Below are positions 1 to 64,000 of a stretch of DNA of 64,000 bases, piece after piece. This stretch comes from Candidatus Daviesbacteria bacterium (GTDB lineage Bacteria > Patescibacteriota > Microgenomatia > Daviesbacterales > UBA10151). Numbering within the stretch: position 1 is the stretch's first letter; each line of letters starts with the position of its first letter. The notes beneath the pieces were generated by a model. It saw only the letters and a list, made by a program, of their open reading frames with translations. It did not search any database and was not told where the DNA came from. The position numbers and the translations under genes were made by a program. The DNA lies in contig JAQTZF010000001.1 in the NCBI GenBank assembly GCA_028687915.1, positions 290,634 through 354,633 of the forward strand. The letters are read 5' to 3'.

Positions 1-2
1 AA

Positions 3-137
3 GATAAAAATTTTCCTATATTACAAATTAATGAACTTGGACATTATGTTAAGAATTATACTTTCCCTTCAGGGATAGAAATTGAACTAGATGCTGAAAA
101 TAAAACTATTATTGCTTTAGAAGATTGCGTTTCCTAA
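3..137 (+). CDS. C-terminal end of an upstream hypothetical protein (partial, runs off the window start)
   Basis: Open frame 3 from the window edge to TAA at about 135-137 (…IIALEDCVS*). Confidence 0.3.
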   Translation, partial: DKNFPILQINELGHYVKNYTFPSGIEIELDAENKTIIALEDCVS

Positions 138-988
138 GTGTACTTTTTGAAGAGTTCGGATAGATTTCTTTGGGCAGATTGTTCCACCAATGGCTTATCT
201 TTTATTTGTGGAATTTCTGATTCATAAGAAGGCTTCTTTTCTTCATATAGAATACCTAATGCTATTTGTTTTGGACCCCATTCCATGGATTTCTTAAGTG
301 CTTCTACTTTATTAGTTACATCATAACTTTCATCAAGTTTATAAGTATTTTCCTGGAAAAATGGATGAGTATACTCCTTATTAAAAGTGACACATGGTTG
401 CAAAATATCAATTAAAGCAAAGCCATCATGATCGTTTGCTTTAATCATTAATTCTGTTAATCCTGGAATATCACCAGCATATCCCCGGGCAACAAAGGTA
501 GCTCCTGAGGCAATAGCTAAAGTAAGAGGGGAGATAGGATAATCTGGATTACCATCTGGAGTAGATTTTGTTTTAAAGCCATGAGGAGAAGTTGGTGAAG
601 TTTGTCCAACTGTTAAGCCATAAATTGCATTGTCATGTAAGATAACAGTTATATTATGATTTCTTCTGCAGCTATGTACAAAATGATTGCCTCCTTCTGC
701 TAGGGAATCTCCGTCACCAGTAAAGACAAAAACATTTAAACGATTATTGGCCCCTTTAATTCCTGTGGCAACTGGTAAGGCGCGTCCATGTAATCCTTCA
801 ACAGAAGTAATTTTGGTGAAATTAATGATATGACCATGACAACCAATCCCAGCCACCATTGCTGTGTTAGTATTATCCCAGCCTTGTTTAACACAAGCAC
901 TTTTAAAAGCCCCCCAGATTGCAAAATCCCCACAACCAGGACACCAGTTTGGAGAGCAAGGTGTTACTAAATCTTCAGGTTTTGTCAT
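134..988 (-). CDS. 2-oxoacid:ferredoxin oxidoreductase, beta (TPP-binding) subunit
   Basis: 284 aa. Has the CPGCGDF motif and a TPP-binding GDG…N fold typical of KorB/PorB-type beta subunits. Translationally coupled to the alpha subunit upstream. Confidence 0.8.
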   Translation of the reverse strand: MTKPEDLVTPCSPNWCPGCGDFAIWGAFKSACVKQGWDNTNTAMVAGIGCHGHIINFTKITSVEGLHGRALPVATGIKGANNRLNVFVFTGDGDSLAEGGNHFVHSCRRNHNITVILHDNAIYGLTVGQTSPTSPHGFKTKSTPDGNPDYPISPLTLAIASGATFVARGYAGDIPGLTELMIKANDHDGFALIDILQPCVTFNKEYTHPFFQENTYKLDESYDVTNKVEALKKSMEWGPKQIALGILYEEKKPSYESEIPQIKDKPLVEQSAQRNLSELFKKYT

Positions 989-2709
989 ATTTTTAATAAA
1001 CTGTTTATTTTTTCTATTATCTCTTCAGGATAAATAGGACGTCCACTGTATTTTAATAGTTTATTAGTAATTAAAATACCTGTTTTTTCTCTAATAAGTT
1101 CAGCTAATTGTCCGGTAAAATTACATTCAATATCAAGTATGTTTTTGGCTGTATCTAAAACCTCTTTAACATCTGGTGGAAAAGGACTCATATGAGTAAT
1201 ATGCAAATAATTCACATTATCAAAATCTTTAATTGCCTGTAAAATAGCTCCTTTGTTTGATCCCCAGGAAACTATTGTTAAATCTGCATCATTTGCACCA
1301 AATAATTGTTGTTTCGGTAATTCTTTTACTAAAACATCCATTTTGCTCATTCGTTTTTCCATAGAAGCTTCACGAACTTCAATGCTTTCACTTGAGTAAC
1401 CAAAAGTATCATGTTCATCAGAATTACCTATAAAGAAATTTCCAACTCCAGGAATAGATCTTAGTGAGACACCATCAGGAGAAGGAGCAAATCTTTGATA
1501 GTTTGGAATTAGGTCTGTTGAAAACTTTCCTCTATCAATAGAGTTATCAGAGGGAGGGACTGGGATACTTTGATCACCCTCACAAATATTTTTATCTACT
1601 AATAATATTACAGGAGATTGATATTTATCTGCTAAATCAAAACATTGTTTAGTTAGATCATAACTTTCCTGTGCATCTCCTGCTGCAAGTACTATTCTTG
1701 GGAAATCACCCTGGTGAGCATGAAGTACTAAATGTAGGTCTCCTTGGTCGCTCCAGGTGGGTACACCTGTTGCAGGTCCTGGTCGCATTCCTTCAACAAT
1801 TACCAGAGGAGTTTCAATATTGGCAGCTAACCCATATCCTTCAGACATTAAACAAAAACCACCGCCAGATGTGGCGACCATTGATCTACATCCGGCAAAA
1901 GATGCTCCTATTGCCATATTAATAGCAGCAATTTCATCTTCTGGTTGTTTGTAAATGAAATTATACTTTTCTTGATTTTCTGCTAAGACTGTTAAAATAT
2001 TAGAAGTAGGGGTCATAGGATAAATAGCAGCATATTGTAAACCTGAGGCAATAGAACTTAAGGCGATTGCTTCATTTCCATTAACAATCATCTTTGTTTC
2101 AATATCTGATAATGGTTTTAAAGATTCTTTAATTTTATCCTGAAAGTTGCTGTGGACATAATCATAAGAGACCTTGGCAACTTTTTGATTTAAAGCAATC
2201 ATTTCTGCACCAGCATTGGCATAATCCTGACTAATTAAATCATTTAAAATTTGTAAATCACCACTGTGTAAGGCAACTGTTGCTCCCATGGCTGCAGTAT
2301 TTAACATTAATTTACTGCCACCTGCTGTACTAACTAATTCCTGAAAAGGAATTGGAAGAAGGGTAATATCACTATTTATTTTTGAAGTATCAAAGTCTTC
2401 TGTGTTATCAAATAAAATACTAGAACCAGGAACTAATTCACCATGGTGTTCATCAATAGTTTCCTGATTTAGGGCAATAAGAAAGTTAGTGTATTGTTGG
2501 GGAGCAGCTACTTCTTCTTGGCTGATACAGATTTGCATGATATTGTGTCCTCCCCGAACGAGTGAAGGGTATTCGGTATAGGTATAAATATTGTAGCCTG
2601 AGCGGGTAGCAACTTTGGCCAACATCAAACCAGCGGATTTAATTCCTTGTCCTGCTTGACCACCAATTTTAAGACTGAATATTTGCATTCGAGGATTAAA
2701 ATTTACCAT
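985..2709 (-). CDS. 2-oxoacid:ferredoxin oxidoreductase, fused gamma-alpha subunit (KorA-like)
   Basis: GGQAGQGIKSAG gamma-domain motif followed by an alpha domain. The ORF track extends to 2781 but that overlaps the upstream gene. Met at 2707-2709 (MVNFNP…) is the likely start. Confidence 0.75.
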   Translation of the reverse strand: MVNFNPRMQIFSLKIGGQAGQGIKSAGLMLAKVATRSGYNIYTYTEYPSLVRGGHNIMQICISQEEVAAPQQYTNFLIALNQETIDEHHGELVPGSSILFDNTEDFDTSKINSDITLLPIPFQELVSTAGGSKLMLNTAAMGATVALHSGDLQILNDLISQDYANAGAEMIALNQKVAKVSYDYVHSNFQDKIKESLKPLSDIETKMIVNGNEAIALSSIASGLQYAAIYPMTPTSNILTVLAENQEKYNFIYKQPEDEIAAINMAIGASFAGCRSMVATSGGGFCLMSEGYGLAANIETPLVIVEGMRPGPATGVPTWSDQGDLHLVLHAHQGDFPRIVLAAGDAQESYDLTKQCFDLADKYQSPVILLVDKNICEGDQSIPVPPSDNSIDRGKFSTDLIPNYQRFAPSPDGVSLRSIPGVGNFFIGNSDEHDTFGYSSESIEVREASMEKRMSKMDVLVKELPKQQLFGANDADLTIVSWGSNKGAILQAIKDFDNVNYLHITHMSPFPPDVKEVLDTAKNILDIECNFTGQLAELIREKTGILITNKLLKYSGRPIYPEEIIEKINSLLKI

Positions 2710-2710
2710 A

Positions 2711-5587
2711 TTAAAGTTTTTCTGTATAGATGCGTTCTTTTTTGATATTGCGTGATAATAAAATTTTACTTGCTGCATCAATCATTTGTATATTCCCACA
2801 AAGATAAGCGGCACAATCACTGGCGTCTGTAATATCTTGTTCAATAAGTTGGGTAATAAAACCTGAAGGACCATGCCAGCTATTATCTGGTTTCCAGATA
2901 GCAATTTTAAATTTAAAGTTAGGATAATCTAAAGAAAGTTTTTGAAAATAATCATCCCAAAATAAATCATAAGGATAACTTAAACCAAAATATAAAGTTA
3001 TAGGTATGGTACTACCATGTTCTTTTAACGCAGAATCAATTTGATATCTGAGTGGGGCTATGCCGGATCCGGTTCCCAAAAAAAGTAAGCGTTTAGCACC
3101 ATCTTCTAAATTTAAAGTAAAATTTCCAAAAGGTCCTAAGTATGTAATTTCTTCACCTACTTTAATTTTTTCAAAGTACTGTGAACCTAATCCTCTGGGT
3201 TTAATATCAATTAGTAAATTAAATCTGTTTGGTTTTGAATGAGCCACTATGGAATATGCATTTATTTTTGTTGGGGTAACTTTAACACTAATATATTGAC
3301 CTGGTATAAAAGTTAATGGTTTTGCCGTTTCAAATTCTAATGAATGGTATGTACTGGCTAATATATCATGACTAATAACTTTAGCTGTTTGAAATTGTAT
3401 TCCAATAGCTGGTTTGGTGATTGCTGCTATCTCAGTTGCAGTTTTTGCTAAAAGTATTTTAGTATCAACTGCCCAGGCATTATCATGGGTTACTATTAAA
3501 GGATTAATTTCTACATCAGAAATATCTGGAATAACTTCTACTAATTTACAAAGACGGACGATAATTTCATATAATTTATTTAAGTCATAAGCTGTGTCTC
3601 CTCTATAGCCATTTAAAATCTTAGAAATTTTTGATCCTTCAACTAATGTTTTGGCTTTGTTGATATCTATTGGAAGCAAGCACAGATTACGGTCGGCGAT
3701 TAATTCTGCAAAAGTTCCTCCAGAACCAAATAGTAAGATTGGGCCAAAAACAGAATCATATTTAATACCAATAATTACTTCAACTCCTTTATCAATTTGC
3801 TTTTGAATTTGAATTTGAGTTTGTTTTTGAATATTTGCCTCAAGCTTTAATATACTTTGATTTATGATTTCCCAGTTTTTTTGTAGTTCTTCCTTGTTAT
3901 TTATATTGGTAACAACACCTCCAACATCTTTTTTGTGCAATAGTTGAGGTGAGGAAACCTTTAGCACAACAGGCCAACCTGATTGGTTGGCAAAATTTTC
4001 TGCTTCTTCAACTGTTCCTACAATTTGAGAAGGTGGAGTAGGGATGCCCATTAAAGAGGAAACTTGGTTTGCTTCTTCTGCATCTAAAGCTGGTAGATTT
4101 TTGGAAAGTGCTTTATCAATAATTTCTTGAATAGAAGTTATGTTTTTAGTGATATCAAAATTTGGTTTTACAATTGTGGTTTCTTGCTCCATTTGCCATT
4201 TTTTAAATTTCCACATAGTACTAATAGCATTAATTGCTCTTTCAGGAAAAAGAAAGGAGGGGATTTTATAATCATTTAGTTTTTTAAGCCCAATCGCAAT
4301 CATGTCCCCTCCAATAAATGAGGCAAAAATTGGTTTTTGGTATTTTTTGGACATATGACGCATTATTTCTGCTGTTTCTACAACTTCTGTCATTATCTGA
4401 GGGGTAAGAATAACTAATACACAATCAACATTGCTGCATTGTAATACTGCGTCTAAAGCAGACTGAAATCTTTCTGCTAATGCGTCTCCTAAAACATCAA
4501 CTGGATTGTGAATATTGGCGGATTTAGGCAAGCTTTGTGCTAATAGATTTTTTGTTTGCTCATCAAATTGTGCTAATTCTAAACCAGCTCCAATTACAGC
4601 ATCTGTAGATAGTACTCCTGGTCCCCCAGCATTGGAAACAATGGCAATTTTTGGTCCCATTGGTAAATTTTCCCATGAAAATGCACGAGATAAATCAAAA
4701 AAGTCTTCTAAAGTATTAGCACGAATTATATGTGATTCTTTTAAGACTTCTTCTAAAACATTATCAGCTCCAGCAATGGCTCCAGTGTGGGAGTGCATGG
4801 CAGAGGCAGCTGCTTCAGATTTACCTGGTTTTAAAATAAAGATGGGGTCTTTTTTGGATATTTGTTTGGTTATTTCTAAAAATTTAGGACCATCTGTAAT
4901 TGATTCTAAATACATACCAATAGGACGGGATTTTGATAAGCCTTCAATTCTTTGTAATTGATCTGTTTCCAGACTACTTTGAAAGTATTCTAGGATATCA
5001 TTTTCGTTAATATCTGCTTTATTGCCCAAAGTAATAAAATCACTAAAACCAAGTCCTGCTGTTTTTGACCAGTCAAAAAGAGATGAGGCAATGGCTCCTG
5101 ATTGTGAAATAAACCTGGCATTTCCTACAATATCAACCATTTCACCAAAGGTAGCATTAATTGGACATAAATTATTCACAAATCCTAAACAATTTGGCCC
5201 CAATATATTAATGCCAAATTTTTTGGCAGTTTCACATAGATCATTTTCTAACTTTACTCCATCAGGGCCAGCTTCCTTAAACCCAGCTGCGATTGTTAAG
5301 ACATTTTTTATTCCTTTTTCTCCAATTTGATTTAAAACCTCCAGATTTTTAGATGCTGGAATAGCAATAATTGCTAAATCTGGAATTTCTGGTAAATCGG
5401 AAACACTTTTATAACATTTAAGTCCTTGTACTATTTCTGAACCTGGATTAATTGGGTAAATTTGTCCACTAAATTTAGAATTAATAATATTTTTCAAGAT
5501 TATTGAACCTACTTTATTTGGGGTATCTGAGGCACCAACTATAGCTACAGATTTAGGATTAAAAAGGGCAGATAAATTTCTGGGCAT
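2711..5587 (-). CDS. ADP-forming acetyl-CoA synthetase (fused CoA-binding alpha plus ATP-grasp beta) with a C-terminal FAD/NAD(P)-binding ferredoxin-NADP-reductase-like domain
   Basis: 958 aa. N-terminal CoA-binding motif (KSVAIVGASDTPNKVGS), ligase-CoA and ATP-grasp regions, then about 250 C-terminal residues carrying FNR-family motifs (RxYS-like AYSIVAHS, GTGSGIAP). Confidence 0.7.
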   Translation of the reverse strand: MPRNLSALFNPKSVAIVGASDTPNKVGSIILKNIINSKFSGQIYPINPGSEIVQGLKCYKSVSDLPEIPDLAIIAIPASKNLEVLNQIGEKGIKNVLTIAAGFKEAGPDGVKLENDLCETAKKFGINILGPNCLGFVNNLCPINATFGEMVDIVGNARFISQSGAIASSLFDWSKTAGLGFSDFITLGNKADINENDILEYFQSSLETDQLQRIEGLSKSRPIGMYLESITDGPKFLEITKQISKKDPIFILKPGKSEAAASAMHSHTGAIAGADNVLEEVLKESHIIRANTLEDFFDLSRAFSWENLPMGPKIAIVSNAGGPGVLSTDAVIGAGLELAQFDEQTKNLLAQSLPKSANIHNPVDVLGDALAERFQSALDAVLQCSNVDCVLVILTPQIMTEVVETAEIMRHMSKKYQKPIFASFIGGDMIAIGLKKLNDYKIPSFLFPERAINAISTMWKFKKWQMEQETTIVKPNFDITKNITSIQEIIDKALSKNLPALDAEEANQVSSLMGIPTPPSQIVGTVEEAENFANQSGWPVVLKVSSPQLLHKKDVGGVVTNINNKEELQKNWEIINQSILKLEANIQKQTQIQIQKQIDKGVEVIIGIKYDSVFGPILLFGSGGTFAELIADRNLCLLPIDINKAKTLVEGSKISKILNGYRGDTAYDLNKLYEIIVRLCKLVEVIPDISDVEINPLIVTHDNAWAVDTKILLAKTATEIAAITKPAIGIQFQTAKVISHDILASTYHSLEFETAKPLTFIPGQYISVKVTPTKINAYSIVAHSKPNRFNLLIDIKPRGLGSQYFEKIKVGEEITYLGPFGNFTLNLEDGAKRLLFLGTGSGIAPLRYQIDSALKEHGSTIPITLYFGLSYPYDLFWDDYFQKLSLDYPNFKFKIAIWKPDNSWHGPSGFITQLIEQDITDASDCAAYLCGNIQMIDAASKILLSRNIKKERIYTEKL

Positions 5588-5702
5588 AAAGTTAGTTTAG
5601 TTGATTTATAAGCCTATTATCAAGCATGTACAAAGAATTTGTGTTTTAATATTAGTAGGTCGCCTTCGTTATAACTCCGGCAGACCAAAGGAGGTGATAT
5701 TA

Positions 5703-5969
5703 ATGAAATTAGATCAAGTTAAAACAGCTTTATCCGTTGGGATATTTACGGCAGTAGCGCATATTGGTTGGTCCTTTTTAGTTTGGATGCAATTAGCTCA
5801 GTCACTTATGGATAAGATTTATGAATTACATTTCTTAAATAACCCATTTAATGTTTTAAGCTTTGATATAACTACAGCTGCAACACTTGCAGCAGTAACA
5901 TTTGTTATTGGAGGTGTTTTGGGTTGGTTTTTTGCAATTATTTGGAACCAACTAGTAGGTAAAAAATAA
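5703..5969 (+). CDS. small membrane protein, unknown function
   Basis: RBS AAGGAGGTG 6 nt upstream of ATG at 5703. Two predicted TM helices. The track ORF starts earlier, at 5601. Confidence 0.45.
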   Translation: MKLDQVKTALSVGIFTAVAHIGWSFLVWMQLAQSLMDKIYELHFLNNPFNVLSFDITTAATLAAVTFVIGGVLGWFFAIIWNQLVGKK

Positions 5970-6051
5970 AATTTATTTGTAGTATGAAAAATTATGCTTA
6001 TTTGATTCCTACTTTGTTTTGTCGAACCTGAATGCTAGAATGCAGTGATTC

Positions 6052-6123
6052 CGGGGTGTAGTTCATCGGCAGAACGCTGGGCTGGGGGTCCAGATGCAGC
6101 AGGTTCAATTCCTGTCACCCCGA
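6052..6123 (+). tRNA. tRNA-Pro (anticodon GGG)
   Basis: Hand-folded cloverleaf. The 7-bp acceptor stem CGGGGTG/CACCCCG is perfect. U8 and A9 are present. D stem is GTTC/GAAC. Anticodon stem is CTGGG/TCCAG with loop CTGGGGG (anticodon GGG, G37). T stem is GCAGG/CCTGT with a TTCAATT loop. CCA is not encoded. Confidence 0.7.
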
Positions 6124-6147
6124 CAGCTAAATTTGTTATAAATTATT

Positions 6148-6372
6148 ATGGAAGTTGACTATAATACCCTTTTAGAAAAAGCTAAAGAATTTACCAGAAA
6201 AGGAATTTCTTGGCACCATCATTATTTACCGCCCGAATGTATATTAATTGATGTGGATAAACACATAATTATATTGGAGTGCGAGAATCAAAAGTGGCAA
6301 ACTAATTTTGAAGAGAAGCCTATGGAGCAATTAGAGCAGTTAGAAAATATTTTTTTCAAACGACAAAAGTAG
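6148..6372 (+). CDS. hypothetical small protein
   Basis: 74-aa ORF with no recognizable motifs. Confidence 0.4.
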   Translation: MEVDYNTLLEKAKEFTRKGISWHHHYLPPECILIDVDKHIIILECENQKWQTNFEEKPMEQLEQLENIFFKRQK

Positions 6373-6406
6373 TATTTTAGCATTGCACATCTTATAATTC
6401 CATTTA

Positions 6407-6928
6407 ATGATAGTTGCTGTTGGTTCTACAAACCCTACAAAAATACAACCTGTTGAGGAGATTTTTTCTCAACATTTTAAGAATATAAAAATAAAAGGTG
6501 TTTCTGTAGAGTCAGGTGTAGCTGATCAGCCGCAAAGCGATGAAGAAACTTATTTGGGGGCCCTAAATAGAGCGAAAAGTGCATTAAGCAAAGTTAAGGG
6601 GGCAAAATATGGAGTGGGGATTGAGGGCGGTTTACATAAACACAGTTATGGGTGGTTTGAAAGATCAATGGTAGTAATAGTTGATAAAAAAGGGAATATT
6701 GGAGTAGGAGCATCAGGTGGTTTAGTTTTGCCGAATTCTGTAATGGAAAAAGTAGAGCAGGGGAAAAACCTTGAACAAGCAATAGATGAGCTTTTTGGTA
6801 CTACTAAAATTGGACAAGGAATTGGGATGTTCGGAATCCTAACAAAAGGAGTGGTTACCAGGTCCGAGGGAGTTCGTCATGGTGTTGCTTTTGCGCTTGC
6901 CCGATTTCTTCATAAATCTCTTTATTAA
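6407..6928 (+). CDS. yjjX: inosine/xanthosine triphosphatase (non-canonical purine NTP phosphatase, YjjX/DUF84 family)
   Basis: 173 aa. The family N-terminus (VGSTNPTKI), ESGV…QP…EET…GA.NRA motif and C-terminal GVAFALARF are conserved relative to E. coli YjjX. Confidence 0.7.
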   Translation: MIVAVGSTNPTKIQPVEEIFSQHFKNIKIKGVSVESGVADQPQSDEETYLGALNRAKSALSKVKGAKYGVGIEGGLHKHSYGWFERSMVVIVDKKGNIGVGASGGLVLPNSVMEKVEQGKNLEQAIDELFGTTKIGQGIGMFGILTKGVVTRSEGVRHGVAFALARFLHKSLY

Positions 6929-6930
6929 AA

Positions 6931-7362
6931 ATGAAAAACAACGATGATCAGAAAATTTTATTGGAAGTAGGAGTTAAGATTTTTTTGTACTCTGAATTAG
7001 GAAAGTTTTTATTTTTAAAAAGGTCAGCTCCTTATAGTGGGCAAAAAATTTGTAAATGGGATTTACCAGGAGGAAGAATTAAACCAGGTGAAAAGACAGA
7101 AAAGGCTTTGAAGAGGGAAGTAAGGGAAGAAACAGGTCTAGCTTTAGAAAAAATTGAAAAAGTATTAGCAGTACAGGATATTTTAAGGGTTAAGGAAAAG
7201 CATATAGTTAGAATAACATTTTTGGGAAAGTGTAAGTTGGGAAAAATAAAGTTAGATAGTAGGGAACATAGTGAATATAAATGGCTAAATTTAAATGAAT
7301 TAAAAAAATATAAAGTAGATTTATATTTATCTCCAGTAATTAAGCAATTGCTTGATGAATAG
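6931..7362 (+). CDS. NUDIX hydrolase
   Basis: Nudix box GGRIKPGEKTEKALKREVREETGL (GX5EX7REUXEEXGU). Confidence 0.8.
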   Translation: MKNNDDQKILLEVGVKIFLYSELGKFLFLKRSAPYSGQKICKWDLPGGRIKPGEKTEKALKREVREETGLALEKIEKVLAVQDILRVKEKHIVRITFLGKCKLGKIKLDSREHSEYKWLNLNELKKYKVDLYLSPVIKQLLDE

Positions 7363-7438
7363 TAATTATTTTTTTTACTCCCCTTTTTGGACTATATCTA
7401 TGTATCCATACACCAAAACAGTAGTTAAAAATGATATA

Positions 7439-7467
7439 TTGACATACTTTCGGGTTTTGTTATTATA
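7439..7467 (+). promoter_or_regulatory. putative sigma70-type promoter upstream of recA
   Basis: TTGACA, then a spacer of about 16-17 nt, then TATTAT/TATAAG, ending about 10-30 nt before the recA start. Confidence 0.35.
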
Positions 7468-7472
7468 AGTAA

Positions 7473-8540
7473 ATGTCAGATAACGGGGAAGCAAAAAAAT
7501 CAGCTATTTTAACTGCAATGGCTCAAATCCAAAAGGCTTATGGAAGTGGTTCTATTATGAGGCTTGGTGAAAGAGCTGAAAAAATGACTACAGAAGTTAT
7601 TTCAACTGGCTCTATTGCTTTGGATTTAGCTCTTGGAATTGGTGGTCTGCCAAAAGGCAGAATTATAGAAATATATGGTCCAGAAGCTTCCGGAAAAACT
7701 ACTGTTTGTTTGCATGTTATTGCAGAAGCACAGAAAAAAGGTGGCACAGCTGCTTTCATTGATGCAGAACATGCACTTGATCCTCAAAGAGCTCAAAGAT
7801 TAGGTGTAAATTTAGATGATTTATTAATCTCTCAACCAGATACTGGTGAACAAGCTTTAGAAATAGCTGAAACCCTGATTAGATCCGGTGGAATTGATGT
7901 GCTTGTTATTGATTCTGTTGCAGCTTTGGTACCAAAAGCAGAAATAGAAGGTGAAATGGGAGATTCAGTTATGGGTATGCAGGCCAGATTAATGTCACAG
8001 GCTCTTCGTAAGTTAACAGGGGCAATATCTAACACCAATACCATCTGTATTTTTACTAACCAACTAAGACAAAAAATTGGTGTAATGTTTGGTAATCCTG
8101 AAACAACAACAGGCGGTTTGGCTTTAAAGTTCTATGCTTCTGTAAGGCTTGATATCAGAAAAATAGAAAATATTAAACAAGGCGATTTGGTAGTTGGATC
8201 TCGTCACCGGGTTAAAGTTGTAAAAAATAAAATGGCTCCCCCATTCCGCATTGCTGAATTTGATATGGACCAAAATGGTGTTTCACACGAAGGAGAATTG
8301 CTGGATGTAGGAGTAGAGTTAGGAATCTTAACTAAATCAGGATCTTTTATTAAATGGGCTGATGTAATGTTGGGACAAGGCAGACAGGCAGCCATTACAA
8401 CTTTGAAAGAAGATAAAAAGATGTCAGAAAAGTTGGATAAAGATATTAGAGAGGCCTGGTTAAAACAATCTTCTGGTAAAGAGCTAGTAGTAGGAAAAGA
8501 AGAATCTGAAGATGGTGCTGAAATTCCAGCAGCAGTTTAG
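7473..8540 (+). CDS. recA: recombinase RecA
   Basis: 355 aa with unmistakable RecA sequence (Walker [10 protein letters not shown], the L1/L2 loops, [14 protein letters not shown]). Confidence 0.95.
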
Positions 8541-9053
8541 TTATTTATAGTAACTCCGGATTTTATAAAGAATATAAAGGTAAGCAATAGTTATTATTGT
8601 ATAAATGTTTATCAACCCATAGCTTGGATTAAAAGAACCATACACACGGATTAAGCCCCAAGGGTCACTTATAGCATAGTTTTTTAATAAACCGAGAAAC
8701 ATGGTAAATACAAGGACAGCCCAGGAAAAACGCCATCTTTTCAATAAACCAATAATAAAAATAATCTCTACAACCATAACCACTGTGCCTGCGATTACGA
8801 CGAAAACTTCAGGTCCGATACTCTTTAAGAGAAAGAGCCAGATTGAATCTAAGATAGGTGCAACAACGTCGCCTGTCGCAGTAAAAGGACTAATTATTCT
8901 TTCCTTCATGAAAAAAGAATATATTTGAATTGGAAAAGGACGGATAACAAACTGAGATTGTATTAAGATAAATTCCAATAAATAGTAAAATCCCAAAACT
9001 TTTACTACAAGTATTTTCCAATCTTGGGTTGAGGTTTTAACTTTTTTGGACAT
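8541..9053 (-). CDS. polytopic membrane protein (DoxX-like?)
   Basis: 170 aa with four predicted TM segments. Confidence 0.45.
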   Translation of the reverse strand: MSKKVKTSTQDWKILVVKVLGFYYLLEFILIQSQFVIRPFPIQIYSFFMKERIISPFTATGDVVAPILDSIWLFLLKSIGPEVFVVIAGTVVMVVEIIFIIGLLKRWRFSWAVLVFTMFLGLLKNYAISDPWGLIRVYGSFNPSYGLINIYTIITIAYLYILYKIRSYYK

Positions 9054-9101
9054 TAAATAAAGTATATGTGAATTTTGTTTATTTACAAGTAGCTGATAGA
9101 A

Positions 9102-9770
9102 TTGATTTGCATGTTAACCATCACCTCTGTTGAACCTCAGAAAAAAAATCTCAAACGTTTTAATATTTTTTTGGATGGGAAATTTGCCTTTGGAGCAGAT
9201 GAAGATTTAATTGTTGATTATAGATTAGTGGTAGGAAAAATAATTCAAACAGAAGATTTAGAAAAATTATTATTTGAAGCAGAGGTGGGAAAATTAATGG
9301 AGAAAATGTATAACTGGTTTTGTTTTAGACAACATTCTGAAAAAGAAACAAGGGATTATTTAAAAAACCTTTCATTTAAGAGAAAACTAAAAGATTTGGA
9401 TGAAATTTCTGAGATGGTTACTTCCCTTTTAGTAGAAAGATTAAAGAAAAAAGGACTAATTAATGATTTGGAATTTGCCAAAGCCTGGGTAGATGCAAGA
9501 AGAAGAAGTAAGCAAAAAGGAATAAATGCAATAAAATCAGAACTTTATCAAAAAGGAATAGATAAGGAAATTATTGAAGAAGTTATTGTTCAAGCTTCTG
9601 AGGGTGACGAAGAAAATTTAGCAAAAATTGCTTTAGAGAAAAAGATAAATTCATGGAAGAATTTAGACGAAAAGAAAAGAAAGCAGAAAGCTTTTGAGTA
9701 TCTAATGAGAAAAGGATTTACCTATGATATTTCTAAAGAGGTAATTGAAAAATTGCTGAAAATGAGTTAA
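9102..9770 (+). CDS. recX: RecA regulator RecX (putative)
   Basis: Lies immediately downstream of recA. About 220 aa with repeated helical RecX-like segments and a basic C-terminal region (ARRRSKQKGINAIKSELYQKGI). Confidence 0.55.
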   Translation: MICMLTITSVEPQKKNLKRFNIFLDGKFAFGADEDLIVDYRLVVGKIIQTEDLEKLLFEAEVGKLMEKMYNWFCFRQHSEKETRDYLKNLSFKRKLKDLDEISEMVTSLLVERLKKKGLINDLEFAKAWVDARRRSKQKGINAIKSELYQKGIDKEIIEEVIVQASEGDEENLAKIALEKKINSWKNLDEKKRKQKAFEYLMRKGFTYDISKEVIEKLLKMS

Positions 9771-9907
9771 TATTACCTATAGTTTGTAAGAAACTTTAAA
9801 GCTTAAGGATAGATTGATGAAACAAATCAAACTACTAATTCTTAAATAACCATTTTGGTCTCCCCTATTTTTAGGGCAAGCTTTATTTCTCTTACATTTA
9901 TAAATAT

Positions 9908-11239
9908 ATGCAAAAAACATTTGGACAAACAAATAGCCCTCAAGATGATGGCTCTAATAGAGATTTAAATAAATTTGAAACAGAGCTCGCAAAACGCGAA
10001 GGTATTTTAGAAGAGCGGGAGCGGGTATTAGCAGAAAAGCTAAAAACTGTTGATGAAAAACTAGAAACTTTAGAAAAAACACGCAAAGACCTAATTTCAA
10101 AAATTGAAAAATCTTCCGGCATGTCAGAAAGTGAAGCTCAAAAAGTTTTACTGGAAAATGTTGAAAAAGATTTGGCTTCAGAAATCTCTAAAAAAGTTAA
10201 AGAAGCTGAAGAAGAAATTAAACTTCAAGCTGATGAAAAATCAAAAGAAATATTAGCAGAAGCAATGCTTTCCGGAGCAACAAATTATGTTTCAGAATTT
10301 ACAACTTCACAAGTAAATTTACCTGATGATGAGATGAAGGGAAGGATTATTGGAAAAGAAGGAAGAAATGTTCGAACTTTTGAGCAAGTAACCGGAGTTG
10401 ATGTAATAATGGATGATACTCCTGGAATGTTAATTGTTTCTTCGTTTGACCCTGTTAGACGTGAGATTGCCAAGGTCTCTTTGGAAAGACTGATTAAGGA
10501 TGGAAGGATTCAACCACAAAGAATTGAAGAAATCGTTGCAGAAACTAAAGCAGATATTGAAAAATTAATGTTTCAGGCTGGAGAACAATTAGCTCATGAA
10601 GTTGGTGTTTATAATTTACCAAGAGAACTTGTGGAATATTTAGGTAGGTTTAAATACAGATATTCTTATGGACAAAATATGTTACAACACACCCTGGAAG
10701 AAACCAGAATAGGTATTGCTTTAGCTAAAGAATTGGGAGCAAATGCAAATGTAGTTAGACTAGGATGTTTGCTTCATGATATCGGAAAAGTTGTATCTGA
10801 AGATGAAGGTACTCATGTAGAAAAAGGTGTACAGCTTGCTAAAAAGTTTGGTATGGCACCTGAAGTTGTAGCTTGTATCGCCCAACATCATGAAGACGAG
10901 CCTTTTTCATCCACAGAATCAATTGTTTGTTATATTGCTGATGCTATCTCTGGTGCCAGACCAGGAGCAAGGCGTGAAGACGTAGAAGGTTATATAAATC
11001 GAATTTCAGATATAGAAAAGATAGCTATGTCTTATGAAGGTGTAGAAAAAGCTTTTGCTGTATCTGCAGGTCGTGAGGTTAGAATAATTGTTTATCCAGA
11101 AAAGATTTCTGATGAGACCTTGCCAAAATTAACTCATGATATTGCAACACAAATTGCTAAAGAGGTTATGGTGCCTGGGCAGGTAAAGGTTACTGCAATT
11201 AGAGAAGTTAGAGCTGTTGATTATTCTATTTCTTCTTAA
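9908..11239 (+). CDS. rny: ribonuclease Y (KH plus HD domain endoribonuclease)
   Basis: Coiled-coil N-terminus, KH motif (IIGKEGRNVRTFEQVTGVDV) and HD motif (LLHDIGK). Confidence 0.85.
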   Translation: MQKTFGQTNSPQDDGSNRDLNKFETELAKREGILEERERVLAEKLKTVDEKLETLEKTRKDLISKIEKSSGMSESEAQKVLLENVEKDLASEISKKVKEAEEEIKLQADEKSKEILAEAMLSGATNYVSEFTTSQVNLPDDEMKGRIIGKEGRNVRTFEQVTGVDVIMDDTPGMLIVSSFDPVRREIAKVSLERLIKDGRIQPQRIEEIVAETKADIEKLMFQAGEQLAHEVGVYNLPRELVEYLGRFKYRYSYGQNMLQHTLEETRIGIALAKELGANANVVRLGCLLHDIGKVVSEDEGTHVEKGVQLAKKFGMAPEVVACIAQHHEDEPFSSTESIVCYIADAISGARPGARREDVEGYINRISDIEKIAMSYEGVEKAFAVSAGREVRIIVYPEKISDETLPKLTHDIATQIAKEVMVPGQVKVTAIREVRAVDYSISS

Positions 11240-12611
11240 AAATAAGCAAAGTTTTTATTCTTTCAAGTTGCCAAGTTGGAGATTGTTCTAAGTTCATAAT
11301 TCTTTCCTGTAACTCCTCATTTTCTAGGGGGTAACTTGTAAGGGAGGTATCAATTACTATATAGTTTGCGTCTATTACTTCTGGGTACATATAAATATAC
11401 CGTCTGTTGCTTAGATGAGGAACAATCGATGAGCCTGCTGATACTATAGCGTTTGGAGGAATTGTATCCAGAGACTTATTGAGATAATCATAGCTTTTTA
11501 TATTAGCAAAGTCACTTTGAAAAACTGACCAAATTATGTTTCGAGGATTTAATCCTCCAAATAAAAGTGATACTAAGAGTAGAATAATTATTGGCTTGTG
11601 AGGAATTTTAAAATTAGTAAGTGCAAAAGCTGCGCTAATTACTAAAAATGGCAGTAAGTTTGCATTATGATGAAAATCCATAGTCCACATTTGGGAGTAA
11701 CTTGATGAGAATCTTAAAAATAAATATGGGAATACACCTAACCAAAAAAGAGGGGACAATAAAGGAAGCAGGGCAAAGGGCAAATTTAAATTAATAAAGG
11801 TGGCTATCTTCACAGGAGCATTAAAAATTTGATCTATAAATATAAAAGGTCTAGTAAATAATAAAATTAATAACGTCATAGGATCATTGAGCGGTAAAAC
11901 AGATGATGAAAGATAGGTATCTGCGCCTCCTGGCCATAGTAATGCCATTAATCTAAACTTAATAAGGTAAAAGCTTATTGCAGCAAAGGTAAGAGTTTGA
12001 AGACCTAATTTCTTTTGGTCTTTTATTAGTTGATACAGACCTAATCCAGCAATAAAAAGAGGTAGATCCTCTTTAAATAATAAGCTAAAAATAAGGGTTA
12101 ACCAATATAACTTCCACTTTTTGAAATACCAAAAATATAATATCAGAGAGAGGGGTAAAACAGAGATTGTTGCTAAATGAAAATCAAAATTTATAGCAGC
12201 TGTAATTCCTTTTGAAGTTATATAACTGAGGATTAAAAGAAAACTAAGTAAGATATTCTTAGTTTTATCAAGGCAAATTAAATATAAAGGTATTGCGCTC
12301 AGGCTTACAAAAATAGCCTGAGTTATAAGTAAGGTTTCAGGTACAGGAAAGAGTTTTACTAAGGGTGAAAGGATGATAAGTACAGGACCAAAGTGATCAG
12401 CTAATAAAACCATATGCTTTAGGGAGCTATAAAGAGAGAGGTCTTGACTGTAGAGATATATCATCTGGGAATAAATACCAAGATCAAAAGCATTTGTATT
12501 AAAGGTTAGGTGATGATATAGGGAGATAAGCGAGAAAATTAAAGCAAAACATATAAAGACTAAGATGGGAATAAGGTAAGTATTTTGGGTTAGTTTTTTG
12601 TAAAAAGTCAT
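11226..12611 (-). CDS. integral membrane protein, DUF2079-like (possible GT-C type glycosyltransferase)
   Basis: 461 aa with more than 10 predicted TM helices and the N-terminal motif NAFDLGIYSQ typical of DUF2079. Confidence 0.5.
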   Translation of the reverse strand: MTFYKKLTQNTYLIPILVFICFALIFSLISLYHHLTFNTNAFDLGIYSQMIYLYSQDLSLYSSLKHMVLLADHFGPVLIILSPLVKLFPVPETLLITQAIFVSLSAIPLYLICLDKTKNILLSFLLILSYITSKGITAAINFDFHLATISVLPLSLILYFWYFKKWKLYWLTLIFSLLFKEDLPLFIAGLGLYQLIKDQKKLGLQTLTFAAISFYLIKFRLMALLWPGGADTYLSSSVLPLNDPMTLLILLFTRPFIFIDQIFNAPVKIATFINLNLPFALLPLLSPLFWLGVFPYLFLRFSSSYSQMWTMDFHHNANLLPFLVISAAFALTNFKIPHKPIIILLLVSLLFGGLNPRNIIWSVFQSDFANIKSYDYLNKSLDTIPPNAIVSAGSSIVPHLSNRRYIYMYPEVIDANYIVIDTSLTSYPLENEELQERIMNLEQSPTWQLERIKTLLIFKKK

Positions 12612-12706
12612 GTTTAAGTAGAAATATAATATTAATAATTACATCAACCAGGAGATCTTTACAAGAATAACCTTTTAAAGTAAACTAAAGCCAACAAAAG
12701 GAATTT

Positions 12707-12979
12707 ATGACAAAGAACGAACTAATTGAAAAAGTTGCTAAAAAATCACATTTAACCAAAAGGGCTGCTGCTGATGCAGTTAATTCTACCTTTGATTTAA
12801 TTAAGGATTCATTAGTTAGAGGAGAAAAAGTTATTATAACAGGCTTTGGAACCTTCTTAATTAGATCCAGAGCAGCCAGGCGTGGTAGAAATCCTCAAAC
12901 AGGGGGAGTTATTCAAATTCCACAAAAGAAAACTCCAGGTTTTACTGCTGGTAAAACAATCAAAAGATTAATTAAGTAG
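12707..12979 (+). CDS. hup: DNA-binding protein HU
   Basis: 90 aa in the HU/IHF family (…GFGTF…R.AR.GRNP.TG… arm). Confidence 0.9.
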   Translation: MTKNELIEKVAKKSHLTKRAAADAVNSTFDLIKDSLVRGEKVIITGFGTFLIRSRAARRGRNPQTGGVIQIPQKKTPGFTAGKTIKRLIK

Positions 12980-12991
12980 CTTATTTGAAGG

Positions 12992-13633
12992 ATGGTATCT
13001 ATTAATACTGACTCAGGGGGCATGGTTACCACAGAAAATTTACCTCCATTTAATATCTATGGCTATTTGGTTTTATTAGTTGTGTTAGTTGTAATTTCTA
13101 TACCTCTTTTTTTATACCAACACAAAGATTATGGTTCCTTCTTTGGATTACTGGGATTAAATCATACTTTTACAATGCCTATACATGAGGGTGGTCACGC
13201 TTTATTGTATGGTTTATTGTACTTACCATTTCTAAATAAGGATTCAATGCCTTTCTTGGTCACTTCAGCAGGTTCAATTATTCAAATTGCTTTTCCTTTA
13301 TTAATTTTTATTTATAAGTTTTGGAAAAAAGAGTATATAGTAAGTTTTATTAGTTTTTGGTGGTTTGGACTTAATATTGTTGATACGAGTATATATATTG
13401 ATCAAGCATTAAATACCACTGGATCTTTTATTACTCCATTTGGTCCGGTAGAAAATCCTGAAGATACGGATTTTTCTTTTTTGTTTAGAACCATTGGAAT
13501 ACTTAATTACCATCATCAGATTGCTTCTGTAACTTATTGGATAGGTATAGTGATGATGTTTTTTGCTTTTGTTTTTTTGGGGCGCTATCTTTATCAAAGA
13601 TTAACCTTTAGAGGTATACTTACTGATAAATAA
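12992..13633 (+). CDS. membrane protein, unknown function
   Basis: 213 aa with multiple TM helices. Confidence 0.45.
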   Translation: MVSINTDSGGMVTTENLPPFNIYGYLVLLVVLVVISIPLFLYQHKDYGSFFGLLGLNHTFTMPIHEGGHALLYGLLYLPFLNKDSMPFLVTSAGSIIQIAFPLLIFIYKFWKKEYIVSFISFWWFGLNIVDTSIYIDQALNTTGSFITPFGPVENPEDTDFSFLFRTIGILNYHHQIASVTYWIGIVMMFFAFVFLGRYLYQRLTFRGILTDK

Positions 13634-13653
13634 TTATCATTATATAAGCTAAT

Positions 13654-13986
13654 TTGACTTTTAATTTTCTTTGTAATACTATGTATCCATACATGAGTAA
13701 ACCACTAGAAGTTAAAGATATAAGTATTCCTGATCATATTTTAAGACAGTTACTTACCCCCTCTGAGATGAGAATGTTAAAAAACCGCTGGCGGATTGTT
13801 AATCAGCTAGAGGAAGGTTTATCAATTAGAAAAATAGCAGAAGATGTTAAAGTGGGATCAGATACAGTAGTTAGAGTTTCTAAGATGATGAATTCTGGTG
13901 AATTACAAAAAGTTTTAGACAAAGAAAAAAGAGGACTTAAAAAAATTAAAACCTCTACCCCCTGGATCTTTGGTAAAACAGAATAA
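13654..13986 (+). CDS. TrpR-like YerC/YecD family HTH protein
   Basis: About 100 aa containing LLTPSEMRMLKNRWRIVNQLEEGLSIRKIAEDVKVGSDTVVRV, typical of the YerC/YecD family. Confidence 0.55.
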   Translation: MTFNFLCNTMYPYMSKPLEVKDISIPDHILRQLLTPSEMRMLKNRWRIVNQLEEGLSIRKIAEDVKVGSDTVVRVSKMMNSGELQKVLDKEKRGLKKIKTSTPWIFGKTE

Positions 13987-14724
13987 TTAATTAATAGTTT
14001 GTTTCAGTTTTTCCCATTGAGATAAGCGAATTTTAAGTTCTGGATTATTATCAATTATTTCTTTAGCCTGATACAGGTATTGTCTGCTTTTTTCAGGGTC
14101 ATCATCTTTTAAAATATCAGCAAGCCTCATATAAGCCCCAGAAACCCATGCATCCTGATTATATTTGGAAATATCAGGTTCTTTTTCTAAATTTGATAAT
14201 GCTTCTAAAACTCGATTCAAAGCTTGTTTATCACCAGTTTTATATTCAGATGTAGCTAGATGTACTTTCATGTCATTTATAACAGACATTCTGTTGTGCG
14301 TTTGAGGAGGGTTATTCAACATATTATCTATTGCTTCTTGATAAAGTGATACTGCTTCAGAAAAGTTGCCTAATTCATCCTTAATTTTGGCTAATTCAAA
14401 TAAAGGAAGAGCTAGAGCTTCTTTATTATTACTGGCTTTAGCAATATTTACTCCTGCTGATGCTGCACTTTCTGCAAGTAGTAAGAAATTATGATCACTG
14501 GTTTGCCTATAAAGAAGTTTAAAAACAATTGCGCGTGAAGCTTCTGTTTCAGCTATCCCTAATGGATCATTTTCTTGTTGAAAAGTAATTAATGCTTGGT
14601 CTGTAAATTCTAGCGATTTAAGGTAATCTTGTTCGATTTCGCGGGCTTCATTTGCTTTTCCAAGTAGTTGTCTTGCTTTGGAATCCATCATGTATATTAT
14701 AGCAAAGGAAGGCAACTTACGCAT
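13987..14724 (-). CDS. TPR-repeat protein
   Basis: 245 aa with repeated 34-residue helical TPR-like units. Confidence 0.5.
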   Translation of the reverse strand: MRKLPSFAIIYMMDSKARQLLGKANEAREIEQDYLKSLEFTDQALITFQQENDPLGIAETEASRAIVFKLLYRQTSDHNFLLLAESAASAGVNIAKASNNKEALALPLFELAKIKDELGNFSEAVSLYQEAIDNMLNNPPQTHNRMSVINDMKVHLATSEYKTGDKQALNRVLEALSNLEKEPDISKYNQDAWVSGAYMRLADILKDDDPEKSRQYLYQAKEIIDNNPELKIRLSQWEKLKQTIN

Positions 14725-14735
14725 ATAATACCTCT

Positions 14736-15704
14736 ATGAAAAAAGTATTAGTAATTTTGGGACCAACTTCGACTGGTAAAACAGACTTAGGCTTACATTT
14801 AGCCAAAAAATATAATGGTGAATTAGTGGCTTGTGATTCAAGACAAGTTTATAAAGGTTTGGATATTGGAACAGGAAAGATGCCAGGAAAAGATTTAAGA
14901 TTTAAGAAATATGATTTAAGGTGGGAAATAGATGGTATCAATATTTGGATGTATGATGTGGCAGATCCAAAACAACAATATACAGTTAAGGATTATGTGA
15001 CACAGGCAGAAAAGATAATTGAAGATATCATTAGTAGAAAGAAATTACCTATTATAGTAGGAGGTACAGGATTATATTTAAAAGCTCTATTAGAAGGCTT
15101 ACCAAACCTGGTTATTCAAATTGATGAGAAATTAAGGGGGGATCTAGAAAAACTATCTAAAGAAAAATTACAAGAAAAACTTCAATCACTATCCCCTATT
15201 AGTTGGGAAAATTTAAATGAATCTGATAGGCAAAATCCACGTCGTTTACTCCGCTCTATTGAGCTTATTACTATGAATCCATACATCAAAACAACTCAAA
15301 ATCTAGTAAATAAAAATGAAAAATATGACACATTAAAAATTGGACTTACTGCTCCGCGGGAAGTTTTACAGAAAAGAATTTTTGACCGTCTTTTGTCTAG
15401 ATTTAATAGTGGCTTAGTGGAAGAGGTAACGACTTTACATAATAATGGTTTAAATTTTGAACGAATGAAACAATTGGGTTTAGAGTATGGTGCTATGGTA
15501 GATTTTCTGCAAGGAAATGTAAGTAAAGAAGAAATAATTATAAAACTCACGAATGTGAATTATCAGTATGCTAAAAGACAAATGACGTGGTTTAAGAAAC
15601 AAAAAGATATTTTATGGGTAAATATAGATGAACCAACTTGTTTGCAACAAGTAGAAAGTCAGGTTCAAAAATGGTATTATTTAAAGCATGACAAAGCGGA
15701 TTGA
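14736..15704 (+). CDS. miaA: tRNA dimethylallyltransferase MiaA
   Basis: P-loop GPTSTGKT. The family N-terminus (…CDSRQVYKGLDIGTGK) is conserved. Confidence 0.9.
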   Translation: MKKVLVILGPTSTGKTDLGLHLAKKYNGELVACDSRQVYKGLDIGTGKMPGKDLRFKKYDLRWEIDGINIWMYDVADPKQQYTVKDYVTQAEKIIEDIISRKKLPIIVGGTGLYLKALLEGLPNLVIQIDEKLRGDLEKLSKEKLQEKLQSLSPISWENLNESDRQNPRRLLRSIELITMNPYIKTTQNLVNKNEKYDTLKIGLTAPREVLQKRIFDRLLSRFNSGLVEEVTTLHNNGLNFERMKQLGLEYGAMVDFLQGNVSKEEIIIKLTNVNYQYAKRQMTWFKKQKDILWVNIDEPTCLQQVESQVQKWYYLKHDKAD

Positions 15705-16656
15705 TATATCCTATCGAACTGTTCTTTTTATAACTGCGTTTTTAATTCTTTTGTGGATTGTTTTTAAGATTATAGACATAATTTTGCTCTTTTTTGTGGC
15801 ATTTATTTTTATGTCAGCCTTATCCCCAACAGTTGATCAGCTGACCAAGTTTAAAGTTCCTCGAGTTGTAGCAGTATTATTGGTATTTCTATTAGCCATA
15901 GCCAGCGTAGTTGCTTTATTTACTATTGGCTTAACACCGCTAATAACACAGACTAGTAGTTTAACGCAAAAATTAGTTGACATAACTAACACATTATTAA
16001 ACACACATATTATTGATGAAGCTGTTATTAAAGAGCAACTTTCTAGTGCTTCCGGCCAGTTGGTAAATGTCACAGTAGATATTTTTAAAAACTTTATTGC
16101 TTTGGTAAGTACTATGGTAATAACCGTTTACATGATGTTGGATAGAAGGAAAATTGAGGATTATGGCACATCATTTTTTGGAACAAGACAGGAACGGGCT
16201 CAGGTATTGCTTCGCAGAATTGAAGATAAATTAGGAGCATGGTTAAGGGGACAAATTATTTTATCTTTTGTTATTGGAATTTGTGTTTATATTGGATTAA
16301 CAATTTTTGGAATTGAGTTTGCTTTGCCTCTGGCAATTATTGCAGGGCTACTGGAAGTGGTTCCTGTTCTTGGCCCCATTATTTCTGCTATTCCAGCGGT
16401 TTTAATTGCTTTAACCGTCTCCCCTATTTTTGCGCTACTCATTGCAGGATTTTATTTAGCTGTGCAGCAATTAGAGGGTCATCTTATAGTTCCTCAGGTA
16501 ATGAAAAGAGCAGTAGGTCTTAATCCGTTATTAGTTATTTTAGCAGTTTCAATTGGTAGCAGGTTACTTGGAATTGGAGGAGCACTGTTAGCAGTTCCAA
16601 TTGCTGTTGTTATTCAGCTGGTTATTCAAGAAGGATTAAAGATTCAAGAAGGCTAA
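15688..16656 (+). CDS. AI-2E family transporter (UPF0118/PerM-like)
   Basis: 322 aa with 8 predicted TM helices and the family topology. Overlaps the miaA 3' end by 17 nt. Confidence 0.75.
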   Translation: MTKRIDISYRTVLFITAFLILLWIVFKIIDIILLFFVAFIFMSALSPTVDQLTKFKVPRVVAVLLVFLLAIASVVALFTIGLTPLITQTSSLTQKLVDITNTLLNTHIIDEAVIKEQLSSASGQLVNVTVDIFKNFIALVSTMVITVYMMLDRRKIEDYGTSFFGTRQERAQVLLRRIEDKLGAWLRGQIILSFVIGICVYIGLTIFGIEFALPLAIIAGLLEVVPVLGPIISAIPAVLIALTVSPIFALLIAGFYLAVQQLEGHLIVPQVMKRAVGLNPLLVILAVSIGSRLLGIGGALLAVPIAVVIQLVIQEGLKIQEG

Positions 16657-16696
16657 TTTTTTTGATTTGAGCTCTTGATTGCAGTATAATTCACAT

Positions 16697-16986
16697 GCCT
16701 AGGAAATTGGATGATAGTCGCCATAGGCGACAGGAAAGTCCAGACAGCATAGAGCAGGGTGGTCGGTGTAAGCCGACACGGGTAACCGCTAGTTAGAGCA
16801 ACAGTGACGAACCGAGGTCAAGCTCGGGTGAAACGGGCAATCCTCCTCGCTGCAATCCTAGAAATGACTGAGCTGCTCGCTTAAGAGTCTAAATCAGGAG
16901 CGTTAGATAGATTTCATCAGCTATTTTTAAATCTTTCAGGTTGAGGTTGAAGTAGCTACAGAATCTGGCTTATAGGTTTCCTAGGC
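16697..16986 (+). ncRNA. rnpB: RNase P RNA (rnpB), compact bacterial type
   Basis: P1 pairs GCCTAGGAAA with TTTCCTAGGC. The P4 5' strand is AGGAAAGTCC and the 3' P4 region is ACAGAATCTGGCTTAT, matching the bacterial ACAGAAYCCGGCUUAU consensus. A second copy of the 3' element at 17005-17050 leaves the 3' end ambiguous. Confidence 0.65.
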
Positions 16987-17107
16987 AAAATCTGGCTTTA
17001 GATCCGCTTGCGGATCGCAAGGACGAAGTCCTTATTGTTTCCTAGGCACAAAAAAATATTTTCCTCTTTCACTTTATTGTTTAATGTTTATATAATAAGA
17101 TTTATAT

Positions 17108-17533
17108 ATGGAAGAGAAAGCGATTGAGACATTAGATAATTTAAAGGCAACATTCGCACCAGTTAAAAATACATACCAGGTTCATAAAAGTTCTCTCTCC
17201 TCTTTAGATAAATTTGCCATATTCATTACTAAAATTGTCGGAACAATGTGGTTTGTTTTGGCGTGTTGCGTGTTAGTTGTTATTCCACTAATAGTTGGCT
17301 CAACCTTACCAATCGTGCAATATATTTCTTCAGGAATTTTACAATTAATTTTATTGCCACTTATTATGGTTGGGCAAAATTTACAGGGTAGATATACAGA
17401 AATACGGGCTCAGCATGATTTTGATACCAATGTAAAAGCTGAAAAAGAAATTGAAACAATAATCCTTCACTTAGAAAAACAGGATAAAGTGATGATGGAA
17501 ATCCTCAAGAGGATCGAAAAGTTGGAAAAATAG
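17108..17533 (+). CDS. DUF1003-family membrane protein
   Basis: Two TM helices followed by the QN.QGR…R motif and a C-terminal coiled coil. Confidence 0.55.
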   Translation: MEEKAIETLDNLKATFAPVKNTYQVHKSSLSSLDKFAIFITKIVGTMWFVLACCVLVVIPLIVGSTLPIVQYISSGILQLILLPLIMVGQNLQGRYTEIRAQHDFDTNVKAEKEIETIILHLEKQDKVMMEILKRIEKLEK

Positions 17534-17541
17534 CTATTAAG

Positions 17542-18888
17542 ATGGGAAATATTGCTCAAGTTTTTGAAGAGAAATCCCTGGTTGTAGTCTTTGCTTATGT
17601 TGCAGCAGGACTAGGGCACCTTCGAATTACCGATGCTCTTCTTAACGGATTACCAGATGAGGTAGATCCATTACTTTTTGCTCCAGAAGATGCACTTACT
17701 ACATTTTTCCACAGGTTAACTTCTGTTAATCCTCTTGCTAAAAATATATTTGAATGGTCACAAAATGGTAACCCGGAAGAAATTTATACGAGATTTTTTC
17801 GTTGGCTTTTAAGGTCTAACACGGACAAGCTATATAATGAGTTATCTTTGGTTTATGCTCAAAGGACCAGTTTACCGAAAACTGTTTTAATAGTTTCTAC
17901 TCATTTTGGCATGGCTTTGCAGTTTGTAGCCATTAAGAAAAAGTTTGAACAAGAGAAGCATGTTAAATTAATTATTGTGATGCAGGTTACAGATGATTCC
18001 CCTCAAAATCTTTGGTATGTACCTGGTATTGATATGACTTTTGTCCCAAGTGAAAAAACAAAGAAAGCTTTATTGGATTATGGAAGAAAGAATAAATTAC
18101 CAGAAGTACCTATGGAGGTTTTTCCTTATCCTGTTGATCCTTTAATGGAAAAAAAGTTAACGGAGGAAGAATTTACAGATAGGGTAAAGCAAATGGATCC
18201 TGAGGCAAATGCTTTAATTCATTTGGCAGTGCCTGTTTCTGGTGCTGCAGTAGGGATGACGTTCTTAACACATATGGTAGATGAGTTATATGATAAATCT
18301 AATAGATTTACTTTTCATATTATTTCTAAATCAACTCCATATACTCAAGATTTTTTGAAAGATATGATTAATCGCCCTTTTGTTAAATTTGAAGTATCTT
18401 TTTCTTCAAGAGAGATAATCGATAAGTATGTAAAGCTTTATGAAAATAATGTTATATCTTTGGAAATGACTAAACCATCTGAACAGTCATTTAAATCTTT
18501 ATTTTGTCCAGTTCAAAAAGGTGGAACAATCTTACTTTTCTCTGAACCTGTGGGTAGGCAAGAATTCGATAATTTAGATTTTCTAAGGAGGCACCATTTT
18601 ATTCCTTTAAAAAGTGAAATGGAAAAGTTATGGCAATATGCTGAACAAGGAATGGTAATTGATGGAGCAGGAAAGTGGATTTTGGAAGAAGCAAAACATT
18701 GGAGAGGGTTAATTTTGCCTCAGGGCTCAAAGAAAGCAGCTGCGTTTATTTGGTGGTGTTTACAGCAAGGAATTTTAAAAACCATGATAAAAGAGTATGT
18801 GTGTCCCATAAAAGATCAAGAATTGGGGTCTGATGGTGTGGAAAGGTTCTGGCAAAGAGTTGCAGAGATAGTAGAGGAAAAAGCTTAA
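17542..18888 (+). CDS. hypothetical protein, possibly a GT-B (MGDG-synthase/GT28-like) glycosyltransferase
   Basis: N-terminal VVFAYVAAGLGHLRITDAL resembles the G-rich N-terminal motif of MGDG-synthase-like enzymes. The assignment is weak. Confidence 0.35.
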   Translation: MGNIAQVFEEKSLVVVFAYVAAGLGHLRITDALLNGLPDEVDPLLFAPEDALTTFFHRLTSVNPLAKNIFEWSQNGNPEEIYTRFFRWLLRSNTDKLYNELSLVYAQRTSLPKTVLIVSTHFGMALQFVAIKKKFEQEKHVKLIIVMQVTDDSPQNLWYVPGIDMTFVPSEKTKKALLDYGRKNKLPEVPMEVFPYPVDPLMEKKLTEEEFTDRVKQMDPEANALIHLAVPVSGAAVGMTFLTHMVDELYDKSNRFTFHIISKSTPYTQDFLKDMINRPFVKFEVSFSSREIIDKYVKLYENNVISLEMTKPSEQSFKSLFCPVQKGGTILLFSEPVGRQEFDNLDFLRRHHFIPLKSEMEKLWQYAEQGMVIDGAGKWILEEAKHWRGLILPQGSKKAAAFIWWCLQQGILKTMIKEYVCPIKDQELGSDGVERFWQRVAEIVEEKA

Positions 18889-20033
18889 TCTTGATTAGAA
18901 GGCAGAAAGATACTAACAGTTGTTCCCATATTTTCCAGGCTATTAACCATAATTTTACCGTTGTGAGCATCTATAATAGATTTGCTAATAAAAAGTCCTA
19001 ATCCTAAACCACTTGATAGCTCTGTTAAAGAATTGGTTGCTCCATAAAATTTTTGAAATAAACGGGGAATTACAGTTGCCGGTATCCCTTTTCCTTTATC
19101 AGAAACATGAATAGATATTCCATTAGCTTGTTTTTCTATATCCAAATTTACTTGTCCTCCTGGTTTGCTATACTTTATTCCGTTGGCAACAATATTGGAT
19201 AAGGATTCAATTAACAAATTTTCATCACCTAAAATCATAGGATATGGTTTGGCGAATTTACCTATCAGGAGATTTACTTTCTTTTCTTTAGCATCTGCCA
19301 AAAGCCCATCTACTGTTTGTCTGATAAGATTTTCTAAATCAATAGGCTTAATGTTCAATTTTAGACAACCTTTTTCAACCTTGGAAAGATTAAGTAAATT
19401 TTCAATTAAAAATCCCATTCTATCTGTACCAATAATTGTTCTGTCCAAAAAGCTTTTTTCTTCCTCGTTTAATTTAGGTGCTATTTTTTCTTTAAGAATA
19501 AAAAGATACCCTTTAATAGCAGTAAGGGGTGTACGTAGTTGATGTGCAGCAATTGCAACAAAATTTAGTTTGGATTCTTCCAAAGCCATTCTATCTGTAA
19601 TATCGTTTATAATATAAATATTACCCTGTGAATTTAATAATGGATATTTTTTGACACTAACATCAATCTCTTCCTGATCAATGGTAGTTAGTTTAACTTG
19701 ATAGTTTTGTGCGTCAGCTGTCTCATTCTTAGGCATAATTTGATCAATGGTTTTATTTTGAGTAAGTGTCCAGGATGTTTTTAATATTTCTAATGCTTTT
19801 CTGTTTGTCCACAGAATAAAATCATTTTGATTCGTTATAATGGTTCCTTCTTTTATAACTTCTAAAACTTTTTCTAGAATTTCTTTTTGTTTTTGCAGGT
19901 TTTGTTTATCTGGGTTTATTTCTGCTTTTTCTGTTTTTTTAATAATCTTAGTAAGAAATTGTTTTCCTATAAAACAACCTAATATAAAGAAGACAAGACT
20001 ACTAAAAATTGTAATCACGGGCAGAGATTGCAT
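18885..20033 (-). CDS. sensor histidine kinase (TM plus PAS-like plus HisKA plus HATPase_c)
   Basis: H-box AHQLRTPLTAIKGY. N, G1 and G2 boxes are present (…NGIKYSKPGG…DKGKGIP…GLGLGLFISK). Confidence 0.85.
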   Translation of the reverse strand: MQSLPVITIFSSLVFFILGCFIGKQFLTKIIKKTEKAEINPDKQNLQKQKEILEKVLEVIKEGTIITNQNDFILWTNRKALEILKTSWTLTQNKTIDQIMPKNETADAQNYQVKLTTIDQEEIDVSVKKYPLLNSQGNIYIINDITDRMALEESKLNFVAIAAHQLRTPLTAIKGYLFILKEKIAPKLNEEEKSFLDRTIIGTDRMGFLIENLLNLSKVEKGCLKLNIKPIDLENLIRQTVDGLLADAKEKKVNLLIGKFAKPYPMILGDENLLIESLSNIVANGIKYSKPGGQVNLDIEKQANGISIHVSDKGKGIPATVIPRLFQKFYGATNSLTELSSGLGLGLFISKSIIDAHNGKIMVNSLENMGTTVSIFLPSNQD

Positions 20034-20071
20034 ATATCAATCCTAGCATATTTACAGTATTGGATGATAAA

Positions 20072-21352
20072 TTACGATGGTTTTGGAGCTTTTTCCAATT
20101 TCACTGTTATTTCCGATGTCAGATTATTATGTAGAACAGTTAACTTAACTGTTTGGTTAACTTGCTTTTGGCTGATTATTGAAGAGAGAGAAGTATTTTG
20201 GTCCAACTTAACACCATCAATTTCTAGGATAATGTCGTTTTCTTTAATTCCGGCTTTATCAGCAGGTGATCCGGGGATAACTGCCAGATCTGTTATTGTT
20301 TGTCCGCGGGAAACGAGTACACCATAATCGACTGATAAATTATTTTTATCTTTTAGTTCTTGAGTAATCTGAATATAACGGATGCCAAGATAAGGACGAA
20401 TAATTTCTCCATTTTTTTGTACTGAATCTACAATATACTTAACATTATTTGAAGGTAAGGCAAAAGCAATGTTTTGGGCTGTTTGCTCAATTGCAGTATT
20501 TACTCCGATGACATGGCCAGATAAGTCCAATAGTGGTCCTCCCGAATTCCCCAGATTAATGGCTGCATCAGTTTGAATGATATTCTCCAGTTGTTCTGGA
20601 CGACCAGAGAAGTCTCCTGCTGTTATAGAACGTGAAAGTCCTGATATAACTCCAACTGATACAGAATTACGAAATTCCGCCAAAGCGTTTCCAATAGCAA
20701 TAACAGTTTGTCCTGGTTTTAATAAATCAGAGTTGCCAAATGAAAGATATGAAAAATTATTGCCTTTAATTTTTAGAATTGCAATATCAAGCGCCGTATC
20801 TTTTGCTAAAACTTCTGCATCGTATTTTTTGCCATCATTTGTAAGAACTGTGTAACTGGCTTGGTCATCAGCTACTACATGACGGTTTGTTACTATTAAG
20901 CCATCAGGAGAGACAAAAAAACCTGACCCTCCGCCAATATTTTGTTTCTCGACTCTGTTTTGATTTAATTGTGGGCTTGGTGAACCAAAATTATTGTTAA
21001 AAAGATAATTAAAGAAATTATTTTCCTGAAAATTATTACCAAAATATCTTTGAATAACAGGAACATCCTTGGTAATAATAATAGATACAACAGCATTATT
21101 GGTCTTTTGTACTATATCTGTAATACTTGATTCTTCAACTACAGAATTAGGTGAGAGAATATTAGTTTGAGACATCTGAGGATTAAATTTGTTGAATAAA
21201 GAAGTAACTACTTTATTGAATAAACTATTTTGCGTGATAATTAAAAATTCAAATAAGCTAATTAAAACAATAACAGTAAAGATACTAGTGAAGAGACTGA
21301 CAATAATTGTAGTTTTGTTTGTTTTGATAATTGTTTTAAAACTCCCAATCAT
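20072..21352 (-). CDS. htrA: HtrA/DegP family serine protease with a PDZ domain
   Basis: Catalytic triad context (…TNRHVV…D…GNSGGPLL) and a C-terminal PDZ domain. Confidence 0.9.
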   Translation of the reverse strand: MIGSFKTIIKTNKTTIIVSLFTSIFTVIVLISLFEFLIITQNSLFNKVVTSLFNKFNPQMSQTNILSPNSVVEESSITDIVQKTNNAVVSIIITKDVPVIQRYFGNNFQENNFFNYLFNNNFGSPSPQLNQNRVEKQNIGGGSGFFVSPDGLIVTNRHVVADDQASYTVLTNDGKKYDAEVLAKDTALDIAILKIKGNNFSYLSFGNSDLLKPGQTVIAIGNALAEFRNSVSVGVISGLSRSITAGDFSGRPEQLENIIQTDAAINLGNSGGPLLDLSGHVIGVNTAIEQTAQNIAFALPSNNVKYIVDSVQKNGEIIRPYLGIRYIQITQELKDKNNLSVDYGVLVSRGQTITDLAVIPGSPADKAGIKENDIILEIDGVKLDQNTSLSSIISQKQVNQTVKLTVLHNNLTSEITVKLEKAPKPS

Positions 21353-21451
21353 AATTTGGATAGTATTTTAAAATAAAATATTTTTTGTTGTCAATATTTA
21401 CAAACCTATATCTATTATATCACTTATCAATCTGGTGTTATACTGATTTTA

Positions 21452-22402
21452 ATGTTAGCTAAGATAATATCTGGAGCAAATGTGGGGATAGAATCTGTTG
21501 CTGTAACGGTGGAAATTGATATTGCTTCACAAGGTTTACCTTCTTTTACTCTGGTAGGATTGGCTGATAGGGCAGTTGAAGAATCAAGAGAAAGAGTGAG
21601 GTCTGCTTTAAAAAATACTGGTGCTGATTTTCCAGCCAAAAGAATTACTGTTAATTTAGCACCAGCTGATTTACCAAAAGTTGGGCCTGCTTTTGATTTA
21701 CCAATAGCTTTAGGATTGCTTATTGCTTCTGGACAGGTGGTAGGGGATTTATCAGACACTATGTTGGTGGGTGAATTATCTCTTGATGGAAGTTTAAGGT
21801 CTACCAATGGGATTTTGGCTTTTACAATTTTAGCTAAAAGTTTGGGTTTAAAAAGAATTTTTGTTCCCCTTGAGAATGCAATTGAAGCAGCAGTGGTGGA
21901 AGGAATAGAAGTATATGGATTTGAAAATTTACTGGAAGTTTTTAATTTCTTAAGTGGAAATTTAGAAAAATCACAACAACCTCTAACAGATTTAGATAGA
22001 AGTGATGATTTATTATATGAATATGATTTTAAAGAAATTAAAGGCCAAAATCAGGCTAAAAGAGCACTTGAAATTGCAGCAGCTGGTGGACATAATGTTA
22101 TATTAAAAGGCCCTCCTGGAGCAGGGAAGACGCTTTTGGCGCGTGCTTTTCCATCTATTTTACCAAAGCTTACTAAAGAAGAATCTTTAGAGATTACCAA
22201 AATTTATTCTGTAACAGGTAATTTATCTAAAGGTTCATCACTAATTACCACACGTCCTTTTCGTTCACCTCACCATACTGCCTCCTATGTTGGAATAATC
22301 GGGGGAGGAAATAATATTAAACCAGGTGAAGTGTCTTTAGCTCATAGAGGTGTATTATTTTTGAATGAAGTGTCTGAGTTCTCGAAGAAATTTTGCTTCT
22401 GA
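21452..22402 (+). CDS. comM: ComM/YifB Mg-chelatase-like AAA+ ATPase, N-terminal fragment, truncated by prophage insertion
   Basis: Lon-like N-terminal domain, Walker A GPPGAGKT and start of Walker B (LAHRGVLFL). The last 12 codons (NEVSEFSKKFCF*) are phage-derived. The remainder of the gene resumes at 59830. Confidence 0.85.
   Translation: MLAKIISGANVGIESVAVTVEIDIASQGLPSFTLVGLADRAVEESRERVRSALKNTGADFPAKRITVNLAPADLPKVGPAFDLPIALGLLIASGQVVGDLSDTMLVGELSLDGSLRSTNGILAFTILAKSLGLKRIFVPLENAIEAAVVEGIEVYGFENLLEVFNFLSGNLEKSQQPLTDLDRSDDLLYEYDFKEIKGQNQAKRALEIAAAGGHNVILKGPPGAGKTLLARAFPSILPKLTKEESLEITKIYSVTGNLSKGSSLITTRPFRSPHHTASYVGIIGGGNNIKPGEVSLAHRGVLFLNEVSEFSKKFCF
22358..22390. repeat. attL: core (22358-22369) plus phage-side integrase core-type arm (22370-22390)
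   Basis: The arm GTGTCTGAGTTCTCGAAGAAA is the near-perfect inverted complement of the arm at 59811-59829. Confidence 0.55.
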
Positions 22403-22554
22403 TCTTCTTAAATTTCCTCTTGCAAAATCTAGGTCTATAACCAGTGAAGCATATTTAATTGTCGTTGTCAAGTGCTTTTTTTCTGACCGCAAAAAGATGG
22501 CATAATGACTATGAACAATGAAGCAGTTATCAGTCCTGCCTCTATAATAAAATC

Positions 22555-23637
22555 ATGAGCTATCAAAAATTCCTCTCGGAATATACGGATTTTATCAGGT
22601 ATGACCGAGACCTTTCTGAGCATACTGTCGAGGTGCGGGAGCAATGGCTCAACCGCTTCTTTCGTGATCTCGGCGACAAGGAATTCACTTTTGAAAATAT
22701 CCGCGAGCATCTTCGAAACTATAAAAGGGGCAATCTCTCTCCGAATTACATCAATGTCCTGGTGACCTCTCTCAACTCCTTCCTGCGATTTCTGATCGCT
22801 GAAAAACACCAACCCCTGGAAGACTTCACCTCCAACCTCAACCAACTGCGCCCGAAGAAAAAGTTCGTTTTGTATCAGACGCTTTCCCTGGATGAGATCG
22901 AGAAGCTGATCAGCCCGCCACCGCGCAAAAATAACTACAATGTTTTCGGCAAGCCCCACCTATATCCGAAGTATAAAAAGTGCGATGAGATGTGGTCGCT
23001 GCTGCTGGAATTTCTCGCAAAGACTGGCTGCCGTCCTGGAGAAGTGATCGATCTCAATGTTGGCGATCTTAACTTTGGCACTGACGAGTTTATAATCCGC
23101 GAGACAAAGACCGATGAGCAGCGCATTGTGCCGATCCCTCCTGACATGACCACGAAAATGCGTGAGTGGATTAAAAGCAGAGGCGAGATTCCGCCTTCCT
23201 CTCCACTGTTTATCACCATGCACTTTGCCAGGACTCGTCCTAATTCCAGGATCGGCGAGTCGATGATCAATAAAATCATCAGGGAGAGAGCCAGGAGAGC
23301 TGGGCTGCATGTCGACAAGCGCTTCCACGCCCATAGTTTCCGCCATTCTTTTGTGACTGAAATGCTCCGCCAGGATGTCGCGATCTCAAAGGTGCAGCGC
23401 ATCGTCGGTCACCGCAAAGTCGACACGACCATGATTTACACCCACATGGTTGTCGATGACCTCCGCCAGGCGATGCTGAAACACCCTCTAATTCGCAAAT
23501 CACAAGACCCGCATGCTATTATCGAGAGCGTGAAAGAGGAGATTAAATCATTCAAATTGCACGGCGACGAGCGTTTTGATTACACATTAACCGAGCGGAA
23601 CGACGGCTTCTCCTTCGAGCTATCCCTTAAGAAGTAG
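22555..23637 (+). CDS. tyrosine site-specific integrase (phage integrase family)
   Basis: 360 aa. Catalytic R…HxxR…Y residues lie in HAHSFRHSFVTEMLR…HRKVDTTMIYTHM. An N-terminal SAM-like domain is present. Confidence 0.9.
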   Translation: MSYQKFLSEYTDFIRYDRDLSEHTVEVREQWLNRFFRDLGDKEFTFENIREHLRNYKRGNLSPNYINVLVTSLNSFLRFLIAEKHQPLEDFTSNLNQLRPKKKFVLYQTLSLDEIEKLISPPPRKNNYNVFGKPHLYPKYKKCDEMWSLLLEFLAKTGCRPGEVIDLNVGDLNFGTDEFIIRETKTDEQRIVPIPPDMTTKMREWIKSRGEIPPSSPLFITMHFARTRPNSRIGESMINKIIRERARRAGLHVDKRFHAHSFRHSFVTEMLRQDVAISKVQRIVGHRKVDTTMIYTHMVVDDLRQAMLKHPLIRKSQDPHAIIESVKEEIKSFKLHGDERFDYTLTERNDGFSFELSLKK

Positions 23638-23647
23638 TTGTATAATT

Positions 23648-23950
23648 GTGCATATGGCTGACCACAAAAAAAAGGCTCAGGAGATCGTTGCCCGCGCCTA
23701 TAATTTATCCGATGCTTTCGAAGAAACTGTTGAGGAGCTTTTTAACTACCTGGACAGTGTGAAGGAAAAAAGGCGCAAGCAGTTTGGTGAGGACTCCGAA
23801 CCCTATAAAACATCAGTGCAATATGTCGCGATGTGCCGAGAGATTCTGAAAAAAATCCAGACTAACCACGCCGAGGGGTTTGACCTTCTTCTCGAATTCG
23901 TCAAAGACCACATCGAGAAAGAACAGCTCGAAGACTCTCCGTCTACTTAA
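23648..23950 (+). CDS. hypothetical protein (prophage; possible moron or lysogeny gene)
   Basis: 100-aa ORF co-directional with the integrase and GC-rich. No motif recognized. Confidence 0.4.
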   Translation: MHMADHKKKAQEIVARAYNLSDAFEETVEELFNYLDSVKEKRRKQFGEDSEPYKTSVQYVAMCREILKKIQTNHAEGFDLLLEFVKDHIEKEQLEDSPST

Positions 23951-24194
23951 AAAATACCCTGAATACGACATCAATAATGATCGTCACTATGGCAACTGCC
24001 ACGCTGATTTTTACAGTGATGGTATTTACCTGGATTTTCAAATTGTCTACATCGCACTGCAGTGTATGCAGGTGGTTGTTTTTGATCTCACCCAGGTCTT
24101 TGTTGATATAGTTCAAGCCATTGTCGACGCGCTCCTCCAGCTTGGCGACTCTTTCGATGATTTGTGTGTTGGTTGTTCCGTTATCGTTTGCCAT
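23943..24194 (-). CDS. small lysis-associated membrane protein (coiled coil plus C-terminal TM)
   Basis: 83 aa, last gene of the late operon. The C-terminus ISVAVAIVTIIIDVVF is hydrophobic. Confidence 0.4.
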   Translation of the reverse strand: MANDNGTTNTQIIERVAKLEERVDNGLNYINKDLGEIKNNHLHTLQCDVDNLKIQVNTITVKISVAVAIVTIIIDVVFRVFFK

Positions 24195-24206
24195 AGTGAT
24201 TTCGCA

Positions 24207-24479
24207 TTAAAACGGCAATTTATCAACTAGAGCGGTTTTGTCTTCCGATCCGAAGATGTCTCTGAGTAACTTCCCGATGGCGTTCACCCCCGCGACTAAT
24301 CCAGAAAGCAGGAACGGATATGCGAGTAGGGTTTTGAAATTCTCCCAGCTGGCGAATGCTTCCGCTCCTGTATTGATCAGCACTATCGATCCAGTCACAA
24401 AAAAGGCTGAGACAAAAACTCTCAGAAACCTCCAGGCGACTTTCTTCCACTCAGGGTATAGTTGATCTAATGGGTTCAT
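24207..24479 (-). CDS. holin-like protein (2 TM)
   Basis: 90 aa with two TM helices. Lies directly downstream of the endolysin gene with a 4-nt overlap. Confidence 0.45.
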   Translation of the reverse strand: MNPLDQLYPEWKKVAWRFLRVFVSAFFVTGSIVLINTGAEAFASWENFKTLLAYPFLLSGLVAGVNAIGKLLRDIFGSEDKTALVDKLPF

Positions 24480-25588
24480 GCTTTCTTCACCTCCTTTCTA
24501 TTGATTAAATTTTTAATGAAGTTGGTCAATGCTGTGATCACCGCGTTTATGATGCTGGTTTTTACTGGGAGCTGACCCTTCTGACAGGCTTCGAGCTGGC
24601 TTTTGGCAGTTTGAGCCTCTAATAGCGCCCGACCTTTGGCTTTGTTGGCTTCGTCGAGTTCCCCCTCCAGCACCTTCACTCTACCCTCGGCTACCTTGAC
24701 GATTTCAGGCAGGTTTTTGATGTCCTTTTTAAGCGCATCGAGCAGGTCTTTATAATACTTTTCCTTCTCTAGCACTAGCTTTTCGAGTCTGCTAACCTGT
24801 TCGGTTCGGTTGGTGATTTCAGTGTTTGCCACATCGAGGTCTTTTTGCTTCTCTCCCAGCTGGTTTTTCAGGTCAGTTTCCCTCGATTTATACCCTGCAG
24901 CCACACTCTTAACTTTGTCGCTGGGGGTAGTGTTTGGGTCGTCAGTTATCTCAAGAATCTTGAGAGTCTCTGCCCATTTTGTAGCGCTGGCAACTATCTG
25001 CTCGTATTTTGTGCGCCATTCTGGAGTGTTTGGCACAAGGCAACCCTCGGCTGCATCGATTGCTGCAGGCGTTCCTTCATACCAACACCAGGAATAAATC
25101 AATTTCTGAGCTGTCACGCCCCAGCTGGTGATCCTTTTTTCCGCTCCGTCCCAGGGGTCTTGCACTATAAAGTCGTCGCCGTCATAACCGATAGCCAGAA
25201 TCCAGTGTTCGTCGAATGCACTGGTTGAAGGGATCGTGTCGATCTGTAAAAAGACTGGGAAGCCTTTGTCGATTGCTCCTCTGATCTGGTTCATTTGATC
25301 CTGGGTAAGTGCCTGGCTGTTTGACCACTTGCCTGAGTATTTGAGACCCGCAAACAATTTCGGGATCGCTCCCCAGATTAAGAGATTGCCGTCCTGGTAT
25401 CCGCCGTTTTGAGTCATTTTTTCGTTTAAGGTGAGCGGTGTCTCTTTGAATCCGTAATAGCTCACTGACATGGTGGCGCAGTTTAAGAGGCATCCCACTC
25501 CTCCGATTGTGCCTTTTGTCCCCATCGGGCTGTTCTTCCAGCGGGGATCGTTCTGACAATATGTGACTGGTAGTGTTAGTTTTTTCAT
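24476..25588 (-). CDS. endolysin candidate with N-terminal C39-like (papain-fold) peptidase domain and C-terminal coiled coil
   Basis: Cys nucleophile context GGVGCLLNCATM and His context HWILAIGYDGDDFIVQDPW (peptidase_C39_2 / DUF3335-like). About 140 C-terminal residues of heptad-rich coiled coil end in an amphipathic helix. Confidence 0.6.
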   Translation of the reverse strand: MKKLTLPVTYCQNDPRWKNSPMGTKGTIGGVGCLLNCATMSVSYYGFKETPLTLNEKMTQNGGYQDGNLLIWGAIPKLFAGLKYSGKWSNSQALTQDQMNQIRGAIDKGFPVFLQIDTIPSTSAFDEHWILAIGYDGDDFIVQDPWDGAEKRITSWGVTAQKLIYSWCWYEGTPAAIDAAEGCLVPNTPEWRTKYEQIVASATKWAETLKILEITDDPNTTPSDKVKSVAAGYKSRETDLKNQLGEKQKDLDVANTEITNRTEQVSRLEKLVLEKEKYYKDLLDALKKDIKNLPEIVKVAEGRVKVLEGELDEANKAKGRALLEAQTAKSQLEACQKGQLPVKTSIINAVITALTNFIKNLINRKEVKKA

Positions 25589-25592
25589 AGGT

Positions 25593-28500
25593 TTATTTGA
25601 AAAGTCCTAGCGGATCATTTCCTTTTGTTGCCCCGCCTCCTGTCGGGAACATTTGCCCCATTGTTGGTTTAGCGGAAGGCGCTGGTGCGCTGCCTCCCAT
25701 CAAACCCAGTGGGTCATTCGCTCTCGGTGCGCTTCCGCCAGGTTTTAACACAGGATTTTTAGTGCCTGCTGGCGCACTGAGTTTGAGTAATCGCTGCATG
25801 TCGCTCGCGTCGAACATCACACTCTTTTGAAAGCTCACCGCTTCTTTTGGATCGTCGGCGAACAGGAGAGGAGTTATCTGCGGGACAATGAGTTTGGCTT
25901 TGTTATTCCAGTCGGTTGCGATCTTTTGGGCTTGCGGTAAATTGCCTGCAGTCAGTGCTTTTTGCACCTGGATTCTGGCGGTGTTGTATCCGACAGTGGT
26001 ATCGTCCAGGAGTTGCCAGGCTGCATTCTCTTTTGCTCCTCCCTGGGTTCTGACGAATCTCTGCAGCGACGCACCAACTAGATCGCTCGGATTGAAGACA
26101 TACTTGCTGCTTGAACCGAATAACCCAGTGGCGATGTGGGCGATTCTCATCGGACTCCATCCGACGGCTCGTCCCAGCATTACTGCCAGAGGTTCTGTCT
26201 TCTCGTTATATTGCTCGGTAGGTGCGACCTTCTCCAATTTTCTCGGAATGATCGGGAATCCTGTAAATAGATTCAAGTTTGTGACTTCTTCGACCAGGGT
26301 TTTCAATGCTGGCGGTAGCGCTCCTCCCAGGAAAGCACTGCCTGATAATTCGCCGTCTCTACTGAAAGGAACTGGTGAGAGTTGGCTTGTCCATTCGACT
26401 GCCAATTTCAGCAGGTTGGCTGGCTCTTGCTTCCTCACATACTCAAAGGCGTATTCGAGCGGATTGTAGAAAATAGCACCCATGTCTCCTTTGGGAATCT
26501 GCAGCACTTTCGGCACTGTTTTGCCTTCCTTGTCTTTTTCAGAGCCTAAAATGATAATGAAATACTGATCCTTTGCCCACTGCGGGATGTCGTCCCAGAG
26601 GTCTTCGTGATTCATGATGTTATAGAAATAGGTGGCGACACCTGGCATGACAATGAGCGCCATTGCTTTGAGTGCCGACTTGAGCGGGTTTTCTTTGAAA
26701 GCATCTTTGACTCTGAGGAGTCCTTGCCAGCGGGCATTCACGAAAGGAATCCACTGGTTGATGATCCTCATCTCTTTGCCTGCTTTTGCAAAATCGACTG
26801 TGGCATTTCGGGCTTCGAAAGCTGCCTCGGTTGTCGTCACTCCTGGCTTGGCAATACCTTTTTTGTAGATGCCCAGTCTCGGCGCGAGTTCTACCGCTTC
26901 AGAGAAGTTGCTAATAAGCTGGAAGGGATTGATGATCGCCTTTGTTTTCGTCCACCAGGATGGCGTGAACAATTCTTTTGAAACAACTGACAGCTGCTTC
27001 GCGTTGCCGATATAACCGCCGTATCCTCCCTGGTTTTTCAAGAAATCATCATAGGCTTTCGACTCCCATTTGAATGCTCCCTTGAAGCCATCCATGAGTC
27101 CTGAGAGCCAGTTGACTGGACTGAAGCCCCACTTCGTCACTATCGATGCGGTCTGGAAGTCGCGGATCGCGTTGGTCAGGGTAAAAGGAATATAGAAGGT
27201 GGTCACACCCGCCTTGAATGCTCTGGTTGATGCCATTGCCAGTTTGCCCATGACGCCTGCCTCAGCTGGACTGAGTGCGTGCATCGCTTCGGACAGCTCT
27301 TTTGGCACAGCCCAGCGCGTCACCTTGCCGTTTATGAAGGCACTGATGGTGTCCCAGTCCTTCGGCGCTTTGGCGTCTTTGTAGAGATATTTTATAAATT
27401 CTTTTGCTTCGGGATGACTCTTTCTCAGATCGATCAATTTCCTGGCGACTTCGTTTCTCTTGGTCAGGTTGATTGCTTTGCTGAGGTTGTCGACGATTGA
27501 TTCAAAAGGATCGCGAATCTGTTTTTCCGTTCCTTTTAATCCCTGAATGACACCCTGTTTGCTGACAGAGAATGTCTCGCTGCCTGCCTGCATCTGGTCT
27601 GCTTGTTTAGCATCAGGTAGGTAGTCGAGGACATGGAATGGCATCCAGCTCTTATTTTTCTCGACAACGGCATTGAATGCCTTTTTGCTGATCAGTCCTG
27701 TGTCTCTCATCGGTTCGAGGATGTTTCGGATCGACCAATTCTGGATCGCTTGCCCTGCCTGTTCGAACTGCTTATAAACTTTCTCGCCGACTTTTTCTTT
27801 CAATTCAGTGAGAGCTTTTTCTCCTGTTTCTTTGGTCACACCTGCTGGGTTGTCGAAGCCTCTGTCGGCTCTTTCGATGGCACGCTGCGCCAGGACATAG
27901 CGGGTGAAGTCTGGTCGGAATTTTCTCACTGGTGAGACGATCTTTTGCAGATCACGGAAAGCGACCTCAATCGTTCCGAATCTGCCCGCGTAGAGTCGCG
28001 CTGCAATATAAGGACTGGAATCAATATCGATGGGGAGTCCCTGCAGTTTGCTGACTGTTTCCTCGAATTGCTTCATAGGAGCATAGCGGTCAGTGAAGTT
28101 TCTGCTAAACCAGGGCTTGACCCCTTTGAGCCAGTCTGCCACTGATGCAGCTTTTCCGAGTTTGCCGACCATTTTATCGATCTGCTCCAGGGCGCTACCT
28201 TCTGGCGGTGGAGGAGCTTGAGTGATCGGTTCTTCTTTTGGTGGTCGTGGTGCGCTTCCTTTCGGAGGAGTCGCCATTTCGTCAGCCCGCATCTTTTTGG
28301 GTGCTTTGACTTTGCCCTGCATTCTCTCCTGGAATTTCTTCAGGTAGGCTTCTTTGTCTTTCATGATTTCGCCAACACTGGGGACACGCTCGGCATCCAG
28401 GAGTTCTTTTTCTTCTGGTCGATATTTAAGTCTGATTTCTTCTGCCTTCGCTGCTTTTTGCTCCTGGGCAGTGAATTGCTGCGCGATCTGATCATCGATC

Positions 28501-30764
28501 TTTTTAATGGCTCGGACGATTTTGTCATCGCCAGGGTTGGAATAGCGCAGTTTTTCGAGAGCATCTTTTTTCAGCTGCAGCTGTTTAACCTGCGGGCTTA
28601 CCTCGCCAGGTTGTTTCTCTACTTTTGGAGGGGTGACCTTTGTCTCAGGAACTGGCGCAGGTGCTGGTTTGGGTTCGGGCGCTTTCACTTCCGCTGGTTT
28701 GACCCAGGGCTTTGTGAATCTGTCGCCGTTTTTCGTCCACCATTTTGCTGCTTCCGTTTCAGGAATTACTTTTTTGTCAAAATAAACTGCTTGAGGTTCG
28801 ATATTGCCAGTCTGAGTGTTCTTGCCCATGAGGTAGGAGACACCAGCTGTCTTGCCTTTTTGTCGGAATATAGAGCCTTTATCAAAAAGACCCGCGTCTT
28901 TGACCGCCACCTTACCGACTTTATCAGTGGAATCGGCATCGAATTGAAAACCCTCAGTCGGTTTTGCGGGAGCTGGGGCAGTGGCTGCCTTGATAGTCGA
29001 CATCACTTTTTTATACCCCTCAATATCGTAGCTTTTGCCCTTAAACATGGCATAAATATCTTTGTATTGATCGTTAGTTATTTTCTGCCCCTGGAATTTT
29101 TTGGCTTCTTCCATGAGATTGAGTTTGCTGTTGACGCCGTTTTTGAGATTATCGATCACCCAGTTGACCACCCCTTTGTTGACAGTCATGTCTCTGGCAT
29201 ATTTATTCGTCTGACCATACTGATTGCGCAGGGTATTCCAGAGAGCTTTGCCATCCTTCCAGGTGGGATTTGTGATCGCGACTTCTTCCGCGATTGCAGG
29301 CGTTTGCTCGGTTGCAGCTGGCGTCTCTTTCAGAGTTGCCGATGGCGCTGCTTCGGGAGTTTTGACTGCTTCAGCGATTGCCATTTCAGGCGTTCCTTTT
29401 GATGGCGTCACCTTGATGTTTTGTTCTTTTGCCAGGGTTATGAGATCGGAGTTTGAAAGTTTGTTTGCTGGTAGTCCGAATTTTGTTTTGACTTCTTCGC
29501 CACCCAGACCCTTGATAACCTCAGCTCGTTGCTCATCGGTGAGTGTGGATCGCACTGAGAGTCCTGCTGGCATGTTTCTGATGGTGCTTACCACTAAGGC
29601 TCGTTTGTCGGGGACATTCACCCACAGCTCGCGGAATAAATCCTCGAACTCCTGGCGGAATGTCTTGCCAGTGTAGCCTGTTGGATTCTGGATTTTCGTC
29701 AAGAACTCATAGGCGCGGTTGGCTGTATTCCATGCCTGATTGAACTGACCCATCTCTTGCGGTGTTTGCATCGACTGAGCTGGGAATTGTTTTGTGATGT
29801 CGACGACCTTTTGTTTCCAGGCAGTTTTGATCTGATCCGCGCTGGCTTTCTCGTTGACTCCGAGATAATCGAATGCCTGTTTTTTAGTGATGCTCAGCTG
29901 CTCGGATGCAGCTTTCTCCATGTTCTTTTCGAGTTGCGCTGCCTGTGATGGGAATGCTTTTGCCAGGGCGTAGTTGGTAGAGTGGAGTGCAATCACTGCT
30001 GCCGTATTTTTCAATGCGTCTTCAGGACTGTCTCCCTTAATAAGTGAGGTGACATAAGCTGCAGGAGCGATGATTCCAGTCGACTTGAAATAACTGGGTT
30101 TCATACCTGCAATAGAAAATGCCCCTCCCAGAGCAAAGTCAGCTCCAAAGTCTTTGGCACGCTGCGAAGCGTCCTTGTAGAACTCTGATTTTTGAACCTG
30201 ACCTAGACCTGCGAAGGTTAAACCATTCGTCAGAAGTGAGTAAGTTTTGGGTGCAATACGAGCGAATCTAGCGACAGCAGGAATCCCTCTGGCTGCGCCT
30301 TGAATCAGCTCTCCGCCCACTAGAAAAGTTGCGACAGTGCCGAGAATGTTAAATTCGACATCGGTCATTTTGGCTGCCATTGCTGCAGTGTCGTCGGCAT
30401 ATTTAATCTCTGGATTCCACCAGCCGAAAGTGAATGCTTTGGCAAGTCCTGTGCCTGCCCCTCCGAGTGCGCCGACTGTGGCGCTGGGGAGTCGTTCCCA
30501 GAACCCTGACTCTCTTGCGCCGATCCCGAATGTTTGTGCTGCCGTCTCGACCCAGAGATTCTCGTAAGGTTTATAGCTTCCGCCTTTGTCTCCAGGGATC
30601 GCGTATTCTGATTGTTTGGTGAGTTCGGCTATCGGTTTGAAAAGATCAGTGGCTTTTGTGCTGACTGGCTTGAAGAAATCGCCCAGTGTTTTTCCCACAG
30701 AAGACACTCCCTTCTCGATAGGGCTTAATATGTTTGTTTTCAGTGTGTCTAAAAAGTTTGGCAT
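25593..30764 (-). CDS. giant virion protein (1723 aa); candidate internal/ejection or tape-measure-like protein
   Basis: Uninterrupted 5.2-kb ORF. Gly-zipper-like hydrophobic segments at the N-terminus and middle, a Pro/Ala-rich linker (KPAEVKAPEPKPAPAPVPE) and a Gly-rich C-terminus. Position is between the tail-fibre genes and the lysis cassette. Confidence 0.6.
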   Translation of the reverse strand: MPNFLDTLKTNILSPIEKGVSSVGKTLGDFFKPVSTKATDLFKPIAELTKQSEYAIPGDKGGSYKPYENLWVETAAQTFGIGARESGFWERLPSATVGALGGAGTGLAKAFTFGWWNPEIKYADDTAAMAAKMTDVEFNILGTVATFLVGGELIQGAARGIPAVARFARIAPKTYSLLTNGLTFAGLGQVQKSEFYKDASQRAKDFGADFALGGAFSIAGMKPSYFKSTGIIAPAAYVTSLIKGDSPEDALKNTAAVIALHSTNYALAKAFPSQAAQLEKNMEKAASEQLSITKKQAFDYLGVNEKASADQIKTAWKQKVVDITKQFPAQSMQTPQEMGQFNQAWNTANRAYEFLTKIQNPTGYTGKTFRQEFEDLFRELWVNVPDKRALVVSTIRNMPAGLSVRSTLTDEQRAEVIKGLGGEEVKTKFGLPANKLSNSDLITLAKEQNIKVTPSKGTPEMAIAEAVKTPEAAPSATLKETPAATEQTPAIAEEVAITNPTWKDGKALWNTLRNQYGQTNKYARDMTVNKGVVNWVIDNLKNGVNSKLNLMEEAKKFQGQKITNDQYKDIYAMFKGKSYDIEGYKKVMSTIKAATAPAPAKPTEGFQFDADSTDKVGKVAVKDAGLFDKGSIFRQKGKTAGVSYLMGKNTQTGNIEPQAVYFDKKVIPETEAAKWWTKNGDRFTKPWVKPAEVKAPEPKPAPAPVPETKVTPPKVEKQPGEVSPQVKQLQLKKDALEKLRYSNPGDDKIVRAIKKIDDQIAQQFTAQEQKAAKAEEIRLKYRPEEKELLDAERVPSVGEIMKDKEAYLKKFQERMQGKVKAPKKMRADEMATPPKGSAPRPPKEEPITQAPPPPEGSALEQIDKMVGKLGKAASVADWLKGVKPWFSRNFTDRYAPMKQFEETVSKLQGLPIDIDSSPYIAARLYAGRFGTIEVAFRDLQKIVSPVRKFRPDFTRYVLAQRAIERADRGFDNPAGVTKETGEKALTELKEKVGEKVYKQFEQAGQAIQNWSIRNILEPMRDTGLISKKAFNAVVEKNKSWMPFHVLDYLPDAKQADQMQAGSETFSVSKQGVIQGLKGTEKQIRDPFESIVDNLSKAINLTKRNEVARKLIDLRKSHPEAKEFIKYLYKDAKAPKDWDTISAFINGKVTRWAVPKELSEAMHALSPAEAGVMGKLAMASTRAFKAGVTTFYIPFTLTNAIRDFQTASIVTKWGFSPVNWLSGLMDGFKGAFKWESKAYDDFLKNQGGYGGYIGNAKQLSVVSKELFTPSWWTKTKAIINPFQLISNFSEAVELAPRLGIYKKGIAKPGVTTTEAAFEARNATVDFAKAGKEMRIINQWIPFVNARWQGLLRVKDAFKENPLKSALKAMALIVMPGVATYFYNIMNHEDLWDDIPQWAKDQYFIIILGSEKDKEGKTVPKVLQIPKGDMGAIFYNPLEYAFEYVRKQEPANLLKLAVEWTSQLSPVPFSRDGELSGSAFLGGALPPALKTLVEEVTNLNLFTGFPIIPRKLEKVAPTEQYNEKTEPLAVMLGRAVGWSPMRIAHIATGLFGSSSKYVFNPSDLVGASLQRFVRTQGGAKENAAWQLLDDTTVGYNTARIQVQKALTAGNLPQAQKIATDWNNKAKLIVPQITPLLFADDPKEAVSFQKSVMFDASDMQRLLKLSAPAGTKNPVLKPGGSAPRANDPLGLMGGSAPAPSAKPTMGQMFPTGGGATKGNDPLGLFK

Positions 30765-30820
30765 AGTATTTTTAATCCCTTCTTTCGATGGGCTTCATGA
30801 CAGGCTAAATACTGAGGAGG

Positions 30821-31915
30821 TTAAACTCCTGGCGTAAATAACCTTTTCAAAAAGCCACCGATACCGCCTTGCGTTTTTGTGTTCCATTCGTCGTCGATGA
30901 TGCTTGAGACATTCTCTCCTTTGTCCGTGACTGCTGTTCCGTAAGCTCCCTTCAGCTGATCTGCTGTGTAGCCTTGCTTCCATGCGTCCCTGATTTTCAT
31001 TCGAAGTCCCTCAGAGGGAATCGTTTGCGCTGCTGCTCCAGTTCCTGCTCCTTCTTCTGATTGATAATAGGTGGTCTTTCCTGTTGCTGGGTCAAAATAT
31101 CCGACGATATTGCCCCATGCGTCTTTCACTTGCTGCTGGTTTGCACCTGATCCGCCTTTGCTGGCATTGATTCTGCCTGTCTGTGCTTCGTAGAGTTTGA
31201 GTTCAAACTCTTTCTCCCATCTGCTCGTTTCGGTTGCTGCTGATAATTCTTGCGTTCTCGCTTGCTGGTAGGTTTGTAGTAAGCCTCCCAGGAATTGCAG
31301 GTTGTATCTCATACTGTTGACTGACGATTCTTTGTCTTTTGTCTCCATGCCCACCTTGTTGGTGATCTCTCCGAGTTTGGCGTTATATGTGCCTGCTTTC
31401 GTGTTTCTCTCATCGATCAGGTTATTGATCTTGGCGTTGGCGAGTCTTTGAATTTCGCCAGTTTCTCCAGTGATTGTCGCTGCGCTATACCCTGGATTCT
31501 TTCGCACTTTTGAGACTGATTCGTCTCTTAAATTCTTTTCGGTGGCGATGCTGGTATCTAAGGCATCAATTTCGCCTTTGACTTTATCCAGTCCTGACTT
31601 GCTGTATTCCTCCTCGTAGCGCCTGGTCTGGTAGCCTTGCAGCTCTGATTCCGCACCCTGCAGTTTGCCGTAGGTGTCCTGAAAATTCGTTTGCAGTGTC
31701 GGCAAGTCAAAGCCCATTAAATTCATAGAGCCTCCGCCTAAGTTGCTCAGTCCTGCTGCCAGATTTCCTACTGATCCCTGCCCACCTTGACCTTGACCTT
31801 GACCTGGGTCTTCGCCGTTTGTCCAGATGCCTTCGCCCCACCATCTCTGGTTTTTGCCTGTGGTTGGGTTGTCATACCATCCGCCGTATTGTTTGTCTGC
31901 CATGTTATTTTTCAC
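30821..31915 (-). CDS. hypothetical virion protein (Gly/Gln-rich N-terminus, coiled-coil middle)
   Basis: 364-aa ORF in the structural gene block. Confidence 0.45.
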   Translation of the reverse strand: MKNNMADKQYGGWYDNPTTGKNQRWWGEGIWTNGEDPGQGQGQGGQGSVGNLAAGLSNLGGGSMNLMGFDLPTLQTNFQDTYGKLQGAESELQGYQTRRYEEEYSKSGLDKVKGEIDALDTSIATEKNLRDESVSKVRKNPGYSAATITGETGEIQRLANAKINNLIDERNTKAGTYNAKLGEITNKVGMETKDKESSVNSMRYNLQFLGGLLQTYQQARTQELSAATETSRWEKEFELKLYEAQTGRINASKGGSGANQQQVKDAWGNIVGYFDPATGKTTYYQSEEGAGTGAAAQTIPSEGLRMKIRDAWKQGYTADQLKGAYGTAVTDKGENVSSIIDDEWNTKTQGGIGGFLKRLFTPGV

Positions 31916-32138
31916 CTCCTTTCGTTGGTTGTTTTACTTCAGTAATAACTCCAGTAACTAAGTTGAAGCTCCACTCCTTATTGCCATCGAGTCCGTATTT
32001 TGAGAACAGACTGACGAGCCAGACATTCTTTTGAGCTTCTAGCGCCTGGCTGATTGCGATGTGCTGCCTGACGAGTTTGTCTTTTTCTTGCAGCTCGATC
32101 AGGTCTTCGTTTTTTAGTTTTAATTTTTTATTGAACAT
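31905..32138 (-). CDS. hypothetical small protein
   Basis: GGAGG RBS sits before ATG at 32136-32138. The track ORF extends to 32213 but that overlaps the upstream gene. Confidence 0.4.
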   Translation of the reverse strand: MFNKKLKLKNEDLIELQEKDKLVRQHIAISQALEAQKNVWLVSLFSKYGLDGNKEWSFNLVTGVITEVKQPTKGGEK

Positions 32139-33447
32139 ATGCCTCCTTAATGACCCCAGGTTTGGTCTGCCACGCCTGGGTGAAATCAGTAATCTTTTTG
32201 TCGACATCTCCACCTGTTTTTCTGATCTGTTTTACCCGATGGTCGAAATATCGCTTTTTGAATGAGTCCTCGGTTTCGTCAGCCTCTTTGACGATGATCT
32301 CTCCCTCTGGTTCGAAGTCCTTGCCGAATGCGCCGTCGCGGATAGTGAAGACAATAAAATCAAAGGGAGCGCTCGACTTGCCTCCAGCGATCTCTTTGAC
32401 TGTCATGCTGTTTTTATCGACCTCTTTGACGAAGATTCCGTTGCAGTCTCCGCGCGGGGTGACATAAGCGGTGACCTTCCTGGCGTCACTGACTGCTGGG
32501 AAGTGGGCGGGAAAAGCGATCTTGCGCTCTCCGTTTGCCAAAGTATCCGATCCACGATGCACCAGCAAGACTTCAGCTGCTTCGATCCCTGTATAAACAA
32601 GCAGATGATTTTTCTTGAGCGGGTGAGGGATCGTAAAATTACACCAGCCAGTTTTGTTGATATTGCCCGCGACATTCAGTGCCTGCATTCCGCACATCAT
32701 GATGTTTAAGCTGGAGAGGTAAGCAATACCTCCGTAAATTCTTTCTGCCGACATCGACCCTGTGGTGATTTTTCCTGCGTTAAGATTGGCGATTTCGGCA
32801 TCAGTGACCGCTAAATCTTGAATCTTGGCTGTCGAAATGGCTGCATTCATGATTTTCGAATTGCCCACAGCCAAAGCGCCGATCTGCGCCCAGGTGACGG
32901 CGAGGTCTTGAATCTTTGCCGTGCTGATTGCTGCCTCCATTATCCTGGAATTACCCACCTGCAGGAGTCCGATTTTCGAATTGGTGATGGTTTCGTTGGC
33001 GATCTCGGCGTTGGTTACTGCCAGGTCTTGGATTTTGGCAGTGGAGATCGCAGCGTTCATGATCTTGCTGTTACCGACCTCTGAGTTGCCGATTTTGGCG
33101 TTGATAATCGCTGCGTCCTGGATGTGTGCCGTGATGATGACCGCTTCTTCTACCTGTGCCGACAGTGTAATGACTGCACCTGTTTTGAAGACCTTTGCTG
33201 CAGTCACGGCGTCGTCTTTTAGCTTTGATGTAGCGACTGCTGCAGCTGCCAACTTTTCCTCAGTGACCGATAAATCCATGAGGTTACCATCACTCACGGC
33301 GTTTTCTTTGAGCTGCGAACTTCCCACTGATTGCGGAGCAAGGGGGAGAGAATCCACGCCGTTGTGGGTGTGCGGTTGCACGACAGGGAAGGGCTGGTCT
33401 GTGACCTCCCTGTTCGTAAATACCTTTTTTATTAAGTCTGTTAGCAT
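32128..33447 (-). CDS. tail fibre-like protein with about 10 tandem 20-aa repeats
   Basis: 439 aa with the iterated unit AISTAKIQDLAVTNAEIANL…NSKIMNA (period about 60 bp in DNA, 32740-33140). Confidence 0.55.
   Translation of the reverse strand: MLTDLIKKVFTNREVTDQPFPVVQPHTHNGVDSLPLAPQSVGSSQLKENAVSDGNLMDLSVTEEKLAAAAVATSKLKDDAVTAAKVFKTGAVITLSAQVEEAVIITAHIQDAAIINAKIGNSEVGNSKIMNAAISTAKIQDLAVTNAEIANETITNSKIGLLQVGNSRIMEAAISTAKIQDLAVTWAQIGALAVGNSKIMNAAISTAKIQDLAVTDAEIANLNAGKITTGSMSAERIYGGIAYLSSLNIMMCGMQALNVAGNINKTGWCNFTIPHPLKKNHLLVYTGIEAAEVLLVHRGSDTLANGERKIAFPAHFPAVSDARKVTAYVTPRGDCNGIFVKEVDKNSMTVKEIAGGKSSAPFDFIVFTIRDGAFGKDFEPEGEIIVKEADETEDSFKKRYFDHRVKQIRKTGGDVDKKITDFTQAWQTKPGVIKEAYVQ
32740..33140. 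repeat. about 60-bp-period tandem coding repeats inside the tail-fibre gene
   Basis: Repeated GTCTTGAATCTTTGCCGT / GTCTTGGATTTTGGCAGT-type units. Confidence 0.5.
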
Positions 33448-33451
33448 AGTT

Positions 33452-34909
33452 TTATAAAATGCCTAATGGCTCGAAATAAGTTGTCGCCGATATAATTTCA
33501 GGCGTGTCATTGCCATTCGGATGCAAACTGACCGCCAGCTCGTAGTCTTCGCCTTCGCCTGGGTTGTCCTCATCTCCGCCTGTCTCGATAGTGAAAATCG
33601 CTTTTGTTTGCCCGACCTTATCGAATAACTCTGCGCCGTCCTGCATGGTTGCCAGCTGCCAGGTGGCTTCCTGATTGACCTTGTAATAGACTTCGATGCT
33701 GCAGTCGGCTGGCAGGGCTTTGGTCAGTAGTTTTATATGTCTGAATCCTTTTTGAGTGAATGTTTCCCCGCCGTCAAAAATCAAGCCTTCAAAGCGTCCC
33801 TCGGCTTTGTTGTCCTCGTCAATAACATCGACGCCGAAGGTTGCGCCATCCTGCCAGGAGACGAATAACTCATCGCCATAAACTGTCAGCGCTCCGATTG
33901 AGACATCTTCCATTTTTCCGTGTGAGGGAATGTATTCGAGATTGAGCGCATAGGGATCGTTTTTGTTGATCCTGCCGTAAGAGTAGACTCCACATTTTTC
34001 CGATCCGTTTAAGCCATAAAGAGGCAGCCCACCATAATTGCAGACTGCTCCTGGGTTGACCCAGCCATATGTCCCAGGGAATTTCTTGATCTTCATGAGG
34101 GTGGCAGTGTCCCAGAAGTAGAGTGCGCCTTTGATACCTGCCTGAATCGTCAGGAATTCACCCTGCATCATTGCGTTGACGCCTCGCTCGGCGACCATGC
34201 GTCTTTGAATCCAGGAGGGTTGAATTTTGTCCCATGTCCAGAGCCAGCCTTCTTCAACCTTGTCGCCTTTGTGCGATCCGAGCAATACCAGCTGATCTTG
34301 ACTCACAAGCACTTTATGACGATGACCTTTGGGAACATCGAGAGCTTCGAGATTGAAGCCTCCCTCGTAATCGACCATTGCCAGGTTTTGTGCGTCGCAG
34401 ATAAGTAGAACTCCCAGGGCTTCCACTGCTGTGTGCCAGGCAGGATCGCCATTGAGTGATTGCCAGTCGTGTTCGACATCAGTCGCCCAGTTACTTTCGT
34501 CAGCTTTGCTCAATAAAATTCTTGAGACTTTGGTTTCGGTCATCCAGTAAAGGTAAGGAACATAGTTGTCGCTGCCGTCATTGTTGGTGTATTCGGCTGC
34601 ACCAGTGATTTTGCCGTTGGCGTCCGTATAAACCAGCTCCCACGCTGAGGTGGGGGTAGCTTTCCTATACACATTTCCTGTATCACCGAAGCCATAAAGC
34701 TGTCCGTTTGAAGCGGGAACGAAAAATAGAATCAGATCAGTGACTGTCGTCAATGAGTCTTTTTTGAGTGCTTGATTGCATTTTAGGGTGTTTTCTTCCC
34801 CTCGGATATTTAAGCCATACCCGAACTGGAATGCTTCTCGCACTCCCTGATGGGGATCGTCTGCGATCCCTCCTCTGAATCCCTGTATTTTATAAGCGTT
34901 TAGTGCCAT
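33452..34909 (-). CDS. hypothetical tail or receptor-binding protein, beta-propeller-like
   Basis: 485 aa with recurrent aromatic beta-strand motifs (YGFGDTGNVY, WELVYTD, YLYWMTE, GWLWTWD, LYFWD). Confidence 0.45.
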   Translation of the reverse strand: MALNAYKIQGFRGGIADDPHQGVREAFQFGYGLNIRGEENTLKCNQALKKDSLTTVTDLILFFVPASNGQLYGFGDTGNVYRKATPTSAWELVYTDANGKITGAAEYTNNDGSDNYVPYLYWMTETKVSRILLSKADESNWATDVEHDWQSLNGDPAWHTAVEALGVLLICDAQNLAMVDYEGGFNLEALDVPKGHRHKVLVSQDQLVLLGSHKGDKVEEGWLWTWDKIQPSWIQRRMVAERGVNAMMQGEFLTIQAGIKGALYFWDTATLMKIKKFPGTYGWVNPGAVCNYGGLPLYGLNGSEKCGVYSYGRINKNDPYALNLEYIPSHGKMEDVSIGALTVYGDELFVSWQDGATFGVDVIDEDNKAEGRFEGLIFDGGETFTQKGFRHIKLLTKALPADCSIEVYYKVNQEATWQLATMQDGAELFDKVGQTKAIFTIETGGDEDNPGEGEDYELAVSLHPNGNDTPEIISATTYFEPLGIL

Positions 34910-34966
34910 AGTTTTTTCAATTTCAAGGTTTTACCTTGCCTTTGAAAGCCCCTCAATCTGGCGGGC

Positions 34967-35647
34967 TTACCTTTGCCATCTCATGCTCGTCGCTTGTCCT
35001 TTGAACACGCTTTGCGGTTCTTCGTCCTCTCTCTCTTTGAGCTGCTGCAGCATGGAATTCGCCTCGTTTATCTCTTTGACTGCCTCGTTTGCTCTGCCAG
35101 GTGTCTTCGAAAGACAGATTGCAAAAGCGAACTTGATAATCGGCTCATCCATTTCTTCTGGTGTGATCGGTTCGTCAGTTTCCTCGACCATTTTCACTGG
35201 TCGTCTCCTATAAAAGAGGTCGAGAATTTTGCCTTCCAGTCCTGCCACATCTTCGTCTTTGGTGATTTCTTTCAGGTTGAGAAAATACTCGTCACCCACA
35301 ATGGAATAAACCCTCTCGTAGGGGTAGGACTTGTCGTTATAAGCATCGATGTCGACTTTGAAATGTTTTTTCTGTTCTTCGGTGACGGGATCGTAAGCGG
35401 TAAGTAGAATCATTCCGCCTGGTTTGAAATCAAAAGGAAGGTAGTAATCTTCTTTCAGTGTGCCGTCGATTTCTAGTTCGATGGCTTGGGTAGCATGGTG
35501 ATTTAAGAACTTCCAGGCTGCATAATTGCAAGCCCTCACCACTGATTTATTGATCCAGCGTTCTTTGTCTTCGGGCTTCCAAAAGCCTGTTATTTTGCTG
35601 GCTGCGATTCTGGCATCTAAATCTTGTGTAAATTCTTGAAATTCCAT
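34967..35647 (-). CDS. hypothetical virion protein
   Basis: 226-aa ORF. Confidence 0.45.
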   Translation of the reverse strand: MEFQEFTQDLDARIAASKITGFWKPEDKERWINKSVVRACNYAAWKFLNHHATQAIELEIDGTLKEDYYLPFDFKPGGMILLTAYDPVTEEQKKHFKVDIDAYNDKSYPYERVYSIVGDEYFLNLKEITKDEDVAGLEGKILDLFYRRRPVKMVEETDEPITPEEMDEPIIKFAFAICLSKTPGRANEAVKEINEANSMLQQLKEREDEEPQSVFKGQATSMRWQR

Positions 35648-35661
35648 ATTTTCACCTCCTC

Positions 35662-38250
35662 TCAGGTTAGACTCCCTGTGAGCCTATAATTAACGATATA
35701 AGGCAACAGATGATTCCCTGGGCAGTCTGTGGCTGCACCAGAAACCTCATGGTGTCCTAATACATTTTCTTTGGGAATATGGCGTTGCTTTCGAAGATCG
35801 TCTAAGAGTTGCTGTAGTGTGGCAAGCTGCGCTGCTGTCGGGTATTCTGTGTCAAATTCTCCGCATACTACCACTCCGAGAGAGCGGTAGTTCATTTTGT
35901 TCGTGTCGGTGTGCGCTCCAACCTTGTTCTCTGGTCTACCTTCTATCAGTATACCATCTCCATCGAGCGCTCCGCCAATGAATTTATGATAGCCAATGTC
36001 TTCCCAGCCGTAGCCTATATGCGCGTTTTTAATGGTTATGAAATGTGTGCCGTCCCTTGCTGTCGCAGTGTGGTGGACGATGATGTATTCGGGATAGTTT
36101 GCTTTGTCATAAAAGGCTTTGTCCTGCTTAGTTGTTGTGGTTCGTCTTATTTTTTGCCAGGCAATCACCAGCTGCGCTGCCCATTTTCCTGCGCCACCTT
36201 TGCTCCAGTCGACAATATACTTGATGTTTCCGCTGTTGCTGTGTTCGCTCTCGATAACCAGTCCCAGCTTTTGGGTTGCGTCTCCGATCCAACCAGCCCG
36301 ATCCACAATTTCCTGGATGATTTCTTTTAATTCTGGCGATTCGTAGACGCTCTGGGCTGTCCAGTGAACACCTGCTAACACGCCTCCCGACGCTGCTCCC
36401 AGCGCCCACTGTTTTTGTGCGGTGGTCTTTGGTCGCGTGGAAGGTCGGGTGCTGCCGTCGGTGGCGAATACTGCAGCATTGTCTTCCGCGAAACCCTTAA
36501 TAATGAAATTGCACATGCTATTGTTTTGGTTGTCACTGGTCACCAAAAGGCGAGCGAAGACGATCTGCGACCCTTTGGGAATCTGCACAGGGCTGAAAAT
36601 AAAGCCCGCATCGTTGGGTGATTCTTCTGGCGAATATGTGCCATCGTCTCCACAGGTGATCCTGTTTTGAGAATAACCGCTCGGATACCAGACATTGTCT
36701 GGGAGCGCTCGATCTCGATAATCTTCCTCGCCATCGCGATCATTGAGCTGCAGGAAGGAGACATTGACCTCTTTGTCGAAGTAGTAAATCTCCAGCTCGG
36801 CTTTGTCTTCTTCACCGCTTGAGCTATCCCAGCAGGTTTTTGAATTGCCTGCTGTGCTGGTGTCATCCTCGACCACGAATGCCATCGCATTGCCTGCCTT
36901 CCAGTCACTTTGTCTCACCAGTTCCTGGACGACCAGGAGAAGGTTCGGGGTTTGCACCCATTCGTTCATTGTCCACTGTTTATAAATCTCCCAGGAGACG
37001 CTGGTCACTGTCTTTGCCCTAGTGCTGGGTTTGGTGGCGCTATTGAATGGCTTGGTGTCAATTTCCTTAATGCCTTTGATTCTCAGTTTGGTGGTGAATG
37101 CAGTCGCGTCAGTGGTCGCTGCCCTTAATCTCAACCTGGCGAACACAATCGTGGCATTCTTCGGGACATCGACATGGCGGAAGCGGAATGCTCCTGCGTA
37201 GGTTTTGCCTCCGTAATTACCCATTGTGATGATGTGGTTGGTGTTGCCGTCTTTATTCCAGACTCCGTCGCTGTCTTCTTTGCCATCATCGAGATTTTGG
37301 TCGATGATCCTTTTAATTTTGAGGACTTGGTTCTTTGATTTTTCAGTAGGAGTGATCGCTGGCTGGATGAAGTAGCGCAATTCTTTTTCGATCAGATGTT
37401 CGGTGGTGATCCCATACTTGAGCTGTTTTTGGATCGGAGGAGGAGGCGTGACTGTGTATCTCAGGCTTTTGGTTATTTTGGCTGATGCTTTGGCGATGCA
37501 GTATTTGAGACTTTTTGTGATCGCTGCAGGCGTTGTCTTGATGTAGTATTTAAGCTGCTTTTGAATCAGAGAAACTCCTGGAAGATCGATGCGGTAGGTC
37601 AGGCTTTTGGTTACTGCTGCAGGAGTTGAATTGACCGCGTATCTCAACTGCTTCGGGAGATTGTAGGAATTGATCTGTGGTTCGAGATAGTAGGAGAGGG
37701 ACTTTTCGATTTTCGTTGTCGATCCGAGTGTCACATCCAGCTCGGCTGCGTTTGCCTCGCCTGAGTTGTAGTCCCAAATCAGTTCGTAGTTGTTGCCTGG
37801 GCTGCCATTGTTTTCAATGACCAGCCCTATTGCACCACTGAAGCCTTCCTGGTTGACAATTTCCTGAATGATAGTTTTGATGTCGGGTGACTCATACCAG
37901 TTGTTTAATGTCCAATCAGCGCCAGGACTCCATGCTACCGATGCGGTTGTTTTGGCGCGGGTAGAAGGTCGAGACGCTGATCCCCAGGTTGCTGGATCAG
38001 GTTCAAGAATGCCTCTGATAACAAGGACGGGGCGCTTGGTGGAATTGACCGCGCACTTTACTCTTATTTTTGCTGCGAGAATGTTAGCTGCTTCGGCGAT
38101 GCCAGTGTCATCGAATATAAGCCCCACATCACAGTCGCCAGTGCCGTCATGACCGATGGTGGACTGATTGCCTGAGTAGCCGTTAGGATACCAATCTGTG
38201 CCATAATCTTCTTCGCCGTCGTCGGTATTGAGGAGGATTTCTTTGATCAC
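35662..38250 (-). CDS. virion-associated peptidoglycan hydrolase: three tandem copies of a novel ~170-aa domain, a 15-aa-repeat linker and a C-terminal N-acetylmuramoyl-L-alanine amidase (PGRP/amidase_2) domain
   Basis: The C-terminal stretch YIIVHHTAT…GYH…CPG carries the amidase_2 zinc ligands. Three internal paralogous domains each begin D(D)GEEDY…NGY…G. Residues about 180-300 hold 8 copies of K(S/Q)L(K/R)Y.I…. . Confidence 0.7.
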   Translation of the reverse strand: MIKEILLNTDDGEEDYGTDWYPNGYSGNQSTIGHDGTGDCDVGLIFDDTGIAEAANILAAKIRVKCAVNSTKRPVLVIRGILEPDPATWGSASRPSTRAKTTASVAWSPGADWTLNNWYESPDIKTIIQEIVNQEGFSGAIGLVIENNGSPGNNYELIWDYNSGEANAAELDVTLGSTTKIEKSLSYYLEPQINSYNLPKQLRYAVNSTPAAVTKSLTYRIDLPGVSLIQKQLKYYIKTTPAAITKSLKYCIAKASAKITKSLRYTVTPPPPIQKQLKYGITTEHLIEKELRYFIQPAITPTEKSKNQVLKIKRIIDQNLDDGKEDSDGVWNKDGNTNHIITMGNYGGKTYAGAFRFRHVDVPKNATIVFARLRLRAATTDATAFTTKLRIKGIKEIDTKPFNSATKPSTRAKTVTSVSWEIYKQWTMNEWVQTPNLLLVVQELVRQSDWKAGNAMAFVVEDDTSTAGNSKTCWDSSSGEEDKAELEIYYFDKEVNVSFLQLNDRDGEEDYRDRALPDNVWYPSGYSQNRITCGDDGTYSPEESPNDAGFIFSPVQIPKGSQIVFARLLVTSDNQNNSMCNFIIKGFAEDNAAVFATDGSTRPSTRPKTTAQKQWALGAASGGVLAGVHWTAQSVYESPELKEIIQEIVDRAGWIGDATQKLGLVIESEHSNSGNIKYIVDWSKGGAGKWAAQLVIAWQKIRRTTTTKQDKAFYDKANYPEYIIVHHTATARDGTHFITIKNAHIGYGWEDIGYHKFIGGALDGDGILIEGRPENKVGAHTDTNKMNYRSLGVVVCGEFDTEYPTAAQLATLQQLLDDLRKQRHIPKENVLGHHEVSGAATDCPGNHLLPYIVNYRLTGSLT
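37350..37720. repeat. about 45-bp-period tandem coding repeats inside the 862-aa gene
   Basis: Recurring GGCTTTTGGTTA… units encode the 15-aa repeats KSLxYxI…. Confidence 0.5.
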
Positions 38251-38657
38251 TGATCACCACCTCCTTCTTCGTCAATTAAAGCAATGCAGTCGTTTGGGTA
38301 AATACAGATCATTTTCTTGAGGCTTCTGCCTCTGTCGTCTTGAATTTTCCAGCCGAAGAAGTAGAGCTTGATCCAGTCTTTTCGCCCTGCGAGTCTCACA
38401 TTGCGGTAAAAATGGATCAGGTCTGCTTTATTTTGGGGAATAAGAAGGCTGATGCCTTCGGGGTTTTTGTCCGAGACCATCTGGAATGATTCCAGTTGTG
38501 TTTGATCGATCTCTCTGAACTGATGAAAAATGCCAGTGTCGTCTTCGAACTGGCGGAGAATAGTGCCGTCTTTATAATGCGCCACCCATCGCCAGCGCTC
38601 GCGCTTGACGATTTCGGTTTTGCCTGTTTCTGGTCTGGTAAAAGTAAATGTTTGCAT
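38247..38657 (-). CDS. hypothetical protein
   Basis: 136-aa ORF. Its start is translationally coupled to the upstream gene's stop. Confidence 0.45.
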   Translation of the reverse strand: MQTFTFTRPETGKTEIVKRERWRWVAHYKDGTILRQFEDDTGIFHQFREIDQTQLESFQMVSDKNPEGISLLIPQNKADLIHFYRNVRLAGRKDWIKLYFFGWKIQDDRGRSLKKMICIYPNDCIALIDEEGGGDQ

Positions 38658-38718
38658 TGTATTGCTAGAAGGCGCATTGTATTGCGCTTTTTTCTTTTAA
38701 TTTCTCGATCCCTGGCTT

Positions 38719-39222
38719 TTATGCCACCTCGTCATACTGATAATTCAGTGTGCTGGTTGAGCCTGCCACATCGCCCGCGTCTGTTTGCATCTGATGCACT
38801 AAGTAGTCGGAATAACCAGCTGCTGTCAATTCGCCTGCGAGAGACCCTCCGATGCCTAAGTTTGCCGTTGCTGGCTCGCTTGATGGCATCACTTGGTCAG
38901 CTACTGTGGAGAGGTCATCTGTCGGGGTCGCGAAGGCTTCAGCGCCACCATATGAAGCTGTCCTGGCGTTGGTCTTGTGTGCTGCAGCGCCTCCTAGTGC
39001 GCCTGTTCTCCACACCTTCAAGTTGTGAATCTTTGACGATCCACCCATTGCCGTGACTTCCAGCTTCTGCCATTTCTCAAAGGAATTCTCCCCTGGGACG
39101 ATAGGGTTGGCGACTGGGTCGAGGTTGGCTTGATCGACACTACCCATATCGGTATCACCGATGTTCGTAGTCTCGGTTGCGCCAGCTCCGTTATATTCGT
39201 TTATTCTTACTGATGCTGCCAT
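38719..39222 (-). CDS. hypothetical virion protein
   Basis: 167-aa ORF. Confidence 0.45.
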   Translation of the reverse strand: MAASVRINEYNGAGATETTNIGDTDMGSVDQANLDPVANPIVPGENSFEKWQKLEVTAMGGSSKIHNLKVWRTGALGGAAAHKTNARTASYGGAEAFATPTDDLSTVADQVMPSSEPATANLGIGGSLAGELTAAGYSDYLVHQMQTDAGDVAGSTSTLNYQYDEVA

Positions 39223-39233
39223 AGTTTTTTTAT

Positions 39234-39512
39234 TTAATGTCGAGGAGGTCTAGCTCCTTTTTTTTCTGGGACATCGAGCTTGATGTTATATCTGGCGTTG
39301 GCTTTCATTCCGATCACACCCATGATCTTTCGAAGTGCCATGATCGTGCTGCCTGCCTTGCCAATCACTAAGCCCGCATCTTTTTCGTCAAGTTTGACTA
39401 AAAGAAGCACTCCCATCTCGTCGACTTTGCGCTCAACTGTCACTTTCTCTGGCTCGTCAACAAAGGCTTTTATGATTTGCTCTAATAATGTTGCGTCTGT
39501 GCTTTCTTGCAT
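39234..39512 (-). CDS. KH-domain (KhpA/YlqC-like) RNA-binding protein
   Basis: 92 aa with a GxxG loop in LVIGKAGSTIMALRKIMG, typical of type-II KH domains. Confidence 0.5.
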   Translation of the reverse strand: MQESTDATLLEQIIKAFVDEPEKVTVERKVDEMGVLLLVKLDEKDAGLVIGKAGSTIMALRKIMGVIGMKANARYNIKLDVPEKKGARPPRH

Positions 39513-39542
39513 TCTGTTTTCACCTCCTTTAGGTTTTTAATT

Positions 39543-40130
39543 TTATAAATCTGGTTCTAGTGTCAATATCAGCTGGGCTGCGTTGGCTGCCCCACTGTTA
39601 AAGTCATAGATATTTTCGTAATTGTTTGCTGGACTGCTGTTGTCCTCGATCACCAGCCCGATTGCCTTATTCGTGAATTCTGTCTGATCGATAATTTCCT
39701 GAATGATTGCCTTAATGTCAGGGCTTTCATACCAGGTGTTTTGCACCCAGTCTGCTCCAGGAATCCAGGCTACTGTCGCTGTCGTTTTCGGTTGCTGTGA
39801 TGGTCGGTGAGTGGCGTCGAAACTCAAGGTGCTGGTTTGCTTAATCCCTTTGATGATCAGGTTGGGTCGCTTGGTTGAATTGACGGCTGATTTCACTCTC
39901 AACTTGGCACTGGTGATCTTCACATTGTTGGGGAGTAGAGGTCTTAAGAACCTGAACCCTGCATCGTTGCTGCCAGTATTGTCATTACCCATCGAAATCT
40001 GGTTACTTCCGTAACCATTCGGGTAGAAAGTTGTGTCGTAGTCTTCCTCGCCGTCATCTGAGTTGACGATGATTCTGAGCTTCGAAAACATCCTTCTTAT
40101 GTTGACTAGCGATGGTTTGAATTTAGACAT
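39543..40130 (-). CDS. stand-alone copy of the ~170-aa repeat domain found three times in the 862-aa protein
   Basis: 195 aa. Aligns by eye along its full length to the 862-aa protein's domain 1 (DDGEEDYDTTFYPNGYG…WYESPDIKAIIQEI…). Confidence 0.55.
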   Translation of the reverse strand: MSKFKPSLVNIRRMFSKLRIIVNSDDGEEDYDTTFYPNGYGSNQISMGNDNTGSNDAGFRFLRPLLPNNVKITSAKLRVKSAVNSTKRPNLIIKGIKQTSTLSFDATHRPSQQPKTTATVAWIPGADWVQNTWYESPDIKAIIQEIIDQTEFTNKAIGLVIEDNSSPANNYENIYDFNSGAANAAQLILTLEPDL

Positions 40131-40136
40131 AGTTTT

Positions 40137-40427
40137 TTATTGCTCTGCTATAATTTCGACGACCTGCGCTGCGACGCTAGAACTTAGGACGACCTGGGTC
40201 GTGCCTTTGATTCGCAGACTCACGCTATCTCCTGGATTATCCAGGGTGAATGGCGCTGCCTTGCTCGTTGCGTCGTCATGAGCGACTAAAATCGCGCCAG
40301 TGTTTCCTGCTTTCGACTTGATAACCACTTCGCATCCCTCACCGACGGACATTTCAGGCAATGGATACCATGTGCCTGCGTTAGTCAGCGTTAAATTAGC
40401 TGTAGTAAATAAAGGTCTACTGTTCAT
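40137..40427 (-). CDS. hypothetical protein
   Basis: 96-aa ORF. Confidence 0.4.
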   Translation of the reverse strand: MNSRPLFTTANLTLTNAGTWYPLPEMSVGEGCEVVIKSKAGNTGAILVAHDDATSKAAPFTLDNPGDSVSLRIKGTTQVVLSSSVAAQVVEIIAEQ

Positions 40428-40443
40428 ATTTTTTTAAGCCTTA

Positions 40444-41040
40444 TTAAAATTTCGGCTGATCAGCTGTGCTTCTGATTCCTGAGACTGCTTTTGGCTTATC
40501 CGAATCTTCAGCTTGTCCTTTGGCTGCCATCTCTTTCTTAGTTACCGCTGCTTCTCTGGCTGCGAGTTCTTTCTCGCGCTGCTCAAGGTCTTTATACTGC
40601 GCTGCAATCAATTCATTGCTGGCTTTACCTTGATCTTTTCTGTTGATCTTAGTGAAAGCATTGCCGTTGTTGGCGTGGTTATCTAGGAACTCGATCTCAT
40701 CTGGATCGCTGGTTCGGTAGACACCCTCATGAAATTGGATCGAAGACCCTGGGACTGTGATAATTCTGCCGTTCACCTCTTTGGTGTAGGACGACCTATT
40801 CACCAGTCGCAATTCGAGATACTTCGAGATATAGACTTCTTGCTGCGGTTTTTCGCTTTTGGCTGATTTCTCAGTTTTTGGTTTGTCTTTAGGCATATTT
40901 TCACCCCCTTCCTGGGCTTCCTTAAGACGAGCGATTAACTCGTCCTTTTTCCCATCTTTCGGCACGCCGAGTTTCTTGGCTTCCGCCCAGAGTTCTGGCA
41001 TAGACATTTCTTCTAATGTTTTATTTTCTGTGTCGCTCAT
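40444..41040 (-). CDS. hypothetical protein with N-terminal HeH/SAP-like motif
   Basis: MPELWAEAKKLGVPKDGKKDELIARL resembles a Rho-N/SAP helix-extension-helix motif. Charged coiled coil follows. Confidence 0.4.
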   Translation of the reverse strand: MSDTENKTLEEMSMPELWAEAKKLGVPKDGKKDELIARLKEAQEGGENMPKDKPKTEKSAKSEKPQQEVYISKYLELRLVNRSSYTKEVNGRIITVPGSSIQFHEGVYRTSDPDEIEFLDNHANNGNAFTKINRKDQGKASNELIAAQYKDLEQREKELAAREAAVTKKEMAAKGQAEDSDKPKAVSGIRSTADQPKF

Positions 41041-41209
41041 CTTTTGTCACCTTCTTTCATTTTTTAATTTATAATTTCGATTTTCCTTTTTAAGGTTGCC
41101 AGAGTGATTACGCTCACCCCTGGCTTAAGCGACTGCACTGAGTAATAAAGTGTGCAATGACTTCAGTTTTCGAATCCTTTTAGGCATAGCTTTCCTTTCA
41201 ATTTTTAAC

Positions 41210-42397
41210 TTAGAGTGCGCCCATGCTCATGATGGCGTGACGACTCGTTTGTTCCATTTGCAATCCAACTTCGCTCAAATACTCATCGACCTGGCTATCT
41301 TCTCCATTCGCCTGACGATTGGTCAGGAGTTTGGTGTCTCGGTTACTGAGGTAGCGGTAGGTCAGACATTCCATATCAAGTCCGATGGCGTAGTTCCCAT
41401 AGGTCGTTCCAGTCAATAGCGGATGCTTGATGATATGCACTGTGCCGTGTGGCGAGTTGTAAGTCACAATCCTAAGCCCGTAGGCTTTGTCTGCTGCCAT
41501 TACTTGGAGTTTCCCTTTCGCCCATCCATTGATCATCGAGACCACTGCTGCCGATGAGAAAAGATACTTCTCTGAATTTCCGTGTGCGAACAAGCTCTCC
41601 AACCATGTCTCAAACTCTGCTTCCGTGTCTACATTCGCGGTAGAGTAGGTAGTTATCCTGCTCAAAATACCTGCTGTGAAGCGTTTCGGATGCGTTCCAC
41701 TGGTTACGATTCCTCTCTTTCCGAATAAGAATGCTCGCTCAATATCGATCATGTGTTCGATACCTTTCTTGCGTCTCTGATAGTCAAAGTCATTTTCCTT
41801 CGTCCACATCTTGCTGTTCTTGGCTGTTTCAGTGATACCGATTGGCGTTCTGAAGATTTGGGCATATCCGTAGACTTCTGCTGCTAGGGTCGACTTGATG
41901 GCTCTCAAGGTCGCACCTTCCTCATTCACATTTCCGATCAACCAAACATCGCCTGCTGCGGATGCAGCTGCGCCTGTTGCCCCTCCTAACTCTGCTCCTA
42001 CCACGACTGTATCGACATCGGTTACCGATTGCACTTCAAATACCCATTTCTGCGCTGCGACCATGATCACATCTCCTGCCTGGAGATACTGAGTTTGTGC
42101 TGTCAAGGTCAAGTTGCCTCCGTCTGGGTCGACATTTCCTGAACCTGTGAGTTGTCTCTTTCCGAATTCGTCTTCAAACCACTTAAATTGAGGATCGATT
42201 GTCTCGACCTTTTTCATGGCTTTGCCCTGTTTCGTCACTGGGTCTTTCCCCGCGTTGGTCAATATCGCTAAAAGCGGATACTGATTGACATCCAAAAGCG
42301 AAATGACATCTGCGACATCGTATTTACGAGTCGGCATTGCCGTCGCTGACGCTGGTGCTGTGTTTGTTCCTCTGATTCCTGTTGCTGATGCTGACAT
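41210..42397 (-). CDS. major capsid protein candidate
   Basis: 395 aa. Lies immediately downstream of an acidic scaffold-like gene. Size and position fit an HK97-fold MCP. No direct sequence match could be verified. Confidence 0.5.
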   Translation of the reverse strand: MSASATGIRGTNTAPASATAMPTRKYDVADVISLLDVNQYPLLAILTNAGKDPVTKQGKAMKKVETIDPQFKWFEDEFGKRQLTGSGNVDPDGGNLTLTAQTQYLQAGDVIMVAAQKWVFEVQSVTDVDTVVVGAELGGATGAAASAAGDVWLIGNVNEEGATLRAIKSTLAAEVYGYAQIFRTPIGITETAKNSKMWTKENDFDYQRRKKGIEHMIDIERAFLFGKRGIVTSGTHPKRFTAGILSRITTYSTANVDTEAEFETWLESLFAHGNSEKYLFSSAAVVSMINGWAKGKLQVMAADKAYGLRIVTYNSPHGTVHIIKHPLLTGTTYGNYAIGLDMECLTYRYLSNRDTKLLTNRQANGEDSQVDEYLSEVGLQMEQTSRHAIMSMGAL

Positions 42398-42444
42398 ATA
42401 TTTTTTTCACCCCCTTTCTTTTTTAATAACTATAGGGGGGGTTA

Positions 42445-43287
42445 TTAAATTCCTAACCCTCCTAGAGGGCTGTTTTGACCGCTACCTCCGAGAGCTTTCT
42501 GGATGCGTTGTGATTCGGCATCCGAGCCGTCGGGTTTAGTCGGAGCGCCCGCTCCGCTCTCCACTTGAGCCTTTGCTTTTTTGAGGCGGCTCTTTTCCTC
42601 ATCTGATAATTGTTCAGATTCACCTTCACCCTTGCCCTTGTTTTTGCCTAAGAAGGCATCAACTTGAAGGCAAGCGTCTTTGAGAGGTATGACAGTGCCT
42701 TTGGCACTGGCTGCCTCGATAATGGCTAATACCATTTTTCTGTAATCGGGATCGCCGAGATTGTGTTCTTTCTTTGCGTCAGCGATCTCTTTGCGAACTG
42801 CACTTTGCACTTTGCTCTGACTCTCTATGGTCTTTTTGACCCCTTCGTCGATTCGAGAGAGAACCCATTTTGCAAAATCGGATGGTGTCATTTTCTGCAG
42901 TTCTTCGGCTGTTGGGACAGTGAGTTCGTCTTCTTCCTTATCTTTGTTTTTATCCTTATCGTCGCCCTCGTCGTCTTTACCTTTGCCCTTCGCAGCATCG
43001 GCGTTTGCCTTGCGCTGGTCTTTGAGCATTTTGATGACTTCTTCGCGGGATTTACCTTTGAATTCGTCCTCCTCGCCTTCGTCAGAACCCTCACCCTCAC
43101 CCTCGCCTTCACCTTCGCCGTTTTCGTTTTCTTCCTGACCCTCGCCCTCACCACCCTTATTTTCTTCTTCGCCTTCCTTGCCTTTGTTCTCGTCCTCATT
43201 TTCACCACCCTCATCCGCGCCCTCATCAGGCTCGTTTAAGAGTTTCTCTAATTCTGTTTGTTCTTCTTTGTTTTTATCTTCTGGCAT
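42445..43287 (-). CDS. scaffolding protein candidate (highly acidic, Glu/Gly-rich)
   Basis: 280 aa with (GEGE)n low-complexity and poly-acidic tracts. Lies between the portal and capsid genes. Confidence 0.5.
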   Translation of the reverse strand: MPEDKNKEEQTELEKLLNEPDEGADEGGENEDENKGKEGEEENKGGEGEGQEENENGEGEGEGEGEGSDEGEEDEFKGKSREEVIKMLKDQRKANADAAKGKGKDDEGDDKDKNKDKEEDELTVPTAEELQKMTPSDFAKWVLSRIDEGVKKTIESQSKVQSAVRKEIADAKKEHNLGDPDYRKMVLAIIEAASAKGTVIPLKDACLQVDAFLGKNKGKGEGESEQLSDEEKSRLKKAKAQVESGAGAPTKPDGSDAESQRIQKALGGSGQNSPLGGLGI

Positions 43288-43298
43288 AGTTTTTTACC

Positions 43299-43514
43299 TC
43301 ATTTTGATAACTGTTTGCTAAATTCTTTTGACCTAGTTATCGATACTTTGCAGACCTTGATGGCTGCAGTCTTTTTGTCTTCTCCAGCTTTCGGCTTAAA
43401 ATCTGGGTCTGCCATTAAGCGCTTCACACAGGCATCGATGCTGGCATCGACTTTTTGCCCTGTCTTTGTGCCTTCCTCCCATTTTTTTGTTTTACCTTTT
43501 ATTCCGAATGGCAT
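43299..43514 (-). CDS. hypothetical small protein
   Basis: 71-aa ORF. Confidence 0.35.
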   Translation of the reverse strand: MPFGIKGKTKKWEEGTKTGQKVDASIDACVKRLMADPDFKPKAGEDKKTAAIKVCKVSITRSKEFSKQLSK

Positions 43515-43520
43515 AGTTTT

Positions 43521-43841
43521 TTATTCTTCGGCGGTGTCGGAGGGGAGAGCAATGCCTCCCTCGTTCTCACCGAGACCTCCTAATTTGATCTCGCCGTCAA
43601 GGACTCCCTGTAGAACTTCTACTAAGTCCTTGAGTGCAGTATCAAAACTAACTAACTTTTCGTCTTTGTTAGCGTCCCAACCTCCGCAGTAGGCTTGCCT
43701 GGCTGCTGATACGGCATCTTCGACAATGTGCCATTTCTTGCGTCTGTCTTCTTTTGCCTGGTCTTTCTTAAACTTGGCAAGCACCACATTGTCGGTGGTG
43801 TTTTTTTCCTCTGGTTTTTTATTTTTGTTTTCGTCTGCCAT
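43521..43841 (-). CDS. hypothetical protein
   Basis: 106-aa ORF. Confidence 0.4.
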   Translation of the reverse strand: MADENKNKKPEEKNTTDNVVLAKFKKDQAKEDRRKKWHIVEDAVSAARQAYCGGWDANKDEKLVSFDTALKDLVEVLQGVLDGEIKLGGLGENEGGIALPSDTAEE

Positions 43842-43845
43842 ATTT

Positions 43846-44100
43846 TTATTGATTCCTGACGGCTTCGGCTGCTTCGACTTTTTCTTTCTGTGCAGTCTCT
43901 ACCATGCTTAGAACTTTGTTATAAGCCTTGATCGCTCCTCGGTGTTCTTTTATTTCGTTGTCGGGACAGTCGAGGAGGTCGTCTGTCTCGATCTTTGCTT
44001 CTGCTTCGATCTGACTTTTAATGATCTGCCAGCCTTCTGTCTGGGTCATTTCCCAGACTCGCTGTCCTTGCTCTAGTTTTTCCTCATTCGTTTTGCTCAT
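43846..44100 (-). CDS. hypothetical small protein
   Basis: 84-aa ORF. Confidence 0.4.
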   Translation of the reverse strand: MSKTNEEKLEQGQRVWEMTQTEGWQIIKSQIEAEAKIETDDLLDCPDNEIKEHRGAIKAYNKVLSMVETAQKEKVEAAEAVRNQ

Positions 44101-44105
44101 AGCGT

Positions 44106-44405
44106 TTAAGCTGCTGGCGCTTCTTCAGGCGCTGGCGTTGCTGGCAATTCCATTTCTGGCTGCCCTTGTCCTAGTCCACCCATTCCTTGCGTCTCGGCGT
44201 TTTTAATATCGGTCAGCGTTGCTGTCAAACTATCCAGAACATTCACTAAGGTCGCGCCCTTTGTGAGGTAAGCTGTCTTCGCTGCGGTATAAACCGCCTC
44301 GATCTTCGCCCAGGTTGCCTGTTTATTTTCAACAGGTGCTTTCTTCAAGCTCGCCTGTGGCGTTGCTGGTGCTTGAGCCTCTGGTTGTGTGTTAATGTCT
44401 GGCAT
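44106..44405 (-). CDS. hypothetical protein
   Basis: Trimmed to the Met (MPDIN…) that avoids overlap with the upstream gene. Confidence 0.35.
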   Translation of the reverse strand: MPDINTQPEAQAPATPQASLKKAPVENKQATWAKIEAVYTAAKTAYLTKGATLVNVLDSLTATLTDIKNAETQGMGGLGQGQPEMELPATPAPEEAPAA

Positions 44406-44409
44406 AGTT

Positions 44410-44823
44410 TTATACGACTGGGAATGGCTTCTGGGCATTCCACAAAATTGCTCCAATAAATATCTCAGCTGATGGTGTTGCTCCTGGTGTCGTCATGGTT
44501 ACGACAGCTCTCAGGTATCTCTTGGTTCTCTCGATCTCCATTTTGTAGGAAGTATCTTGGGCGACAGTGATCTCCGCTCCGCCTGGAGCTACAGTGTTTC
44601 CTGTTGCAAAGGTTGAGCTGTCTGATTCTTCAATTTTTACTTTGGTGGTAGCTTGTGAGCCTAGATTTCCGATTTCTACATTTACGAGAGCGGTGTCGAA
44701 GTGAGAGCCTACATTTTCCTGGGTATCGACTGCAGAGCCGTTTGCTGAATCAGCAAGAGTCTGAACGGGGAGAAGTTGTTTGATTTGAATGTTTTGTCCT
44801 AGTGATTTCATATTTTTATTCAC
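44410..44823 (-). CDS. hypothetical protein (possible head decoration or minor capsid protein)
   Basis: 137-aa ORF downstream of the portal gene. Confidence 0.4.
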   Translation of the reverse strand: MNKNMKSLGQNIQIKQLLPVQTLADSANGSAVDTQENVGSHFDTALVNVEIGNLGSQATTKVKIEESDSSTFATGNTVAPGGAEITVAQDTSYKMEIERTKRYLRAVVTMTTPGATPSAEIFIGAILWNAQKPFPVV

Positions 44824-44970
44824 CTCCTAAGCCAACAAAAAAGGGGCTGCAACTTCTAAACACACGCATCTGCGTATATTCAGAAGTCACAGCCCCGATA
44901 AATTCGTTAGGCTTTTTCTTCTACTTAACTATTTCATTGTAATAAAGTCCTTGACCCTTTGTCAAGTGAT

Positions 44971-46839
44971 TTATTGTCCCAGCATTTTTCCGAGCAGGGG
45001 AATCTGCCTGAGAAGCGCTCTCATCCCTCCGTTGCCGTTTGCTGCTGGATTGGCTGGTGCTGGTGCAGGTGCTGGCAATGCTCCAGTTGGTGGTGTTGCA
45101 GCTGCAGGTTCTTCTTTGCCTGCCTCTTGCGCTTCGTCATCCTCTCCGAGTAAAAGCTCGATATAAGAATCAAGGTCTAATTCTTCCAGGAGCATCGTCT
45201 GCAGCGTTCTCTTTCTCTTGAGCCAGCGTTTTACTTCCTCTGCATTCTGCGGATCGGGTTTGTCCTGGGCAATGAGCTTGTCGTAGAGCATTAAAATTTG
45301 ATTGATCCTGGCTGTTTGATCAGGAGGAATGACTGGATCGACTTCGACGATGGCGTCGACTTTTACCTTTTTGTCGCTGTTCTTAAATTCCTTGAATTCA
45401 ACCTCCTCACCGACGACGCGGTAGAGTTTGTCCTCACTGATAAATTCGCGGTTCATGTCGATCAGGATGTTTGCCACTAAGGTGAGAGCGATGGCGATAT
45501 TGTTGGCGTTCATGCTCAGGCGCAGGTTGCTCTGACCGAGTAGGGTTGCCACCTTGCCGAGAGGTTCTTGAGCGCTCTGTGGCATGCCTTGCATGTATTC
45601 GCCCATTGCCAGGGTGCGGGAGATTTCGTCGCGCATCATCTTGTCTTCATTGATACCCATGAGGCTGATTTCAGGCGGTCTCTCGATTGCAGCGTCATCC
45701 AATTTTCTCAATTCCCAAACTGCTCCAGGAGCAAAGACAATATCGTTTTTGGTGATGCCAGAGTCTTTGCGGATTTTAACCACAGGATCGAGCATCATAA
45801 TAACATCGTCCATGCGCTGATTGCGAAGGTCGGCGATCTCCAGGATCGTGGTTTCGACTGGTTCGATGTGTCCTGTTGCCCAGAATTCCCAAAGGAGTGG
45901 CATGTCAGGCAGATCGACGAAGATGCGCCCGCCATTGATTGCAAGATAAGGATTCTCATCGTCGCGAGTGAGTATTTCCTGGTTCATAATGACGACCAGT
46001 TTGTCTTCTTCCCAGTCCCAGCATTCCCAGATTTCAACTTGCTTCTCACCATCAGCTTTTTCAGGTAGGATTTTGCTCTCTCCAGATTCGTTTTCTTTTT
46101 CGCCTCCGCCCATCTGTGCCATTTTCTTGGCGTTGATTTCGTAGCGCTCTTTCTTCCAGTCCTCGACAGACTTATCCTCTACAAACTCCAGATTCTTATA
46201 AATCGTATTCTCACCCCTGGCTTTTTCTTCCTTCTCAATTTTTGCTTTCTTTTTGACAATGCGGTGAATCAACCAGGGACAGTCTTCTTGCAGGTCAGTG
46301 GTTTCAGGAGCGGGGAGAATATCCCACAGGTCGGTGAGGCTCATGCTGGGGTCGTCGTAGATTGTGCTGACTTTGCCTTCGCCATCGGTTGTCGTCAAAA
46401 TCTTCCATGCCAATTTGACGATGCCGTTGCCATAGAGAGTGGATGCTTCAATCCAGTTCGGGAGTTTCTTTGCCAGCTCGATAATGTCGAAATCATAATT
46501 CACCAGATCATCCCAGGAATTAAGAGAGGGAGATTTAAGATCAGCTTTTTCTCTAGGCAGGATTCTGGTTTTGCGCTTTGCTGTTGCCAACCTGGAAACC
46601 ACAGTCTTGACGATTTCGAAGGCAATCGGAGGCATCAAGCGGGTGTTATATGCGTAGTTGACCTTGCTCTGATAAGCACGAAACAACTGATAAAGCCTCA
46701 ACCATTTTGACTGGTAAGGATCGCGAAATTCTTTTGCTCTTTTGAACCTCTTTTTCCATTTCTCGATCAGTGTTGTGTCTGCTTCCGTTGGTTCATAGCG
46801 CCCAGATTGTGTGATTTTTTCTTCTTTTACTTCTGGCAT
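44971..46839 (-). CDS. portal protein candidate
   Basis: 622 aa. Lies upstream of the scaffold and capsid genes. The C-terminus is Pro/Ala-rich. Confidence 0.55.
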   Translation of the reverse strand: MPEVKEEKITQSGRYEPTEADTTLIEKWKKRFKRAKEFRDPYQSKWLRLYQLFRAYQSKVNYAYNTRLMPPIAFEIVKTVVSRLATAKRKTRILPREKADLKSPSLNSWDDLVNYDFDIIELAKKLPNWIEASTLYGNGIVKLAWKILTTTDGEGKVSTIYDDPSMSLTDLWDILPAPETTDLQEDCPWLIHRIVKKKAKIEKEEKARGENTIYKNLEFVEDKSVEDWKKERYEINAKKMAQMGGGEKENESGESKILPEKADGEKQVEIWECWDWEEDKLVVIMNQEILTRDDENPYLAINGGRIFVDLPDMPLLWEFWATGHIEPVETTILEIADLRNQRMDDVIMMLDPVVKIRKDSGITKNDIVFAPGAVWELRKLDDAAIERPPEISLMGINEDKMMRDEISRTLAMGEYMQGMPQSAQEPLGKVATLLGQSNLRLSMNANNIAIALTLVANILIDMNREFISEDKLYRVVGEEVEFKEFKNSDKKVKVDAIVEVDPVIPPDQTARINQILMLYDKLIAQDKPDPQNAEEVKRWLKRKRTLQTMLLEELDLDSYIELLLGEDDEAQEAGKEEPAAATPPTGALPAPAPAPANPAANGNGGMRALLRQIPLLGKMLGQ

Positions 46840-47055
46840 ATGATTTTTTCCAACAAAAAAGGGGCTTAGGTTTTCCTACTCTTTCGAATAGAGAAACCTA
46901 AGCCCCGATAAATTCGTTAGGCGGTTACTTTACTAAATCCATTCTAACAAAGATCAAACAAAAAATGCAAGTGGTTTTAACGAGAGACCAGTTTTTGCTT
47001 TATGCTGGGTAGAAGTGATTCTACCCAGAGAAAAGAAAAAACAAGCGCTTGCTTT

Positions 47056-47442
47056 TTATTCTCTAGAGCCTTTGGCTTTTCGAGCTTCTTCTCTAACTTC
47101 TTGCATAAACTGTTTGGCTTGTGCTGCAACTTCGGCATCTGGAGTAACAGTCTCTATTACTCGGTCAAAATACATTGACATTATCCCCTGAACTTGTGGT
47201 GGATAATCTCTCAAAGTGTCGTAGCTCGCTAATTCCCAAGCCATCGCTAGTCCAGCTCCTACCTTTTCTGAATCTGCTACAGACCCAACAAAAGCATCAA
47301 ACATTCTATCGCTTTGTGGTGTCATGCCATAGATGCCTGCTTCTTTCAACTTTCCTATCATTTGATCTCTACCTGGCATCTGCGCAACTTTCATTTCTGG
47401 TTTAGCTGGTTGCTCTGGTCTAACAGTTGGAATTTCTGACAT
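47056..47442 (-). CDS. hypothetical protein
   Basis: 128-aa ORF. Confidence 0.4.
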   Translation of the reverse strand: MSEIPTVRPEQPAKPEMKVAQMPGRDQMIGKLKEAGIYGMTPQSDRMFDAFVGSVADSEKVGAGLAMAWELASYDTLRDYPPQVQGIMSMYFDRVIETVTPDAEVAAQAKQFMQEVREEARKAKGSRE

Positions 47443-47539
47443 ATTTGTATTTCACCCCCTTTCTATATTCTCAATTTATAATGAGATTGATTAGGCATAT
47501 TATAGCAAAAAAACCACTTAACGGAAGATATTTATCCCT

Positions 47540-48532
47540 TTATATCGACTCGCAGGCTACTCCGTCACCAACTCCCACCGAGTCGAGCTTCATGGGATCA
47601 TTGGTTGCAGTGAATCCGCAGCAATCGAAAAATGCCTGGGCTTCAGCATGAGATGAGAAGTCAGAACAATCTCGATCTGGGCTGCTGCAAGAGTATTTAC
47701 ACGATCCGCCTGATGTCGTTTGCTGCTGGGTCTGTTGTGCAGGAGGCGCTGTAGTCGGTTTTGCAGTTGGTTTGGCTGTTGCGACTGGGCAAGCATTGTC
47801 TGCCCAGAGTCCCTTTTTGCCTTGCTCTGCTTCTTTTTGTGCCTGTTTATATGCTGCCTGATATTTATAGGGGGTATTGTAGGTGTATTCGTAAGCGAAG
47901 CCAGTGGCAATCATTACTTTGCCGAAGTCCACTGTGCCATCATCCGTCCACACATACCGCAAAAGTCGATTATATTTATCTCTTTCTCCCTGGATGGGAT
48001 CGGATTCGAGCAGGACTGTTTCGCCAGTGAGATTTTCCTTCGCGACTGCAGAGGCTTTTTCACCGAAGCATTCAACTGGCTTCCTGGGATCGACTGTCTC
48101 TGGTGTGTTGATACCTATAAATCTGATCGTCTCTGCTTTTCCGTTGATTGAGACATCGATGGTGTCGCCGTCGACGACTCTGGTTATCTTTGCACTTTGT
48201 CTGGTATCAGCTGGTGAGGGTGTAGCAGTAGGAGTCGATTCTTTGACTTCAACCGCAGCCGTTTGAGCTTCTGGAGTAGGAGTGACTTGCGCTTGCTCGT
48301 TTGTTTTCGTGTTCGATGGGGAGTTTACTGCAGAGACCCAGGCGCTGCCAAAGAATATGGTAAAAAGCGCGATCACTGCCAGGAGAGAATACTTTAATTT
48401 TGGTTTGCTGACCTTTTTATACACCAACCAACCGAGTCCGAGACCGATTGCAAAGGGGAAGAATGCCAGGGCGAGAATCCCGACGAGAGGAATTGTAATC
48501 AGTTTTCGCTTGCCTTCAAATAGTTTTTTCAT
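47540..48532 (-). CDS. secreted staphylococcal-nuclease (SNase/thermonuclease)-like nuclease with C-terminal Excalibur Ca-binding domain
   Basis: N-terminal TM/signal anchor. SNase core residues lie in …RVVDGDTIDV…IRFIGINTPE…YNRLLRYVW…. The C-terminal DRDCSDF…CC motif matches Excalibur. Confidence 0.7.
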   Translation of the reverse strand: MKKLFEGKRKLITIPLVGILALAFFPFAIGLGLGWLVYKKVSKPKLKYSLLAVIALFTIFFGSAWVSAVNSPSNTKTNEQAQVTPTPEAQTAAVEVKESTPTATPSPADTRQSAKITRVVDGDTIDVSINGKAETIRFIGINTPETVDPRKPVECFGEKASAVAKENLTGETVLLESDPIQGERDKYNRLLRYVWTDDGTVDFGKVMIATGFAYEYTYNTPYKYQAAYKQAQKEAEQGKKGLWADNACPVATAKPTAKPTTAPPAQQTQQQTTSGGSCKYSCSSPDRDCSDFSSHAEAQAFFDCCGFTATNDPMKLDSVGVGDGVACESI

Positions 48533-48640
48533 TCGTGTTCCTGATTTTGCCTGGATTGTAGGCTATTTATAACAATATATCAATCCAACCGATCTAGCCC
48601 CTTGCCTGGGGGCTAGACCTTAAACACCCGCGACTCTGGT

Positions 48641-49378
48641 CTAGTTTCCGTTCTTTCGCAGGTCGTAAGTGTCGTTGTCAAAGACGACGATCTGACCGCC
48701 TCTGGTGATGGTTATATTGACCAGTTCAGTCGTTTTGCCGTTTGCGTCTTTGTTTCTCCAGGTGAAGAAGTAATTGACTTTTTCTCCTGGTGTGATGCCG
48801 TCTCCGCCATCCTTTGTGCCTTCGTATTGCCTGGTCATCTTAGAAACATCGACTCCTAAGATTGCCTTGTGATCGGCAATAAACTTCTCGGCGACAGTGG
48901 CTGCTTCCTCCGCATTGTAGCGAGGAGTGTAGTCATAGACAGGTCTGGTATCCGTTGCACTTTCTCTCTGTCCCTGTCCCAATTCGACAATGTTATTGCC
49001 AGCTGGATCAACAATAAATGACCAGCCTTCAGAGGTGTAATACTCAAAAGAACCTCTGCCACAGTCAAAATTGACAGTAAATTCTTTGCTGACTGTAGGA
49101 TACATTGCGTGTAAGAACTCTCGAACATTGGCAACCGCCTGCTGGCGATCTGCTTCAGGTCGAGCAGCCAGATTGCAGTAGTCTGTCTTTGCTGTCTTAT
49201 ATTCGACAGACTCTTTGTCCTTGATACTATCGAGACGAGCTTGTGCTGCAGCAACCTGCTCCGCTTTGGTGTCCTCAACTGCTGCCACAGTTTCGCTTGC
49301 TTTATCCTTTTGGGTAAAAGCAAACACTCCTAGAGCGATCACTGCTATTGCTCCGATTAAGATTAGCTTTCCTTTCAT
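48641..49378 (-). CDS. secreted hypothetical protein (signal peptide)
   Basis: 245 aa with an N-terminal signal-like hydrophobic segment. Confidence 0.45.
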   Translation of the reverse strand: MKGKLILIGAIAVIALGVFAFTQKDKASETVAAVEDTKAEQVAAAQARLDSIKDKESVEYKTAKTDYCNLAARPEADRQQAVANVREFLHAMYPTVSKEFTVNFDCGRGSFEYYTSEGWSFIVDPAGNNIVELGQGQRESATDTRPVYDYTPRYNAEEAATVAEKFIADHKAILGVDVSKMTRQYEGTKDGGDGITPGEKVNYFFTWRNKDANGKTTELVNITITRGGQIVVFDNDTYDLRKNGN

Positions 49379-50514
49379 TCGTTCTCACCTCCTTTCAATA
49401 GATAATTTTTAATGTTTTGTAGGTGTTCTTCGTAAGTGACTGCACAGTGAATCTGTCTGTTTGAATCGTGCAGGTAGTATAAGCAGTCAGTTTCCTCTGA
49501 GTTTAAGACGGCATCGATGGCATCGATTCCTGGGTTTGAGATCGGGAAGGGTGGAAGTCCTGCGTATTTATAGGTGTTATATTTTGAATCGATCTCTTTG
49601 TCTGCCACAGTGATCGGCTTCCAGAAGCCTGTGGTCAGCTCGTCGCGATCATCCCTGGCATATTGCACAGTGGCATCAACTTCGAGCTTCATATTCTTGA
49701 GCAATCGATTCCAAAGGATTCCCGCGATCAGTGGCATGTCGCTTTTGCCTCCTGCTTCCCGCTGCACTATCGAGGCAATTTTGAGAGCCGTTGTCCATTT
49801 GACATCCTGCTTCAGGAACTTGGTCATGTAGGGAGCAAACTGCTCGTCAAAGCGCCTGCGGAGACGATTGGCTGCGTCCAGTCCGTTCTCGTCAGTAGGT
49901 ATAAGGTATGTATCAGGGAAGTAGACACCCTCCAGGTGATCGTAGTCCATTGCGGTGTAGGTATAAGTCCATTCGTGCAGCGCCTTCTCATCCCATCCGA
50001 GAGCCTTTGCCAGGCGTTCTCCGATTTCTTCTTTCCTCAATCCTTCAGGAATAGTGACCCAGACGAGAGCTGGTTTATCCGCGACTGTTTTTGCGAGAGT
50101 CCAGGCATCCATGCTCTTGCTGATTCGGTAACCTCCTGCATCGATCTTGCTGTCAGTTTTGGTGAGGGCATAGTCGAAAGCCCAGGCGTTCTTTATAAAT
50201 CCCTGGCTGAGTAGTTTATCCTTGATGTCTTTCTGCTCAGCGACTGTGCTGACGACGAAGACTTCTGACTCTGCTTGTTTTTGTGGTGCGCTAAAAAGAG
50301 AATTGAAGTAGTAGACAGCCCCGCCTCCGATAATAAGCAGCGCTGCAATAACGATGAGGAGAATTTTTGCGAGAGAACTTTTTCTCACACGATCAAGAGG
50401 ATTGCCGAATTTCTTCTCCAGCTGATCTTTATATCTCAGCTCGTCCTCACTGAGAGGGAGGACTTTTGATGGGCTTACGCTAGTTTTTGTCATTTTACTT
50501 TTTGATAATTCCAT
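49375..50514 (-). CDS. MltG/YceG-like endolytic murein transglycosylase homologue
   Basis: N-terminal TM anchor. Family motifs include …YLHDSNRQIHCAVTYEEH…, FPDTYLIP and …GLPPFPISNPG…. Confidence 0.65.
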   Translation of the reverse strand: MELSKSKMTKTSVSPSKVLPLSEDELRYKDQLEKKFGNPLDRVRKSSLAKILLIVIAALLIIGGGAVYYFNSLFSAPQKQAESEVFVVSTVAEQKDIKDKLLSQGFIKNAWAFDYALTKTDSKIDAGGYRISKSMDAWTLAKTVADKPALVWVTIPEGLRKEEIGERLAKALGWDEKALHEWTYTYTAMDYDHLEGVYFPDTYLIPTDENGLDAANRLRRRFDEQFAPYMTKFLKQDVKWTTALKIASIVQREAGGKSDMPLIAGILWNRLLKNMKLEVDATVQYARDDRDELTTGFWKPITVADKEIDSKYNTYKYAGLPPFPISNPGIDAIDAVLNSEETDCLYYLHDSNRQIHCAVTYEEHLQNIKNYLLKGGENE

Positions 50515-50674
50515 AAGCTATTTTGCCCAGGAGGGCGATTGTAAATAAGAACACTAAATCTTTGCCGATAGGGTTATCAAAGCCCAGTGCGATGACTGCA
50601 AAGAATCCACAGAAGGCAAGCAGCCAGAGCCAGTAACCGACGGCATCACCGATAAAACTTAGGACTGCTTTCAT
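50495..50674 (-). CDS. small membrane protein (59 aa, two TM helices)
   Basis: Self-called. ATG overlaps the TGA of the upstream HTH gene (ATGA overlap). Confidence 0.35.
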   Translation of the reverse strand: MKAVLSFIGDAVGYWLWLLAFCGFFAVIALGFDNPIGKDLVFLFTIALLGKIAYGIIKK

Positions 50675-50865
50675 TTCTGATTCCTCCCTTCCAGTAGTTT
50701 CTCGACATCCTCCCTGCGGTAGCGCCTGTCGCCTCTACTGCCAAAGCGAATCGCTTTGAGGATACCTTTGGCATCCCATTGGCGCAGGGTATTCGGGTGG
50801 ACATTGAGCATCTCACTGACTTCGCTCATTTTCAAAAGATCAGATTGTTTAGTTTGTTTTGCCAT
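50671..50865 (-). CDS. excisionase-family (MerR-like) HTH DNA-binding protein; Xis candidate
   Basis: 64 aa. LKMSEVSEMLNVHPNTLRQWDAKGILKAIRFGSRGDRRYRREDVEKLL matches the excisionase-family HTH consensus. Confidence 0.55.
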   Translation of the reverse strand: MAKQTKQSDLLKMSEVSEMLNVHPNTLRQWDAKGILKAIRFGSRGDRRYRREDVEKLLEGRNQK

Positions 50866-51059
50866 AGTTATTCTGTTTTGTCTCCAGCCCTAAGACCTTC
50901 TCTCAAAGCATTCAGAGACGCTTTAGCATCGCGATCAGCCTGCTCTTTCCGTTCTTTCTTGCTGCCATTATCAAGCATCTTGTCCAGGCGGGCGAGCTGT
51001 TTATCCGAAACTTCCTTTGATTTTGAATGATTTAATAACATACTATTACTTTACATTAT

Positions 51060-51287
51060 CTACATTCCCTTGTCAAGTCCTTCGGTTTCTGCAGGTTGTT
51101 TTTCTGGTTCTGGTTGCGGGGGAAGTTTGCCAAAGCGTCGCTCATATTCCCGCTGATCATGGTAGGTCATTGCTGCCCACCGACCATTGCGAAGTTTAAT
51201 CGGATCGCGGTGTTCATTGCTGCGCCAGCATCCCTCCTTGCAGCTTTCGAGGGTAGGATATGTCCTGAAGAAGTGTTTTTGTTGCAT
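51060..51287 (-). CDS. hypothetical small protein
   Basis: 75-aa ORF. Confidence 0.3.
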   Translation of the reverse strand: MQQKHFFRTYPTLESCKEGCWRSNEHRDPIKLRNGRWAAMTYHDQREYERRFGKLPPQPEPEKQPAETEGLDKGM

Positions 51288-51420
51288 ATACTTTTTAATT
51301 TTTAACTTGGTGGCTGGGTCTGGTTAGTTTCCCCGAATTAAGGCAATCTCCTATTACGCAGGAGACGACTGGAGACTGCCAGTCCAGAGTCTAACCCCTG
51401 CTTTTGCCAGTCGCCACCAC

Positions 51421-51642
51421 CTATATTTCAATACCTGTCGGCTTCGGCGTATCTCCCGCGCTTCCACCATCCTCTGGATCGATGCGTTTCTGCTCGATCA
51501 TCTCTTTGCGGAAGGGTTTGCCGTCGCTGATAAAGATAACGACTCTACCGAATTTCACTCGGCGAATGTCTTCAAGGATAGCCAGCTCTGCTTTGGTTAC
51601 CTTGACCTCTTTGACTGGTATGAATTTATTTGTTTGGCTCAT
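51421..51642 (-). CDS. hypothetical small protein (YezD/DUF2292-like?)
   Basis: 73 aa. Overlaps the terminase stop. Confidence 0.35.
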   Translation of the reverse strand: MSQTNKFIPVKEVKVTKAELAILEDIRRVKFGRVVIFISDGKPFRKEMIEQKRIDPEDGGSAGDTPKPTGIEI

Positions 51643-53185
51643 ATTTATTGCGTTTTTTTAATGCGATCTGCCAGTAGACCAGCGCCAGGAAGAAGTCATC
51701 CGCGCCAGTGTTTGCCCATTCCCGCTTCGTCTGTCCGAACTTGTCAGTCACATTGCGGGCATAGAGAGTTTGGGCATGCTGAATCAGCATTTTGAAGTTA
51801 GGACTGTCGACTTTCATTGCGAATTTAATCTCACCGCGTCTGAGCGCTGAGATCGTGTCGTCGATGATTCTGGTGCGGGAGGAGTAAACCTTCACCTCGT
51901 CAGTCAGTTCTTTGTCTTTGCCTTCCTCCTCATCGAAGAAGCGCACCACTTCGAGCATTTTGGGATCATCCTTAAACCAGTTGAGATATACCCTGTAGGG
52001 GAATTCTTTTGCCAGTGTCCAGGCTTCTTCGGTGTAAGGCTGCCCATCGATTACGACGACTCTGATGTCGTAGAACTTTATAAGGTCTGCTGCCTGCTGG
52101 AAGCGATCATGCCCTGGCTTGTCGGTCAATATACCGATCCAGAAGATTCCTTTTTTATTGCCGATGATGCAGTGGTTGCCTTTGCCCGATCCTTTGCCAG
52201 TATCAATGCCCATGACATTCCATTCTTCGCTGGTGTCGGCTGACTCCTCAGTTATATTGCGCATAAACAGGCTTTGTGGAATTTTTTGATCAGCTGCCAG
52301 GTAAGGAAGACCGAGACAGAAGTTATAAAAATAGGTGTCGTCGTCGGCATCGATGCGCTCCTGGATGAGGTCTGCTGCAGTCTTCCAGGGAACTTGCATC
52401 TGGCTGATCCAGTAGCCAGAAATCACTCTGCCTGGGAAGCGTGCCTCCCAACTGCCCAGCTCGTTGATCTGCTGCGGTGTGATTTCTTTTTTGCATTCCT
52501 GGCAGACATAAATCCCGCGATCTTCATCGACATTCTTTTCCCATTCCATGTGCTGACGGAAGCCACAGTGCGGGCAGTTGAAGCGCCAGTGCTTTTGATC
52601 TGACTGATCAAAGAGTTTATTGATGCCGTAGTCGGGAATGGTAGGAGTAGAAAAATAGTGCTGACTTCTTATTTTTGAAAAGCCCATACGAGAAGCAAAA
52701 TCACGGACGACTTCGGGCTTTGACTTGTCCAGCTCATCGTGGATGTTTCGATCTGAAGACAGCATGATGGCTTCGCGCTCGGTGAATGTTCCTTTGAAAA
52801 AGACGAATGACTTGCCGATTTCTTTTTGCTCGATTGAGTCGGTGCTTTTGGGATTGACCCCCTCCTGGATGCACTCGTTTACTTTGATGATTCTATTGAC
52901 CTTACTTTGCACGAATTTGAGAACATCGTCACCAGTGGGTAGGGTATAAATCTGGTTGATTCCCCAGTAGCGGGCAGCATGAAGGGTGCGGATGATCTCC
53001 ATTGTGCTTGCGCCCACCTGGGAGGCTTTCTGGATGACCTGAATGGGTGTGCGGTCAGCATAAAGATCGAGCATGAAGCGGTGATCCTGGAACTCAATCG
53101 GCTCGCCGTTTTCATTCTTGACCTTATTGTCCAGAATCCAGTGCAGGACGCTGATTTTATTTTTGTTTACTTGTTTTTCTTCCAT
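51626..53185 (-). CDS. terminase large subunit
   Basis: 519 aa. N-terminal ATPase Walker A-like QKASQVGAST. C-terminal nuclease-like acidic residues. Preceded by a small-subunit candidate. Confidence 0.75.
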   Translation of the reverse strand: MEEKQVNKNKISVLHWILDNKVKNENGEPIEFQDHRFMLDLYADRTPIQVIQKASQVGASTMEIIRTLHAARYWGINQIYTLPTGDDVLKFVQSKVNRIIKVNECIQEGVNPKSTDSIEQKEIGKSFVFFKGTFTEREAIMLSSDRNIHDELDKSKPEVVRDFASRMGFSKIRSQHYFSTPTIPDYGINKLFDQSDQKHWRFNCPHCGFRQHMEWEKNVDEDRGIYVCQECKKEITPQQINELGSWEARFPGRVISGYWISQMQVPWKTAADLIQERIDADDDTYFYNFCLGLPYLAADQKIPQSLFMRNITEESADTSEEWNVMGIDTGKGSGKGNHCIIGNKKGIFWIGILTDKPGHDRFQQAADLIKFYDIRVVVIDGQPYTEEAWTLAKEFPYRVYLNWFKDDPKMLEVVRFFDEEEGKDKELTDEVKVYSSRTRIIDDTISALRRGEIKFAMKVDSPNFKMLIQHAQTLYARNVTDKFGQTKREWANTGADDFFLALVYWQIALKKRNKYEPNK

Positions 53186-53756
53186 AGTGGTTTTTGATCA
53201 ACTGATCAATCTCTTTGCCGATTTCGTTTTCCTCCGAAGTAGGAGGCAGCTGCTCTTTCTCATCGATATAATGAGAGACGATAGTTTTCCCAGTAGCTTC
53301 GCCGAACTCTGTCCTGTGCATTTCCCAGAGGTATTTGACATCGAGGACAGTCACATCGGTTTTCTTTGCCTCCCTGCGCAGTTTTTTCAATTTCGAAACA
53401 AGAACATCAGTGACCAGGAATTTTCGCTGCAATCGGAATCGGTCAGTCTCTTGCTTCAGATCGGTGAGTTCTTCCGTGAGCTGCAATTCTGTCCTATCAA
53501 CCCAGCGATATTTTCTCGACCACCTTTCAATCGTTGACTCTGCGGGTTTCTTGCCCAGTCGACTTGTGAATTCCGCCCCCATATCGCCATCGTCCTGCCC
53601 CCAGTTTCTGAGAACCTTTCTTAGGCTGCCGACTTCCACATACAAAAGCCATGCACAATACTGCTGCTCAGTTTCACCTGGCATTTTTTCTGTCGTCAGT
53701 GTCGGCTTTATTGCTGGCACTATTTTCTTTTTAATTTTGGTTTGTTTTTTAGCCAT
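53157..53756 (-). CDS. terminase small subunit candidate
   Basis: 199 aa, basic/helical. Overlaps the large-subunit start. Confidence 0.45.
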   Translation of the reverse strand: MAKKQTKIKKKIVPAIKPTLTTEKMPGETEQQYCAWLLYVEVGSLRKVLRNWGQDDGDMGAEFTSRLGKKPAESTIERWSRKYRWVDRTELQLTEELTDLKQETDRFRLQRKFLVTDVLVSKLKKLRREAKKTDVTVLDVKYLWEMHRTEFGEATGKTIVSHYIDEKEQLPPTSEENEIGKEIDQLIKNHYGRKTSKQK

Positions 53757-53928
53757 ATTTTCTTAAAAACTTTGTGATCATCCGCACCAGCCAAAGCCAG
53801 GATCGCTCCCACCAGCTGAGTCCTTCCTTTGGCAGCGGTTTGATTTCGCGTTTGCTCTGCTCACTCTCAAGGTGAGGTGAGATATAGTCTTCCTTCAATA
53901 GTGGTGGTATAGGTTTAAGGTCTATCAT
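53753..53928 (-). CDS. hypothetical micro-protein (about 59 aa)
   Basis: Self-called. TAA overlaps the terS ATG (ATGGCTAA). Coordinates are +/-1 because of the local display inconsistency. Confidence 0.3.
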
Positions 53929-54076
53929 GGCTTGCTTGTTGAATCCGCTTTAACTCCCGCGCGATTTCGTCCCGCTGCGGGGAAGTGAGCGCTCGATAAT
54001 TTCTTTTGACCACCTCGAAAGGTAGCCCTAGACTGACTGCGAGTTTTCGCAGCAATTTAACTTTCTTTTGGTTCAT
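53925..54076 (-). CDS. hypothetical micro-protein (about 50 aa)
   Basis: Self-called. ATGA overlap with the downstream ORF. Coordinates +/-1. Confidence 0.3.
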
Positions 54077-54254
54077 GTTTGATTCCGATTTTGTAACCTG
54101 CTGCTTGGGCGCATTCTTTGCACACCCTCGCTTTGTATTTGACCTCTGGCATTCTCACGCCATTGACTATCGGAGTTTCTGTCATAACCACGCTGTAGGA
54201 CTTGTAAAGCCCGACGACTTTATCGCACCCCACGCATCGCACTACTTGTTTCAC
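54057..54254 (-). CDS. small zinc-ribbon protein (two CxxC pairs)
   Basis: 65 aa with CVGC…CKEC. Confidence 0.4.
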   Translation of the reverse strand: MKQVVRCVGCDKVVGLYKSYSVVMTETPIVNGVRMPEVKYKARVCKECAQAAGYKIGIKHEPKES

Positions 54255-54502
54255 GGATTCTCACCTCCTTTTAGTGTTTTAATTTCTAACCAGTTTTCAA
54301 TATCGCAGTTGTCTCCAGCTTCATTGCGATCAATCGCCTGAGTGATTTCTTCCTGAATCTGTTTTTGTGTGTGTCCGTCAATTTCTACCCAGTGGTTTTT
54401 TAGATAATCGACTACCAATGAAACCGCACCAGTGCGCCTTCCCAGCGCGTAGCGGAATGCAAAAAATAGAATGTCGATGTCTTCTTTGTTTAGTTTTGTC
54501 AT
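54251..54502 (-). CDS. hypothetical protein
   Basis: Trimmed to Met MTKLNK…, whose ATG overlaps the upstream gene's TGA. The track ORF extends to 54676. Confidence 0.4.
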   Translation of the reverse strand: MTKLNKEDIDILFFAFRYALGRRTGAVSLVVDYLKNHWVEIDGHTQKQIQEEITQAIDRNEAGDNCDIENWLEIKTLKGGENP

Positions 54503-55002
54503 GGTTGTATAACCTCCCCCTCGACTGGCTGATCGCCAGAACCCAGCATTTTGAATCCTGACTCGTTTAATGTTTCGAATAAGGTCTGTCCGTTTTTGGT
54601 CACCATGTAGGGCAGGAAAATCTGCTCCATTTTGACCATCTTGGTTTGCAGGATCGCCATCTGTGCATCGATCCACACCTTCACAATCCGCCAGGCAACA
54701 CGCAGCGCCTGGTCTTCGTTGGCATATCCGCTGCGGATTTTGCCCTGTCGCACTTGTTCTTCCAGGACTCGAAGGACTGGCTGTTTATCGCAGGGCAATT
54801 TGATTCCCAGCTCTTTGCCATTCACATCGATGCTGAAAGAGAGTGCCTCGATCTGTCCCGCCTTGTTGTAGTTCGACAAGATTGACTTCGCACCATTGAC
54901 CGCCAGTGTTTGCTGAATTTCATTGATCGTTTTATAAGCCTCGATCTCGGTGGTGTAATTCAATAAACCTTTACCCATTGTCTTTTTCCTCCTCTTTGGC
55001 AA
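54499..55002 (-). CDS. hypothetical phage protein
   Basis: 167-aa ORF. Confidence 0.45.
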   Translation of the reverse strand: MPKRRKKTMGKGLLNYTTEIEAYKTINEIQQTLAVNGAKSILSNYNKAGQIEALSFSIDVNGKELGIKLPCDKQPVLRVLEEQVRQGKIRSGYANEDQALRVAWRIVKVWIDAQMAILQTKMVKMEQIFLPYMVTKNGQTLFETLNESGFKMLGSGDQPVEGEVIQP

Positions 55003-55231
55003 GCAGCTCTTTGGTAATTTCTAAAATCTTGAGCTGTTTGACGCGGTTGGCTTCGGACTGCTCGATGGCTTCTTTTTTCCTCTGCTTTTCGACACCATAA
55101 GGAGTCGGAATCTTTCGGACGATCTGCTCGTCGTCGAGACTCTTAAGGTAGAGGATGTCGATCTCCTGGATGATCAGCTCTCGCTCCAGGCTGTCGACCA
55201 TATCTGTTAGGTGTTGCTTTCTAGTTTTCAT
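54971..55231 (-). CDS. hypothetical coiled-coil protein
   Basis: 86-aa ORF. Confidence 0.4.
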   Translation of the reverse strand: MKTRKQHLTDMVDSLERELIIQEIDILYLKSLDDEQIVRKIPTPYGVEKQRKKEAIEQSEANRVKQLKILEITKELLAKEEEKDNG

Positions 55232-55237
55232 AATTTT

Positions 55238-55396
55238 TTATCGTTCAATTTCTCCAGCAGCTTCTTTTTTAGTAAATGTTCCCTCGTCAACCTCGATCTG
55301 CTTTTTGGTTGCGAGTTCGATCAGGACATAAACCGCCCGACCTTTGGCATCCTTGCGTTTGCCTTCAAAGTGGAACTTTGGCTTTTTATCTGACAT
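55238..55396 (-). CDS. hypothetical micro-protein (52 aa)
   Basis: Self-called. Strong RBS AGGAGGTG 7 nt upstream of the ATG. Confidence 0.4.
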   Translation of the reverse strand: MSDKKPKFHFEGKRKDAKGRAVYVLIELATKKQIEVDEGTFTKKEAAGEIER

Positions 55397-55766
55397 ATTT
55401 CTTCACCTCCTTTATTGGTTTGATTTTTATAATGACTTTGTTTTCCTTCGTGCCATTGACCGCCTCGGTAGTGACCCGCCTGACAAAACGAGTGTCGTCT
55501 TCTTCGATCAGTTTGTATTTCAAGCCGTCGATGTAGAGCTTGCTGGCGATGTTATCGCTGTCGCGGTGCAGGTTGTTTTTGTAGTAGGCAATGATTGTGA
55601 TGTCGACTGGCTTCGTAAAAATCTTTCTCTCGCGCGGGAGAGCAGCTGCGACGAAACTGTGAATCTCCTGGGCAAGCTCCTGGCGTCGTGACCAGTGCTT
55701 CTGCTCATAGAGAGCATTCCAGCTGACTGCCTGGTGATCTGTTATTGTGAGTGTGACTTGTTTCAT
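55386..55766 (-). CDS. RusA-like Holliday junction resolvase
   Basis: 126 aa with a D-x-D-N acidic catalytic motif (HRDSDNIASKLYIDGL) in the characteristic position for RusA-family crossover junction endodeoxyribonucleases. Confidence 0.55.
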   Translation of the reverse strand: MKQVTLTITDHQAVSWNALYEQKHWSRRQELAQEIHSFVAAALPRERKIFTKPVDITIIAYYKNNLHRDSDNIASKLYIDGLKYKLIEEDDTRFVRRVTTEAVNGTKENKVIIKIKPIKEVKKYVR

Positions 55767-56101
55767 ATAATTGATAGTTGCTCCTGCACTGCAGGCTTTG
55801 CTTCAACTGGTAACTTCTTTTTTCTTTCCCTTTTTTCCTTCCTTTCGAATGCCGACATCGGGACGATGGCGACCTTCTTTCCTTGATGGTTTGTCCAGAC
55901 AGAGTCATGCTCTGTCGCGATCCGCAATGCTTCAGCGCTTTCAATCTCGTATTTCACCTTGCGGTTTTTGCCCAGGTAGCAGCAGAAGCGATCCACTTTT
56001 CCCAGGGCTTTGATCGAGAGTCCGATGCAGAGGGATTGTTTGCCTTCCTCGAATTGCCCCTCCCGACACATAAAAGGATGCTGGACTGTGTGGACTTTCA
56101 T
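55763..56101 (-). CDS. hypothetical protein
   Basis: 112-aa ORF. Confidence 0.4.
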   Translation of the reverse strand: MKVHTVQHPFMCREGQFEEGKQSLCIGLSIKALGKVDRFCCYLGKNRKVKYEIESAEALRIATEHDSVWTNHQGKKVAIVPMSAFERKEKRERKKKLPVEAKPAVQEQLSII

Positions 56102-56259
56102 GCCCTGCCTCCTTTCTTCTCTGGCTCTTTTTTCTCTCTGCCGTCAGCCAGGACGACCTCTTTTTCTCCTGGCACTTGGATGCTCACTTTGCAGTGATAT
56201 TTTTCCGCCAGTCTCTGGTTGGTCTTCATAAAATTGTTGAGTGATTTTTGTAGTGACAT
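56098..56259 (-). CDS. hypothetical micro-protein (53 aa)
   Basis: Self-called. ATGA overlap with the downstream gene. No strong RBS. Confidence 0.25.
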   Translation of the reverse strand: MSLQKSLNNFMKTNQRLAEKYHCKVSIQVPGEKEVVLADGREKKEPEKKGGRA

Positions 56260-56261
56260 AG

Positions 56262-56978
56262 TTATTTTGCGAGCGCCCTTTCGTTTGCTCTGATTAAAAT
56301 TTCAATGACTTCTTTGTTTGTGCCAGTCGCTGTCTCCAGGAGTTTCTTCAGCTCATCGATGCTCTTTTGCATCTGCTCTTTGGTTTTGTTGGCTGGTAGG
56401 TAGTCAGTTAGGTTTTCCATGTTTTTTATAAATTCCCGATCCTGAAGATCGGTAACCACCGCTTGAACCGCTGCCACCCAGTTGGTCGTGTTGCAGCCTG
56501 CACTTGGGGGGCAATACACATTCGCCAAATCCTCGACTCGATCTGTTTGGCGGAATCGACTGTAATAAGATTTCGTTGCAATTCCTTCGGCGACGGACTG
56601 GCAGCTGGCTTCAAGTGAGGAATAGTGAGTTTTGCAGCTGTTCCAGCCGAAGGGGTTGCCTCCGCATGCGTTCTTACCAAAGCTGCTCTCAATGTTTGTG
56701 ATGCCGACCAGTAAATACGGATCGACATTGTTATCACTGCCACAGTCCACGAAGACATGACTCTGACCAGTGAGTGGGCTGCTTTCCTCAGACAGGCGCT
56801 CAGCCACAATCGCAATGCGAGGATCGGGTTCAGGGGTAGGGGTCGGTGAAGTAATCGGCTGAGCCGTCTGAGTGTTTTTCGATATTGGCGATGTGCGGTA
56901 TTTTTCATATACGATTTTGGCTGTGATGCCCGCGACTGCCAGTAAAATAAATAGGATTAGAATTAGTTTTTTTCTCAT
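56262..56978 (-). CDS. secreted protein, possible lysozyme-like (SLT-type) transglycosylase
   Basis: Signal peptide/TM. LVGITNIESSFG…GGNPFGW resembles the E-S catalytic motif region of lytic transglycosylase family 1. The assignment is weak. Confidence 0.4.
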   Translation of the reverse strand: MRKKLILILFILLAVAGITAKIVYEKYRTSPISKNTQTAQPITSPTPTPEPDPRIAIVAERLSEESSPLTGQSHVFVDCGSDNNVDPYLLVGITNIESSFGKNACGGNPFGWNSCKTHYSSLEASCQSVAEGIATKSYYSRFRQTDRVEDLANVYCPPSAGCNTTNWVAAVQAVVTDLQDREFIKNMENLTDYLPANKTKEQMQKSIDELKKLLETATGTNKEVIEILIRANERALAK

Positions 56979-58009
56979 AGTTGTGCATGCTTTCCTTGTG
57001 CGCCTGCCTTCCCTGGCTCGTTGGCGAAGCGCCAGTAAAATAACTTCTCTCGATCTCGGATGTTTTCCGCGTCCTTGCAGTAGCTGAGAGCTGTCTGAAG
57101 CCGACCTTGTTTGCCGTTTTTACAAGCCAGTTGAATGTGTCTGAAGAAATTGCGGGAGGGAGTGCCTTTTAAGCCCAGCTCCTCCCAGTAGCGCAGCGCT
57201 TCTACCTGGAATTCATGGGTGATTTTGGTGCTGGGACTCTGAGTATCAAAATGAGACTGGTGTTTTTTTAAGACATCGCCGATACTGGAGACTGTGTTTT
57301 TCTTTTCTGGTAGGGGGTGCTGGTAAGTGCCTTCGCAGTGTGTCCCGCCTAGTGGATCGGGATCAGTGCAGCCGTTGCAGTTGCCATTCGGAGTGCGGTT
57401 GTAGGGTTCTTTTAAGGCTAACTCTTTGGGTTTATCCCCAGAGTTATCCACATTTTTATCAATTACGGAGGCTTCAGCCTCAACAGTGTTTTTACTTTGT
57501 TTATTTATACTTTGTCTATTTATCTTTTGTCCTTGCTCTTTAGCTAACCCCCCCCTTGTTCTTTGACAACCCCCCTCGTTCTTCTTTGATGATCCCCCCC
57601 AGGTAAAAACAGGGTAGATATAGCGATGAGTCCCTGATTTATCGCGCTCAACTTCGATCCTGATTTTGCCCTTTGCAGCGAGTTCTCTTAATGGACGATT
57701 GACTGATTGCTCTGCCACTCCGATGGTGCGACCCAGGTATTTATTCGTGGCGTAGCAGAAGCCAGTCTGACGACTCAATGCGATGATCCCGCCATAGAGA
57801 ATCTTTGCCAGCTGGGAAAGGTCTTGACTCTGGAGAATTTCAATCGGAATGACGACAAAAAGACTGGACTCGCTGCGCCCGACATCCAGCCCCGCTTTAT
57901 AAGTTTGCTGAACCATGTCGAGGACTGCCGTCAGCTGCTCGCCTTTGAAAAGAGGGAGGTATTTATCGACTAACTCGTTTGGCACTGTCTGGTTGACTGG
58001 TTTTTTCAT
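56975..58009 (-). CDS. replication initiation / replisome-organizer-like protein (winged HTH)
   Basis: The N-terminal wHTH motif LSQLAKILYGGIIALSRQTGFCYATNKYLGRTIGVAEQSVNRPLRELAAKGKI is typical of phage DnaD/replication-initiator N-domains. Confidence 0.45.
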   Translation of the reverse strand: MKKPVNQTVPNELVDKYLPLFKGEQLTAVLDMVQQTYKAGLDVGRSESSLFVVIPIEILQSQDLSQLAKILYGGIIALSRQTGFCYATNKYLGRTIGVAEQSVNRPLRELAAKGKIRIEVERDKSGTHRYIYPVFTWGGSSKKNEGGCQRTRGGLAKEQGQKINRQSINKQSKNTVEAEASVIDKNVDNSGDKPKELALKEPYNRTPNGNCNGCTDPDPLGGTHCEGTYQHPLPEKKNTVSSIGDVLKKHQSHFDTQSPSTKITHEFQVEALRYWEELGLKGTPSRNFFRHIQLACKNGKQGRLQTALSYCKDAENIRDREKLFYWRFANEPGKAGAQGKHAQL

Positions 58010-59136
58010 TCCGTTTTCCCTCCTTTCCTGTTTTTCAAAAATTGATCAAACTTATTTCCTGGTTTTTGTGGGTAGTAGAGAGCCTGACATTCCTTTGAGC
58101 AGAAGCCATTCTCTCCAGCGACTGAAGGATCGACTGGTTTTTCGTGGCATTGCGCACACATCCTGGGTTCTTCTTTCTTTTCCTCTGCTTCGACTGGCTC
58201 TGCTTCCTGGACTGGGGCAGTTTGTGCTGCTTGCTCGGCAACAGTTGCTTCGCCGTTACCTTTGCCAGCGATTCTTTTGGGAGGATTGCTTTCACCAACT
58301 ACTTCGAAGGCTTCCTGGAGTTTTTCCGTTAGCTGATCGATCTGCACTCCTGTCAGCTCAGTGATCGATTCGACCTGATAAAGTTTGGCGATTGCCTGGT
58401 GCAGTCGTGTCTCATCAAAACCTCTGGGGTGTGCGACGGCATGGAGCTTCTTGATCTGGTTTACTCTGACTGGGTCTTGCGCTTTGGTGGTGGGTGCTGG
58501 CTCAGCATCCGAGACTTCCTCCAGGAAGATGTCGCTTGCCATCGTCGCGGTTCTTACTGCAGCAACAAGCGCCCGCTTTTGTGCCATCGATTGGATGGTG
58601 TTGGCGTCATCAGCGCTTTCTTCTGGGGAATTTTTAACTTTGAGATAGGTATTAGTGTATCCGCGCTCCTGCTTGGTGAATTTCGAAACAAAGTTTGCTT
58701 TCTGATCAGCTGTCGCGAAGCGCTCGGCGACTGTGGTGTAGAGATATTTTTTCTCCCTGGAATTGCAGCTTCTCTCTGCCTCTCCTGCAGGGATTGTCTT
58801 AGCGTCGTATATTTCGATCTGTCCGTCGACGACTCTGGTGAGGGGAATGTTTCGACTGAGTTTGCACAGGTAGCGATAATAGAAAAAGCCTTTCTCCCAG
58901 TCTTCGACTTCTTTGGTCAATTCAAACTCTGGGGCAAGCCCGAAGAATTTCGCGAGTTTCTCAGCTCCTGGCTGCAGCAGTGTCTTTTTATTCGTCCCTG
59001 GGATCACACCAAAGTCGACCCCTTCTTTCATCTGGGACTTGACCAGCTTTCTGATGTCCTTCTTCTCAGTGCCGAATTGCTCCAGCTCCTGGGCGGGTTG
59101 GACTATGGTTAGGCTTTGCTCTTTATTTTCCGTCAT
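58006..59136 (-). CDS. putative single-strand annealing/recombination protein with C-terminal Cys4 zinc ribbon
   Basis: 376 aa. The N-domain motif DFGVIPGTNKKTLLQPGAEKL is recombinase-like. The C-terminus holds CAQCH…CSKEC. Family assignment (ERF/Rad52-like) is uncertain. Confidence 0.35.
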   Translation of the reverse strand: MTENKEQSLTIVQPAQELEQFGTEKKDIRKLVKSQMKEGVDFGVIPGTNKKTLLQPGAEKLAKFFGLAPEFELTKEVEDWEKGFFYYRYLCKLSRNIPLTRVVDGQIEIYDAKTIPAGEAERSCNSREKKYLYTTVAERFATADQKANFVSKFTKQERGYTNTYLKVKNSPEESADDANTIQSMAQKRALVAAVRTATMASDIFLEEVSDAEPAPTTKAQDPVRVNQIKKLHAVAHPRGFDETRLHQAIAKLYQVESITELTGVQIDQLTEKLQEAFEVVGESNPPKRIAGKGNGEATVAEQAAQTAPVQEAEPVEAEEKKEEPRMCAQCHEKPVDPSVAGENGFCSKECQALYYPQKPGNKFDQFLKNRKGGKTE

Positions 59137-59371
59137 ATTTTTGAATGCAACTTATAGGTGAGCCGTTATAAAAGCACTGACACTTTGCCAGCCATTCAGC
59201 ATTTCCGCTGACTTTAGCGCTCCTGCAGTTCATGCGATCCTGGTTTTCGAGAGTGGTATCCAAACCAGTGACGAATGCGTAGCTCATAACCAGTGCGAAA
59301 ATAACCATCAGAATCAATGAGCCGATGCCTAACTTCTCCCTGGGTTGTCGTCTTTGCGCGTAGTCGATCAT
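59123..59371 (-). CDS. small membrane protein
   Basis: 82 aa with one TM helix and Cys-rich periplasmic tail. Confidence 0.4.
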   Translation of the reverse strand: MIDYAQRRQPREKLGIGSLILMVIFALVMSYAFVTGLDTTLENQDRMNCRSAKVSGNAEWLAKCQCFYNGSPISCIQKYDGK

Positions 59372-59739
59372 TGCTGCCCCTCCTTTCCGAAATCGATAAT
59401 CCCTAATTTCTCCATGTCTTCCGCCAACTCCTCGATGATCTGGTAAACACGCTCCCTGGACTTGACGCCGTATTTTTCGCCCAGTTCTTCAAGGGTTAAA
59501 AACAATCGGCGATAGTCGTTGAGGATATTGCGGTCACGCTCCCAGTTTTTGGAGATGTGAGAACAGAGAATTCTGTCTATGGTTTTGGCATCTTTGCCAG
59601 GGTGGAGGTCAACAATCTGCTGCAGGGAAAGTCCTGCGAAGTAATCTCTTAAAATGTCTTTGTTAGCTTCCCAACTAAAAAATCGCTTGACATTTCGTCT
59701 TCTTTGCGTTTTAATGTGGTGCAATCTTTGGGCAGTCAT
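59368..59739 (-). CDS. sigma-70 region-4-like HTH regulator (first gene of the rightward-to-leftward phage transcription unit)
   Basis: 123 aa. LTLEELGEKYGVKSRERVYQI resembles a sigma region 4 / LuxR-type HTH. Confidence 0.4.
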   Translation of the reverse strand: MTAQRLHHIKTQRRRNVKRFFSWEANKDILRDYFAGLSLQQIVDLHPGKDAKTIDRILCSHISKNWERDRNILNDYRRLFLTLEELGEKYGVKSRERVYQIIEELAEDMEKLGIIDFGKEGQQ

Positions 59740-59810
59740 ATGGTTTTGACGACCCTAGATTTTTGATAATTTAGAGAGATTTTTAGGAAGGGTTAGAAGC
59801 CTTTTTTATT

Positions 59811-59841
59811 TTTCTTTCGAGAACTCTCGTTTCTGGATGAA
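59811..59841. repeat. attR: phage-side integrase core-type arm (59811-59829) plus core (59830-59841)
   Basis: TTTCTTTCGAGAACTCTCG is the inverted complement of the 22370-22390 arm. The core TTTCTGGATGAA re-enters the comM frame. Confidence 0.55.
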
Positions 59842-60444
59842 TTACCAGAATTTCCAAGACAGGTTTTAGAAGCACTGAGGCAACCAATAGAAGATAGAAA
59901 AGTTTCCATATCCCGTGCTAATGGAACTTTAACTTTTCCTTGCCAGTTTATTTTACTTGCTGCCCATAACCCCTGTCCTTGTGGGTTTTTGGGAAGTCAT
60001 AAGAAAAGTTGTTCTTGTAATCCTGGGCAAATCTCAAGATATAAAAAGAAAATCTCCGGACCCCTTTTGGACAGAATTGATATTCATTTAGATATTCCAG
60101 CAGTGGAGGTTGAAAAATTAACAGGAGAAGATATTCCAGAAGAATCAAAAACTATCAGGGATAGGGTAGAGAATGCCCGAAAAATACAGCAAAAAAGATT
60201 TAAGGGCAGTAGTGTATTAACTAATTCTGAAATGAATAACATACAAATAAAGCAGTTTTGTCAGATTACCAGAGAAGCTTTGGAATTATTAAAACTAGCA
60301 ATTTCACAGATGAACTTATCAGCCAGAAGTTATTACCGGGTTTTAAAGCTTAGCAGAACAATTGCTGATTTAGCAAATTCTGAAGGAATAATGCCTGAAC
60401 ATATTGCAGAAGCTTTAACTTATAGATACAGAGAAGAAAACTAA
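59830..60444 (+). CDS. comM: ComM/YifB C-terminal fragment (Walker B, sensor and C-terminal Mg-chelatase domain)
   Basis: Frame opens at about 59800 and reads FLDELPEFPRQVLEALRQPIED…AAHNPCPCG… . The track lists only the distal part, from internal TTG at 59989. Confidence 0.8.
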   Translation, partial: FLDELPEFPRQVLEALRQPIEDRKVSISRANGTLTFPCQFILLAAHNPCPCGFLGSHKKSCSCNPGQISRYKKKISGPLLDRIDIHLDIPAVEVEKLTGEDIPEESKTIRDRVENARKIQQKRFKGSSVLTNSEMNNIQIKQFCQITREALELLKLAISQMNLSARSYYRVLKLSRTIADLANSEGIMPEHIAEALTYRYREEN

Positions 60445-60764
60445 AACTGATTAGTTATTTTATTTAAATTATCAAAATCACTGTTCTTAACTTCAGGATT
60501 AATTGTTTCAATTTCCTGTTTAAGGTCTGTTGTTTTATCAAAATGATATTCTATTGGTGTTGGGGAAGGGGTTGGTGTAGGAGATATATTTTGATTTGTA
60601 ATTTGTTGTAAAAGAGTTTTTCCATCAGGATTGATTAAAGTTTGAGGATTAGTTTTGTTAAGAAAAAGATTACCTAGAGATAGAAAAGTTCCCAGAAGAA
60701 GTACTACTAGTAAGAATGTAATTAACTTATTTGTAGAAAAGCTTTGCTTATTTTTCATACGCAT
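60441..60764 (-). CDS. small secreted/membrane-anchored protein
   Basis: 107 aa with an N-terminal TM segment and a Pro/Thr-rich segment. Confidence 0.4.
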   Translation of the reverse strand: MRMKNKQSFSTNKLITFLLVVLLLGTFLSLGNLFLNKTNPQTLINPDGKTLLQQITNQNISPTPTPSPTPIEYHFDKTTDLKQEIETINPEVKNSDFDNLNKITNQF

Positions 60765-61290
60765 TAATAGCTTTTTTAACCTCTGATTTAGCTCTTAAAA
60801 TTTTATTTTGTAGAGTTCCTAAATTGCTTTTTAGATTATTTGAACTGTAGTTTATTGCACTTTTTAAATTTCCTCCTCCAATTGCAGGTGTATAGTCTTG
60901 TGCTCTTTGATAGGCTAAAGCTTCTGCTGCATAATTTAAATAATACGCCGCGGTATCTAATGGTGTACTACCTTGGCCATAAGCGACAATTGTATTGGTG
61001 ACATTTTCCCTGGATTTTAATTCTTCAAAAATAGCAGATAATTTATTGATATCTAATTCCAACCTATTGCAAACTGTTTGATTTATATTTTTTAACTGTT
61101 GGTCTGCACTGAGTATTAATTGCTTCTTTTTTGGGTCTTCGATTTTAGATAAGTTGTTTTCAAAATTAAATCTTGTTTGGTTCTGAATATCCTCTGGAGT
61201 GGTTCTTGCATAAACCGATGGGCCTATTAAAAGACTTGTTAAAATAAGCAAAATCAAAAAAACTTTTCTCATTAAATATATTATAACCAA
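60748..61290 (-). CDS. secreted hypothetical protein
   Basis: 180 aa with a signal peptide. AT-rich, so host-type. Confidence 0.45.
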   Translation of the reverse strand: MVIIYLMRKVFLILLILTSLLIGPSVYARTTPEDIQNQTRFNFENNLSKIEDPKKKQLILSADQQLKNINQTVCNRLELDINKLSAIFEELKSRENVTNTIVAYGQGSTPLDTAAYYLNYAAEALAYQRAQDYTPAIGGGNLKSAINYSSNNLKSNLGTLQNKILRAKSEVKKAINAYEK

Positions 61291-61299
61291 AATTTAACT

Positions 61300-61336
61300 T
61301 GACTAAAACGAAAAACCCCACAGCTTTCGCTGCAGG
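61300..61336 (-). terminator. rho-independent terminator (minus strand)
   Basis: Hairpin CCCC(A)CAGC-TTTC-GCTG(CA)GGGG followed on the minus strand by TTTTTCGTTTT. Lies downstream of the 47-aa gene. Confidence 0.4.
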
Positions 61337-61379
61337 GGCCTTTCGTGAATGGTGAAATAACACCAATTAGCTTCAAGTA

Positions 61380-61523
61380 TTAGACTTGAGAACCGATTTT
61401 GTACATTCCTGTACTACAAACTGAACAAACGCCTTTAACTGCTGGTTTACCATTTTTCATAGTAACATTTTGAGCATCGTTGGCGTCTCTTTTTTGGCGA
61501 CATTTTACACAATACATTTGCAT
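61380..61523 (-). CDS. small zinc-ribbon protein (47 aa, CxxC…CxxC)
   Basis: Self-called. RBS AAAGGAGGTG 8 nt upstream of the ATG. Reads MQMYCVKCRQK…GVCSVCSTGMYKIGSQV*. Followed by a terminator. Confidence 0.45.
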   Translation of the reverse strand: MQMYCVKCRQKRDANDAQNVTMKNGKPAVKGVCSVCSTGMYKIGSQV

Positions 61524-61569
61524 GGTTGATTTCACCTCCTTTCAATCTTAGTCATTAACTACTAAGGTA

Positions 61570-61854
61570 TTAACTAAATTTCAAAATTTTCAAAGTAAGT
61601 TGCATATAAATTATTAACTGAACAAAAAGGGCTATTGTTGCCAGCATCGTTATTTTTAATAGATCTTTTTTAAGATAAGCCAGATCTTGGTGTTCATGCT
61701 GGGTGGTGCTGATTACGCCAGTATTATGAATAGCACTAGTTTGATAAGAGCTTTTTTTTGTCGCCTTAACTTTTTCTTTTCCAAAAAGTTGGGTCTTTAA
61801 GGCTTGTAATCTTTTTTCTGTATCAGTCAATTCTTTAGACTCGGAATAAGCCAT
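61570..61854 (-). CDS. small membrane protein
   Basis: 94 aa with a C-terminal TM helix. Confidence 0.4.
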   Translation of the reverse strand: MAYSESKELTDTEKRLQALKTQLFGKEKVKATKKSSYQTSAIHNTGVISTTQHEHQDLAYLKKDLLKITMLATIALFVQLIIYMQLTLKILKFS

Positions 61855-62000
61855 TGTTTATAAAATAGCTCCAAAGGTATTTAGCCTTGGACCTCTTGAG
61901 CCTAACAGACTTTTTTGTGCCTGTCAAGCATGAGGATAAAATATCTTGTATACTACGTTGACAAGGAACTTCGTTTTTAGGTAAGATAAAAGAGTAATTT

Positions 62001-62444
62001 ATGTATCCAGGTGAGGGCAGTATTTTATGGATTCTTATAACTGCCAGTCTAATCTGGTTGGTTGGGTTGAGTGTAATTGTTTGGAAATCTAACCTTTTTT
62101 TAAAAAAACTATTTCCTGATAAAAGTGGTGATTTTAAAGAAAAGTTGGAACAATCCTTATTAGCCGTAGAGAGAATTGAAAGTTTTAGAAAGAAGAATCT
62201 GGAAAATGTTCAGAAGGTTTATTTGAAAAGGTATAATCCTTATCATGATACAGGAGGGGATCAGAGCTTTTCATTTAGTTTGTTAGATGGACATGGAAAT
62301 GGGTTAGTAATAACCAGTTTGCATTCCAGGTCTGGAACCAGAGTTTTTGCTAAACCAGTTAAAGGTGGTAAGGAGGATGGATTTGAGTTCTCTGGTGAAG
62401 AGAAAGTAGTAGTAGAGAAAGCAATACTAAAGGAAAAATTATAA
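62001..62444 (+). CDS. DUF4446-family protein
   Basis: N-terminal TM. YNPYHDTGGDQSFSFSLLDGHGNGLVITSLHSRSGTRVFAK matches the DUF4446 core. Confidence 0.5.
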   Translation: MYPGEGSILWILITASLIWLVGLSVIVWKSNLFLKKLFPDKSGDFKEKLEQSLLAVERIESFRKKNLENVQKVYLKRYNPYHDTGGDQSFSFSLLDGHGNGLVITSLHSRSGTRVFAKPVKGGKEDGFEFSGEEKVVVEKAILKEKL

Positions 62445-62446
62445 TT

Positions 62447-63628
62447 ATGAAATCTTTTTTTAACAATTTAACTACAATACAAAAAAGCTTAGTTGTATCA
62501 ATCCTTTCGATTGTTTTATTCGTTCTATTTGCCGGAGTATCTTATTCAATTTTTTCAAAAATGTCTTTAGGTGGTTCTACAGGAGGATTAGTAACTGCTT
62601 TACCATCAGCAGGTGCTGCTCTGGATGAAAATCCAAATGAACCAAAAACTGAAGTCTGTCCTCTTAACGGAGCCATGAAAACAAAAAGAGCTAAGGATAA
62701 TTGGGTAACCAGATTCCCACTAGCAGTAATGATTGAAAATCATACTGAGGCCCGTCCTCAATCAGGGTTATCTTATGCTGATGTGGTTTATGAAACAGTA
62801 GCAGAAGGTGGAATTACCCGCTTTATGGCAGTGTATCTTTGTAATTTATCTGATGTTCAGGTTGGACCTGTTAGATCAGCCAGAACATATTTCTTAGATT
62901 GGTTGTCAGAGTATAATGCTCTATATGCTCATGTTGGAGGGGCTAATACACCAGGACCAGCTGATGCTTTAAGTCAAATTATTAAATATGGAATTAAAGA
63001 TATGAATCAATTTAGTATTGGTTTCCCAACATTCTGGAGAGATTATCAAAGATTAGGTAGGGCTGTTGCCACAGAACATACCATGTATTCCACCACTCAA
63101 AAACTTTGGGAAGTTGGTGTAAAAAGAGGATGGGTTAATAATGATCAAGCTAAAAAATGGGAAGATGGGTTTATCCAATGGAAATTTAAAGATGATCAGA
63201 AGAATGTAAATGCAGCATTGCCAAGTGCTAATTCAATCAATGTAGATTTTTGGCAAGGATATGGTGATTATTCAGTTAGCTGGAGATTTGATAGTAATTG
63301 TAATTGTTACAAAAGAAGTAACGGAGGAGCACCTCACTTAGATTTAGATAATAATCAGCAACTATCACCTAAAAATATAGTTGTTCAGTTTGAAAAAGAA
63401 TCAAATGCTAATGATGGTTATGAAAATAATGCTCATTTACTTTATAAAACAACAGGTGAAGGCAGAGCTTTGATTTTCCAGGATGGAAAAGTTATTGATG
63501 GTAAGTGGAGCAAATTAAATCGTTTAGCCAGAAGTAAATATACAGACTTAAAAGGTAATGAAATAAACTTTAATCGAGGTCAGATTTGGATTCAAACTGT
63601 ACCAGAAGGGTCAAAAGTAACTTATTAG
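62447..63628 (+). CDS. DUF3048-domain protein (YerB-like, secreted/lipoprotein-like)
   Basis: N-terminal TM. RPQSGLSYADVVYETVAEGGITRFMAVY matches the DUF3048 N-domain. Confidence 0.55.
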   Translation: MKSFFNNLTTIQKSLVVSILSIVLFVLFAGVSYSIFSKMSLGGSTGGLVTALPSAGAALDENPNEPKTEVCPLNGAMKTKRAKDNWVTRFPLAVMIENHTEARPQSGLSYADVVYETVAEGGITRFMAVYLCNLSDVQVGPVRSARTYFLDWLSEYNALYAHVGGANTPGPADALSQIIKYGIKDMNQFSIGFPTFWRDYQRLGRAVATEHTMYSTTQKLWEVGVKRGWVNNDQAKKWEDGFIQWKFKDDQKNVNAALPSANSINVDFWQGYGDYSVSWRFDSNCNCYKRSNGGAPHLDLDNNQQLSPKNIVVQFEKESNANDGYENNAHLLYKTTGEGRALIFQDGKVIDGKWSKLNRLARSKYTDLKGNEINFNRGQIWIQTVPEGSKVTY

Positions 63629-63673
63629 GATTATATAAATCCTCCTGCCCAAAAAGAAAGGAGGTAAAAAATA

Positions 63674-64000
63674 ATGGAAGAGCTATTTGTATCACGTGTT
63701 CGAGTAAAACTGCTTGCACTATTTTTAACTACTCAGGAAGATTTATTACATGTTAGAGAAATTGTTCGTCGTGTTGATGAGGAAATAAACGCTGTTAGGC
63801 GAGAATTACAGAGAATGGAAAAATTTGGTATGGTATCTTCTGAGTGGAGAGCAAATCGTAGGTTATACCATTTTCGTAAAGATTATGTTTTTTACAGGGA
63901 GCTTTTAGGATTAGTTATTAAAGATAGTGGTTTAGGAGGAGCAATAGTTAAAAATAAAGCTAAGATAGGACGAATAAAATACGCAATGATGGCTATGAGA
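63674..64000 (+). CDS. putative winged-helix transcriptional regulator (partial, runs off the window end)
   Basis: RBS AAAGGAGGTAAAAAATA, then ATG at 63674. The ORF stays open to the window edge. Confidence 0.4.
   Translation, partial: MEELFVSRVRVKLLALFLTTQEDLLHVREIVRRVDEEINAVRRELQRMEKFGMVSSEWRANRRLYHFRKDYVFYRELLGLVIKDSGLGGAIVKNKAKIGRIKYAMMAMR

Follow-up and report, generated by a model that had tools for sequence, protein, structure and literature searches.

An ACD-type acyl-CoA synthetase fused to an FNR-fold reductase module in an operon with a two-subunit 2-oxoacid:ferredoxin oxidoreductase of Candidatus Daviesbacteria

Described systems closest to the locus

In Sulfolobus tokodaii, a two-subunit 2-oxoacid:ferredoxin oxidoreductase (OFOR) with a [4Fe-4S] cluster at -545 mV reduces the [3Fe-4S] cluster of a ferredoxin (-280 mV), and a ferredoxin:NADP+ oxidoreductase then regenerates this ferredoxin (PMC5020499). 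The Daviesbacteria locus described here resembles this chain in having a two-subunit OFOR without a ferredoxin domain and a soluble ferredoxin with a three-cysteine cluster motif and, as proposed below, in recycling the ferredoxin through a dedicated NAD(P)-linked reductase. The Sulfolobus reductase, however, is a separate, thioredoxin-reductase-like protein of a different fold, and the ferredoxin there carries zinc and two clusters (7Fe), whereas our candidate reductase has a plant/BenC-type FNR fold and is fused to an ADP-forming acyl-CoA synthetase (ACD), with the genes in one operon. In PNO, found in Euglena, Cryptosporidium, and anaerobic ciliates, a PFO-type enzyme is coupled to an FNR-fold, NADP-reducing flavoprotein (PMC6993867). 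PNO would share with our locus the logic of physically tying pyruvate oxidation to NAD(P)H formation, but its reductase (FMN plus FAD/NADP, P450-reductase type) is fused to PFO itself, whereas our module has no FMN domain, is joined to the next enzyme of the pathway, the ACD, and probably needs a separate ferredoxin. A 2-oxoglutarate:NADP+ oxidoreductase of Azoarcus is said to be a further possible precedent.

Two characterized ACDs, Ca. Korarchaeum ACD1 (4xym) and Nitrosopumilus Nmar_0206 (8wzu), have all five subdomains in the same fused alpha-beta order as ours, which continues past a flexible linker into a flavoprotein module of 226 residues at its C terminus. PatZ/Pat acetyltransferases also combine an NDP-forming acyl-CoA-synthetase body with a C-terminal add-on, and E. 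coli PatZ aligns with the ACD body over 877 columns (Foldseek E 1e-54, TM-scores 0.62-0.67), but the PatZ add-on is a GNAT acetyltransferase, whereas ours is a redox module and both catalytic ACD histidines are kept. Nearest to the module in both sequence and fold are BenC, MmoC, AntC, NqrF, and E. coli Fre, which share with it a FAD_binding_6 plus NAD_binding_1 core, the GGxxS, GTGxxP, and CG motifs, and a C-terminal hydrophobic residue. It differs from BenC, MmoC, and NqrF in having no N-terminal plant-type [2Fe-2S] domain, and from these relatives in the arginine of RxYS, which is shifted or replaced (KINAYS), in a P-loop that is one residue longer (GTGSG), and in a leucine in place of the C-terminal aromatic residue.

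Bacteria of the Candidate Phyla Radiation (CPR) combine very small genomes with the lack of a respiratory chain, and to our knowledge their metabolic reconstructions usually leave open how ferredoxin is recycled after pyruvate oxidation and where NAD(P)H comes from. A description of WWE3 names ACD, PFOR, and 'a ferredoxin oxidoreductase-like protein' as unconnected items (PMC3812714), and no description of an ACD-FNR fusion or of a CPR ferredoxin:NAD(P) system was found in the open-access papers searched.

The fusion gene and its operon

The window analyzed here is a 64,000-nucleotide stretch from the genome of an uncultured Candidatus Daviesbacteria bacterium, in which the ACD-FNR fusion gene occupies 2711..5587 on the minus strand (ORF list and translation). 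It reads from an ATG start through 958 codons without an internal stop to a TAA at 2713-2711, for a predicted polypeptide of 107 kDa, and the identical protein at NCBI (P0001, Candidatus Daviesbacteria) carries the name 'acetate--CoA ligase family protein'. Every Pfam match in the protein exceeds its curated cut-off, so the original prediction of a complete ACD and a C-terminal FNR-type domain in one 958-aa protein holds in an uninterrupted reading frame.

The ACD part comprises residues 1-715 (3443..5587, minus strand; Pfam, phmmer, and Foldseek), with CoA_binding_2 at 12-138, Succ_CoA_lig at 155-303, Ligase_CoA_2 at 315-448, and ATP-grasp_5 at 493-712 (1.5e-61), and all five subdomains of the ACD superfamily (CoA-binding 1 and 2, CoA-ligase 5, ATP-grasp 3 and 4) are present by Pfam and by Foldseek matches to 8wzu and 4xym. 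The swinging phosphohistidine loop contributes His267 (motif SHTGA, codon 4787-4789) and the ATP-grasp region His551 (LLHKKDVGG, codon 3935-3937); in a phmmer alignment to Nmar_0206 (8wzu, 2e-131) they correspond to H256 and H535, whose catalytic roles have been described (PMC11494057), and both are invariant in an alignment of 22 family members. The predicted structure of the ACD part superimposes on 8wzu with TM-scores of 0.89-0.90, normalized to the target. Among NCBIfam models the top match is NF045493 (4-hydroxybutyrate-CoA ligase) at 536 bits, under its cut-off of 1300, followed by TIGR02717 at 492.3 bits (equivalog cut-off 567) and NF045494 at 448 bits (cut-off 1200). These models, whose equivalogs are CoA ligases for acetate, 3-hydroxypropionate, and 4-hydroxybutyrate, thus assign no substrate to the protein and do not place it in EC 6.2.1.13, with its acetyl-CoA specificity, which counts against the proposed function.

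A linker of ~17 residues (about 716-732; 3392..3442, minus strand; AF2 and alignment) separates the two parts. It is gapped and unconserved in alignment A1, varying in both length and sequence, and its residues 717-729 have pLDDT values below 50; the AF2 model of the fusion protein shows both parts with confidence and the linker disordered, with a pTM of 0.65.

The C-terminal FAD/NAD(P)-binding module spans residues 733-958 (226 residues; 2714..3391, minus strand; Pfam, NCBIfam, PDB matches, and Foldseek), with FAD_binding_6 at 736-823 (6.4e-10; 39.7 bits, cut-off 21.1) and NAD_binding_1 at 836-940 (4.2e-15). Its sequence matches in the PDB include the NqrF FAD domain (1.7e-24), MmoC (9e-23), and BenC (2e-21), with plant FNRs at only 1e-5 to 1e-7, and NCBIfam gives 1e-34 for MmoC/BenC against 3e-8 for plant-type ferredoxin-NADP+ reductase; the PetH-type FNR model NF045929 reaches 32.9 bits against a cut-off of 600, which speaks against close PetH kinship. 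The module therefore appears to be of the BenC/MmoC/NqrF/Fre type and not a plant FNR, and the ferredoxin-NADP+ reductase motifs originally claimed for it stand as motifs of the FNR superfamily but not as a likeness to the plant-type enzyme. No Fer2 ([2Fe-2S]) domain is present in the fusion protein, and its matches to the BenC/MmoC/NqrF profiles leave out their ferredoxin domain, starting at positions 106-134. The predicted fold (pLDDT about 88-95) superimposes best on E. coli Fre (1qfj; TM-score normalized to the target 0.89, rmsd 2.1), followed by cytochrome b5 reductase (0.81) and NqrF (7qty, 0.72), and is that of the FNR superfamily in the model, a beta-barrel FAD domain followed by a Rossmann-like NAD(P) domain. 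Membership of the C terminus in this superfamily, on which the original prediction turned, is therefore upheld by the PDB matches and the fold alike.

Motifs of the module include PGQY (762-765), KINAYS (774-779), GLGS (799-802), GPFG (818-821), GTGSG (838-842), YLCG (928-931), and a C-terminal ERIYTEKL, and the two strings quoted in the original prediction lie at residues 777-784 (AYSIVAHS) and 838-845 (GTGSGIAP). Tyr778 and Ser779 are invariant in the family, and Asn776 occupies the canonical arginine position of RxYS, with Lys774 on that strand two residues before it; R-I-N-x-Y-S is the form in most fused members, and a minority has the canonical I-R-x-Y-S. With asparagine at this position, which counts against the proposed function, tight FAD binding is an assumption, and FAD is the presumed flavin of the module. 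The nucleotide-binding motifs of the superfamily (GTGxxP and CG) are both present, the former with one extra residue compared with its usual form: TGSG (839-842) is invariant and G838 is alanine in some members, and in YLCG the residues Y928, L929, and G931 are invariant and C930, the sole such cysteine of the module, is nearly so. LYFGLSYPYD follows strand 2 of the nucleotide domain, where the family consensus is GL[RST]xxx[DE]; this motif was considered as a guide to a preference for NAD or NADP and rejected as such.

Immediately downstream on the same strand lie genes for OFOR alpha (985..2709, minus strand; 574 aa, fused gamma-alpha type; Pfam POR and POR_N, TIGR03710) and OFOR beta (134..988, minus strand; 284 aa, with TPP and a single [4Fe-4S] cluster; Pfam TPP_enzyme_C and PFO_beta_C, TIGR02177). 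The alpha subunit scores 595 bits against a cut-off of 483 with TIGR03710 (OAFO_sf) and the beta subunit 313 bits against 262 with TIGR02177, and residues 16-19 of beta form a CPGC cluster motif. Two-subunit OFORs have alpha domains III-I-II and beta domain VI, with a CXGC cluster motif, and no ferredoxin domain V (PMC5020499), and our OFOR is of this type, only POR, POR_N, TPP_enzyme_C, and PFO_beta_C domains being seen. The ATG of OFOR alpha (2709-2707) lies 1 nt beyond the stop of the fusion gene, according to the junction sequence and the gene call in a record of this locus (L063), and the alpha and beta genes overlap by 4 nt, which confirms the tight operon originally noted.

Distribution of the fusion and linkage of the module to a small ferredoxin

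Homologues of the fusion protein fall into at least 120 clusters (52-84% identity) across at least two Patescibacteria lineages that share the fused architecture and mostly the operon as well, and the complete WWE3 genome CP006914 is among them. All of the best 120 clusters, which come from independent assemblies, have lengths of 922-975 aa, and 118 of them have the same seven Pfam domains, the other two missing only a precomputed FAD_binding_6 match. Because these independent assemblies share the fused length, the fusion is not an artifact of assembly or of a frameshift, as could have been suspected at first. The arrangement thus appears to be widespread in these bacteria and to be the usual form in Microgenomates and WWE3; the original description of it as not a standard ACD architecture stands against characterized ACDs but not within these groups. 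Records labeled 'Gammaproteobacteria' and 'Methanoperedens' were rejected as evidence of occurrence outside Patescibacteria, these labels probably being unreliable MAG names, with the same 50-57% identity and a GC content of 34-41%.

Twenty loci with a complete fused gene (L001-L019 and L021) were compared, from Levybacteria, WWE3 (including CP006914), and other Patescibacteria records. OFOR alpha and beta directly follow the fused gene in 17 of them, the exceptions being two that stop at a contig edge (L009 and L021) and one without OFOR (L014); another, L016, ends inside OFOR alpha. Two further loci (L022 and L024) have a stand-alone FNR gene directly 5' of OFOR alpha/beta and no adjacent ACD, and in a third (L026) the stand-alone FNR is again 5' of OFOR alpha/beta, with an unfused ACD 1.7 kb away.

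A fourth component, missed by the original prediction, is a small ferredoxin of the Fer4_13/Fer4_15 type with three cysteines (CIGAASC...CP). Stand-alone relatives of the module (38-40% identity) have such a ferredoxin of 82-94 aa immediately 3' in three of four cases, and in 19 FNR-containing loci a three-Cys ferredoxin lies downstream of OFOR beta on the operon strand; in L014, which lacks OFOR, it directly follows the ACD-FNR gene. No three-Cys ferredoxin was matched in about 29 ACD loci without the FNR module. Since FNR-OFOR operons without ACD and ACD-OFOR operons without FNR both exist, the evolutionary partner of the module appears to be ferredoxin/OFOR rather than ACD, and the new observation is that the reductase module seems to track OFOR and the three-cysteine, [3Fe-4S]-type ferredoxin. 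Some loci also have genes for a nitroreductase or other reductases close to the ferredoxin.

The Daviesbacteria ferredoxin, of 84 aa (L063 7869-8123), is 1.9 kb past OFOR beta, behind two inserted peptidase genes and just beyond the 64,000 nt. Within them no ferredoxin was detected by scans for Cys motifs, by tblastn, or with an HMM made from three ferredoxins, and three-frame translation of the minus strand at 1-140 gave no ferredoxin start immediately past OFOR beta; this segment appears to hold the 3' end of a convergent gene. That other genes separate the ferredoxin from the operon in this genome, and that none lies within 3 kb in the related locus L001, both count against the function proposed here.

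Proposed function and alternative readings

The fusion protein is proposed, with moderate confidence and on genomic grounds, to handle both products of the adjacent OFOR, acyl-CoA and reduced ferredoxin, and to turn them into ATP and NAD(P)H, with the Sulfolobus chain as a precedent. The OFOR, with its one [4Fe-4S] cluster and no ferredoxin domain, would oxidize a 2-oxoacid, pyruvate or a different one, to acyl-CoA and CO2, passing the electrons to the small soluble [3Fe-4S]-type ferredoxin. The N-terminal ACD would convert acyl-CoA, ADP, and Pi to the free acid, CoA, and ATP through its two conserved phosphohistidines, and the tethered FNR module would reoxidize the ferredoxin through a bound flavin and deliver the electrons to NAD(P)+. 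With acetyl-CoA as the presumed acyl substrate, the net reaction would be pyruvate + ADP + Pi + NAD(P)+ -> acetate + CO2 + ATP + NAD(P)H, and the cassette probably turns pyruvate into these products. Fixed 1:1 expression and proximity may be what the covalent link provides. The originally suggested reoxidation of OFOR-reduced ferredoxin gains from the conserved ferredoxin of the operon and from its place beside stand-alone modules. The label of a redox-balancing unit needs correction: transfer from ferredoxin to NAD(P)+ alone leaves redox unbalanced and requires a further sink.

Electrons, which in this proposal pass from ferredoxin to NAD(P)+, could instead flow the opposite way, with the module acting as an NAD(P)H:ferredoxin reductase that serves other enzymes, or with OFOR in reductive carboxylation and ACD activating acetate, an assimilatory arrangement. 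The nearest characterized relatives (BenC, MmoC, NqrF, and P450 reductases) all run from NAD(P)H to an acceptor, such chains typically use three-Cys Fer4_13/15 ferredoxins, and both ACD and OFOR can in principle run backward; moreover, potentials of [3Fe-4S] ferredoxins are often above that of NAD(P)H, which would favor this direction and counts against the proposal. Pyruvate synthesis, however, has a potential of about -500 mV. A ferredoxin near -280 mV, the value of the Sulfolobus cluster (PMC5020499), would be too weak to drive it, and fermentation with ACD as the ATP-yielding step has been deduced from the genomes of these bacteria (PMC3812714), so that reversed flow appears unlikely. The ferredoxin might also be bypassed, the FNR module docking on OFOR beta and drawing electrons directly from its surface-exposed [4Fe-4S] cluster to form a ferredoxin-independent, PNO-like pyruvate:NAD(P)+ oxidoreductase, plus ACD. 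The cluster of two-subunit OFORs lies at an open pocket (PMC5020499), the module gene is directly 5' of OFOR alpha, stand-alone FNR-OFOR operons are known, and in PNO there is a precedent for linking PFO with a flavoprotein that reduces NADP (PMC6993867). Such wiring seems improbable, as it leaves unexplained both the strict co-occurrence of the module with a ferredoxin gene and the FNR-ferredoxin pairs without a nearby OFOR (L056, L058, L062, and L014), and the FMN domain that is the one-electron relay of PNO is missing from the ACD-FNR protein.

As a last alternative, the module could serve as an NAD(P)H:flavin reductase like Fre or as a general reductase (oxygen/quinone detoxification or iron reduction), fused by neutral loss of a stop codon between neighboring genes of a compact genome and with no functional coupling to ACD. 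In size the module matches Fre, a flavin reductase whose substrate is free flavin, which counts against the proposed function, and Fre is also its top structural superposition; one stand-alone relative is labeled 'NAD(P)H-flavin reductase' by JGI, genes for nitroreductase and other reductases accompany the ferredoxin in some loci, and in a rough tree the fused forms are mixed with unfused ones. By sequence, however, the module is nearer to the FAD-holding BenC/MmoC than to Fre (118 versus 77 bits), the fusion has been retained in all of these clusters and lineages, and linkage to a ferredoxin points to a protein redox partner, making this reading, too, very unlikely.

Under the proposed coupling of ACD, ferredoxin, and NAD(P)+, the conserved four-part cassette of ACD-FNR, OFOR alpha, OFOR beta, and ferredoxin gives a specific hypothesis that is testable by cloning. 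It would amend the annotation of hundreds of proteins called only 'acetate--CoA ligase family protein' and would be a second independent case, after eukaryotic PNO, of ferredoxin-type pyruvate oxidation hard-wired to pyridine-nucleotide reduction. A stronger and rather doubtful version is that the fusion protein, OFOR alpha/beta, and the ferredoxin form one particle that channels both acyl-CoA and electrons. Such a particle would carry out the whole conversion of pyruvate to acetate, ATP, and NAD(P)H by itself and would be the first case of a substrate-level-phosphorylation enzyme covalently tied to an electron-transfer module, and it would explain how minimal, respiration-less bacteria dispose of OFOR electrons and obtain NAD(P)H.

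Two minor features concern the expression and history of the locus. Promoter and terminator assignments were dropped, as consensus matches are no commoner than in shuffled sequence (28 sigma-70-like sites in the region against 26.1 expected from shuffles); a weak sigma-70-like hexamer pair just upstream of the fusion start codon (5594..5623, minus strand; consensus scan, 9/12 matches) is, by position alone, a possible operon promoter. In a neighbor-joining tree of the module, built without support values, the ferredoxin-linked stand-alone forms are basal and the OFOR-linked ones fall among the fused forms, which is suggestive of an evolutionary order from an FNR-ferredoxin pair to an operon and then to the fusion.

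The fusion gene and its relatives

The fusion gene (window 2711-5587, minus strand) is one 958-codon open reading frame that begins with ATG and is free of internal stops. Its product has Pfam matches above curated cut-offs to CoA_binding_2 (residues 12-138), Succ_CoA_lig (155-303), Ligase_CoA_2 (315-448), and ATP-grasp_5 (493-712; 1.5e-61) in the ADP-forming acyl-CoA synthetase (ACD) part, and to FAD_binding_6 (736-823) and NAD_binding_1 (836-940) in the C-terminal module (FNR module, residues 733-958). The original prediction of an ACD-FNR fusion in a single gene thus holds, and the motif strings it quoted are present at residues 777-784 and 838-845. The predicted tight coupling to the 2-oxoacid:ferredoxin oxidoreductase (OFOR) genes is also evident, with 1 base between the fusion-gene stop codon and the ATG of OFOR alpha (574 aa), and a 4-nt overlap between OFOR alpha and OFOR beta (284 aa). 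Both OFOR proteins pass NCBIfam subfamily cut-offs for two-subunit 2-oxoacid:acceptor oxidoreductases and contain only POR, POR_N, TPP_enzyme_C, and PFO_beta_C domains, together with a CPGC cluster motif. A single tRNA gene (6052-6123, plus strand), the sole Rfam match within the 64-kb window, lies upstream of the operon at a distance of ∼460 nt and on the opposite strand.

An identical protein from a Candidatus Daviesbacteria MAG (1.1-Mb contig) is present at NCBI as an "acetate--CoA ligase family protein." The best 120 clusters of homologues (52 to 84% identity) derive from independent assemblies and are all 922 to 975 aa long; 118 have the same seven Pfam domains, and the other two lack only a precomputed FAD_binding_6 match. 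When GTDB species were scanned, each through one genome, the matches listed with the fused gene belonged to Levybacteria, Roizmanbacteria, unclassified Patescibacteria, and WWE3, among the last the complete genome CP006914. Given this conservation, a frameshift or assembly artefact is excluded. The fused gene or close relatives also occur at loci L002, L004, L006, L008, L014-L016, and L023-L025, several of which are labeled "uncultured Gammaproteobacteria," "Pseudomonadales," "Saccharibacteria," or "Methanoperedens"; their GC content (34 to 41%) and identity to the Daviesbacteria protein (50 to 57%) suggest that these are Patescibacteria and that the labels are unreliable.

In the ACD half, His267 (SHTGA loop) and His551 (LLHKKDVGG) are invariant in 22 family members and align with H256 and H535, the two phosphohistidines in the mechanism of a Nitrosopumilus ADP-forming synthetase of known structure (PMC11494057). 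The body of the protein matches ACDs by Foldseek (TM-score normalised to target, 0.89 to 0.90 to 8wzu), and the ACD part falls under every NCBIfam equivalog cut-off. The AlphaFold model has a mean pLDDT of 84.9, with low confidence only in the swinging loop (257-272) and the linker (717-729), and both halves look functional.

The FNR module and its partners

The proposed FNR-superfamily fold of the C terminus is confirmed by the Pfam matches, by a pLDDT of ∼88 to 95, and by Foldseek similarity to Fre (0.89; rmsd 2.1 Å), cytochrome b5 reductase (0.81), and the NqrF FAD domain (0.72), all as TM-scores normalised to target. The label ferredoxin-NADP+ reductase fits the fold but not the kinship, which is BenC/Fre-like: the nearest sequences are the reductase modules of MmoC, BenC, and AntC (1e-34 to 1e-27), followed by NqrF (PDB; 1.7e-24), whereas plant-type FNR is distant (about 1e-8). 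Domain and sequence comparison of the fusion protein found no [2Fe-2S] domain in the module.

The motifs PGQY, Y-S, GxGS, GPFG, GTGSG, YLCG, and a C-terminal ...EKF are conserved across the family. The canonical RxYS arginine is replaced by Asn776, with a Lys or Arg two residues upstream, and the canonical IRxYS is present in a minority of members; since residues two apart in a beta-strand share one face, the shifted basic residue may stand in for the missing arginine. Most family members end in Phe or Tyr, whereas the Daviesbacteria protein ends in Leu958 (window 2714-2716) and its closest relatives in Ile or Leu. The matching NqrF residue, Phe406, is mutated to Ala in PDB 8ad3 and 8ad4, one of which is an NADH complex.

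The main new result is the association of this module with a ferredoxin and OFOR. The module alone, queried against 1.84 billion representative proteins, recovers a few fused representatives and many stand-alone proteins (227 to 250 aa, 30 to 45% identity). Three of four stand-alone relatives (P0132, P0134, and P0137; the exception is P0130) are directly followed by an 82- to 94-aa Fer4_13/Fer4_15 ferredoxin with three cysteines (CIGAASC...CP), a [3Fe-4S]-type pattern. The same ferredoxin family lies downstream of OFOR beta on the operon strand in 19 FNR-containing loci, and directly after ACD-FNR at L014, where OFOR is absent; it has no match in ∼29 ACD loci without the module, including six ACD-OFOR alpha/beta operons (four from Magasanikbacteria). 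Separate module genes (232 to 249 aa) sit directly upstream of OFOR alpha/beta at L022, L024, and L026, the first two without an adjacent ACD and the third with an unfused ACD 1.7 kb away. Module presence therefore follows ferredoxin and OFOR, and the ACD-module fusion is a lineage-specific joining of operon neighbours.

The gene for this ferredoxin is not in the 64-kb window itself. On L063, an extended contig with the identical protein, an 84-aa three-Cys Fer4_13/Fer4_15 ferredoxin (7869-8123, plus strand; ∼1.8 kb beyond window position 1) is encoded on the operon strand 1.9 kb from OFOR beta, on the far side of two convergent peptidase genes (S66 and M10) that displace it from the operon-closing position it has in related genomes.

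Proposed electron flow and known systems

Pyruvate-to-NAD(P)H electron transfer is exergonic overall. In Sulfolobus-type OFORs the only [4Fe-4S] cluster lies near the surface, an external ferredoxin has a pocket to enter, and the enzyme lacks a ferredoxin domain of its own; in S. tokodaii, OFOR (-545 mV) reduces the [3Fe-4S] cluster (-280 mV) of its ferredoxin, and a ferredoxin:NADP+ oxidoreductase recycles that ferredoxin (PMC5020499). Judged by its domain content and CPGC motif, the window OFOR is of this type. The most economical reading, and a reasonably probable one, is the same chain with both OFOR products handled by one protein: acyl-CoA would pass to the ACD part to yield ATP, and reduced ferredoxin to the FNR module to yield NAD(P)H. 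As each turnover gives one acyl-CoA and one electron pair, a 1:1 fusion would be stoichiometrically sensible.

Electrons might instead run backwards, from NAD(P)H to ferredoxin, which we consider unlikely. Direct transfer from OFOR to the flavin appears improbable; it would resemble eukaryotic PNO, in which a P450-reductase-type domain is fused to PFO (PMC6993867). Equally doubtful is a Fre-like general reductase attached to ACD with no functional coupling. For ferredoxin-mediated transfer to NAD(P)H, the genomic link supports the originally proposed re-oxidation of OFOR-reduced ferredoxin, but redox balance needs a further sink; that interpretation is partly supported, and refined by ferredoxin as a fourth component and by a BenC/Fre-like module.

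The fusion operon embodies no new principle. Its parts (ACD, two-subunit OFOR, single-cluster ferredoxin, and FNR fold) are known, as is its logic, from the Sulfolobus OFOR/ferredoxin/FNR chain and from PNO. It differs from these systems in that the fusion partner is ACD, the next pathway enzyme, and in that the module is minimal, without an FMN or [2Fe-2S] relay. Among the matches listed, the four-gene cassette is confined to Microgenomates and WWE3. When the complete WWE3 genome was first described, ACD, PFOR alpha/beta, and "a ferredoxin oxidoreductase-like protein" were listed with the fusion unmentioned (PMC3812714), and targeted searches of the open-access literature found no description of it; databases already list the fusion under a name that says little about it. 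It suggests how CPR bacteria may recycle ferredoxin and obtain NAD(P)H, a hypothesis concrete enough to be tested by cloning.

Other redox genes and neighbours

Together with a HycI-like protease and HypC, a two-subunit [NiFe] hydrogenase (433-aa large and 161-aa small subunit) is encoded 4 to 6 kb past OFOR beta (L063 9753-12135). Since no genes for beta/gamma diaphorase subunits adjoin it, this hydrogenase might serve the same ferredoxin as another outlet. At five loci, minus-strand redox genes, opposite to the operon, are inserted between OFOR beta and ferredoxin, coding for a second, divergent FNR-like protein of 223 to 235 aa (L007 9554-10261, L011 9509-10180, and L022 9330-10034) or a nitroreductase-family protein (L002 9522-10079 and L006 9570-10151). 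At L026, from a Patescibacteria single-cell genome, the module has other redox neighbours: its stand-alone gene is separated from the unfused ACD by genes (4261-5955) for a 407-aa NDH-2-like pyridine-nucleotide-disulfide oxidoreductase and a 158-aa flavodoxin.

Elsewhere in the window, ∼24000-60000 looks like a phage or prophage, which probably accounts for the "Host" label on the original fusion prediction. Its products include a GpA-type large terminase subunit, a protein of 1723 aa with an LPD38 "large polyvalent protein" domain, and one of 862 aa with a C-terminal Amidase_2 domain; example genes are at 25593-30764, 35662-38250, and 51626-53185, all on the minus strand.

Follow-up and report, generated by a model that had tools for sequence, protein, structure and literature searches.

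A tailed prophage within the Walker B codons of comM in a Candidatus Daviesbacteria genome, with attachment sites defined by its relatives

The comM gene (yifB-family helicase) of the Candidatus Daviesbacteria bacterium studied here is interrupted by what is very probably a complete temperate tailed phage, integrated through conservative site-specific recombination by its own tyrosine integrase. The window analysed, a stretch of 64,000 nucleotides, belongs to a 1.10-Mb (1,096,538-bp) metagenome-assembled contig; a proteobacterial host was rejected, the host being Ca. Daviesbacteria (CPR/Patescibacteria). The prophage occupies 37,472 bp (22364..59835, with the crossover placed after TG), in agreement with the ~37.5 kb proposed in a sequence-only reading of this DNA, and carries phage hallmark genes. 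In the model that we favour, the phage integrase would recombine attP with an attB in comM, leaving the gene split between GVLFL and DELPEF of the Walker B motif.

The insertion is clean: the 5' ORF is truncated, and the 3' fragment lacks a start codon. The host-derived 5' part (21452..22363, forward strand; ComM residues 1-304) holds the ChlI/Lon-like domain, Walker A (GPPGAGKT) and the hydrophobic Walker B strand GVLFL, and is 92% identical to residues 1-304 of the intact orthologues in L003-L005. Its reading frame continues into phage DNA to a stop at 22400-22402, adding the tail NEVSEFSKKFCF, and the translation of 21452-22402 was reproduced with its ending LAHRGVLFLNEVSEFSKKFCF. The 3' part (59836..60444, forward strand; residues 305-506), 91-93% identical to the same orthologues, holds the Walker B DE, the sensor/arginine-finger region, a zinc-ribbon-like CPC motif and Mg_chelatase_C; the translation of 59830-60444 (FLDELPEFPRQ...YREEN, then stop) was likewise reproduced. 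By frame analysis this part has no usable start codon, as there is an in-frame stop at 59794 and the first candidate, a TTG, lies at 59989. Host bases were neither lost nor gained: the rejoined protein of 506 aa matches intact 506-aa orthologues with 100% coverage and 92% identity, and aligns with the ComM helicase of PDB 8rxd over residues 9-502, with GVLFLDELPEF identical. The earlier proposal that comM is split in its Walker B region thus stands, and with a truncated 5' ORF and a startless 3' part the lysogen is very probably comM-null, although precise excision could restore the gene.

Both junctions are certain because the comparative evidence agrees on them. Alongside the orthologue match, relatives L003-L005 carry the uninterrupted site GTATTATTTTTGGATGAATTACCAGAATTT with synteny kept on both flanks, and in relatives comM was found either intact or occupied by the same phage lineage, never natively split around unrelated DNA. 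GC content steps from ~0.34 to ~0.48 at both junctions, and a Logan assembly made independently from SRR22315507 shows no difference along 14,536 bp across attL, so that two assemblies agree there. The direct repeat suggested at the junctions does exist, with cores TTTTTGAATGAA (attL; 22358..22369) and TTTCTGGATGAA (attR; 59830..59841), both on the forward strand and matching at 10/12 positions, but on its own it is not significant, and when the two junctions were compared by k-mers and by local alignment, no direct repeat exceeded 8 bp.

The attachment sites are best understood from an unintegrated relative, L016, in which the integrase gene adjoins the right-end gene and attP consists of two 11-bp inverted arms around TTTCTGGAYGAR; this attP matches the one rebuilt from the two prophage ends in the window. 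In position, attP separates the integrase gene from the first early gene; in sequence, it has the form TTTCTG GAY GAR between the arms TTCGAG(A/G)A(C/G)TC and GAGT(T/C)(C/T)TCG(A/G)A, 21 bp apart. attB is formed by the codons F-L-D-E of Walker B (TTT TTG GAY GAR; attB-type sequence TTTTTGGATGAA), within the near-universal GVLFLDELPEF. In the window the left arm, TTCGAGAACTC, is now at attR (59816..59826, forward strand) and is an inverted match to the right arm, GAGTTCTCGAA, now at attL (22376..22386, forward strand). The left arm is conserved in its consensus form in the attR of L050, L051 and L052, and the right arm in the attL of L006, L010, L013 and L053, and both are found in the L016 attP. 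These arms are probably the core-type binding sites of the integrase, C (left) and C' (right). A canonical core comprises two binding sites and a 6-8-bp overlap; since the 21-bp spacing here exceeds it, binding sites and cleavage positions are offered as predictions.

A polymorphism within the core narrows the crossover, as every attL in our site table reads TTTTTG (host) and every attR TTTCTG (phage). In the window attL has the host-type T at 22361, while attR has the phage-type C at 59833 followed by the host-type G at 59836. We infer from these differences that strand exchange takes place within TG-GAYGAR, in an interval of ~7 bp (TG-GAY-GA) centred on the arm dyad, which here would correspond to 22362-22369 (TG AATGAA). 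The attP and attB cores match imperfectly, at 10-11 of 12 positions, and their difference at the Leu codon is synonymous (TTG/CTG). The attL studied here encodes LNE (AAT) whereas other attL junctions retain LDE (GAY); the A at 22364 is either phage-type or mutant and, if it lies inside the overlap, means either that the overlap is heterologous or that the base mutated later. One earlier suggestion has to be replaced, namely that the residues following the left junction are a phage-encoded mimic of FLDELPEF. They are specified by the attP core and right arm, which are conserved as DNA across the phage lineage (GAYGAR NTR TCN GAGTTCTCG) while the encoded tail differs among its members in length and sequence, and this marks the segment as a site of recombination, not as the mimic of a protein.

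The integrase (22555..23637, forward strand; 360 aa) begins ~190 bp from the crossover and 153 bp past the stop codon that ends the truncated ORF; the sequence-only reading placed it 150 bp inside the left junction. It has an N-terminal SAM-like and a catalytic domain (PF00589 1.6e-31, PF02899 3.4e-5, phrog_1 4.6e-44), and R160, K185, H260, R263, H286 and Y295 occupy the invariant R-K-H-R-H-Y columns of the family. Homologues are rare, only 14 being found at E<=1e-20 among 5.8e9 proteins; the one of these that is named by source comes from a Cloacimonetes MAG, none is named as proteobacterial, and identity to any deposited phage is at most 28.5%.

Relatives of the phage use the same spot in comM in at least four to six other CPR bacteria. 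At least four CPR genomes besides this one have attL at the codon split here, beside integrases 70-91% identical (independent sets L006-L009, L010/L011, L012/L013 and L053, the last a closed Ca. Woesebacteria chromosome, CP055307.1), and the same attR is present in two to three further contigs (L050, L051, L052). Host ComM proteins of the lineage are 52-61% identical, and GVLFLDELPEF is found in 83 of 120 CPR orthologues, with near variants in most of the others. These comparisons show that the site, which is not peculiar to this genome, serves a phage lineage as its canonical attB in several divergent Microgenomates.

As judged from its genes, the prophage is apparently an intact tailed phage with an SU10-type capsid/portal module, and integrase, TerS/TerL, portal, major capsid protein, tail fibre, lysins/amidase, RusA and replication initiator are all represented. 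Downstream of the integrase, a 100-aa ORF (23648..23950, forward strand) has no Pfam or PHROG match and 49-85% identical homologues in L016, L053 and L058; it is possibly a lysogeny regulator. The genes that follow are on the reverse strand, beginning with the distal end of the late operon (23943..25588), conserved in relatives, where ORFs of 83 and 90 aa accompany a 370-aa Peptidase_C39_2-like cysteine peptidase (PF13529 6.6e-13) with a possible role in cell-wall cleavage or lysis. A large polyvalent protein of 1723 aa with an LPD38 domain (25593..30764; PF18857 3.3e-23, phrog_9854 3.8e-66) has a central region that varies among relatives, as seen in split tblastn matches. The tail/adsorption module (30821..38250) includes proteins of 364, 485 and 226 aa, a tail fibre (32128-33447; phrog_892 7.3e-25) and an 862-aa protein with a C-terminal N-acetylmuramoyl-L-alanine amidase (35662-38250; PF01510 3.5e-19), and is followed by the SU10-type major capsid protein (41210..42397; PF17236 4.8e-41, phrog_1328) and the portal protein (44971..46839; weak PF23899/PF16510, with phrog_332, phrog_156 and phrog_1216). 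A cargo-like block (47540..50514) combines an SNase-type nuclease (47540-48532; PF00565 5e-22), a 245-aa protein and a YceG/MltG-like transglycosylase (49375-50514; PF02618 2.9e-67). Next to it, a 64-aa MerR/HTH_17 protein with an excisionase-family fold (50671..50865; PF13411 3.7e-12, PF12728 3e-11) has a homologue in L050 and, on the strength of that generic fold, is a candidate excisionase or regulator. The terminase large subunit, a gpA-type ATPase (51626-53185; phrog_675 1e-92, PF05876 1.8e-19), is 519 aa long both here and in L050, and the small subunit lies at 53157-53756 (phrog_6299). The early/replication module (55386..59739) comprises a RusA-like resolvase (55386-55766), a replication initiator with HTH_36 (56975-58009), a conserved 376-aa protein (58006-59136), an 82-aa ORF and, adjoining attR, a 123-aa HTH protein with a weak Sigma70_r4 match (59368-59739); one protein of this module (P0135) has an identical copy annotated in an NCBI Ca. 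Daviesbacteria MAG. Among the ORFs scanned, no CI-type repressor (Pfam, PHROG) and no tape-measure protein was recognised, and the element contains neither a transposase nor a target-site duplication. The prophage has 47.7% GC against 33.6% in the host flanks, and 53% GC3 against 21.5% in the host. An excess of 14 points over the host is unusual for a long-adapted temperate phage.

That very large compositional step at both junctions, in a metagenome-assembled genome, might suggest a false join, in assembly or binning, between a free phage contig and a CPR chromosome that happen to share a short sequence. We consider such an artefact extremely improbable, since what they share is an imperfect 12-mer, which is not long enough to deceive an assembler, and since the two junctions lie at one and the same codon and together restore a perfect 506-aa ComM; moreover, the Logan assembly agrees over 14.5 kb across attL, the same attL recurs in at least four other genomes, one of them a closed chromosome, with attR in further contigs, and the attP of the free relative equals the joined prophage ends. 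It is also unlikely that the element is a defective, non-inducible remnant that has inactivated comM permanently. The atypical AAT in the attL core and the failure to identify a repressor or an unambiguous excisionase among the ORFs would fit such a remnant, but every module that one would expect is there, in long intact ORFs whose order and sizes are those seen in relatives, the length of 37.5 kb is near that of the 38-42-kb contigs bearing homologues of the 376-aa early protein, and the lineage also exists in unintegrated form. The composition is, moreover, wholly unameliorated, which argues for recent arrival.

How the phage profits from this site, if at all, can be weighed in a similar way. 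Active lysogeny, in which precise, non-lytic excision would restore ComM under particular conditions as a reversible switch, has a precedent in phi10403S in Listeria comK, and the insertion, being in frame and scar-free with a synonymous Leu-codon difference between attP and attB, is one whose excision would rebuild a functional comM. Precise restorability is, however, common to every site-specific prophage, and we think a switch of this kind improbable here. A better case can be made that comM is simply a conserved and dispensable harbour, its loss bringing the phage no selected benefit: the motif is identical between Legionella and CPR ComM and recurs, exactly or nearly so, in most CPR orthologues, and the lineage covers hosts whose ComM proteins have diverged widely. 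tRNA genes serve other phages as sites for the same reason. This is a reasonable possibility, if not the one we would expect, for across many phyla comM and other competence genes are convergent targets of mobile elements whose integrases and transposases are unrelated, a pattern argued to reflect selection against curing by transformation (PMC4774983, PMC12378983). The two explanations are not mutually exclusive.

Insertion of mobile elements in gammaproteobacterial comM and in silico CPR prophages are both already known. Tyrosine-integrase elements disrupt comM in Aggregatibacter actinomycetemcomitans (CF65_00446-type), A. baumannii, Mannheimia, Francisella and Pseudomonas syringae (Croucher et al. 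2016, PMC4774983). Like them, the prophage described here has a specific insertion site in the coding sequence of comM, the position being orthologous from one divergent host to another, and it is predicted to abolish the recombination of transforming DNA that depends on ComM; it differs in its CPR/Patescibacteria host, its complete tailed phage and its rare integrase family. The AbaR/Tn6019-type resistance islands of Acinetobacter baumannii, which likewise interrupt comM, belong to the Tn7-like transposons, which carry genes for transposition and generate a short duplication of the target. Here, by contrast, a tyrosine integrase and attP/attB core recombination are involved, without transposase or target-site duplication. 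Those islands lower transformability (PMC12378983). The prophages phi10403S/A118 of Listeria (comK) and those of streptococcal comYC, comFA and ssbB are also tailed temperate phages with attB inside a competence gene that excision restores, as predicted here, yet gene, integrase and host phylum differ and regulated active lysogeny is a feature of Listeria. As in lambda (Int, core C-O-C', Xis), the integrase gene lies beside attP, a short core is shared with attB, inverted core-type sites are predicted and a small HTH protein is a candidate excisionase; unlike in lambda, 21 bp and not ~7 bp separate the inverted arms and the core is imperfect, and lambda-like arm-type sites were not identified here.

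Prophages of CPR bacteria have been described in Roizmanbacteria (~27 kb; PMC6509639) and in Paceibacteria, Saccharibacteria, Absconditabacteria and Gracilibacteria (PMC12455944, PMC10746230); in the passages of these papers covered by our term searches they were predicted by software or CRISPR targeting, with no mention of a link to comM or Mg-chelatase. As those passages present them, they too are integrated tailed phages of ultra-small Patescibacteria genomes from metagenomes, but in the present case each of attL, attR, attB and attP has been resolved, and different genera share the conserved target. The Roizmanbacteria prophage is described with a tape-measure protein, whereas the phage here has the SU10-type capsid/portal module and none was recognised; it is also much GC-richer than its hosts, whereas the names of the Roizmanbacteria phages (such as QZM_A2_Phage_33_19) suggest ~33% GC.

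For the host, a lysogen would lack ComM helicase activity, which should impair homologous integration of transforming DNA while leaving DNA uptake unaffected. ComM promotes recombination in transformation, and mobile elements commonly disrupt comM (PMC4774983, PMC12378983); by extrapolation from Proteobacteria and Firmicutes, its loss would protect the prophage against deletion by transformation. By targeting a near-universal but dispensable gene in its most conserved segment, the phage would find a usable attB even in hosts whose ComM proteins are 52-61% identical, and comM would become intact again on excision, in which the 64-aa MerR/HTH_17 protein possibly assists. The main value of the system lies in its defined att sites and in the gap in GC3 between phage and host; attachment sites so fully defined are rare for a phage of the poorly known CPR group.

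The comM gene is interrupted at 22364-59835 by a prophage of 37,472 bp, and we are confident in the account of its structure and mode of integration that follows. The sequence-only reading had assigned coordinates and sequences to the two comM fragments and to the 12-mers at the junctions, and these proved exact on re-reading: 21452-22402 translates as an N-terminal ComM/YifB fragment ending in …SLAHRGVLFLNEVSEFSKKFCF and a stop, 59830-60444 translates as FLDELPEFPRQVLEALRQPIED…YREEN and a stop, and the junctions carry TTTTTGAATGAA (22358-22369) and TTTCTGGATGAA (59830-59841). The imperfect direct repeat formed by these two cores is present, with 10 of 12 positions matching, but it has little weight alone and was validated solely through other genomes. 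An unbiased k-mer and local-alignment comparison of the two junctions found no direct repeat longer than 8 bp and returned an inverted match of 15/16 nt (22376-22390 with 59813-59828). When the host fragments are rejoined (…GVLFL + DELPEF…), they give a ComM of 506 aa with 92% identity and 100% coverage to intact 506-aa proteins, the named ones being from Microgenomates, Candidatus Daviesbacteria or Patescibacteria. Residues 9-502 align with the solved structure of the ComM helicase (PDB 8rxd), and GVLFLDELPEF at the split is identical in both. The insertion therefore hits the AAA+ core in its Walker-B motif, in agreement with the proposal made from the sequence.

Exact-protein look-ups of the flanking host genes, intended to locate a conspecific empty site, matched nothing but the sample itself, and the empty site was therefore taken from the 92%-identical relatives (loci L003-L005). 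Their comM is uninterrupted, with synteny kept on both sides (RecA…DUF1003-HisKA-comM…DUF4446-DUF3048-SecD). Their DNA at the empty site, GTATTATTTTTGGATGAATTACCAGAATTT, is explained by the two host arms of the window with zero bases lost or gained, and the attB junction sequence is …GGTGTATTATTTTTGGATGAATTACCAGAATTTCC…. A comM gene that is natively split at this point can be rejected, as relatives have either an intact comM or the same phage lineage there. A chimeric contig can be rejected as well: over 14,536 bp (16817-31352), attL included, the window agrees exactly with an independent Logan assembly of SRR22315507, and the comparative junction data described below could not come from a chimera. 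The comM neighbourhood is variable even apart from the prophage. A 426-aa HtrA-like trypsin/PDZ protease (20072-21352, minus strand) lies between the histidine kinase and comM in the window and is missing from that position in L003-L005, where the kinase directly abuts comM; on the 3' side (60441-61854) there are three small unannotated ORFs, as in L005, while L003 and L004 have a Gp49/HTH toxin-antitoxin pair, NUDIX and PHP genes downstream of comM (L003 11564-14907).

Every integrase homologue that is integrated and has readable context lies directly 3' of a ComM N-terminal fragment cut at the same codon. These left junctions occur with integrases 91% (L006-L009, from groundwater metagenomes), 83% (L010/L011), 70% (L012/L013) and 84% (L053) identical to that of the window, the last in the closed chromosome of Ca. 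Woesebacteria Ch104b (CP055307.1), where the prophage is syntenic with ours and shows 68-84% amino-acid identity over seven matched genes. The ComM N-terminal fragments in L006-L009, L012/L013 and L053 are 52-61% identical to Daviesbacteria ComM. In three more contigs (L050, L051 and L052) the right junction is seen, with the C-terminal half of ComM restarting at FLDE(L/F/M)PEF after the phage end. Judged by attL, at least five host genomes share the insertion codon, and two further contigs do so by attR only, with ComM proteins 52-92% identical to that of the window's host; the comM Walker-B site is the canonical attB of this phage lineage. The record that contains L012 (also L054; CAYPXO010000001.1, GCA_964414895.1) is titled 'uncultured Pseudomonadales bacterium', a label that is probably wrong: the host flank has 37% GC, synteny like that of the Candidate Phyla Radiation (CPR; miaA, AI-2E transporter, comM) and a ComM N-terminal fragment 65% identical to CPR ComMs. 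The sole close relative in IMG/VR, L058 (IMGVR_UViG_3300009285_016361), is a predicted provirus with a boundary that cuts the integrase at residue 98; neither the att site nor the junction with comM was recognised by the automated call.

A search of viral and metagenome collections with the conserved 376-aa early protein encoded near the right phage end, in which the other matches were mostly short and irrelevant, found a contig (L016) where homologues of the integrase and of the right-end gene are adjacent and the gene order is the expected circular permutation, which identifies an unintegrated relative. Its 278-bp intergenic region reads …TTTCGAGGACTC TCATTTCTGGACGAGTTGTCG GAGTCTTCGAAGG…, to be compared with …TTTCGAGAACTC TCGTTTCTG(A/G)ATGAAGTGTCT GAGTTCTCGAAGAAA… when the right and left phage ends of the window are joined; the reconstructed attP of the window phage is …TTCGAGAACTCTCGTTTCTG[A/G]ATGAAGTGTCTGAGTTCTCGAA…. 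A free form with joined ends has thus been found for a relative; the exact phage of the window was not seen free. In these sequences attP is a pair of 11-bp inverted arms, 21 bp apart, around a copy of the F-L-D-E codons. The attB of L003-L005, the attP of L016, five attL and four attR all fit the arrangement B-O-P' / P-O-B', with bases neither gained nor lost. The host form TTTTTG is found in 5/5 attL and the phage form TTTCTG in 4/4 attR and in attP, and this sorting of T and C (22361/59833) places the exchange 3' of that position; past GAYGAR the host and phage sequences differ again, so that the exchange is confined to TG-GAYGAR (22362-22369, 59834-59841). The two arms have their dyad axis at the A of GAY, and a 7-bp overlap centred on it would be TG(G/A)AYGA, in the same interval. 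There are polymorphisms inside TG-GAYGAR, A/G between attL and attR of the window and C/T between L013 and L051, and in both cases attL has the non-host allele, which would fit a left-edge exchange, or else a heteroduplex overlap that segregated. At 22364 the window has AAT (Asn, giving LNE for LDE), on which two assemblies agree; it is unique among the attL sites, as L006, L010, L013 and L053 keep GAY, and may be the attP allele of the window phage itself or a mutation after integration.

The sequence just inside the left junction had been taken for a phage-encoded mimic of FLDELPEF; it is the attP core followed by the right arm. The DNA of the right arm, GAGTTCTCG, is conserved whereas the tails it encodes vary in sequence and length (DEVSEFS, DELSEFSKAS, DELSEFSKVSCF and NEVSEFSKKFCF, each followed by a stop), and we read the apparent mimic as a probable recombination site that partly resembles the B' side of attB, rather than a selected peptide. 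That the arms might form an RNA hairpin was considered and rejected, as the arms differ among relatives and compensation is not strict, with one change compensated and another not in L016 and L051/L013; the coincidence of their dyad with the crossover fits protein-binding sites. A pattern search of IMG/VR with the inverted repeat (CGAGAACTC N8-30 GAGTTCTCG) matched 23 contigs, a few of which carry only a distant TerL (~22-27% identity); none has a related integrase, which marks the matches as chance palindromes. The consensus arm-plus-core pattern had 0 matches in IMG/VR.

By both its catalytic and its core-binding domain, the integrase (22555-23637, plus strand) is a tyrosine recombinase of the phage integrase family: it matches PF00589 (1.6e-31), with R160, K185, H260, R263, H286 and Y295 invariant in a 10-sequence alignment, and has an N-terminal SAM-like core-binding domain (PF02899, 24.5 bits against a cut-off of 22.3). 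Among 5.8 billion proteins just 14 reach E<=1e-20, which makes this a rare family, and no proteobacterial name occurs among these 14 close homologues.

At each junction GC content steps up from ~0.34 in the host to ~0.48 in the insert, and it remains at 0.46-0.50 along the whole insert. The insert is a full tailed-phage genome: its terminase, portal, HK97-fold major capsid protein, tail and lysis genes are those of a Caudoviricetes prophage, with inducibility and virion production putative. Apart from the integrase and one 100-aa ORF, all phage genes are on the minus strand. In window order they begin with two small conserved ORFs and a C39-like peptidase, followed by a 1723-aa LPD38 polyvalent protein (25593-30764), a tail-fibre module, an 862-aa protein with a C-terminal Amidase_2 domain, the SU10-type major capsid protein and the portal; then come a secreted-type SNase (staphylococcal-nuclease) homologue (47540-48532; PF00565, 5e-22), a strong match to YceG/MltG-like endolytic transglycosylases (49375-50514; PF02618, 2.9e-67), a 64-aa MerR/HTH_17 protein, TerL, TerS, a RusA resolvase, the replication initiator and, ending 90 bp from the right junction, three conserved early genes. 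The insert has no phage tRNAs, the only Rfam family in the window is a host tRNA-Pro, and among the ORFs scanned no DNA polymerase was recognised, only the replication initiator. Promoter and terminator scans at both junctions gave results at chance level and were not used. The SNase and YceG/MltG-like genes, between portal and terminase, are phage-like in composition; no homologues were seen in the available partial relatives, and the two may be cargo specific to the window phage. The LPD38 protein varies from 1723 to 1999 aa across relatives (window, L006, L010, L012, L016 and L053), with conserved ends and a central segment (~residues 590-720 of the window protein) of little or no similarity, which suggests a swappable module. 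As the nearest deposited phages have at most 26% identity in TerL and 28.5% in the integrase, the lineage is undescribed; a phage protein identical to one of the window's is annotated in an NCBI Ca. Daviesbacteria MAG (1,096,538-bp contig). Distant homologues of the 376-aa protein (29-45% identity; P0146-P0238) occur on many contigs 38-42 kb long, as complete genomes in a wider phage family might be, and a few of these contigs are labelled as Omnitrophica or Phycisphaerae MAGs.

Competence-gene prophages are known in Listeria and streptococci. Active lysogeny, as in phi10403S-comK, involves regulated, non-lytic, precise excision, of which only the prerequisite of scar-free restorability is seen here. 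Disruption of comM is also known: in Gammaproteobacteria by elements that carry an integrase, and in Acinetobacter by AbaR islands of the Tn7-like type (PMC4774983, PMC12378983). Like the comM-targeting elements of Croucher et al. (2016), the prophage is inserted within the comM ORF, and its position is the same from host to host; reduced transformation of the carrier would be expected here. AbaR islands, in contrast, have transposition genes and a short target-site duplication, whereas no transposase was found among the annotated ORFs of the prophage and its junctions show core recombination with no duplication. Within Microgenomates, a Roizmanbacteria prophage has been called the first for that group, in a paper in which no mention of a chelatase or of comM was found (PMC6509639); other CPR prophages are reported from Paceibacteria (PMC12455944) and from Saccharibacteria, Gracilibacteria and Absconditabacteria (PMC10746230). 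A literature search on comM, prophage and Candidate Phyla Radiation gave two incidental hits and no published link between CPR prophages and comM. The mechanism is conventional; the novelty lies in the lineage and its host phylum, in an att system that is resolved and in how broad the host range is.

The 5' ORF stops just past Walker B, without the sensor and arginine-finger region or the C-terminal domain, and the frame of the 3' fragment opens at 59797, after a stop at 59794, with its first start a TTG 53 codons beyond the junction. Since everything past Walker B is lost and no start codon precedes that TTG, the lysogen should lack ComM, and its transformation would be reduced. Loss of ComM is known to reduce transformation but not to abolish it (Nero et al. 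2018, as cited in PMC12378983). Mobile elements repeatedly enter comM and other competence genes, and it has been argued that they thereby block their own deletion by transformation (PMC4774983, PMC12378983); by analogy, we infer that protection from transformation may be the selective rationale here. Competence and pilus genes are prevalent in Patescibacteria, with a proposed role in DNA uptake (PMC12455944). Removal of ComM would block recombination and leave uptake intact, and losing ComM while sparing the uptake genes is the outcome expected if uptake feeds the cell and recombination threatens the prophage. An alternative, which does not exclude protection from transformation, is that the site was chosen simply for its near-invariance, which would provide a working attB in very divergent hosts; 83 of 120 CPR orthologues have GVLFLDELPEF itself, and most of the rest have a close variant.

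The composition of the phage is harder to understand. Temperate phages are usually near their host in GC or poorer. It is unusual, then, that this lineage is consistently much richer than all of its hosts, at 46-48% GC in each lysogen (window, L006, L012, L052 and L053) against host flanks of 33.6%, 37-42% and 39%; in the window, GC is 47.7% for phage and 33.6% for host, and GC3 53% and 21.5%. The gap could possibly reflect recent spread out of GC-richer Microgenomates, or selection on phage DNA. It is tempting to speculate that the lineage replicates mainly in another, GC-richer organism, such as the bacterial partner of epibiotic CPR cells, and uses CPR lysogeny through the ComM Walker-B site as a second compartment. 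The gap in GC and GC3 and the mid-GC codons of the attP core (CTG, GAC and GAG) are compatible with this, and the report in 2026 that a prophage of a CPR bacterium's host binds and weakly infects the CPR cell (PMC13578794) takes cross-compartment phages beyond pure hypothesis, yet for the present lineage we consider such a life cycle very improbable. Whatever its origin, a 30-point gap in GC3 poses a concrete question as to which hosts CPR phages use or under what mutational regime they evolve.

By September 2026 a cognate CPR phage had yet to be isolated (PMC13578794), and phages of these bacteria are otherwise known almost solely from software predictions and CRISPR matches. Here the prophage lies in chromosomes, one of them closed, so that the link between phage and host is certain, and all four att sites are resolved, with a target sequence present in nearly every CPR ComM. 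A new lineage of Microgenomates phages thereby gains a firm reference genome, and its integrase and attP are a candidate cassette for site-specific insertion in CPR bacteria, which are otherwise intractable. The mechanism is unsurprising, but for the study of CPR phages the comM prophage is a clean and useful point of reference. It is also evidence that the conflict between mobile elements and natural transformation, for which the published cases considered here are from Proteobacteria, streptococci, Bacillus, Listeria and staphylococci, reaches a lineage that is presumed to rely on the uptake of DNA.

Follow-up and report, generated by a model that had tools for sequence, protein, structure and literature searches.

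The compositional step in this Candidatus Daviesbacteria DNA marks a prophage, put into the Walker-B codons of comM by a tyrosine integrase. The element is a genuine temperate tailed phage of 37.5 kb, apparently intact, and it belongs to an uncultured, abundant phage family that lysogenises Microgenomates-group CPR bacteria. As a kind of object, a temperate phage that targets comM, it is ordinary; its composition is unusual. The reading that we favor, and hold with fair confidence, joins three parts: an intact, comM-inserted temperate CPR phage, a GC content held by the clade through its passage among compositionally different hosts, and a purge of short palindromes probably driven by restriction.

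An insertion that splits comM

The window (the whole 64,000-nucleotide stretch analyzed) carries host comM (yifB) in two parts. The N-terminal part (21,452–22,357, plus strand; Pfam ChlI and Mg_chelatase, profile positions 1–121) runs to the att core, and its called open reading frame extends to 22,402 through about 11 codons supplied by the phage (ending in …FLNEVSEFSKKFCF and a stop). The C-terminal part (59,830–60,444, plus strand; Pfam Mg_chelatase positions 111–206 and Mg_chelatase_C) reads from FLDELPEF… to the stop codon. Both halves are intact and, when rejoined, give 506 amino acids (1,521 nt), the length of the intact homolog. Compared with the intact comM of L040, the N-terminal part is 80–83% identical in nucleotide sequence up to the core and random past it, and the C-terminal part is 82–87% identical downstream of the core. 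In this empty-site relative (L040/L041, 92% identical), comM is uninterrupted and the gene order is the same on both sides.

The prophage (22,358–59,829; 37,472 bp with one copy of the core counted; 47.7% GC) lies between the attL core TTTTTGAATGAA (22,358–22,369, plus strand), which spans the Walker-B codons F-L-(D>N)-E, and the attR core TTTCTGGATGAA (59,830–59,841, plus strand). The window matches TTTYTGRATGAA at just two places, versus 0.23 expected. We compared these cores with the attB of L040 (TTTTTGGATGAA) and the attP of L035 (TTTCTGGACGAG), an unintegrated clade member in which the right-end genes are joined directly to the integrase. The four sites are mutually consistent, attL and attR being the expected products of recombination between attB and attP. 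In the P′ arm, GAGTTCTCGAA (22,376–22,386, plus strand) is a candidate core-binding site for the integrase and the perfect reverse complement of its partner in the P arm, TTCGAGAACTC (59,816–59,826, plus strand); this inverted-repeat pair is kept in the attP of L035, where 10 of its 11 bases are complementary and one change is compensated. The attL core carries a G>A change within the 8-bp exchange segment, through which this copy could have lost its ability to excise.

Could the element have been brought into this contig by assembly or binning? The abrupt change in composition and k-mer signature would be expected if a ~48% GC phage contig had been misjoined into a 34% GC CPR contig. Such a chimera is effectively refuted, and we give it almost no credence, as the flanks are two halves of one gene whose joined length is exactly that of the intact homolog, the 92% identical relative has an uninterrupted comM with the same neighbors on both sides, attL and attR are as expected from attB and attP, and independent assemblies of at least four other datasets (ENA, JGI, NCBI and Logan) contain the same junction.

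The 360-amino-acid tyrosine integrase (22,555–23,637, plus strand; Pfam Phage_integrase 1.6e-31 and Phage_int_SAM_1) recombined attP with the comM of the Ca. Daviesbacteria genome, strand exchange falling within the 8 bp TGGATGAA of the Walker-B codons (F-L-D-E). Homologs of the integrase are 56–91% identical and adjoin truncated comM or attP wherever the DNA context was read. Four further hosts show the same integrase–comM junction (L016/L017; L020/L021/L023; L036; and L022, whose Woesebacteria genome is complete). The nucleotide sequence of the Walker-B target is conserved even where the hosts are very divergent.

The insertion splits a gene whose product is a helicase of natural transformation. 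AbaR islands, which also occupy comM, are Tn7-like transposons and are not driven by an integrase. They are found in the comM of A. baumannii (PMC11441513), and other integrative elements that target the gene are described from Aggregatibacter, Acinetobacter, Mannheimia, Francisella and Pseudomonas syringae (Croucher et al. 2016, PMC4774983). Insertion inactivates the transformation helicase (PMC6158740), which has been proposed to protect the inserted element from curing by transformation. Compared by description, these elements (PMC4774983, PMC11441513) resemble ours in lying inside the comM frame at a position conserved across divergent hosts; here, by contrast, the hosts are CPR bacteria and what has been inserted is a complete tailed phage.

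Gene content and hosts

That the element is a prophage, as a preliminary description of this DNA had it, is borne out by phage hallmark genes together with the integrase and the site-specific insertion. All but two of its genes lie on the minus strand, and the gene coordinates in this and the next paragraph refer to that strand. The virion and packaging genes include a giant virion-associated protein of 1,723 amino acids with an LPD38 domain (25,593–30,764; Pfam LPD38 3.3e-23, phrog_9854 3.8e-66; 71–78% identity within the clade), a 439-amino-acid tail fibre protein (32,128–33,447; phrog_892 tail fibre 7.3e-25), a major capsid protein (MCP) of the SU10/DUF5309 type (41,210–42,397; 395 amino acids; Pfam SU10_MCP 4.8e-41) and the terminase small (53,157–53,756; 199 amino acids; phrog_6299 2.7e-08) and large subunits (TerL; 51,626–53,185; 519 amino acids; Pfam GpA_ATPase 1.8e-19; ~25% identity by tblastn to annotated TerL of cultured phages). 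The portal protein (44,971–46,839; 622 amino acids), whose weak Pfam SU10_portal score of 21.2 bits lies below the cutoff of 30, has a conserved position and relatives at 43–85% identity. The phage is probably short-tailed.

Two further proteins carry cell-wall or peptidase domains: one of 862 amino acids with a C-terminal N-acetylmuramoyl-L-alanine amidase domain (35,662–38,250; Pfam Amidase_2 3.5e-19; phrog_822 and phrog_1493 amidase/endolysin), and a C39-like peptidase domain protein of 370 amino acids (24,476–25,588; Pfam Peptidase_C39_2 6.6e-13) that is conserved in all relatives (59–83% identity) and probably acts in lysis or on the cell wall. A YceG/MltG-like protein (49,375–50,514; 379 amino acids; Pfam YceG 2.9e-67) is also present in L001, L011 and L013, and a staphylococcal-nuclease-like nuclease (47,540–48,532; 330 amino acids; Pfam SNase 5e-22) is 78% identical in L001. 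For DNA transactions there are a RusA-like Holliday junction resolvase (55,386–55,766; phrog_34 2.2e-15), an O-like/DnaD-like replication initiation protein (56,975–58,009; phrog_2880, phrog_270, phrog_186; Pfam HTH_36) and a 64-amino-acid MerR/HTH_17 protein of the excisionase family (50,671–50,865; Pfam MerR_1 3.7e-12, HTH_17 3e-11), which may serve as Xis or as a regulator. At the right end, the leftward operon begins with the gene for an HTH protein (59,368–59,739; weak Pfam Sigma70_r4, 3.2e-4, below cutoff) whose L035 homolog lies directly beside attP. Of the ORFs scanned against Pfam or PHROGs, about half have no recognised function, and these scans of the element ORFs detected no gene for a DNA polymerase, repair or nucleotide modification.

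The capsid fold family, and weakly the portal signal, are shared with SU10-type phages (Roseobacter CRP-810; Pseudomonas 119X, PaP2 and PaMx41; Caulobacter Kuura). However, identity to any cultured phage is only 22–30% for the MCP and ~25% for TerL, and the cultured relatives infect Proteobacteria, cyanobacteria or Clostridium, not CPR bacteria.

The host of the window phage is a CPR organism, as had been supposed: the MCP matches MDD2822802.1, encoded on a 1.10 Mb contig of a Ca. Daviesbacteria MAG, at 100% identity, the best homologs of the host ComM are from Microgenomates/Daviesbacteria, and the compact rnpB is present at 16,699–16,988. The accompanying remark that integrated prophages are rarely documented in such hosts is outdated, since CPR prophages have been published for Roizmanbacteria, Paceibacteria and others (PMC6509639, PMC12455944, PMC12911398) and the loci examined here hold at least 17 distinct integrated copies of this family, for which 365 MCP homologs were found at E ≤ 1e-10. 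Close in setting are the phages and prophage of Roizmanbacteria, likewise from metagenomes and likewise with Microgenomates-group hosts (Chen et al. 2019, PMC6509639). Their genomes are ~30 kb, some are Podoviridae-like by capsid phylogeny, and an integrase-bearing prophage was shown to circularise (PMC6509639). Compared by description, our phage differs in its targeting of comM and its palindrome purge, neither of which that study reports (PMC6509639).

It is also conceivable that the phage replicates mainly in a basibiont of the CPR host, which would be of ~48% GC, and enters CPR cells occasionally. The phage of a basibiont has been shown to bind a CPR epibiont and to infect it weakly, as for Schaalia Xhp1 and TM7x (PMC13578794), the Walker-B core of comM is conserved well beyond CPR, and seven genome titles read "Pseudomonadales" or "Gammaproteobacteria". 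These titles appear to be mislabels, however: in the L020 host, one of those so titled, ComM shares 61% identity with the Daviesbacteria protein but 43% with E. coli YifB, and the miaA–permease–comM synteny is shared as well; one isolate with such a title bears the name "PATE-16", and a further contig consists of one 0.95 Mb node. Hosts with informative names are all Microgenomates CPR, and none of the copies examined is integrated in a demonstrably non-CPR genome. Although Xhp1 (PMC13578794) resembles our phage in interacting with CPR while having another organism's composition, it is integrated in the basibiont, whereas the family described here sits in CPR chromosomes in every case examined. 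We therefore consider a second, non-CPR host highly improbable.

Phage and host composition

The discontinuity is real and sharp. Windowed GC steps from ~33% to ~48% and back, rising near 22,550–22,600 and falling near 59,700–59,800, and the boundaries first proposed (22,400 and 59,800) fall no more than ~45 bp from the att cores. The host flanks (1–22,357 and 59,842–64,000) have 33.6% GC and the element (22,370–59,829) 47.7%, a gap of 14 points; the initial estimates, 50–55% GC for the element and a gap of 15–20 points, were somewhat too high. The line quoted for them (26,041–26,100) does have 55% GC and is above average, not typical, as 60-nt lines of the element average 47.7% GC (5th–95th percentile 33–58%). 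Codon choice is indeed GC3-rich in the element (52.4%, n = 40 ORFs) and AT3-rich in the host (GC3 21.7%, range 0.16–0.31, n = 27 ORFs), a difference of 31 points at third positions. The k-mer signature is not uniform: tetranucleotide z-score profiles correlate at 0.32 between host and element, whereas the two halves of the host correlate at 0.59 and those of the element at 0.88.

Phage GC is generally expected to follow host GC (R = 0.90), tending to be lower (PMC5989581). Among the 14 prophage–host pairs in our comparison it does not (r = 0.11, p = 0.71). Phages of the clade have 46.8–48.2% GC (GC3 about 0.50–0.59) in five hosts that span 33.6–47.0%, the host GC of relatives coming from only 3–10 kb of flank and the junctions of L024–L034 being set by GC change-point alone, which biases toward finding a difference. 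The phage proteins are 70–91% identical (integrases 70–91%, MCPs 86–88%), whereas the housekeeping proteins of the five hosts are only 38–61% identical and their ComM only 52–61%. Four of the five clade members examined reside in hosts 7–14 GC points below the phage; the L036 host, at ~47% GC, matches its phage, and the Daviesbacteria host, at 33.6%, is the most AT-rich seen so far for the clade. Roizmanbacteria phages, in contrast, match their hosts, with 32.5–32.9% GC in ~31% GC hosts (PMC6509639), compared with 47–48% in 34–47% hosts here.

The offset is thus a property of the lineage and not a one-off import. Because it is the rule in the clade, there is no need for the special event suggested in the preliminary description, in which the phage was acquired very recently from a host of different composition, although the integration does look young relative to amelioration, given the balanced branch substitutions and the intact comM halves. 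On the branch of the window phage, whose nearest relatives share only 69–76% nucleotide identity (divergence 24–31%), the ratio of GC>AT to AT>GC changes is 1.01–1.08 over ~12% divergence, with no AT drift; changes were polarised by parsimony at 70–76% identity, where multiple hits affect the result. The alternative suggestion of a broad or unusual host range fits the lineage as a whole (five divergent hosts, 46.8–48.2% GC).

The clade keeps its own ~47–48% GC whatever the composition of the host, which produces the step at the integration borders. How is that GC held? Since no phage polymerase was detected, the phage should share the replication errors of its host, which would leave its stable GC unexplained if residence times were long. 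The most likely reason, we infer, is fast movement between hosts: the lineage may pass among compositionally different CPR bacteria faster than host mutation pressure reshapes the phage, and each integration would then be young relative to amelioration. Such switching is to be read at the level of the lineage, as the genotypes compared are each known from one host.

Another possibility, which we think unlikely but worth weighing, is that selection or an intrinsic bias acting on the phage holds its GC independently of host switching, through codon or translation selection, packaging or ejection constraints, or an unrecognised phage replication or repair function. The near constancy of clade GC despite 24–31% nucleotide divergence, the balance of forward and reverse substitutions, the strong base asymmetry of the phage coding strand (A 32.4%, T 19.9%) and the large share of ORFs without recognised function are all consistent with this idea. 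However, polymerase, repair and nucleotide-modifying genes were not detected in the Pfam and PHROG scans, and a GC-rich genome should be costly in AT-rich hosts that, like CPR bacteria generally, depend on nucleotide salvage. Composition is also not fixed over long times: GC varies from 35% (L012) to 49% in the wider family.

Palindrome avoidance

The k-mer signature of the element is dominated by an extreme purge of palindromes. GGCC, CCGG, GTAC and ACGT are all absent, where ~37–137 of each are expected, and the span free of these four (22,252–60,056) brackets the prophage. Of the 64 hexamer palindromes 40 are missing, 24 of them beyond those accounted for by the four absent 4-bp palindromes, compared with none in shuffles and 5% of non-palindromic hexamers. 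The host flanks show no such purge. It is clade-specific and differs between relatives, the window phage being unlike them in retaining CGCG (83 sites) while having fully purged GTAC and ACGT.

This profile bears on whether the mismatch with the host is a transient accident, in which a narrow-host-range phage of a ~47–48% GC host made a single, very recent jump. Undetectable amelioration on the branch, the intact comM halves and the ~47% GC host of L036 would all fit such a jump. Yet the mismatch is the norm in the clade, and an avoidance profile of its own implies a long independent history. An orphan ORF of 128 amino acids (47,056–47,442, minus strand) with host-like GC3 (0.29) has no PHROG or Pfam match, and none of the relatives has a homolog of it, not even L001, whose sequence spans the region; it is a candidate for a recently gained moron, and its AT-rich third positions suggest earlier contact with AT-rich genomes. 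We consider a single jump improbable and favor repeated movement of the lineage among CPR hosts.

What drives the purge? The k-mer signature of the phage also bears the mark of strong selection against short palindromes, as is classical for phages that evade type II restriction. The pattern fits restriction avoidance, a cause that we can only infer because no restriction-modification gene lies within the window. Many CPR genomes encode type II restriction-modification systems (PMC13578794), and CRISPR-Cas is rare in them (PMC6509639).

As in classical restriction-site avoidance, specific short palindromes are wholly absent despite expected counts in the tens to hundreds, and related phages differ in their pattern. 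Classical examples are T7, which lacks many 6-bp sites, Staphylococcus phage K, which lacks GATC, and Bacillus phages that lack GGCC. The window phage differs in the breadth of its avoidance, which is unusual for 37 kb at 48% GC, and its setting in a CPR host is new.

Composition and gene content of the element

The composition of the window changes abruptly at the prophage. In a 1-kb profile, GC content is about 30–37% up to 22 kb, 44–51% from 23 to 59 kb and 32–36% past 60 kb, and finer profiles place the steps at about 22,550–22,600 and 59,700–59,800. The preliminary description was correct that this discontinuity is real and sharp and had placed it properly, but its inside value of about 50–55% was some 3–7 points too high, as the exact GC content is 47.7% for the element versus 33.6% for the two flanks combined. 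The 60-nt line that it sampled (26,041–26,100) does contain 55% GC but is above average, since such lines have a mean of 47.7% across the element. GC3 is 52.4% in 40 element ORFs versus 21.7% in 27 host ORFs. Windowed GC, GC3 and tetranucleotide calculations, which had been proposed as a check, reveal a signature that is not uniform across the window: tetranucleotide z-scores correlate at 0.88 between the halves of the element, 0.59 between the halves of the host sequence and 0.32 between host and element. On the minus strand, which is the coding strand of the element, A makes up 32.4% and T 19.9% of bases, and plus-strand AT skew falls to −0.46 per kb; GC skew is almost nil. All genes except two lie on one strand (22,370–59,829).

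The element is a temperate tailed phage integrated in comM, an already known kind of object. A tyrosine integrase, identified by a family match, is encoded on the plus strand (22,555–23,637). The minus-strand genes encode, in order, a C39-like peptidase, a 1,723-aa LPD38 protein, a tail fibre and an 862-aa amidase protein; further minus-strand genes encode an SU10-type major capsid protein (MCP), a portal, an SNase-like nuclease, a YceG/MltG-like protein, a 64-aa excisionase-family HTH protein, the large and small terminase subunits (TerL and TerS), RusA and an O/DnaD-like replication initiator. The virion and packaging hallmarks include TerL (GpA_ATPase, 1.8e-19), TerS (phrog_6299), the MCP (SU10_MCP, 4.8e-41; 141.6 bits against a Pfam cutoff of 24.1) and the tail fibre (phrog_892), together with a weak portal match (21.2 bits, cutoff 30). 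Pfam/PHROG and tRNA scans detected no DNA polymerase, methyltransferase or tRNA in the element. An apparently ORF-free gap at 50.5–51.6 kb was rejected as a non-coding feature because small minus-strand genes, including the excisionase-type HTH gene, fill it. MCP and TerL searches found no genus- or family-level kinship to cultured SU10-like (Kuravirus-type) podophages. The best cultured-phage matches (MCP, 30%, Roseobacter phage CRP-810; TerL, about 26%) are remote, at ≤30% identity, and so give no usable host assignment.

One gene stands apart in composition. An orphan 128-aa ORF (47,056–47,442, minus strand) has a host-like GC3 of 0.29 versus about 0.52 in its neighbors. It has no family match and no homolog in the relatives, including the closest one, which spans this region, and is a candidate for a moron recently gained from an AT-rich genome.

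Insertion into comM and the attachment sites

The left flank ends with the N-terminal 306 codons of comM (yifB), and the right flank takes up the same gene again. The two halves match positions 1–121 and 111–206 of the Pfam Mg_chelatase profile; rejoined at the core, they encode 506 aa (1,521 nt), the length of intact homologs, and match positions 1–206 in one stretch. The reading frame is therefore split without loss of sequence. Intact 506-aa homologs are up to 92% identical (best match, 'Microgenomates group bacterium'), with many from Ca. Daviesbacteria at 70–80%. In the 92% relative (loci L040/L041, 35.1% GC), comM is uninterrupted and its neighborhood is as in the window, with RecA, RecX, RNase Y, HU, TrpR, MiaA, a permease, DUF1003, an MGDG-synthase-like protein and a histidine kinase encoded upstream and DUF4446 and DUF3048 downstream. 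Two genes of the window, for a DUF2079 membrane protein (11,226–12,611, minus strand) and an HtrA-like protease (20,072–21,352, minus strand), are absent from the otherwise syntenic L040; genes have thus been gained or lost on a small scale near the site of integration.

The empty site in L040/L041 gives attB as GTATTA-TTTTTGGATGAA-TTACCAG. An unintegrated member of the clade, L035, in which the right-end genes are joined straight to the integrase gene, gives attP as GTTTCGAGGACTCTCA-TTTCTGGACGAG-TTGTCGGAGT; this site was obtained from a metagenome scan with integrase alignment, and a degenerate pattern of the attP arms had no match in IMG/VR. Compared with attB and attP, the window carries the cores TTTTTGAATGAA at attL (22,358–22,369) and TTTCTGGATGAA at attR (59,830–59,841), and these are the only core matches within it. 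Core position 4 is phage-type in attR and host-type in attL, and divergence begins after ATGAA, so strand exchange fell within TGGATGAA. A tyrosine integrase is present and both attL and attR derive from attB × attP, as in site-specific recombination. An 11-bp inverted repeat flanks the attP core (59,816–59,826 and 22,376–22,386) and is kept in L035 with one compensated change. The core encodes F-L-D-E, which is the Walker-B motif in the AAA+ domain of ComM.

At window position 22,364 (core position 7), attL carries a G>A change within the 8-bp exchange segment (TGAATGAA versus TGGATGAA in attR, attB and attP). The change converts the Walker-B Asp codon to Asn, and its direction agrees with the AT bias of the host. 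Since G is present in attB, attP, attR and all relatives, the change probably arose after integration. It may block excision and could perhaps be a first step toward a locked-in prophage.

Joining of unrelated sequences during assembly, which the preliminary description had named as an alternative source of the composition step, is excluded. Apart from the rejoined comM, a single unbroken locus of the 92% relative is syntenic with both flanks, attL and attR follow from attB and attP, and the same junction recurs in independent assemblies.

ComM is a transformation helicase (PMC6158740). For other elements that target comM, protection from curing by transformation has been proposed (PMC4774983); judged by their description in the literature, insertion in the comM frame is a feature that they share with the window element. 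As proposed for those elements, the split in comM may shield the prophage from removal by transformation. The gene disrupted by the insertion thus serves transformation, in hosts that are believed to rely on taking up DNA.

Relatives, palindrome loss and phage composition

The wider family comprises 365 MCP homologs at E ≤ 1e-10. Named hosts of these homologs are Daviesbacteria, Beckwithbacteria and Woesebacteria, and integrated copies extend to genomes of Shapirobacteria, Gottesmanbacteria and further Patescibacteria. Within it, relatives of the window phage are integrated at an identical point of comM in another four hosts (L016/L017; L020/L021/L023; L022, which is the complete genome of Woesebacteria Ch104b; and L036). 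In this comM clade, integrases are 70–91%, MCPs 86–88% and LPD38 proteins 71–78% identical, and the closest relatives share only 69–76% nucleotide identity with the window phage. The N-terminal parts of the host ComM proteins are 52–61% identical to each other and 42.5–46% identical to E. coli YifB, and the hosts' MiaA, permease and RNase Y are 38–53% identical. Many relatives sit on contigs of 36–37.7 kb, which, like the unintegrated L035, hints indirectly that such phages may excise and form particles. One identical 388-aa capsid protein (P0135) is recorded under both Ca. Beckwithbacteria (KKU71158.1) and Ca. Daviesbacteria (OGE29538.1) MAGs and was found on 37 contigs, the longest of 37,671 bp; these could be free phage genomes binned to different candidate phyla, or a genuinely shared phage.

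The four palindromes GGCC, CCGG, GTAC and ACGT have no sites in the element, where 121–137 of each would be expected from base composition and 37–107 from a Markov model. The span free of all four (22,252–60,056) brackets the element. Forty of the 64 6-bp palindromes are absent from it, as against none in shuffled sequences; counting only the 48 independent ones, 24 are absent, a loss seen for 5% of hexamers that are not palindromes and for none after shuffling. The observed/expected ratio for hexamer palindromes is 0.57 in the element and 0.79 in the host flanks, versus 1.01 for non-palindromes. The flanks are not purged of GGCC (20 sites, 20 expected) or CCGG (23 sites, 20 expected), and GATC (250 sites) and TCGA (275 sites) reach about twice their base-composition expectation in the element. 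Far below both expectations and specific to the phage, the depletion has the classical signature of restriction avoidance; no restriction-modification genes are among the 10 largest host ORFs in the 26.5 kb of flanks. The purge accounts for the high internal consistency of the phage tetranucleotide profile.

When the purge was compared in relatives L001, L016, L020, L022, L035 and L013, the whole comM clade proved to lack GGCC and CCGG, and most members lack CGCG as well. The window phage differs in that 83 CGCG sites remain in it but not one GTAC or ACGT; in L013, six 4-mers are wholly absent. No such purge was found in distant relatives. The purge changes quickly in evolution, while GC content holds steady.

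GC content in phages and hosts is generally correlated (R = 0.90), with phages tending to lower GC (PMC5989581), and Roizmanbacteria phages match the GC content of their hosts (PMC6509639). Within the comM clade, phage and host GC are 47.7% and 33.6% in the window, 48.2% and 40.4% in L016, 47.6% and 37.4% in L020, 46.8% and 39.5% in L022, and 47.5% and 47.0% in L036. Across 14 prophage-host pairs of the family, phage GC ranges from 41.8 to 48.2% and host GC from 33.6 to 52.5% (r = 0.11, p = 0.71), with host values taken from short flanks and the junctions of distant relatives set by change-point alone. The pairs include one Gottesmanbacteria host with a phage whose GC is 8 points below its own, and an IMG/VR relative has 35% GC. 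Composition and palindrome profile are properties of the phage clade, not of the host.

How such an offset could arise was considered in several ways. It is not a by-product of the purge, because AT-rich and GC-rich palindromes are both purged and because an offset from the host persists in distant relatives that lack the purge. Nor does the element behave as an acquired island that is ameliorating, since substitutions are balanced, with no excess of GC>AT on the window-phage branch (GC>AT/AT>GC 1.01–1.08 for three triplets compared across 6.1 kb) and no drift toward the host. We consider a single jump from a host of 47% GC unlikely, given the clade-wide values. Selection or an intrinsic bias acting on phage GC would fit the narrow phage range, but this explanation also strikes us as unlikely.

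Host range and the Daviesbacteria host

We tentatively suggest, as a possibility, that an undescribed, widespread CPR phage clade crosses candidate-phylum-level Microgenomates lineages (Daviesbacteria, Woesebacteria and others) by means of the Walker-B comM att site and a purge that evades restriction, and that host turnover decouples its composition. For the window phage, insertion by the integrase into the Walker-B core of comM is shown here. The lineage probably switches among divergent Microgenomates hosts too often for host mutation pressure to reshape its genome, and this switching would be permitted by the universality of the att core together with the loss of palindromes.

A phage with two hosts in the manner of Xhp1 (PMC13578794) is a very improbable alternative. 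Support for a non-CPR host might have come from the records of L023, L027, L028, L029, L031, L033 and L034, whose titles say 'uncultured Pseudomonadales' or 'Gammaproteobacteria'; however, these titles appear to be mislabels that could mislead host assignment. The host ComM of L020/L023 shares 61% identity with the protein of Daviesbacteria, as against 43% with E. coli YifB. Among the suspect loci, an isolate bears the name 'PATE-16', and there is a contig that consists of a single node of 0.95 Mb.

The preliminary description had considered prophages to be rarely documented in CPR bacteria, a view that the literature has overtaken (PMC6509639, PMC12455944, PMC12911398). The literature searched holds no description of this Microgenomates phage family, of the Walker-B att site, of a purge of this depth or of the family's GC decoupling from hosts of 34–52% GC. 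Composition-based host prediction and binning assume that a phage resembles its host, which fails for this clade, where the difference reaches 14 GC points (31 at GC3). Such methods would assign the clade wrongly or drop it from CPR bins, and there are already identical capsid genes in bins of different candidate phyla. With its att core on an invariant ATPase motif, the clade offers a concrete, testable case of a temperate phage lysogenising very divergent streamlined hosts, and the depth of the purge indicates how strongly restriction-modification shapes the conflict between CPR bacteria and their phages. If the clade does cross lineages, it would be a temperate phage of unusually broad host range, a natural vehicle for gene flow across CPR lineages and possibly a genetic tool; if hosts are switched as we propose, the integrase and att pair would be a candidate tool for delivering DNA to intractable CPR bacteria.

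At the border of the Shapirobacteria prophage in L025, a six-tRNA array (17,296–17,988; Leu-CAG, Phe-GAA, Gly-GCC, Val-TAC, Leu-GAG and Gln-TTG) lies exactly at the GC change-point, and four of the six tRNAs read GC-ending codons. We dropped the idea that these are phage tRNAs for GC-ending codons, as there is no integrase on that side and no tRNA in the window element.

The host is a CPR-type organism, as had been surmised: the list of ComM homologs confirms Ca. Daviesbacteria from a host gene. The MCP of the element is 100% identical to MDD2822802.1, a 'MAG: DUF5309 family protein' from Ca. Daviesbacteria on a 1,096,538-bp contig. The flanks encode a PFOR operon, an acetyl-CoA synthetase fusion, RecA, RNase Y, DUF2079, HtrA and DUF3048. 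The compact rnpB noted earlier is present as a 290-nt RNase P RNA (367-position model) at 16,699–16,988 on the plus strand. Its score (95.2 bits, E = 1e-29) falls just short of the Rfam gathering threshold of 100, which is why default annotation overlooks it and an E-value search recovered it. In L040, the syntenic gap is at 6,602–6,983. Beside the PFOR-type operon, a 958-aa protein (2,711–5,587, minus strand) fuses an ADP-forming acetyl-CoA synthetase, with CoA-binding, succinyl-CoA-ligase-like and ATP-grasp domains, to FAD- and NAD-binding oxidoreductase domains at the C terminus.
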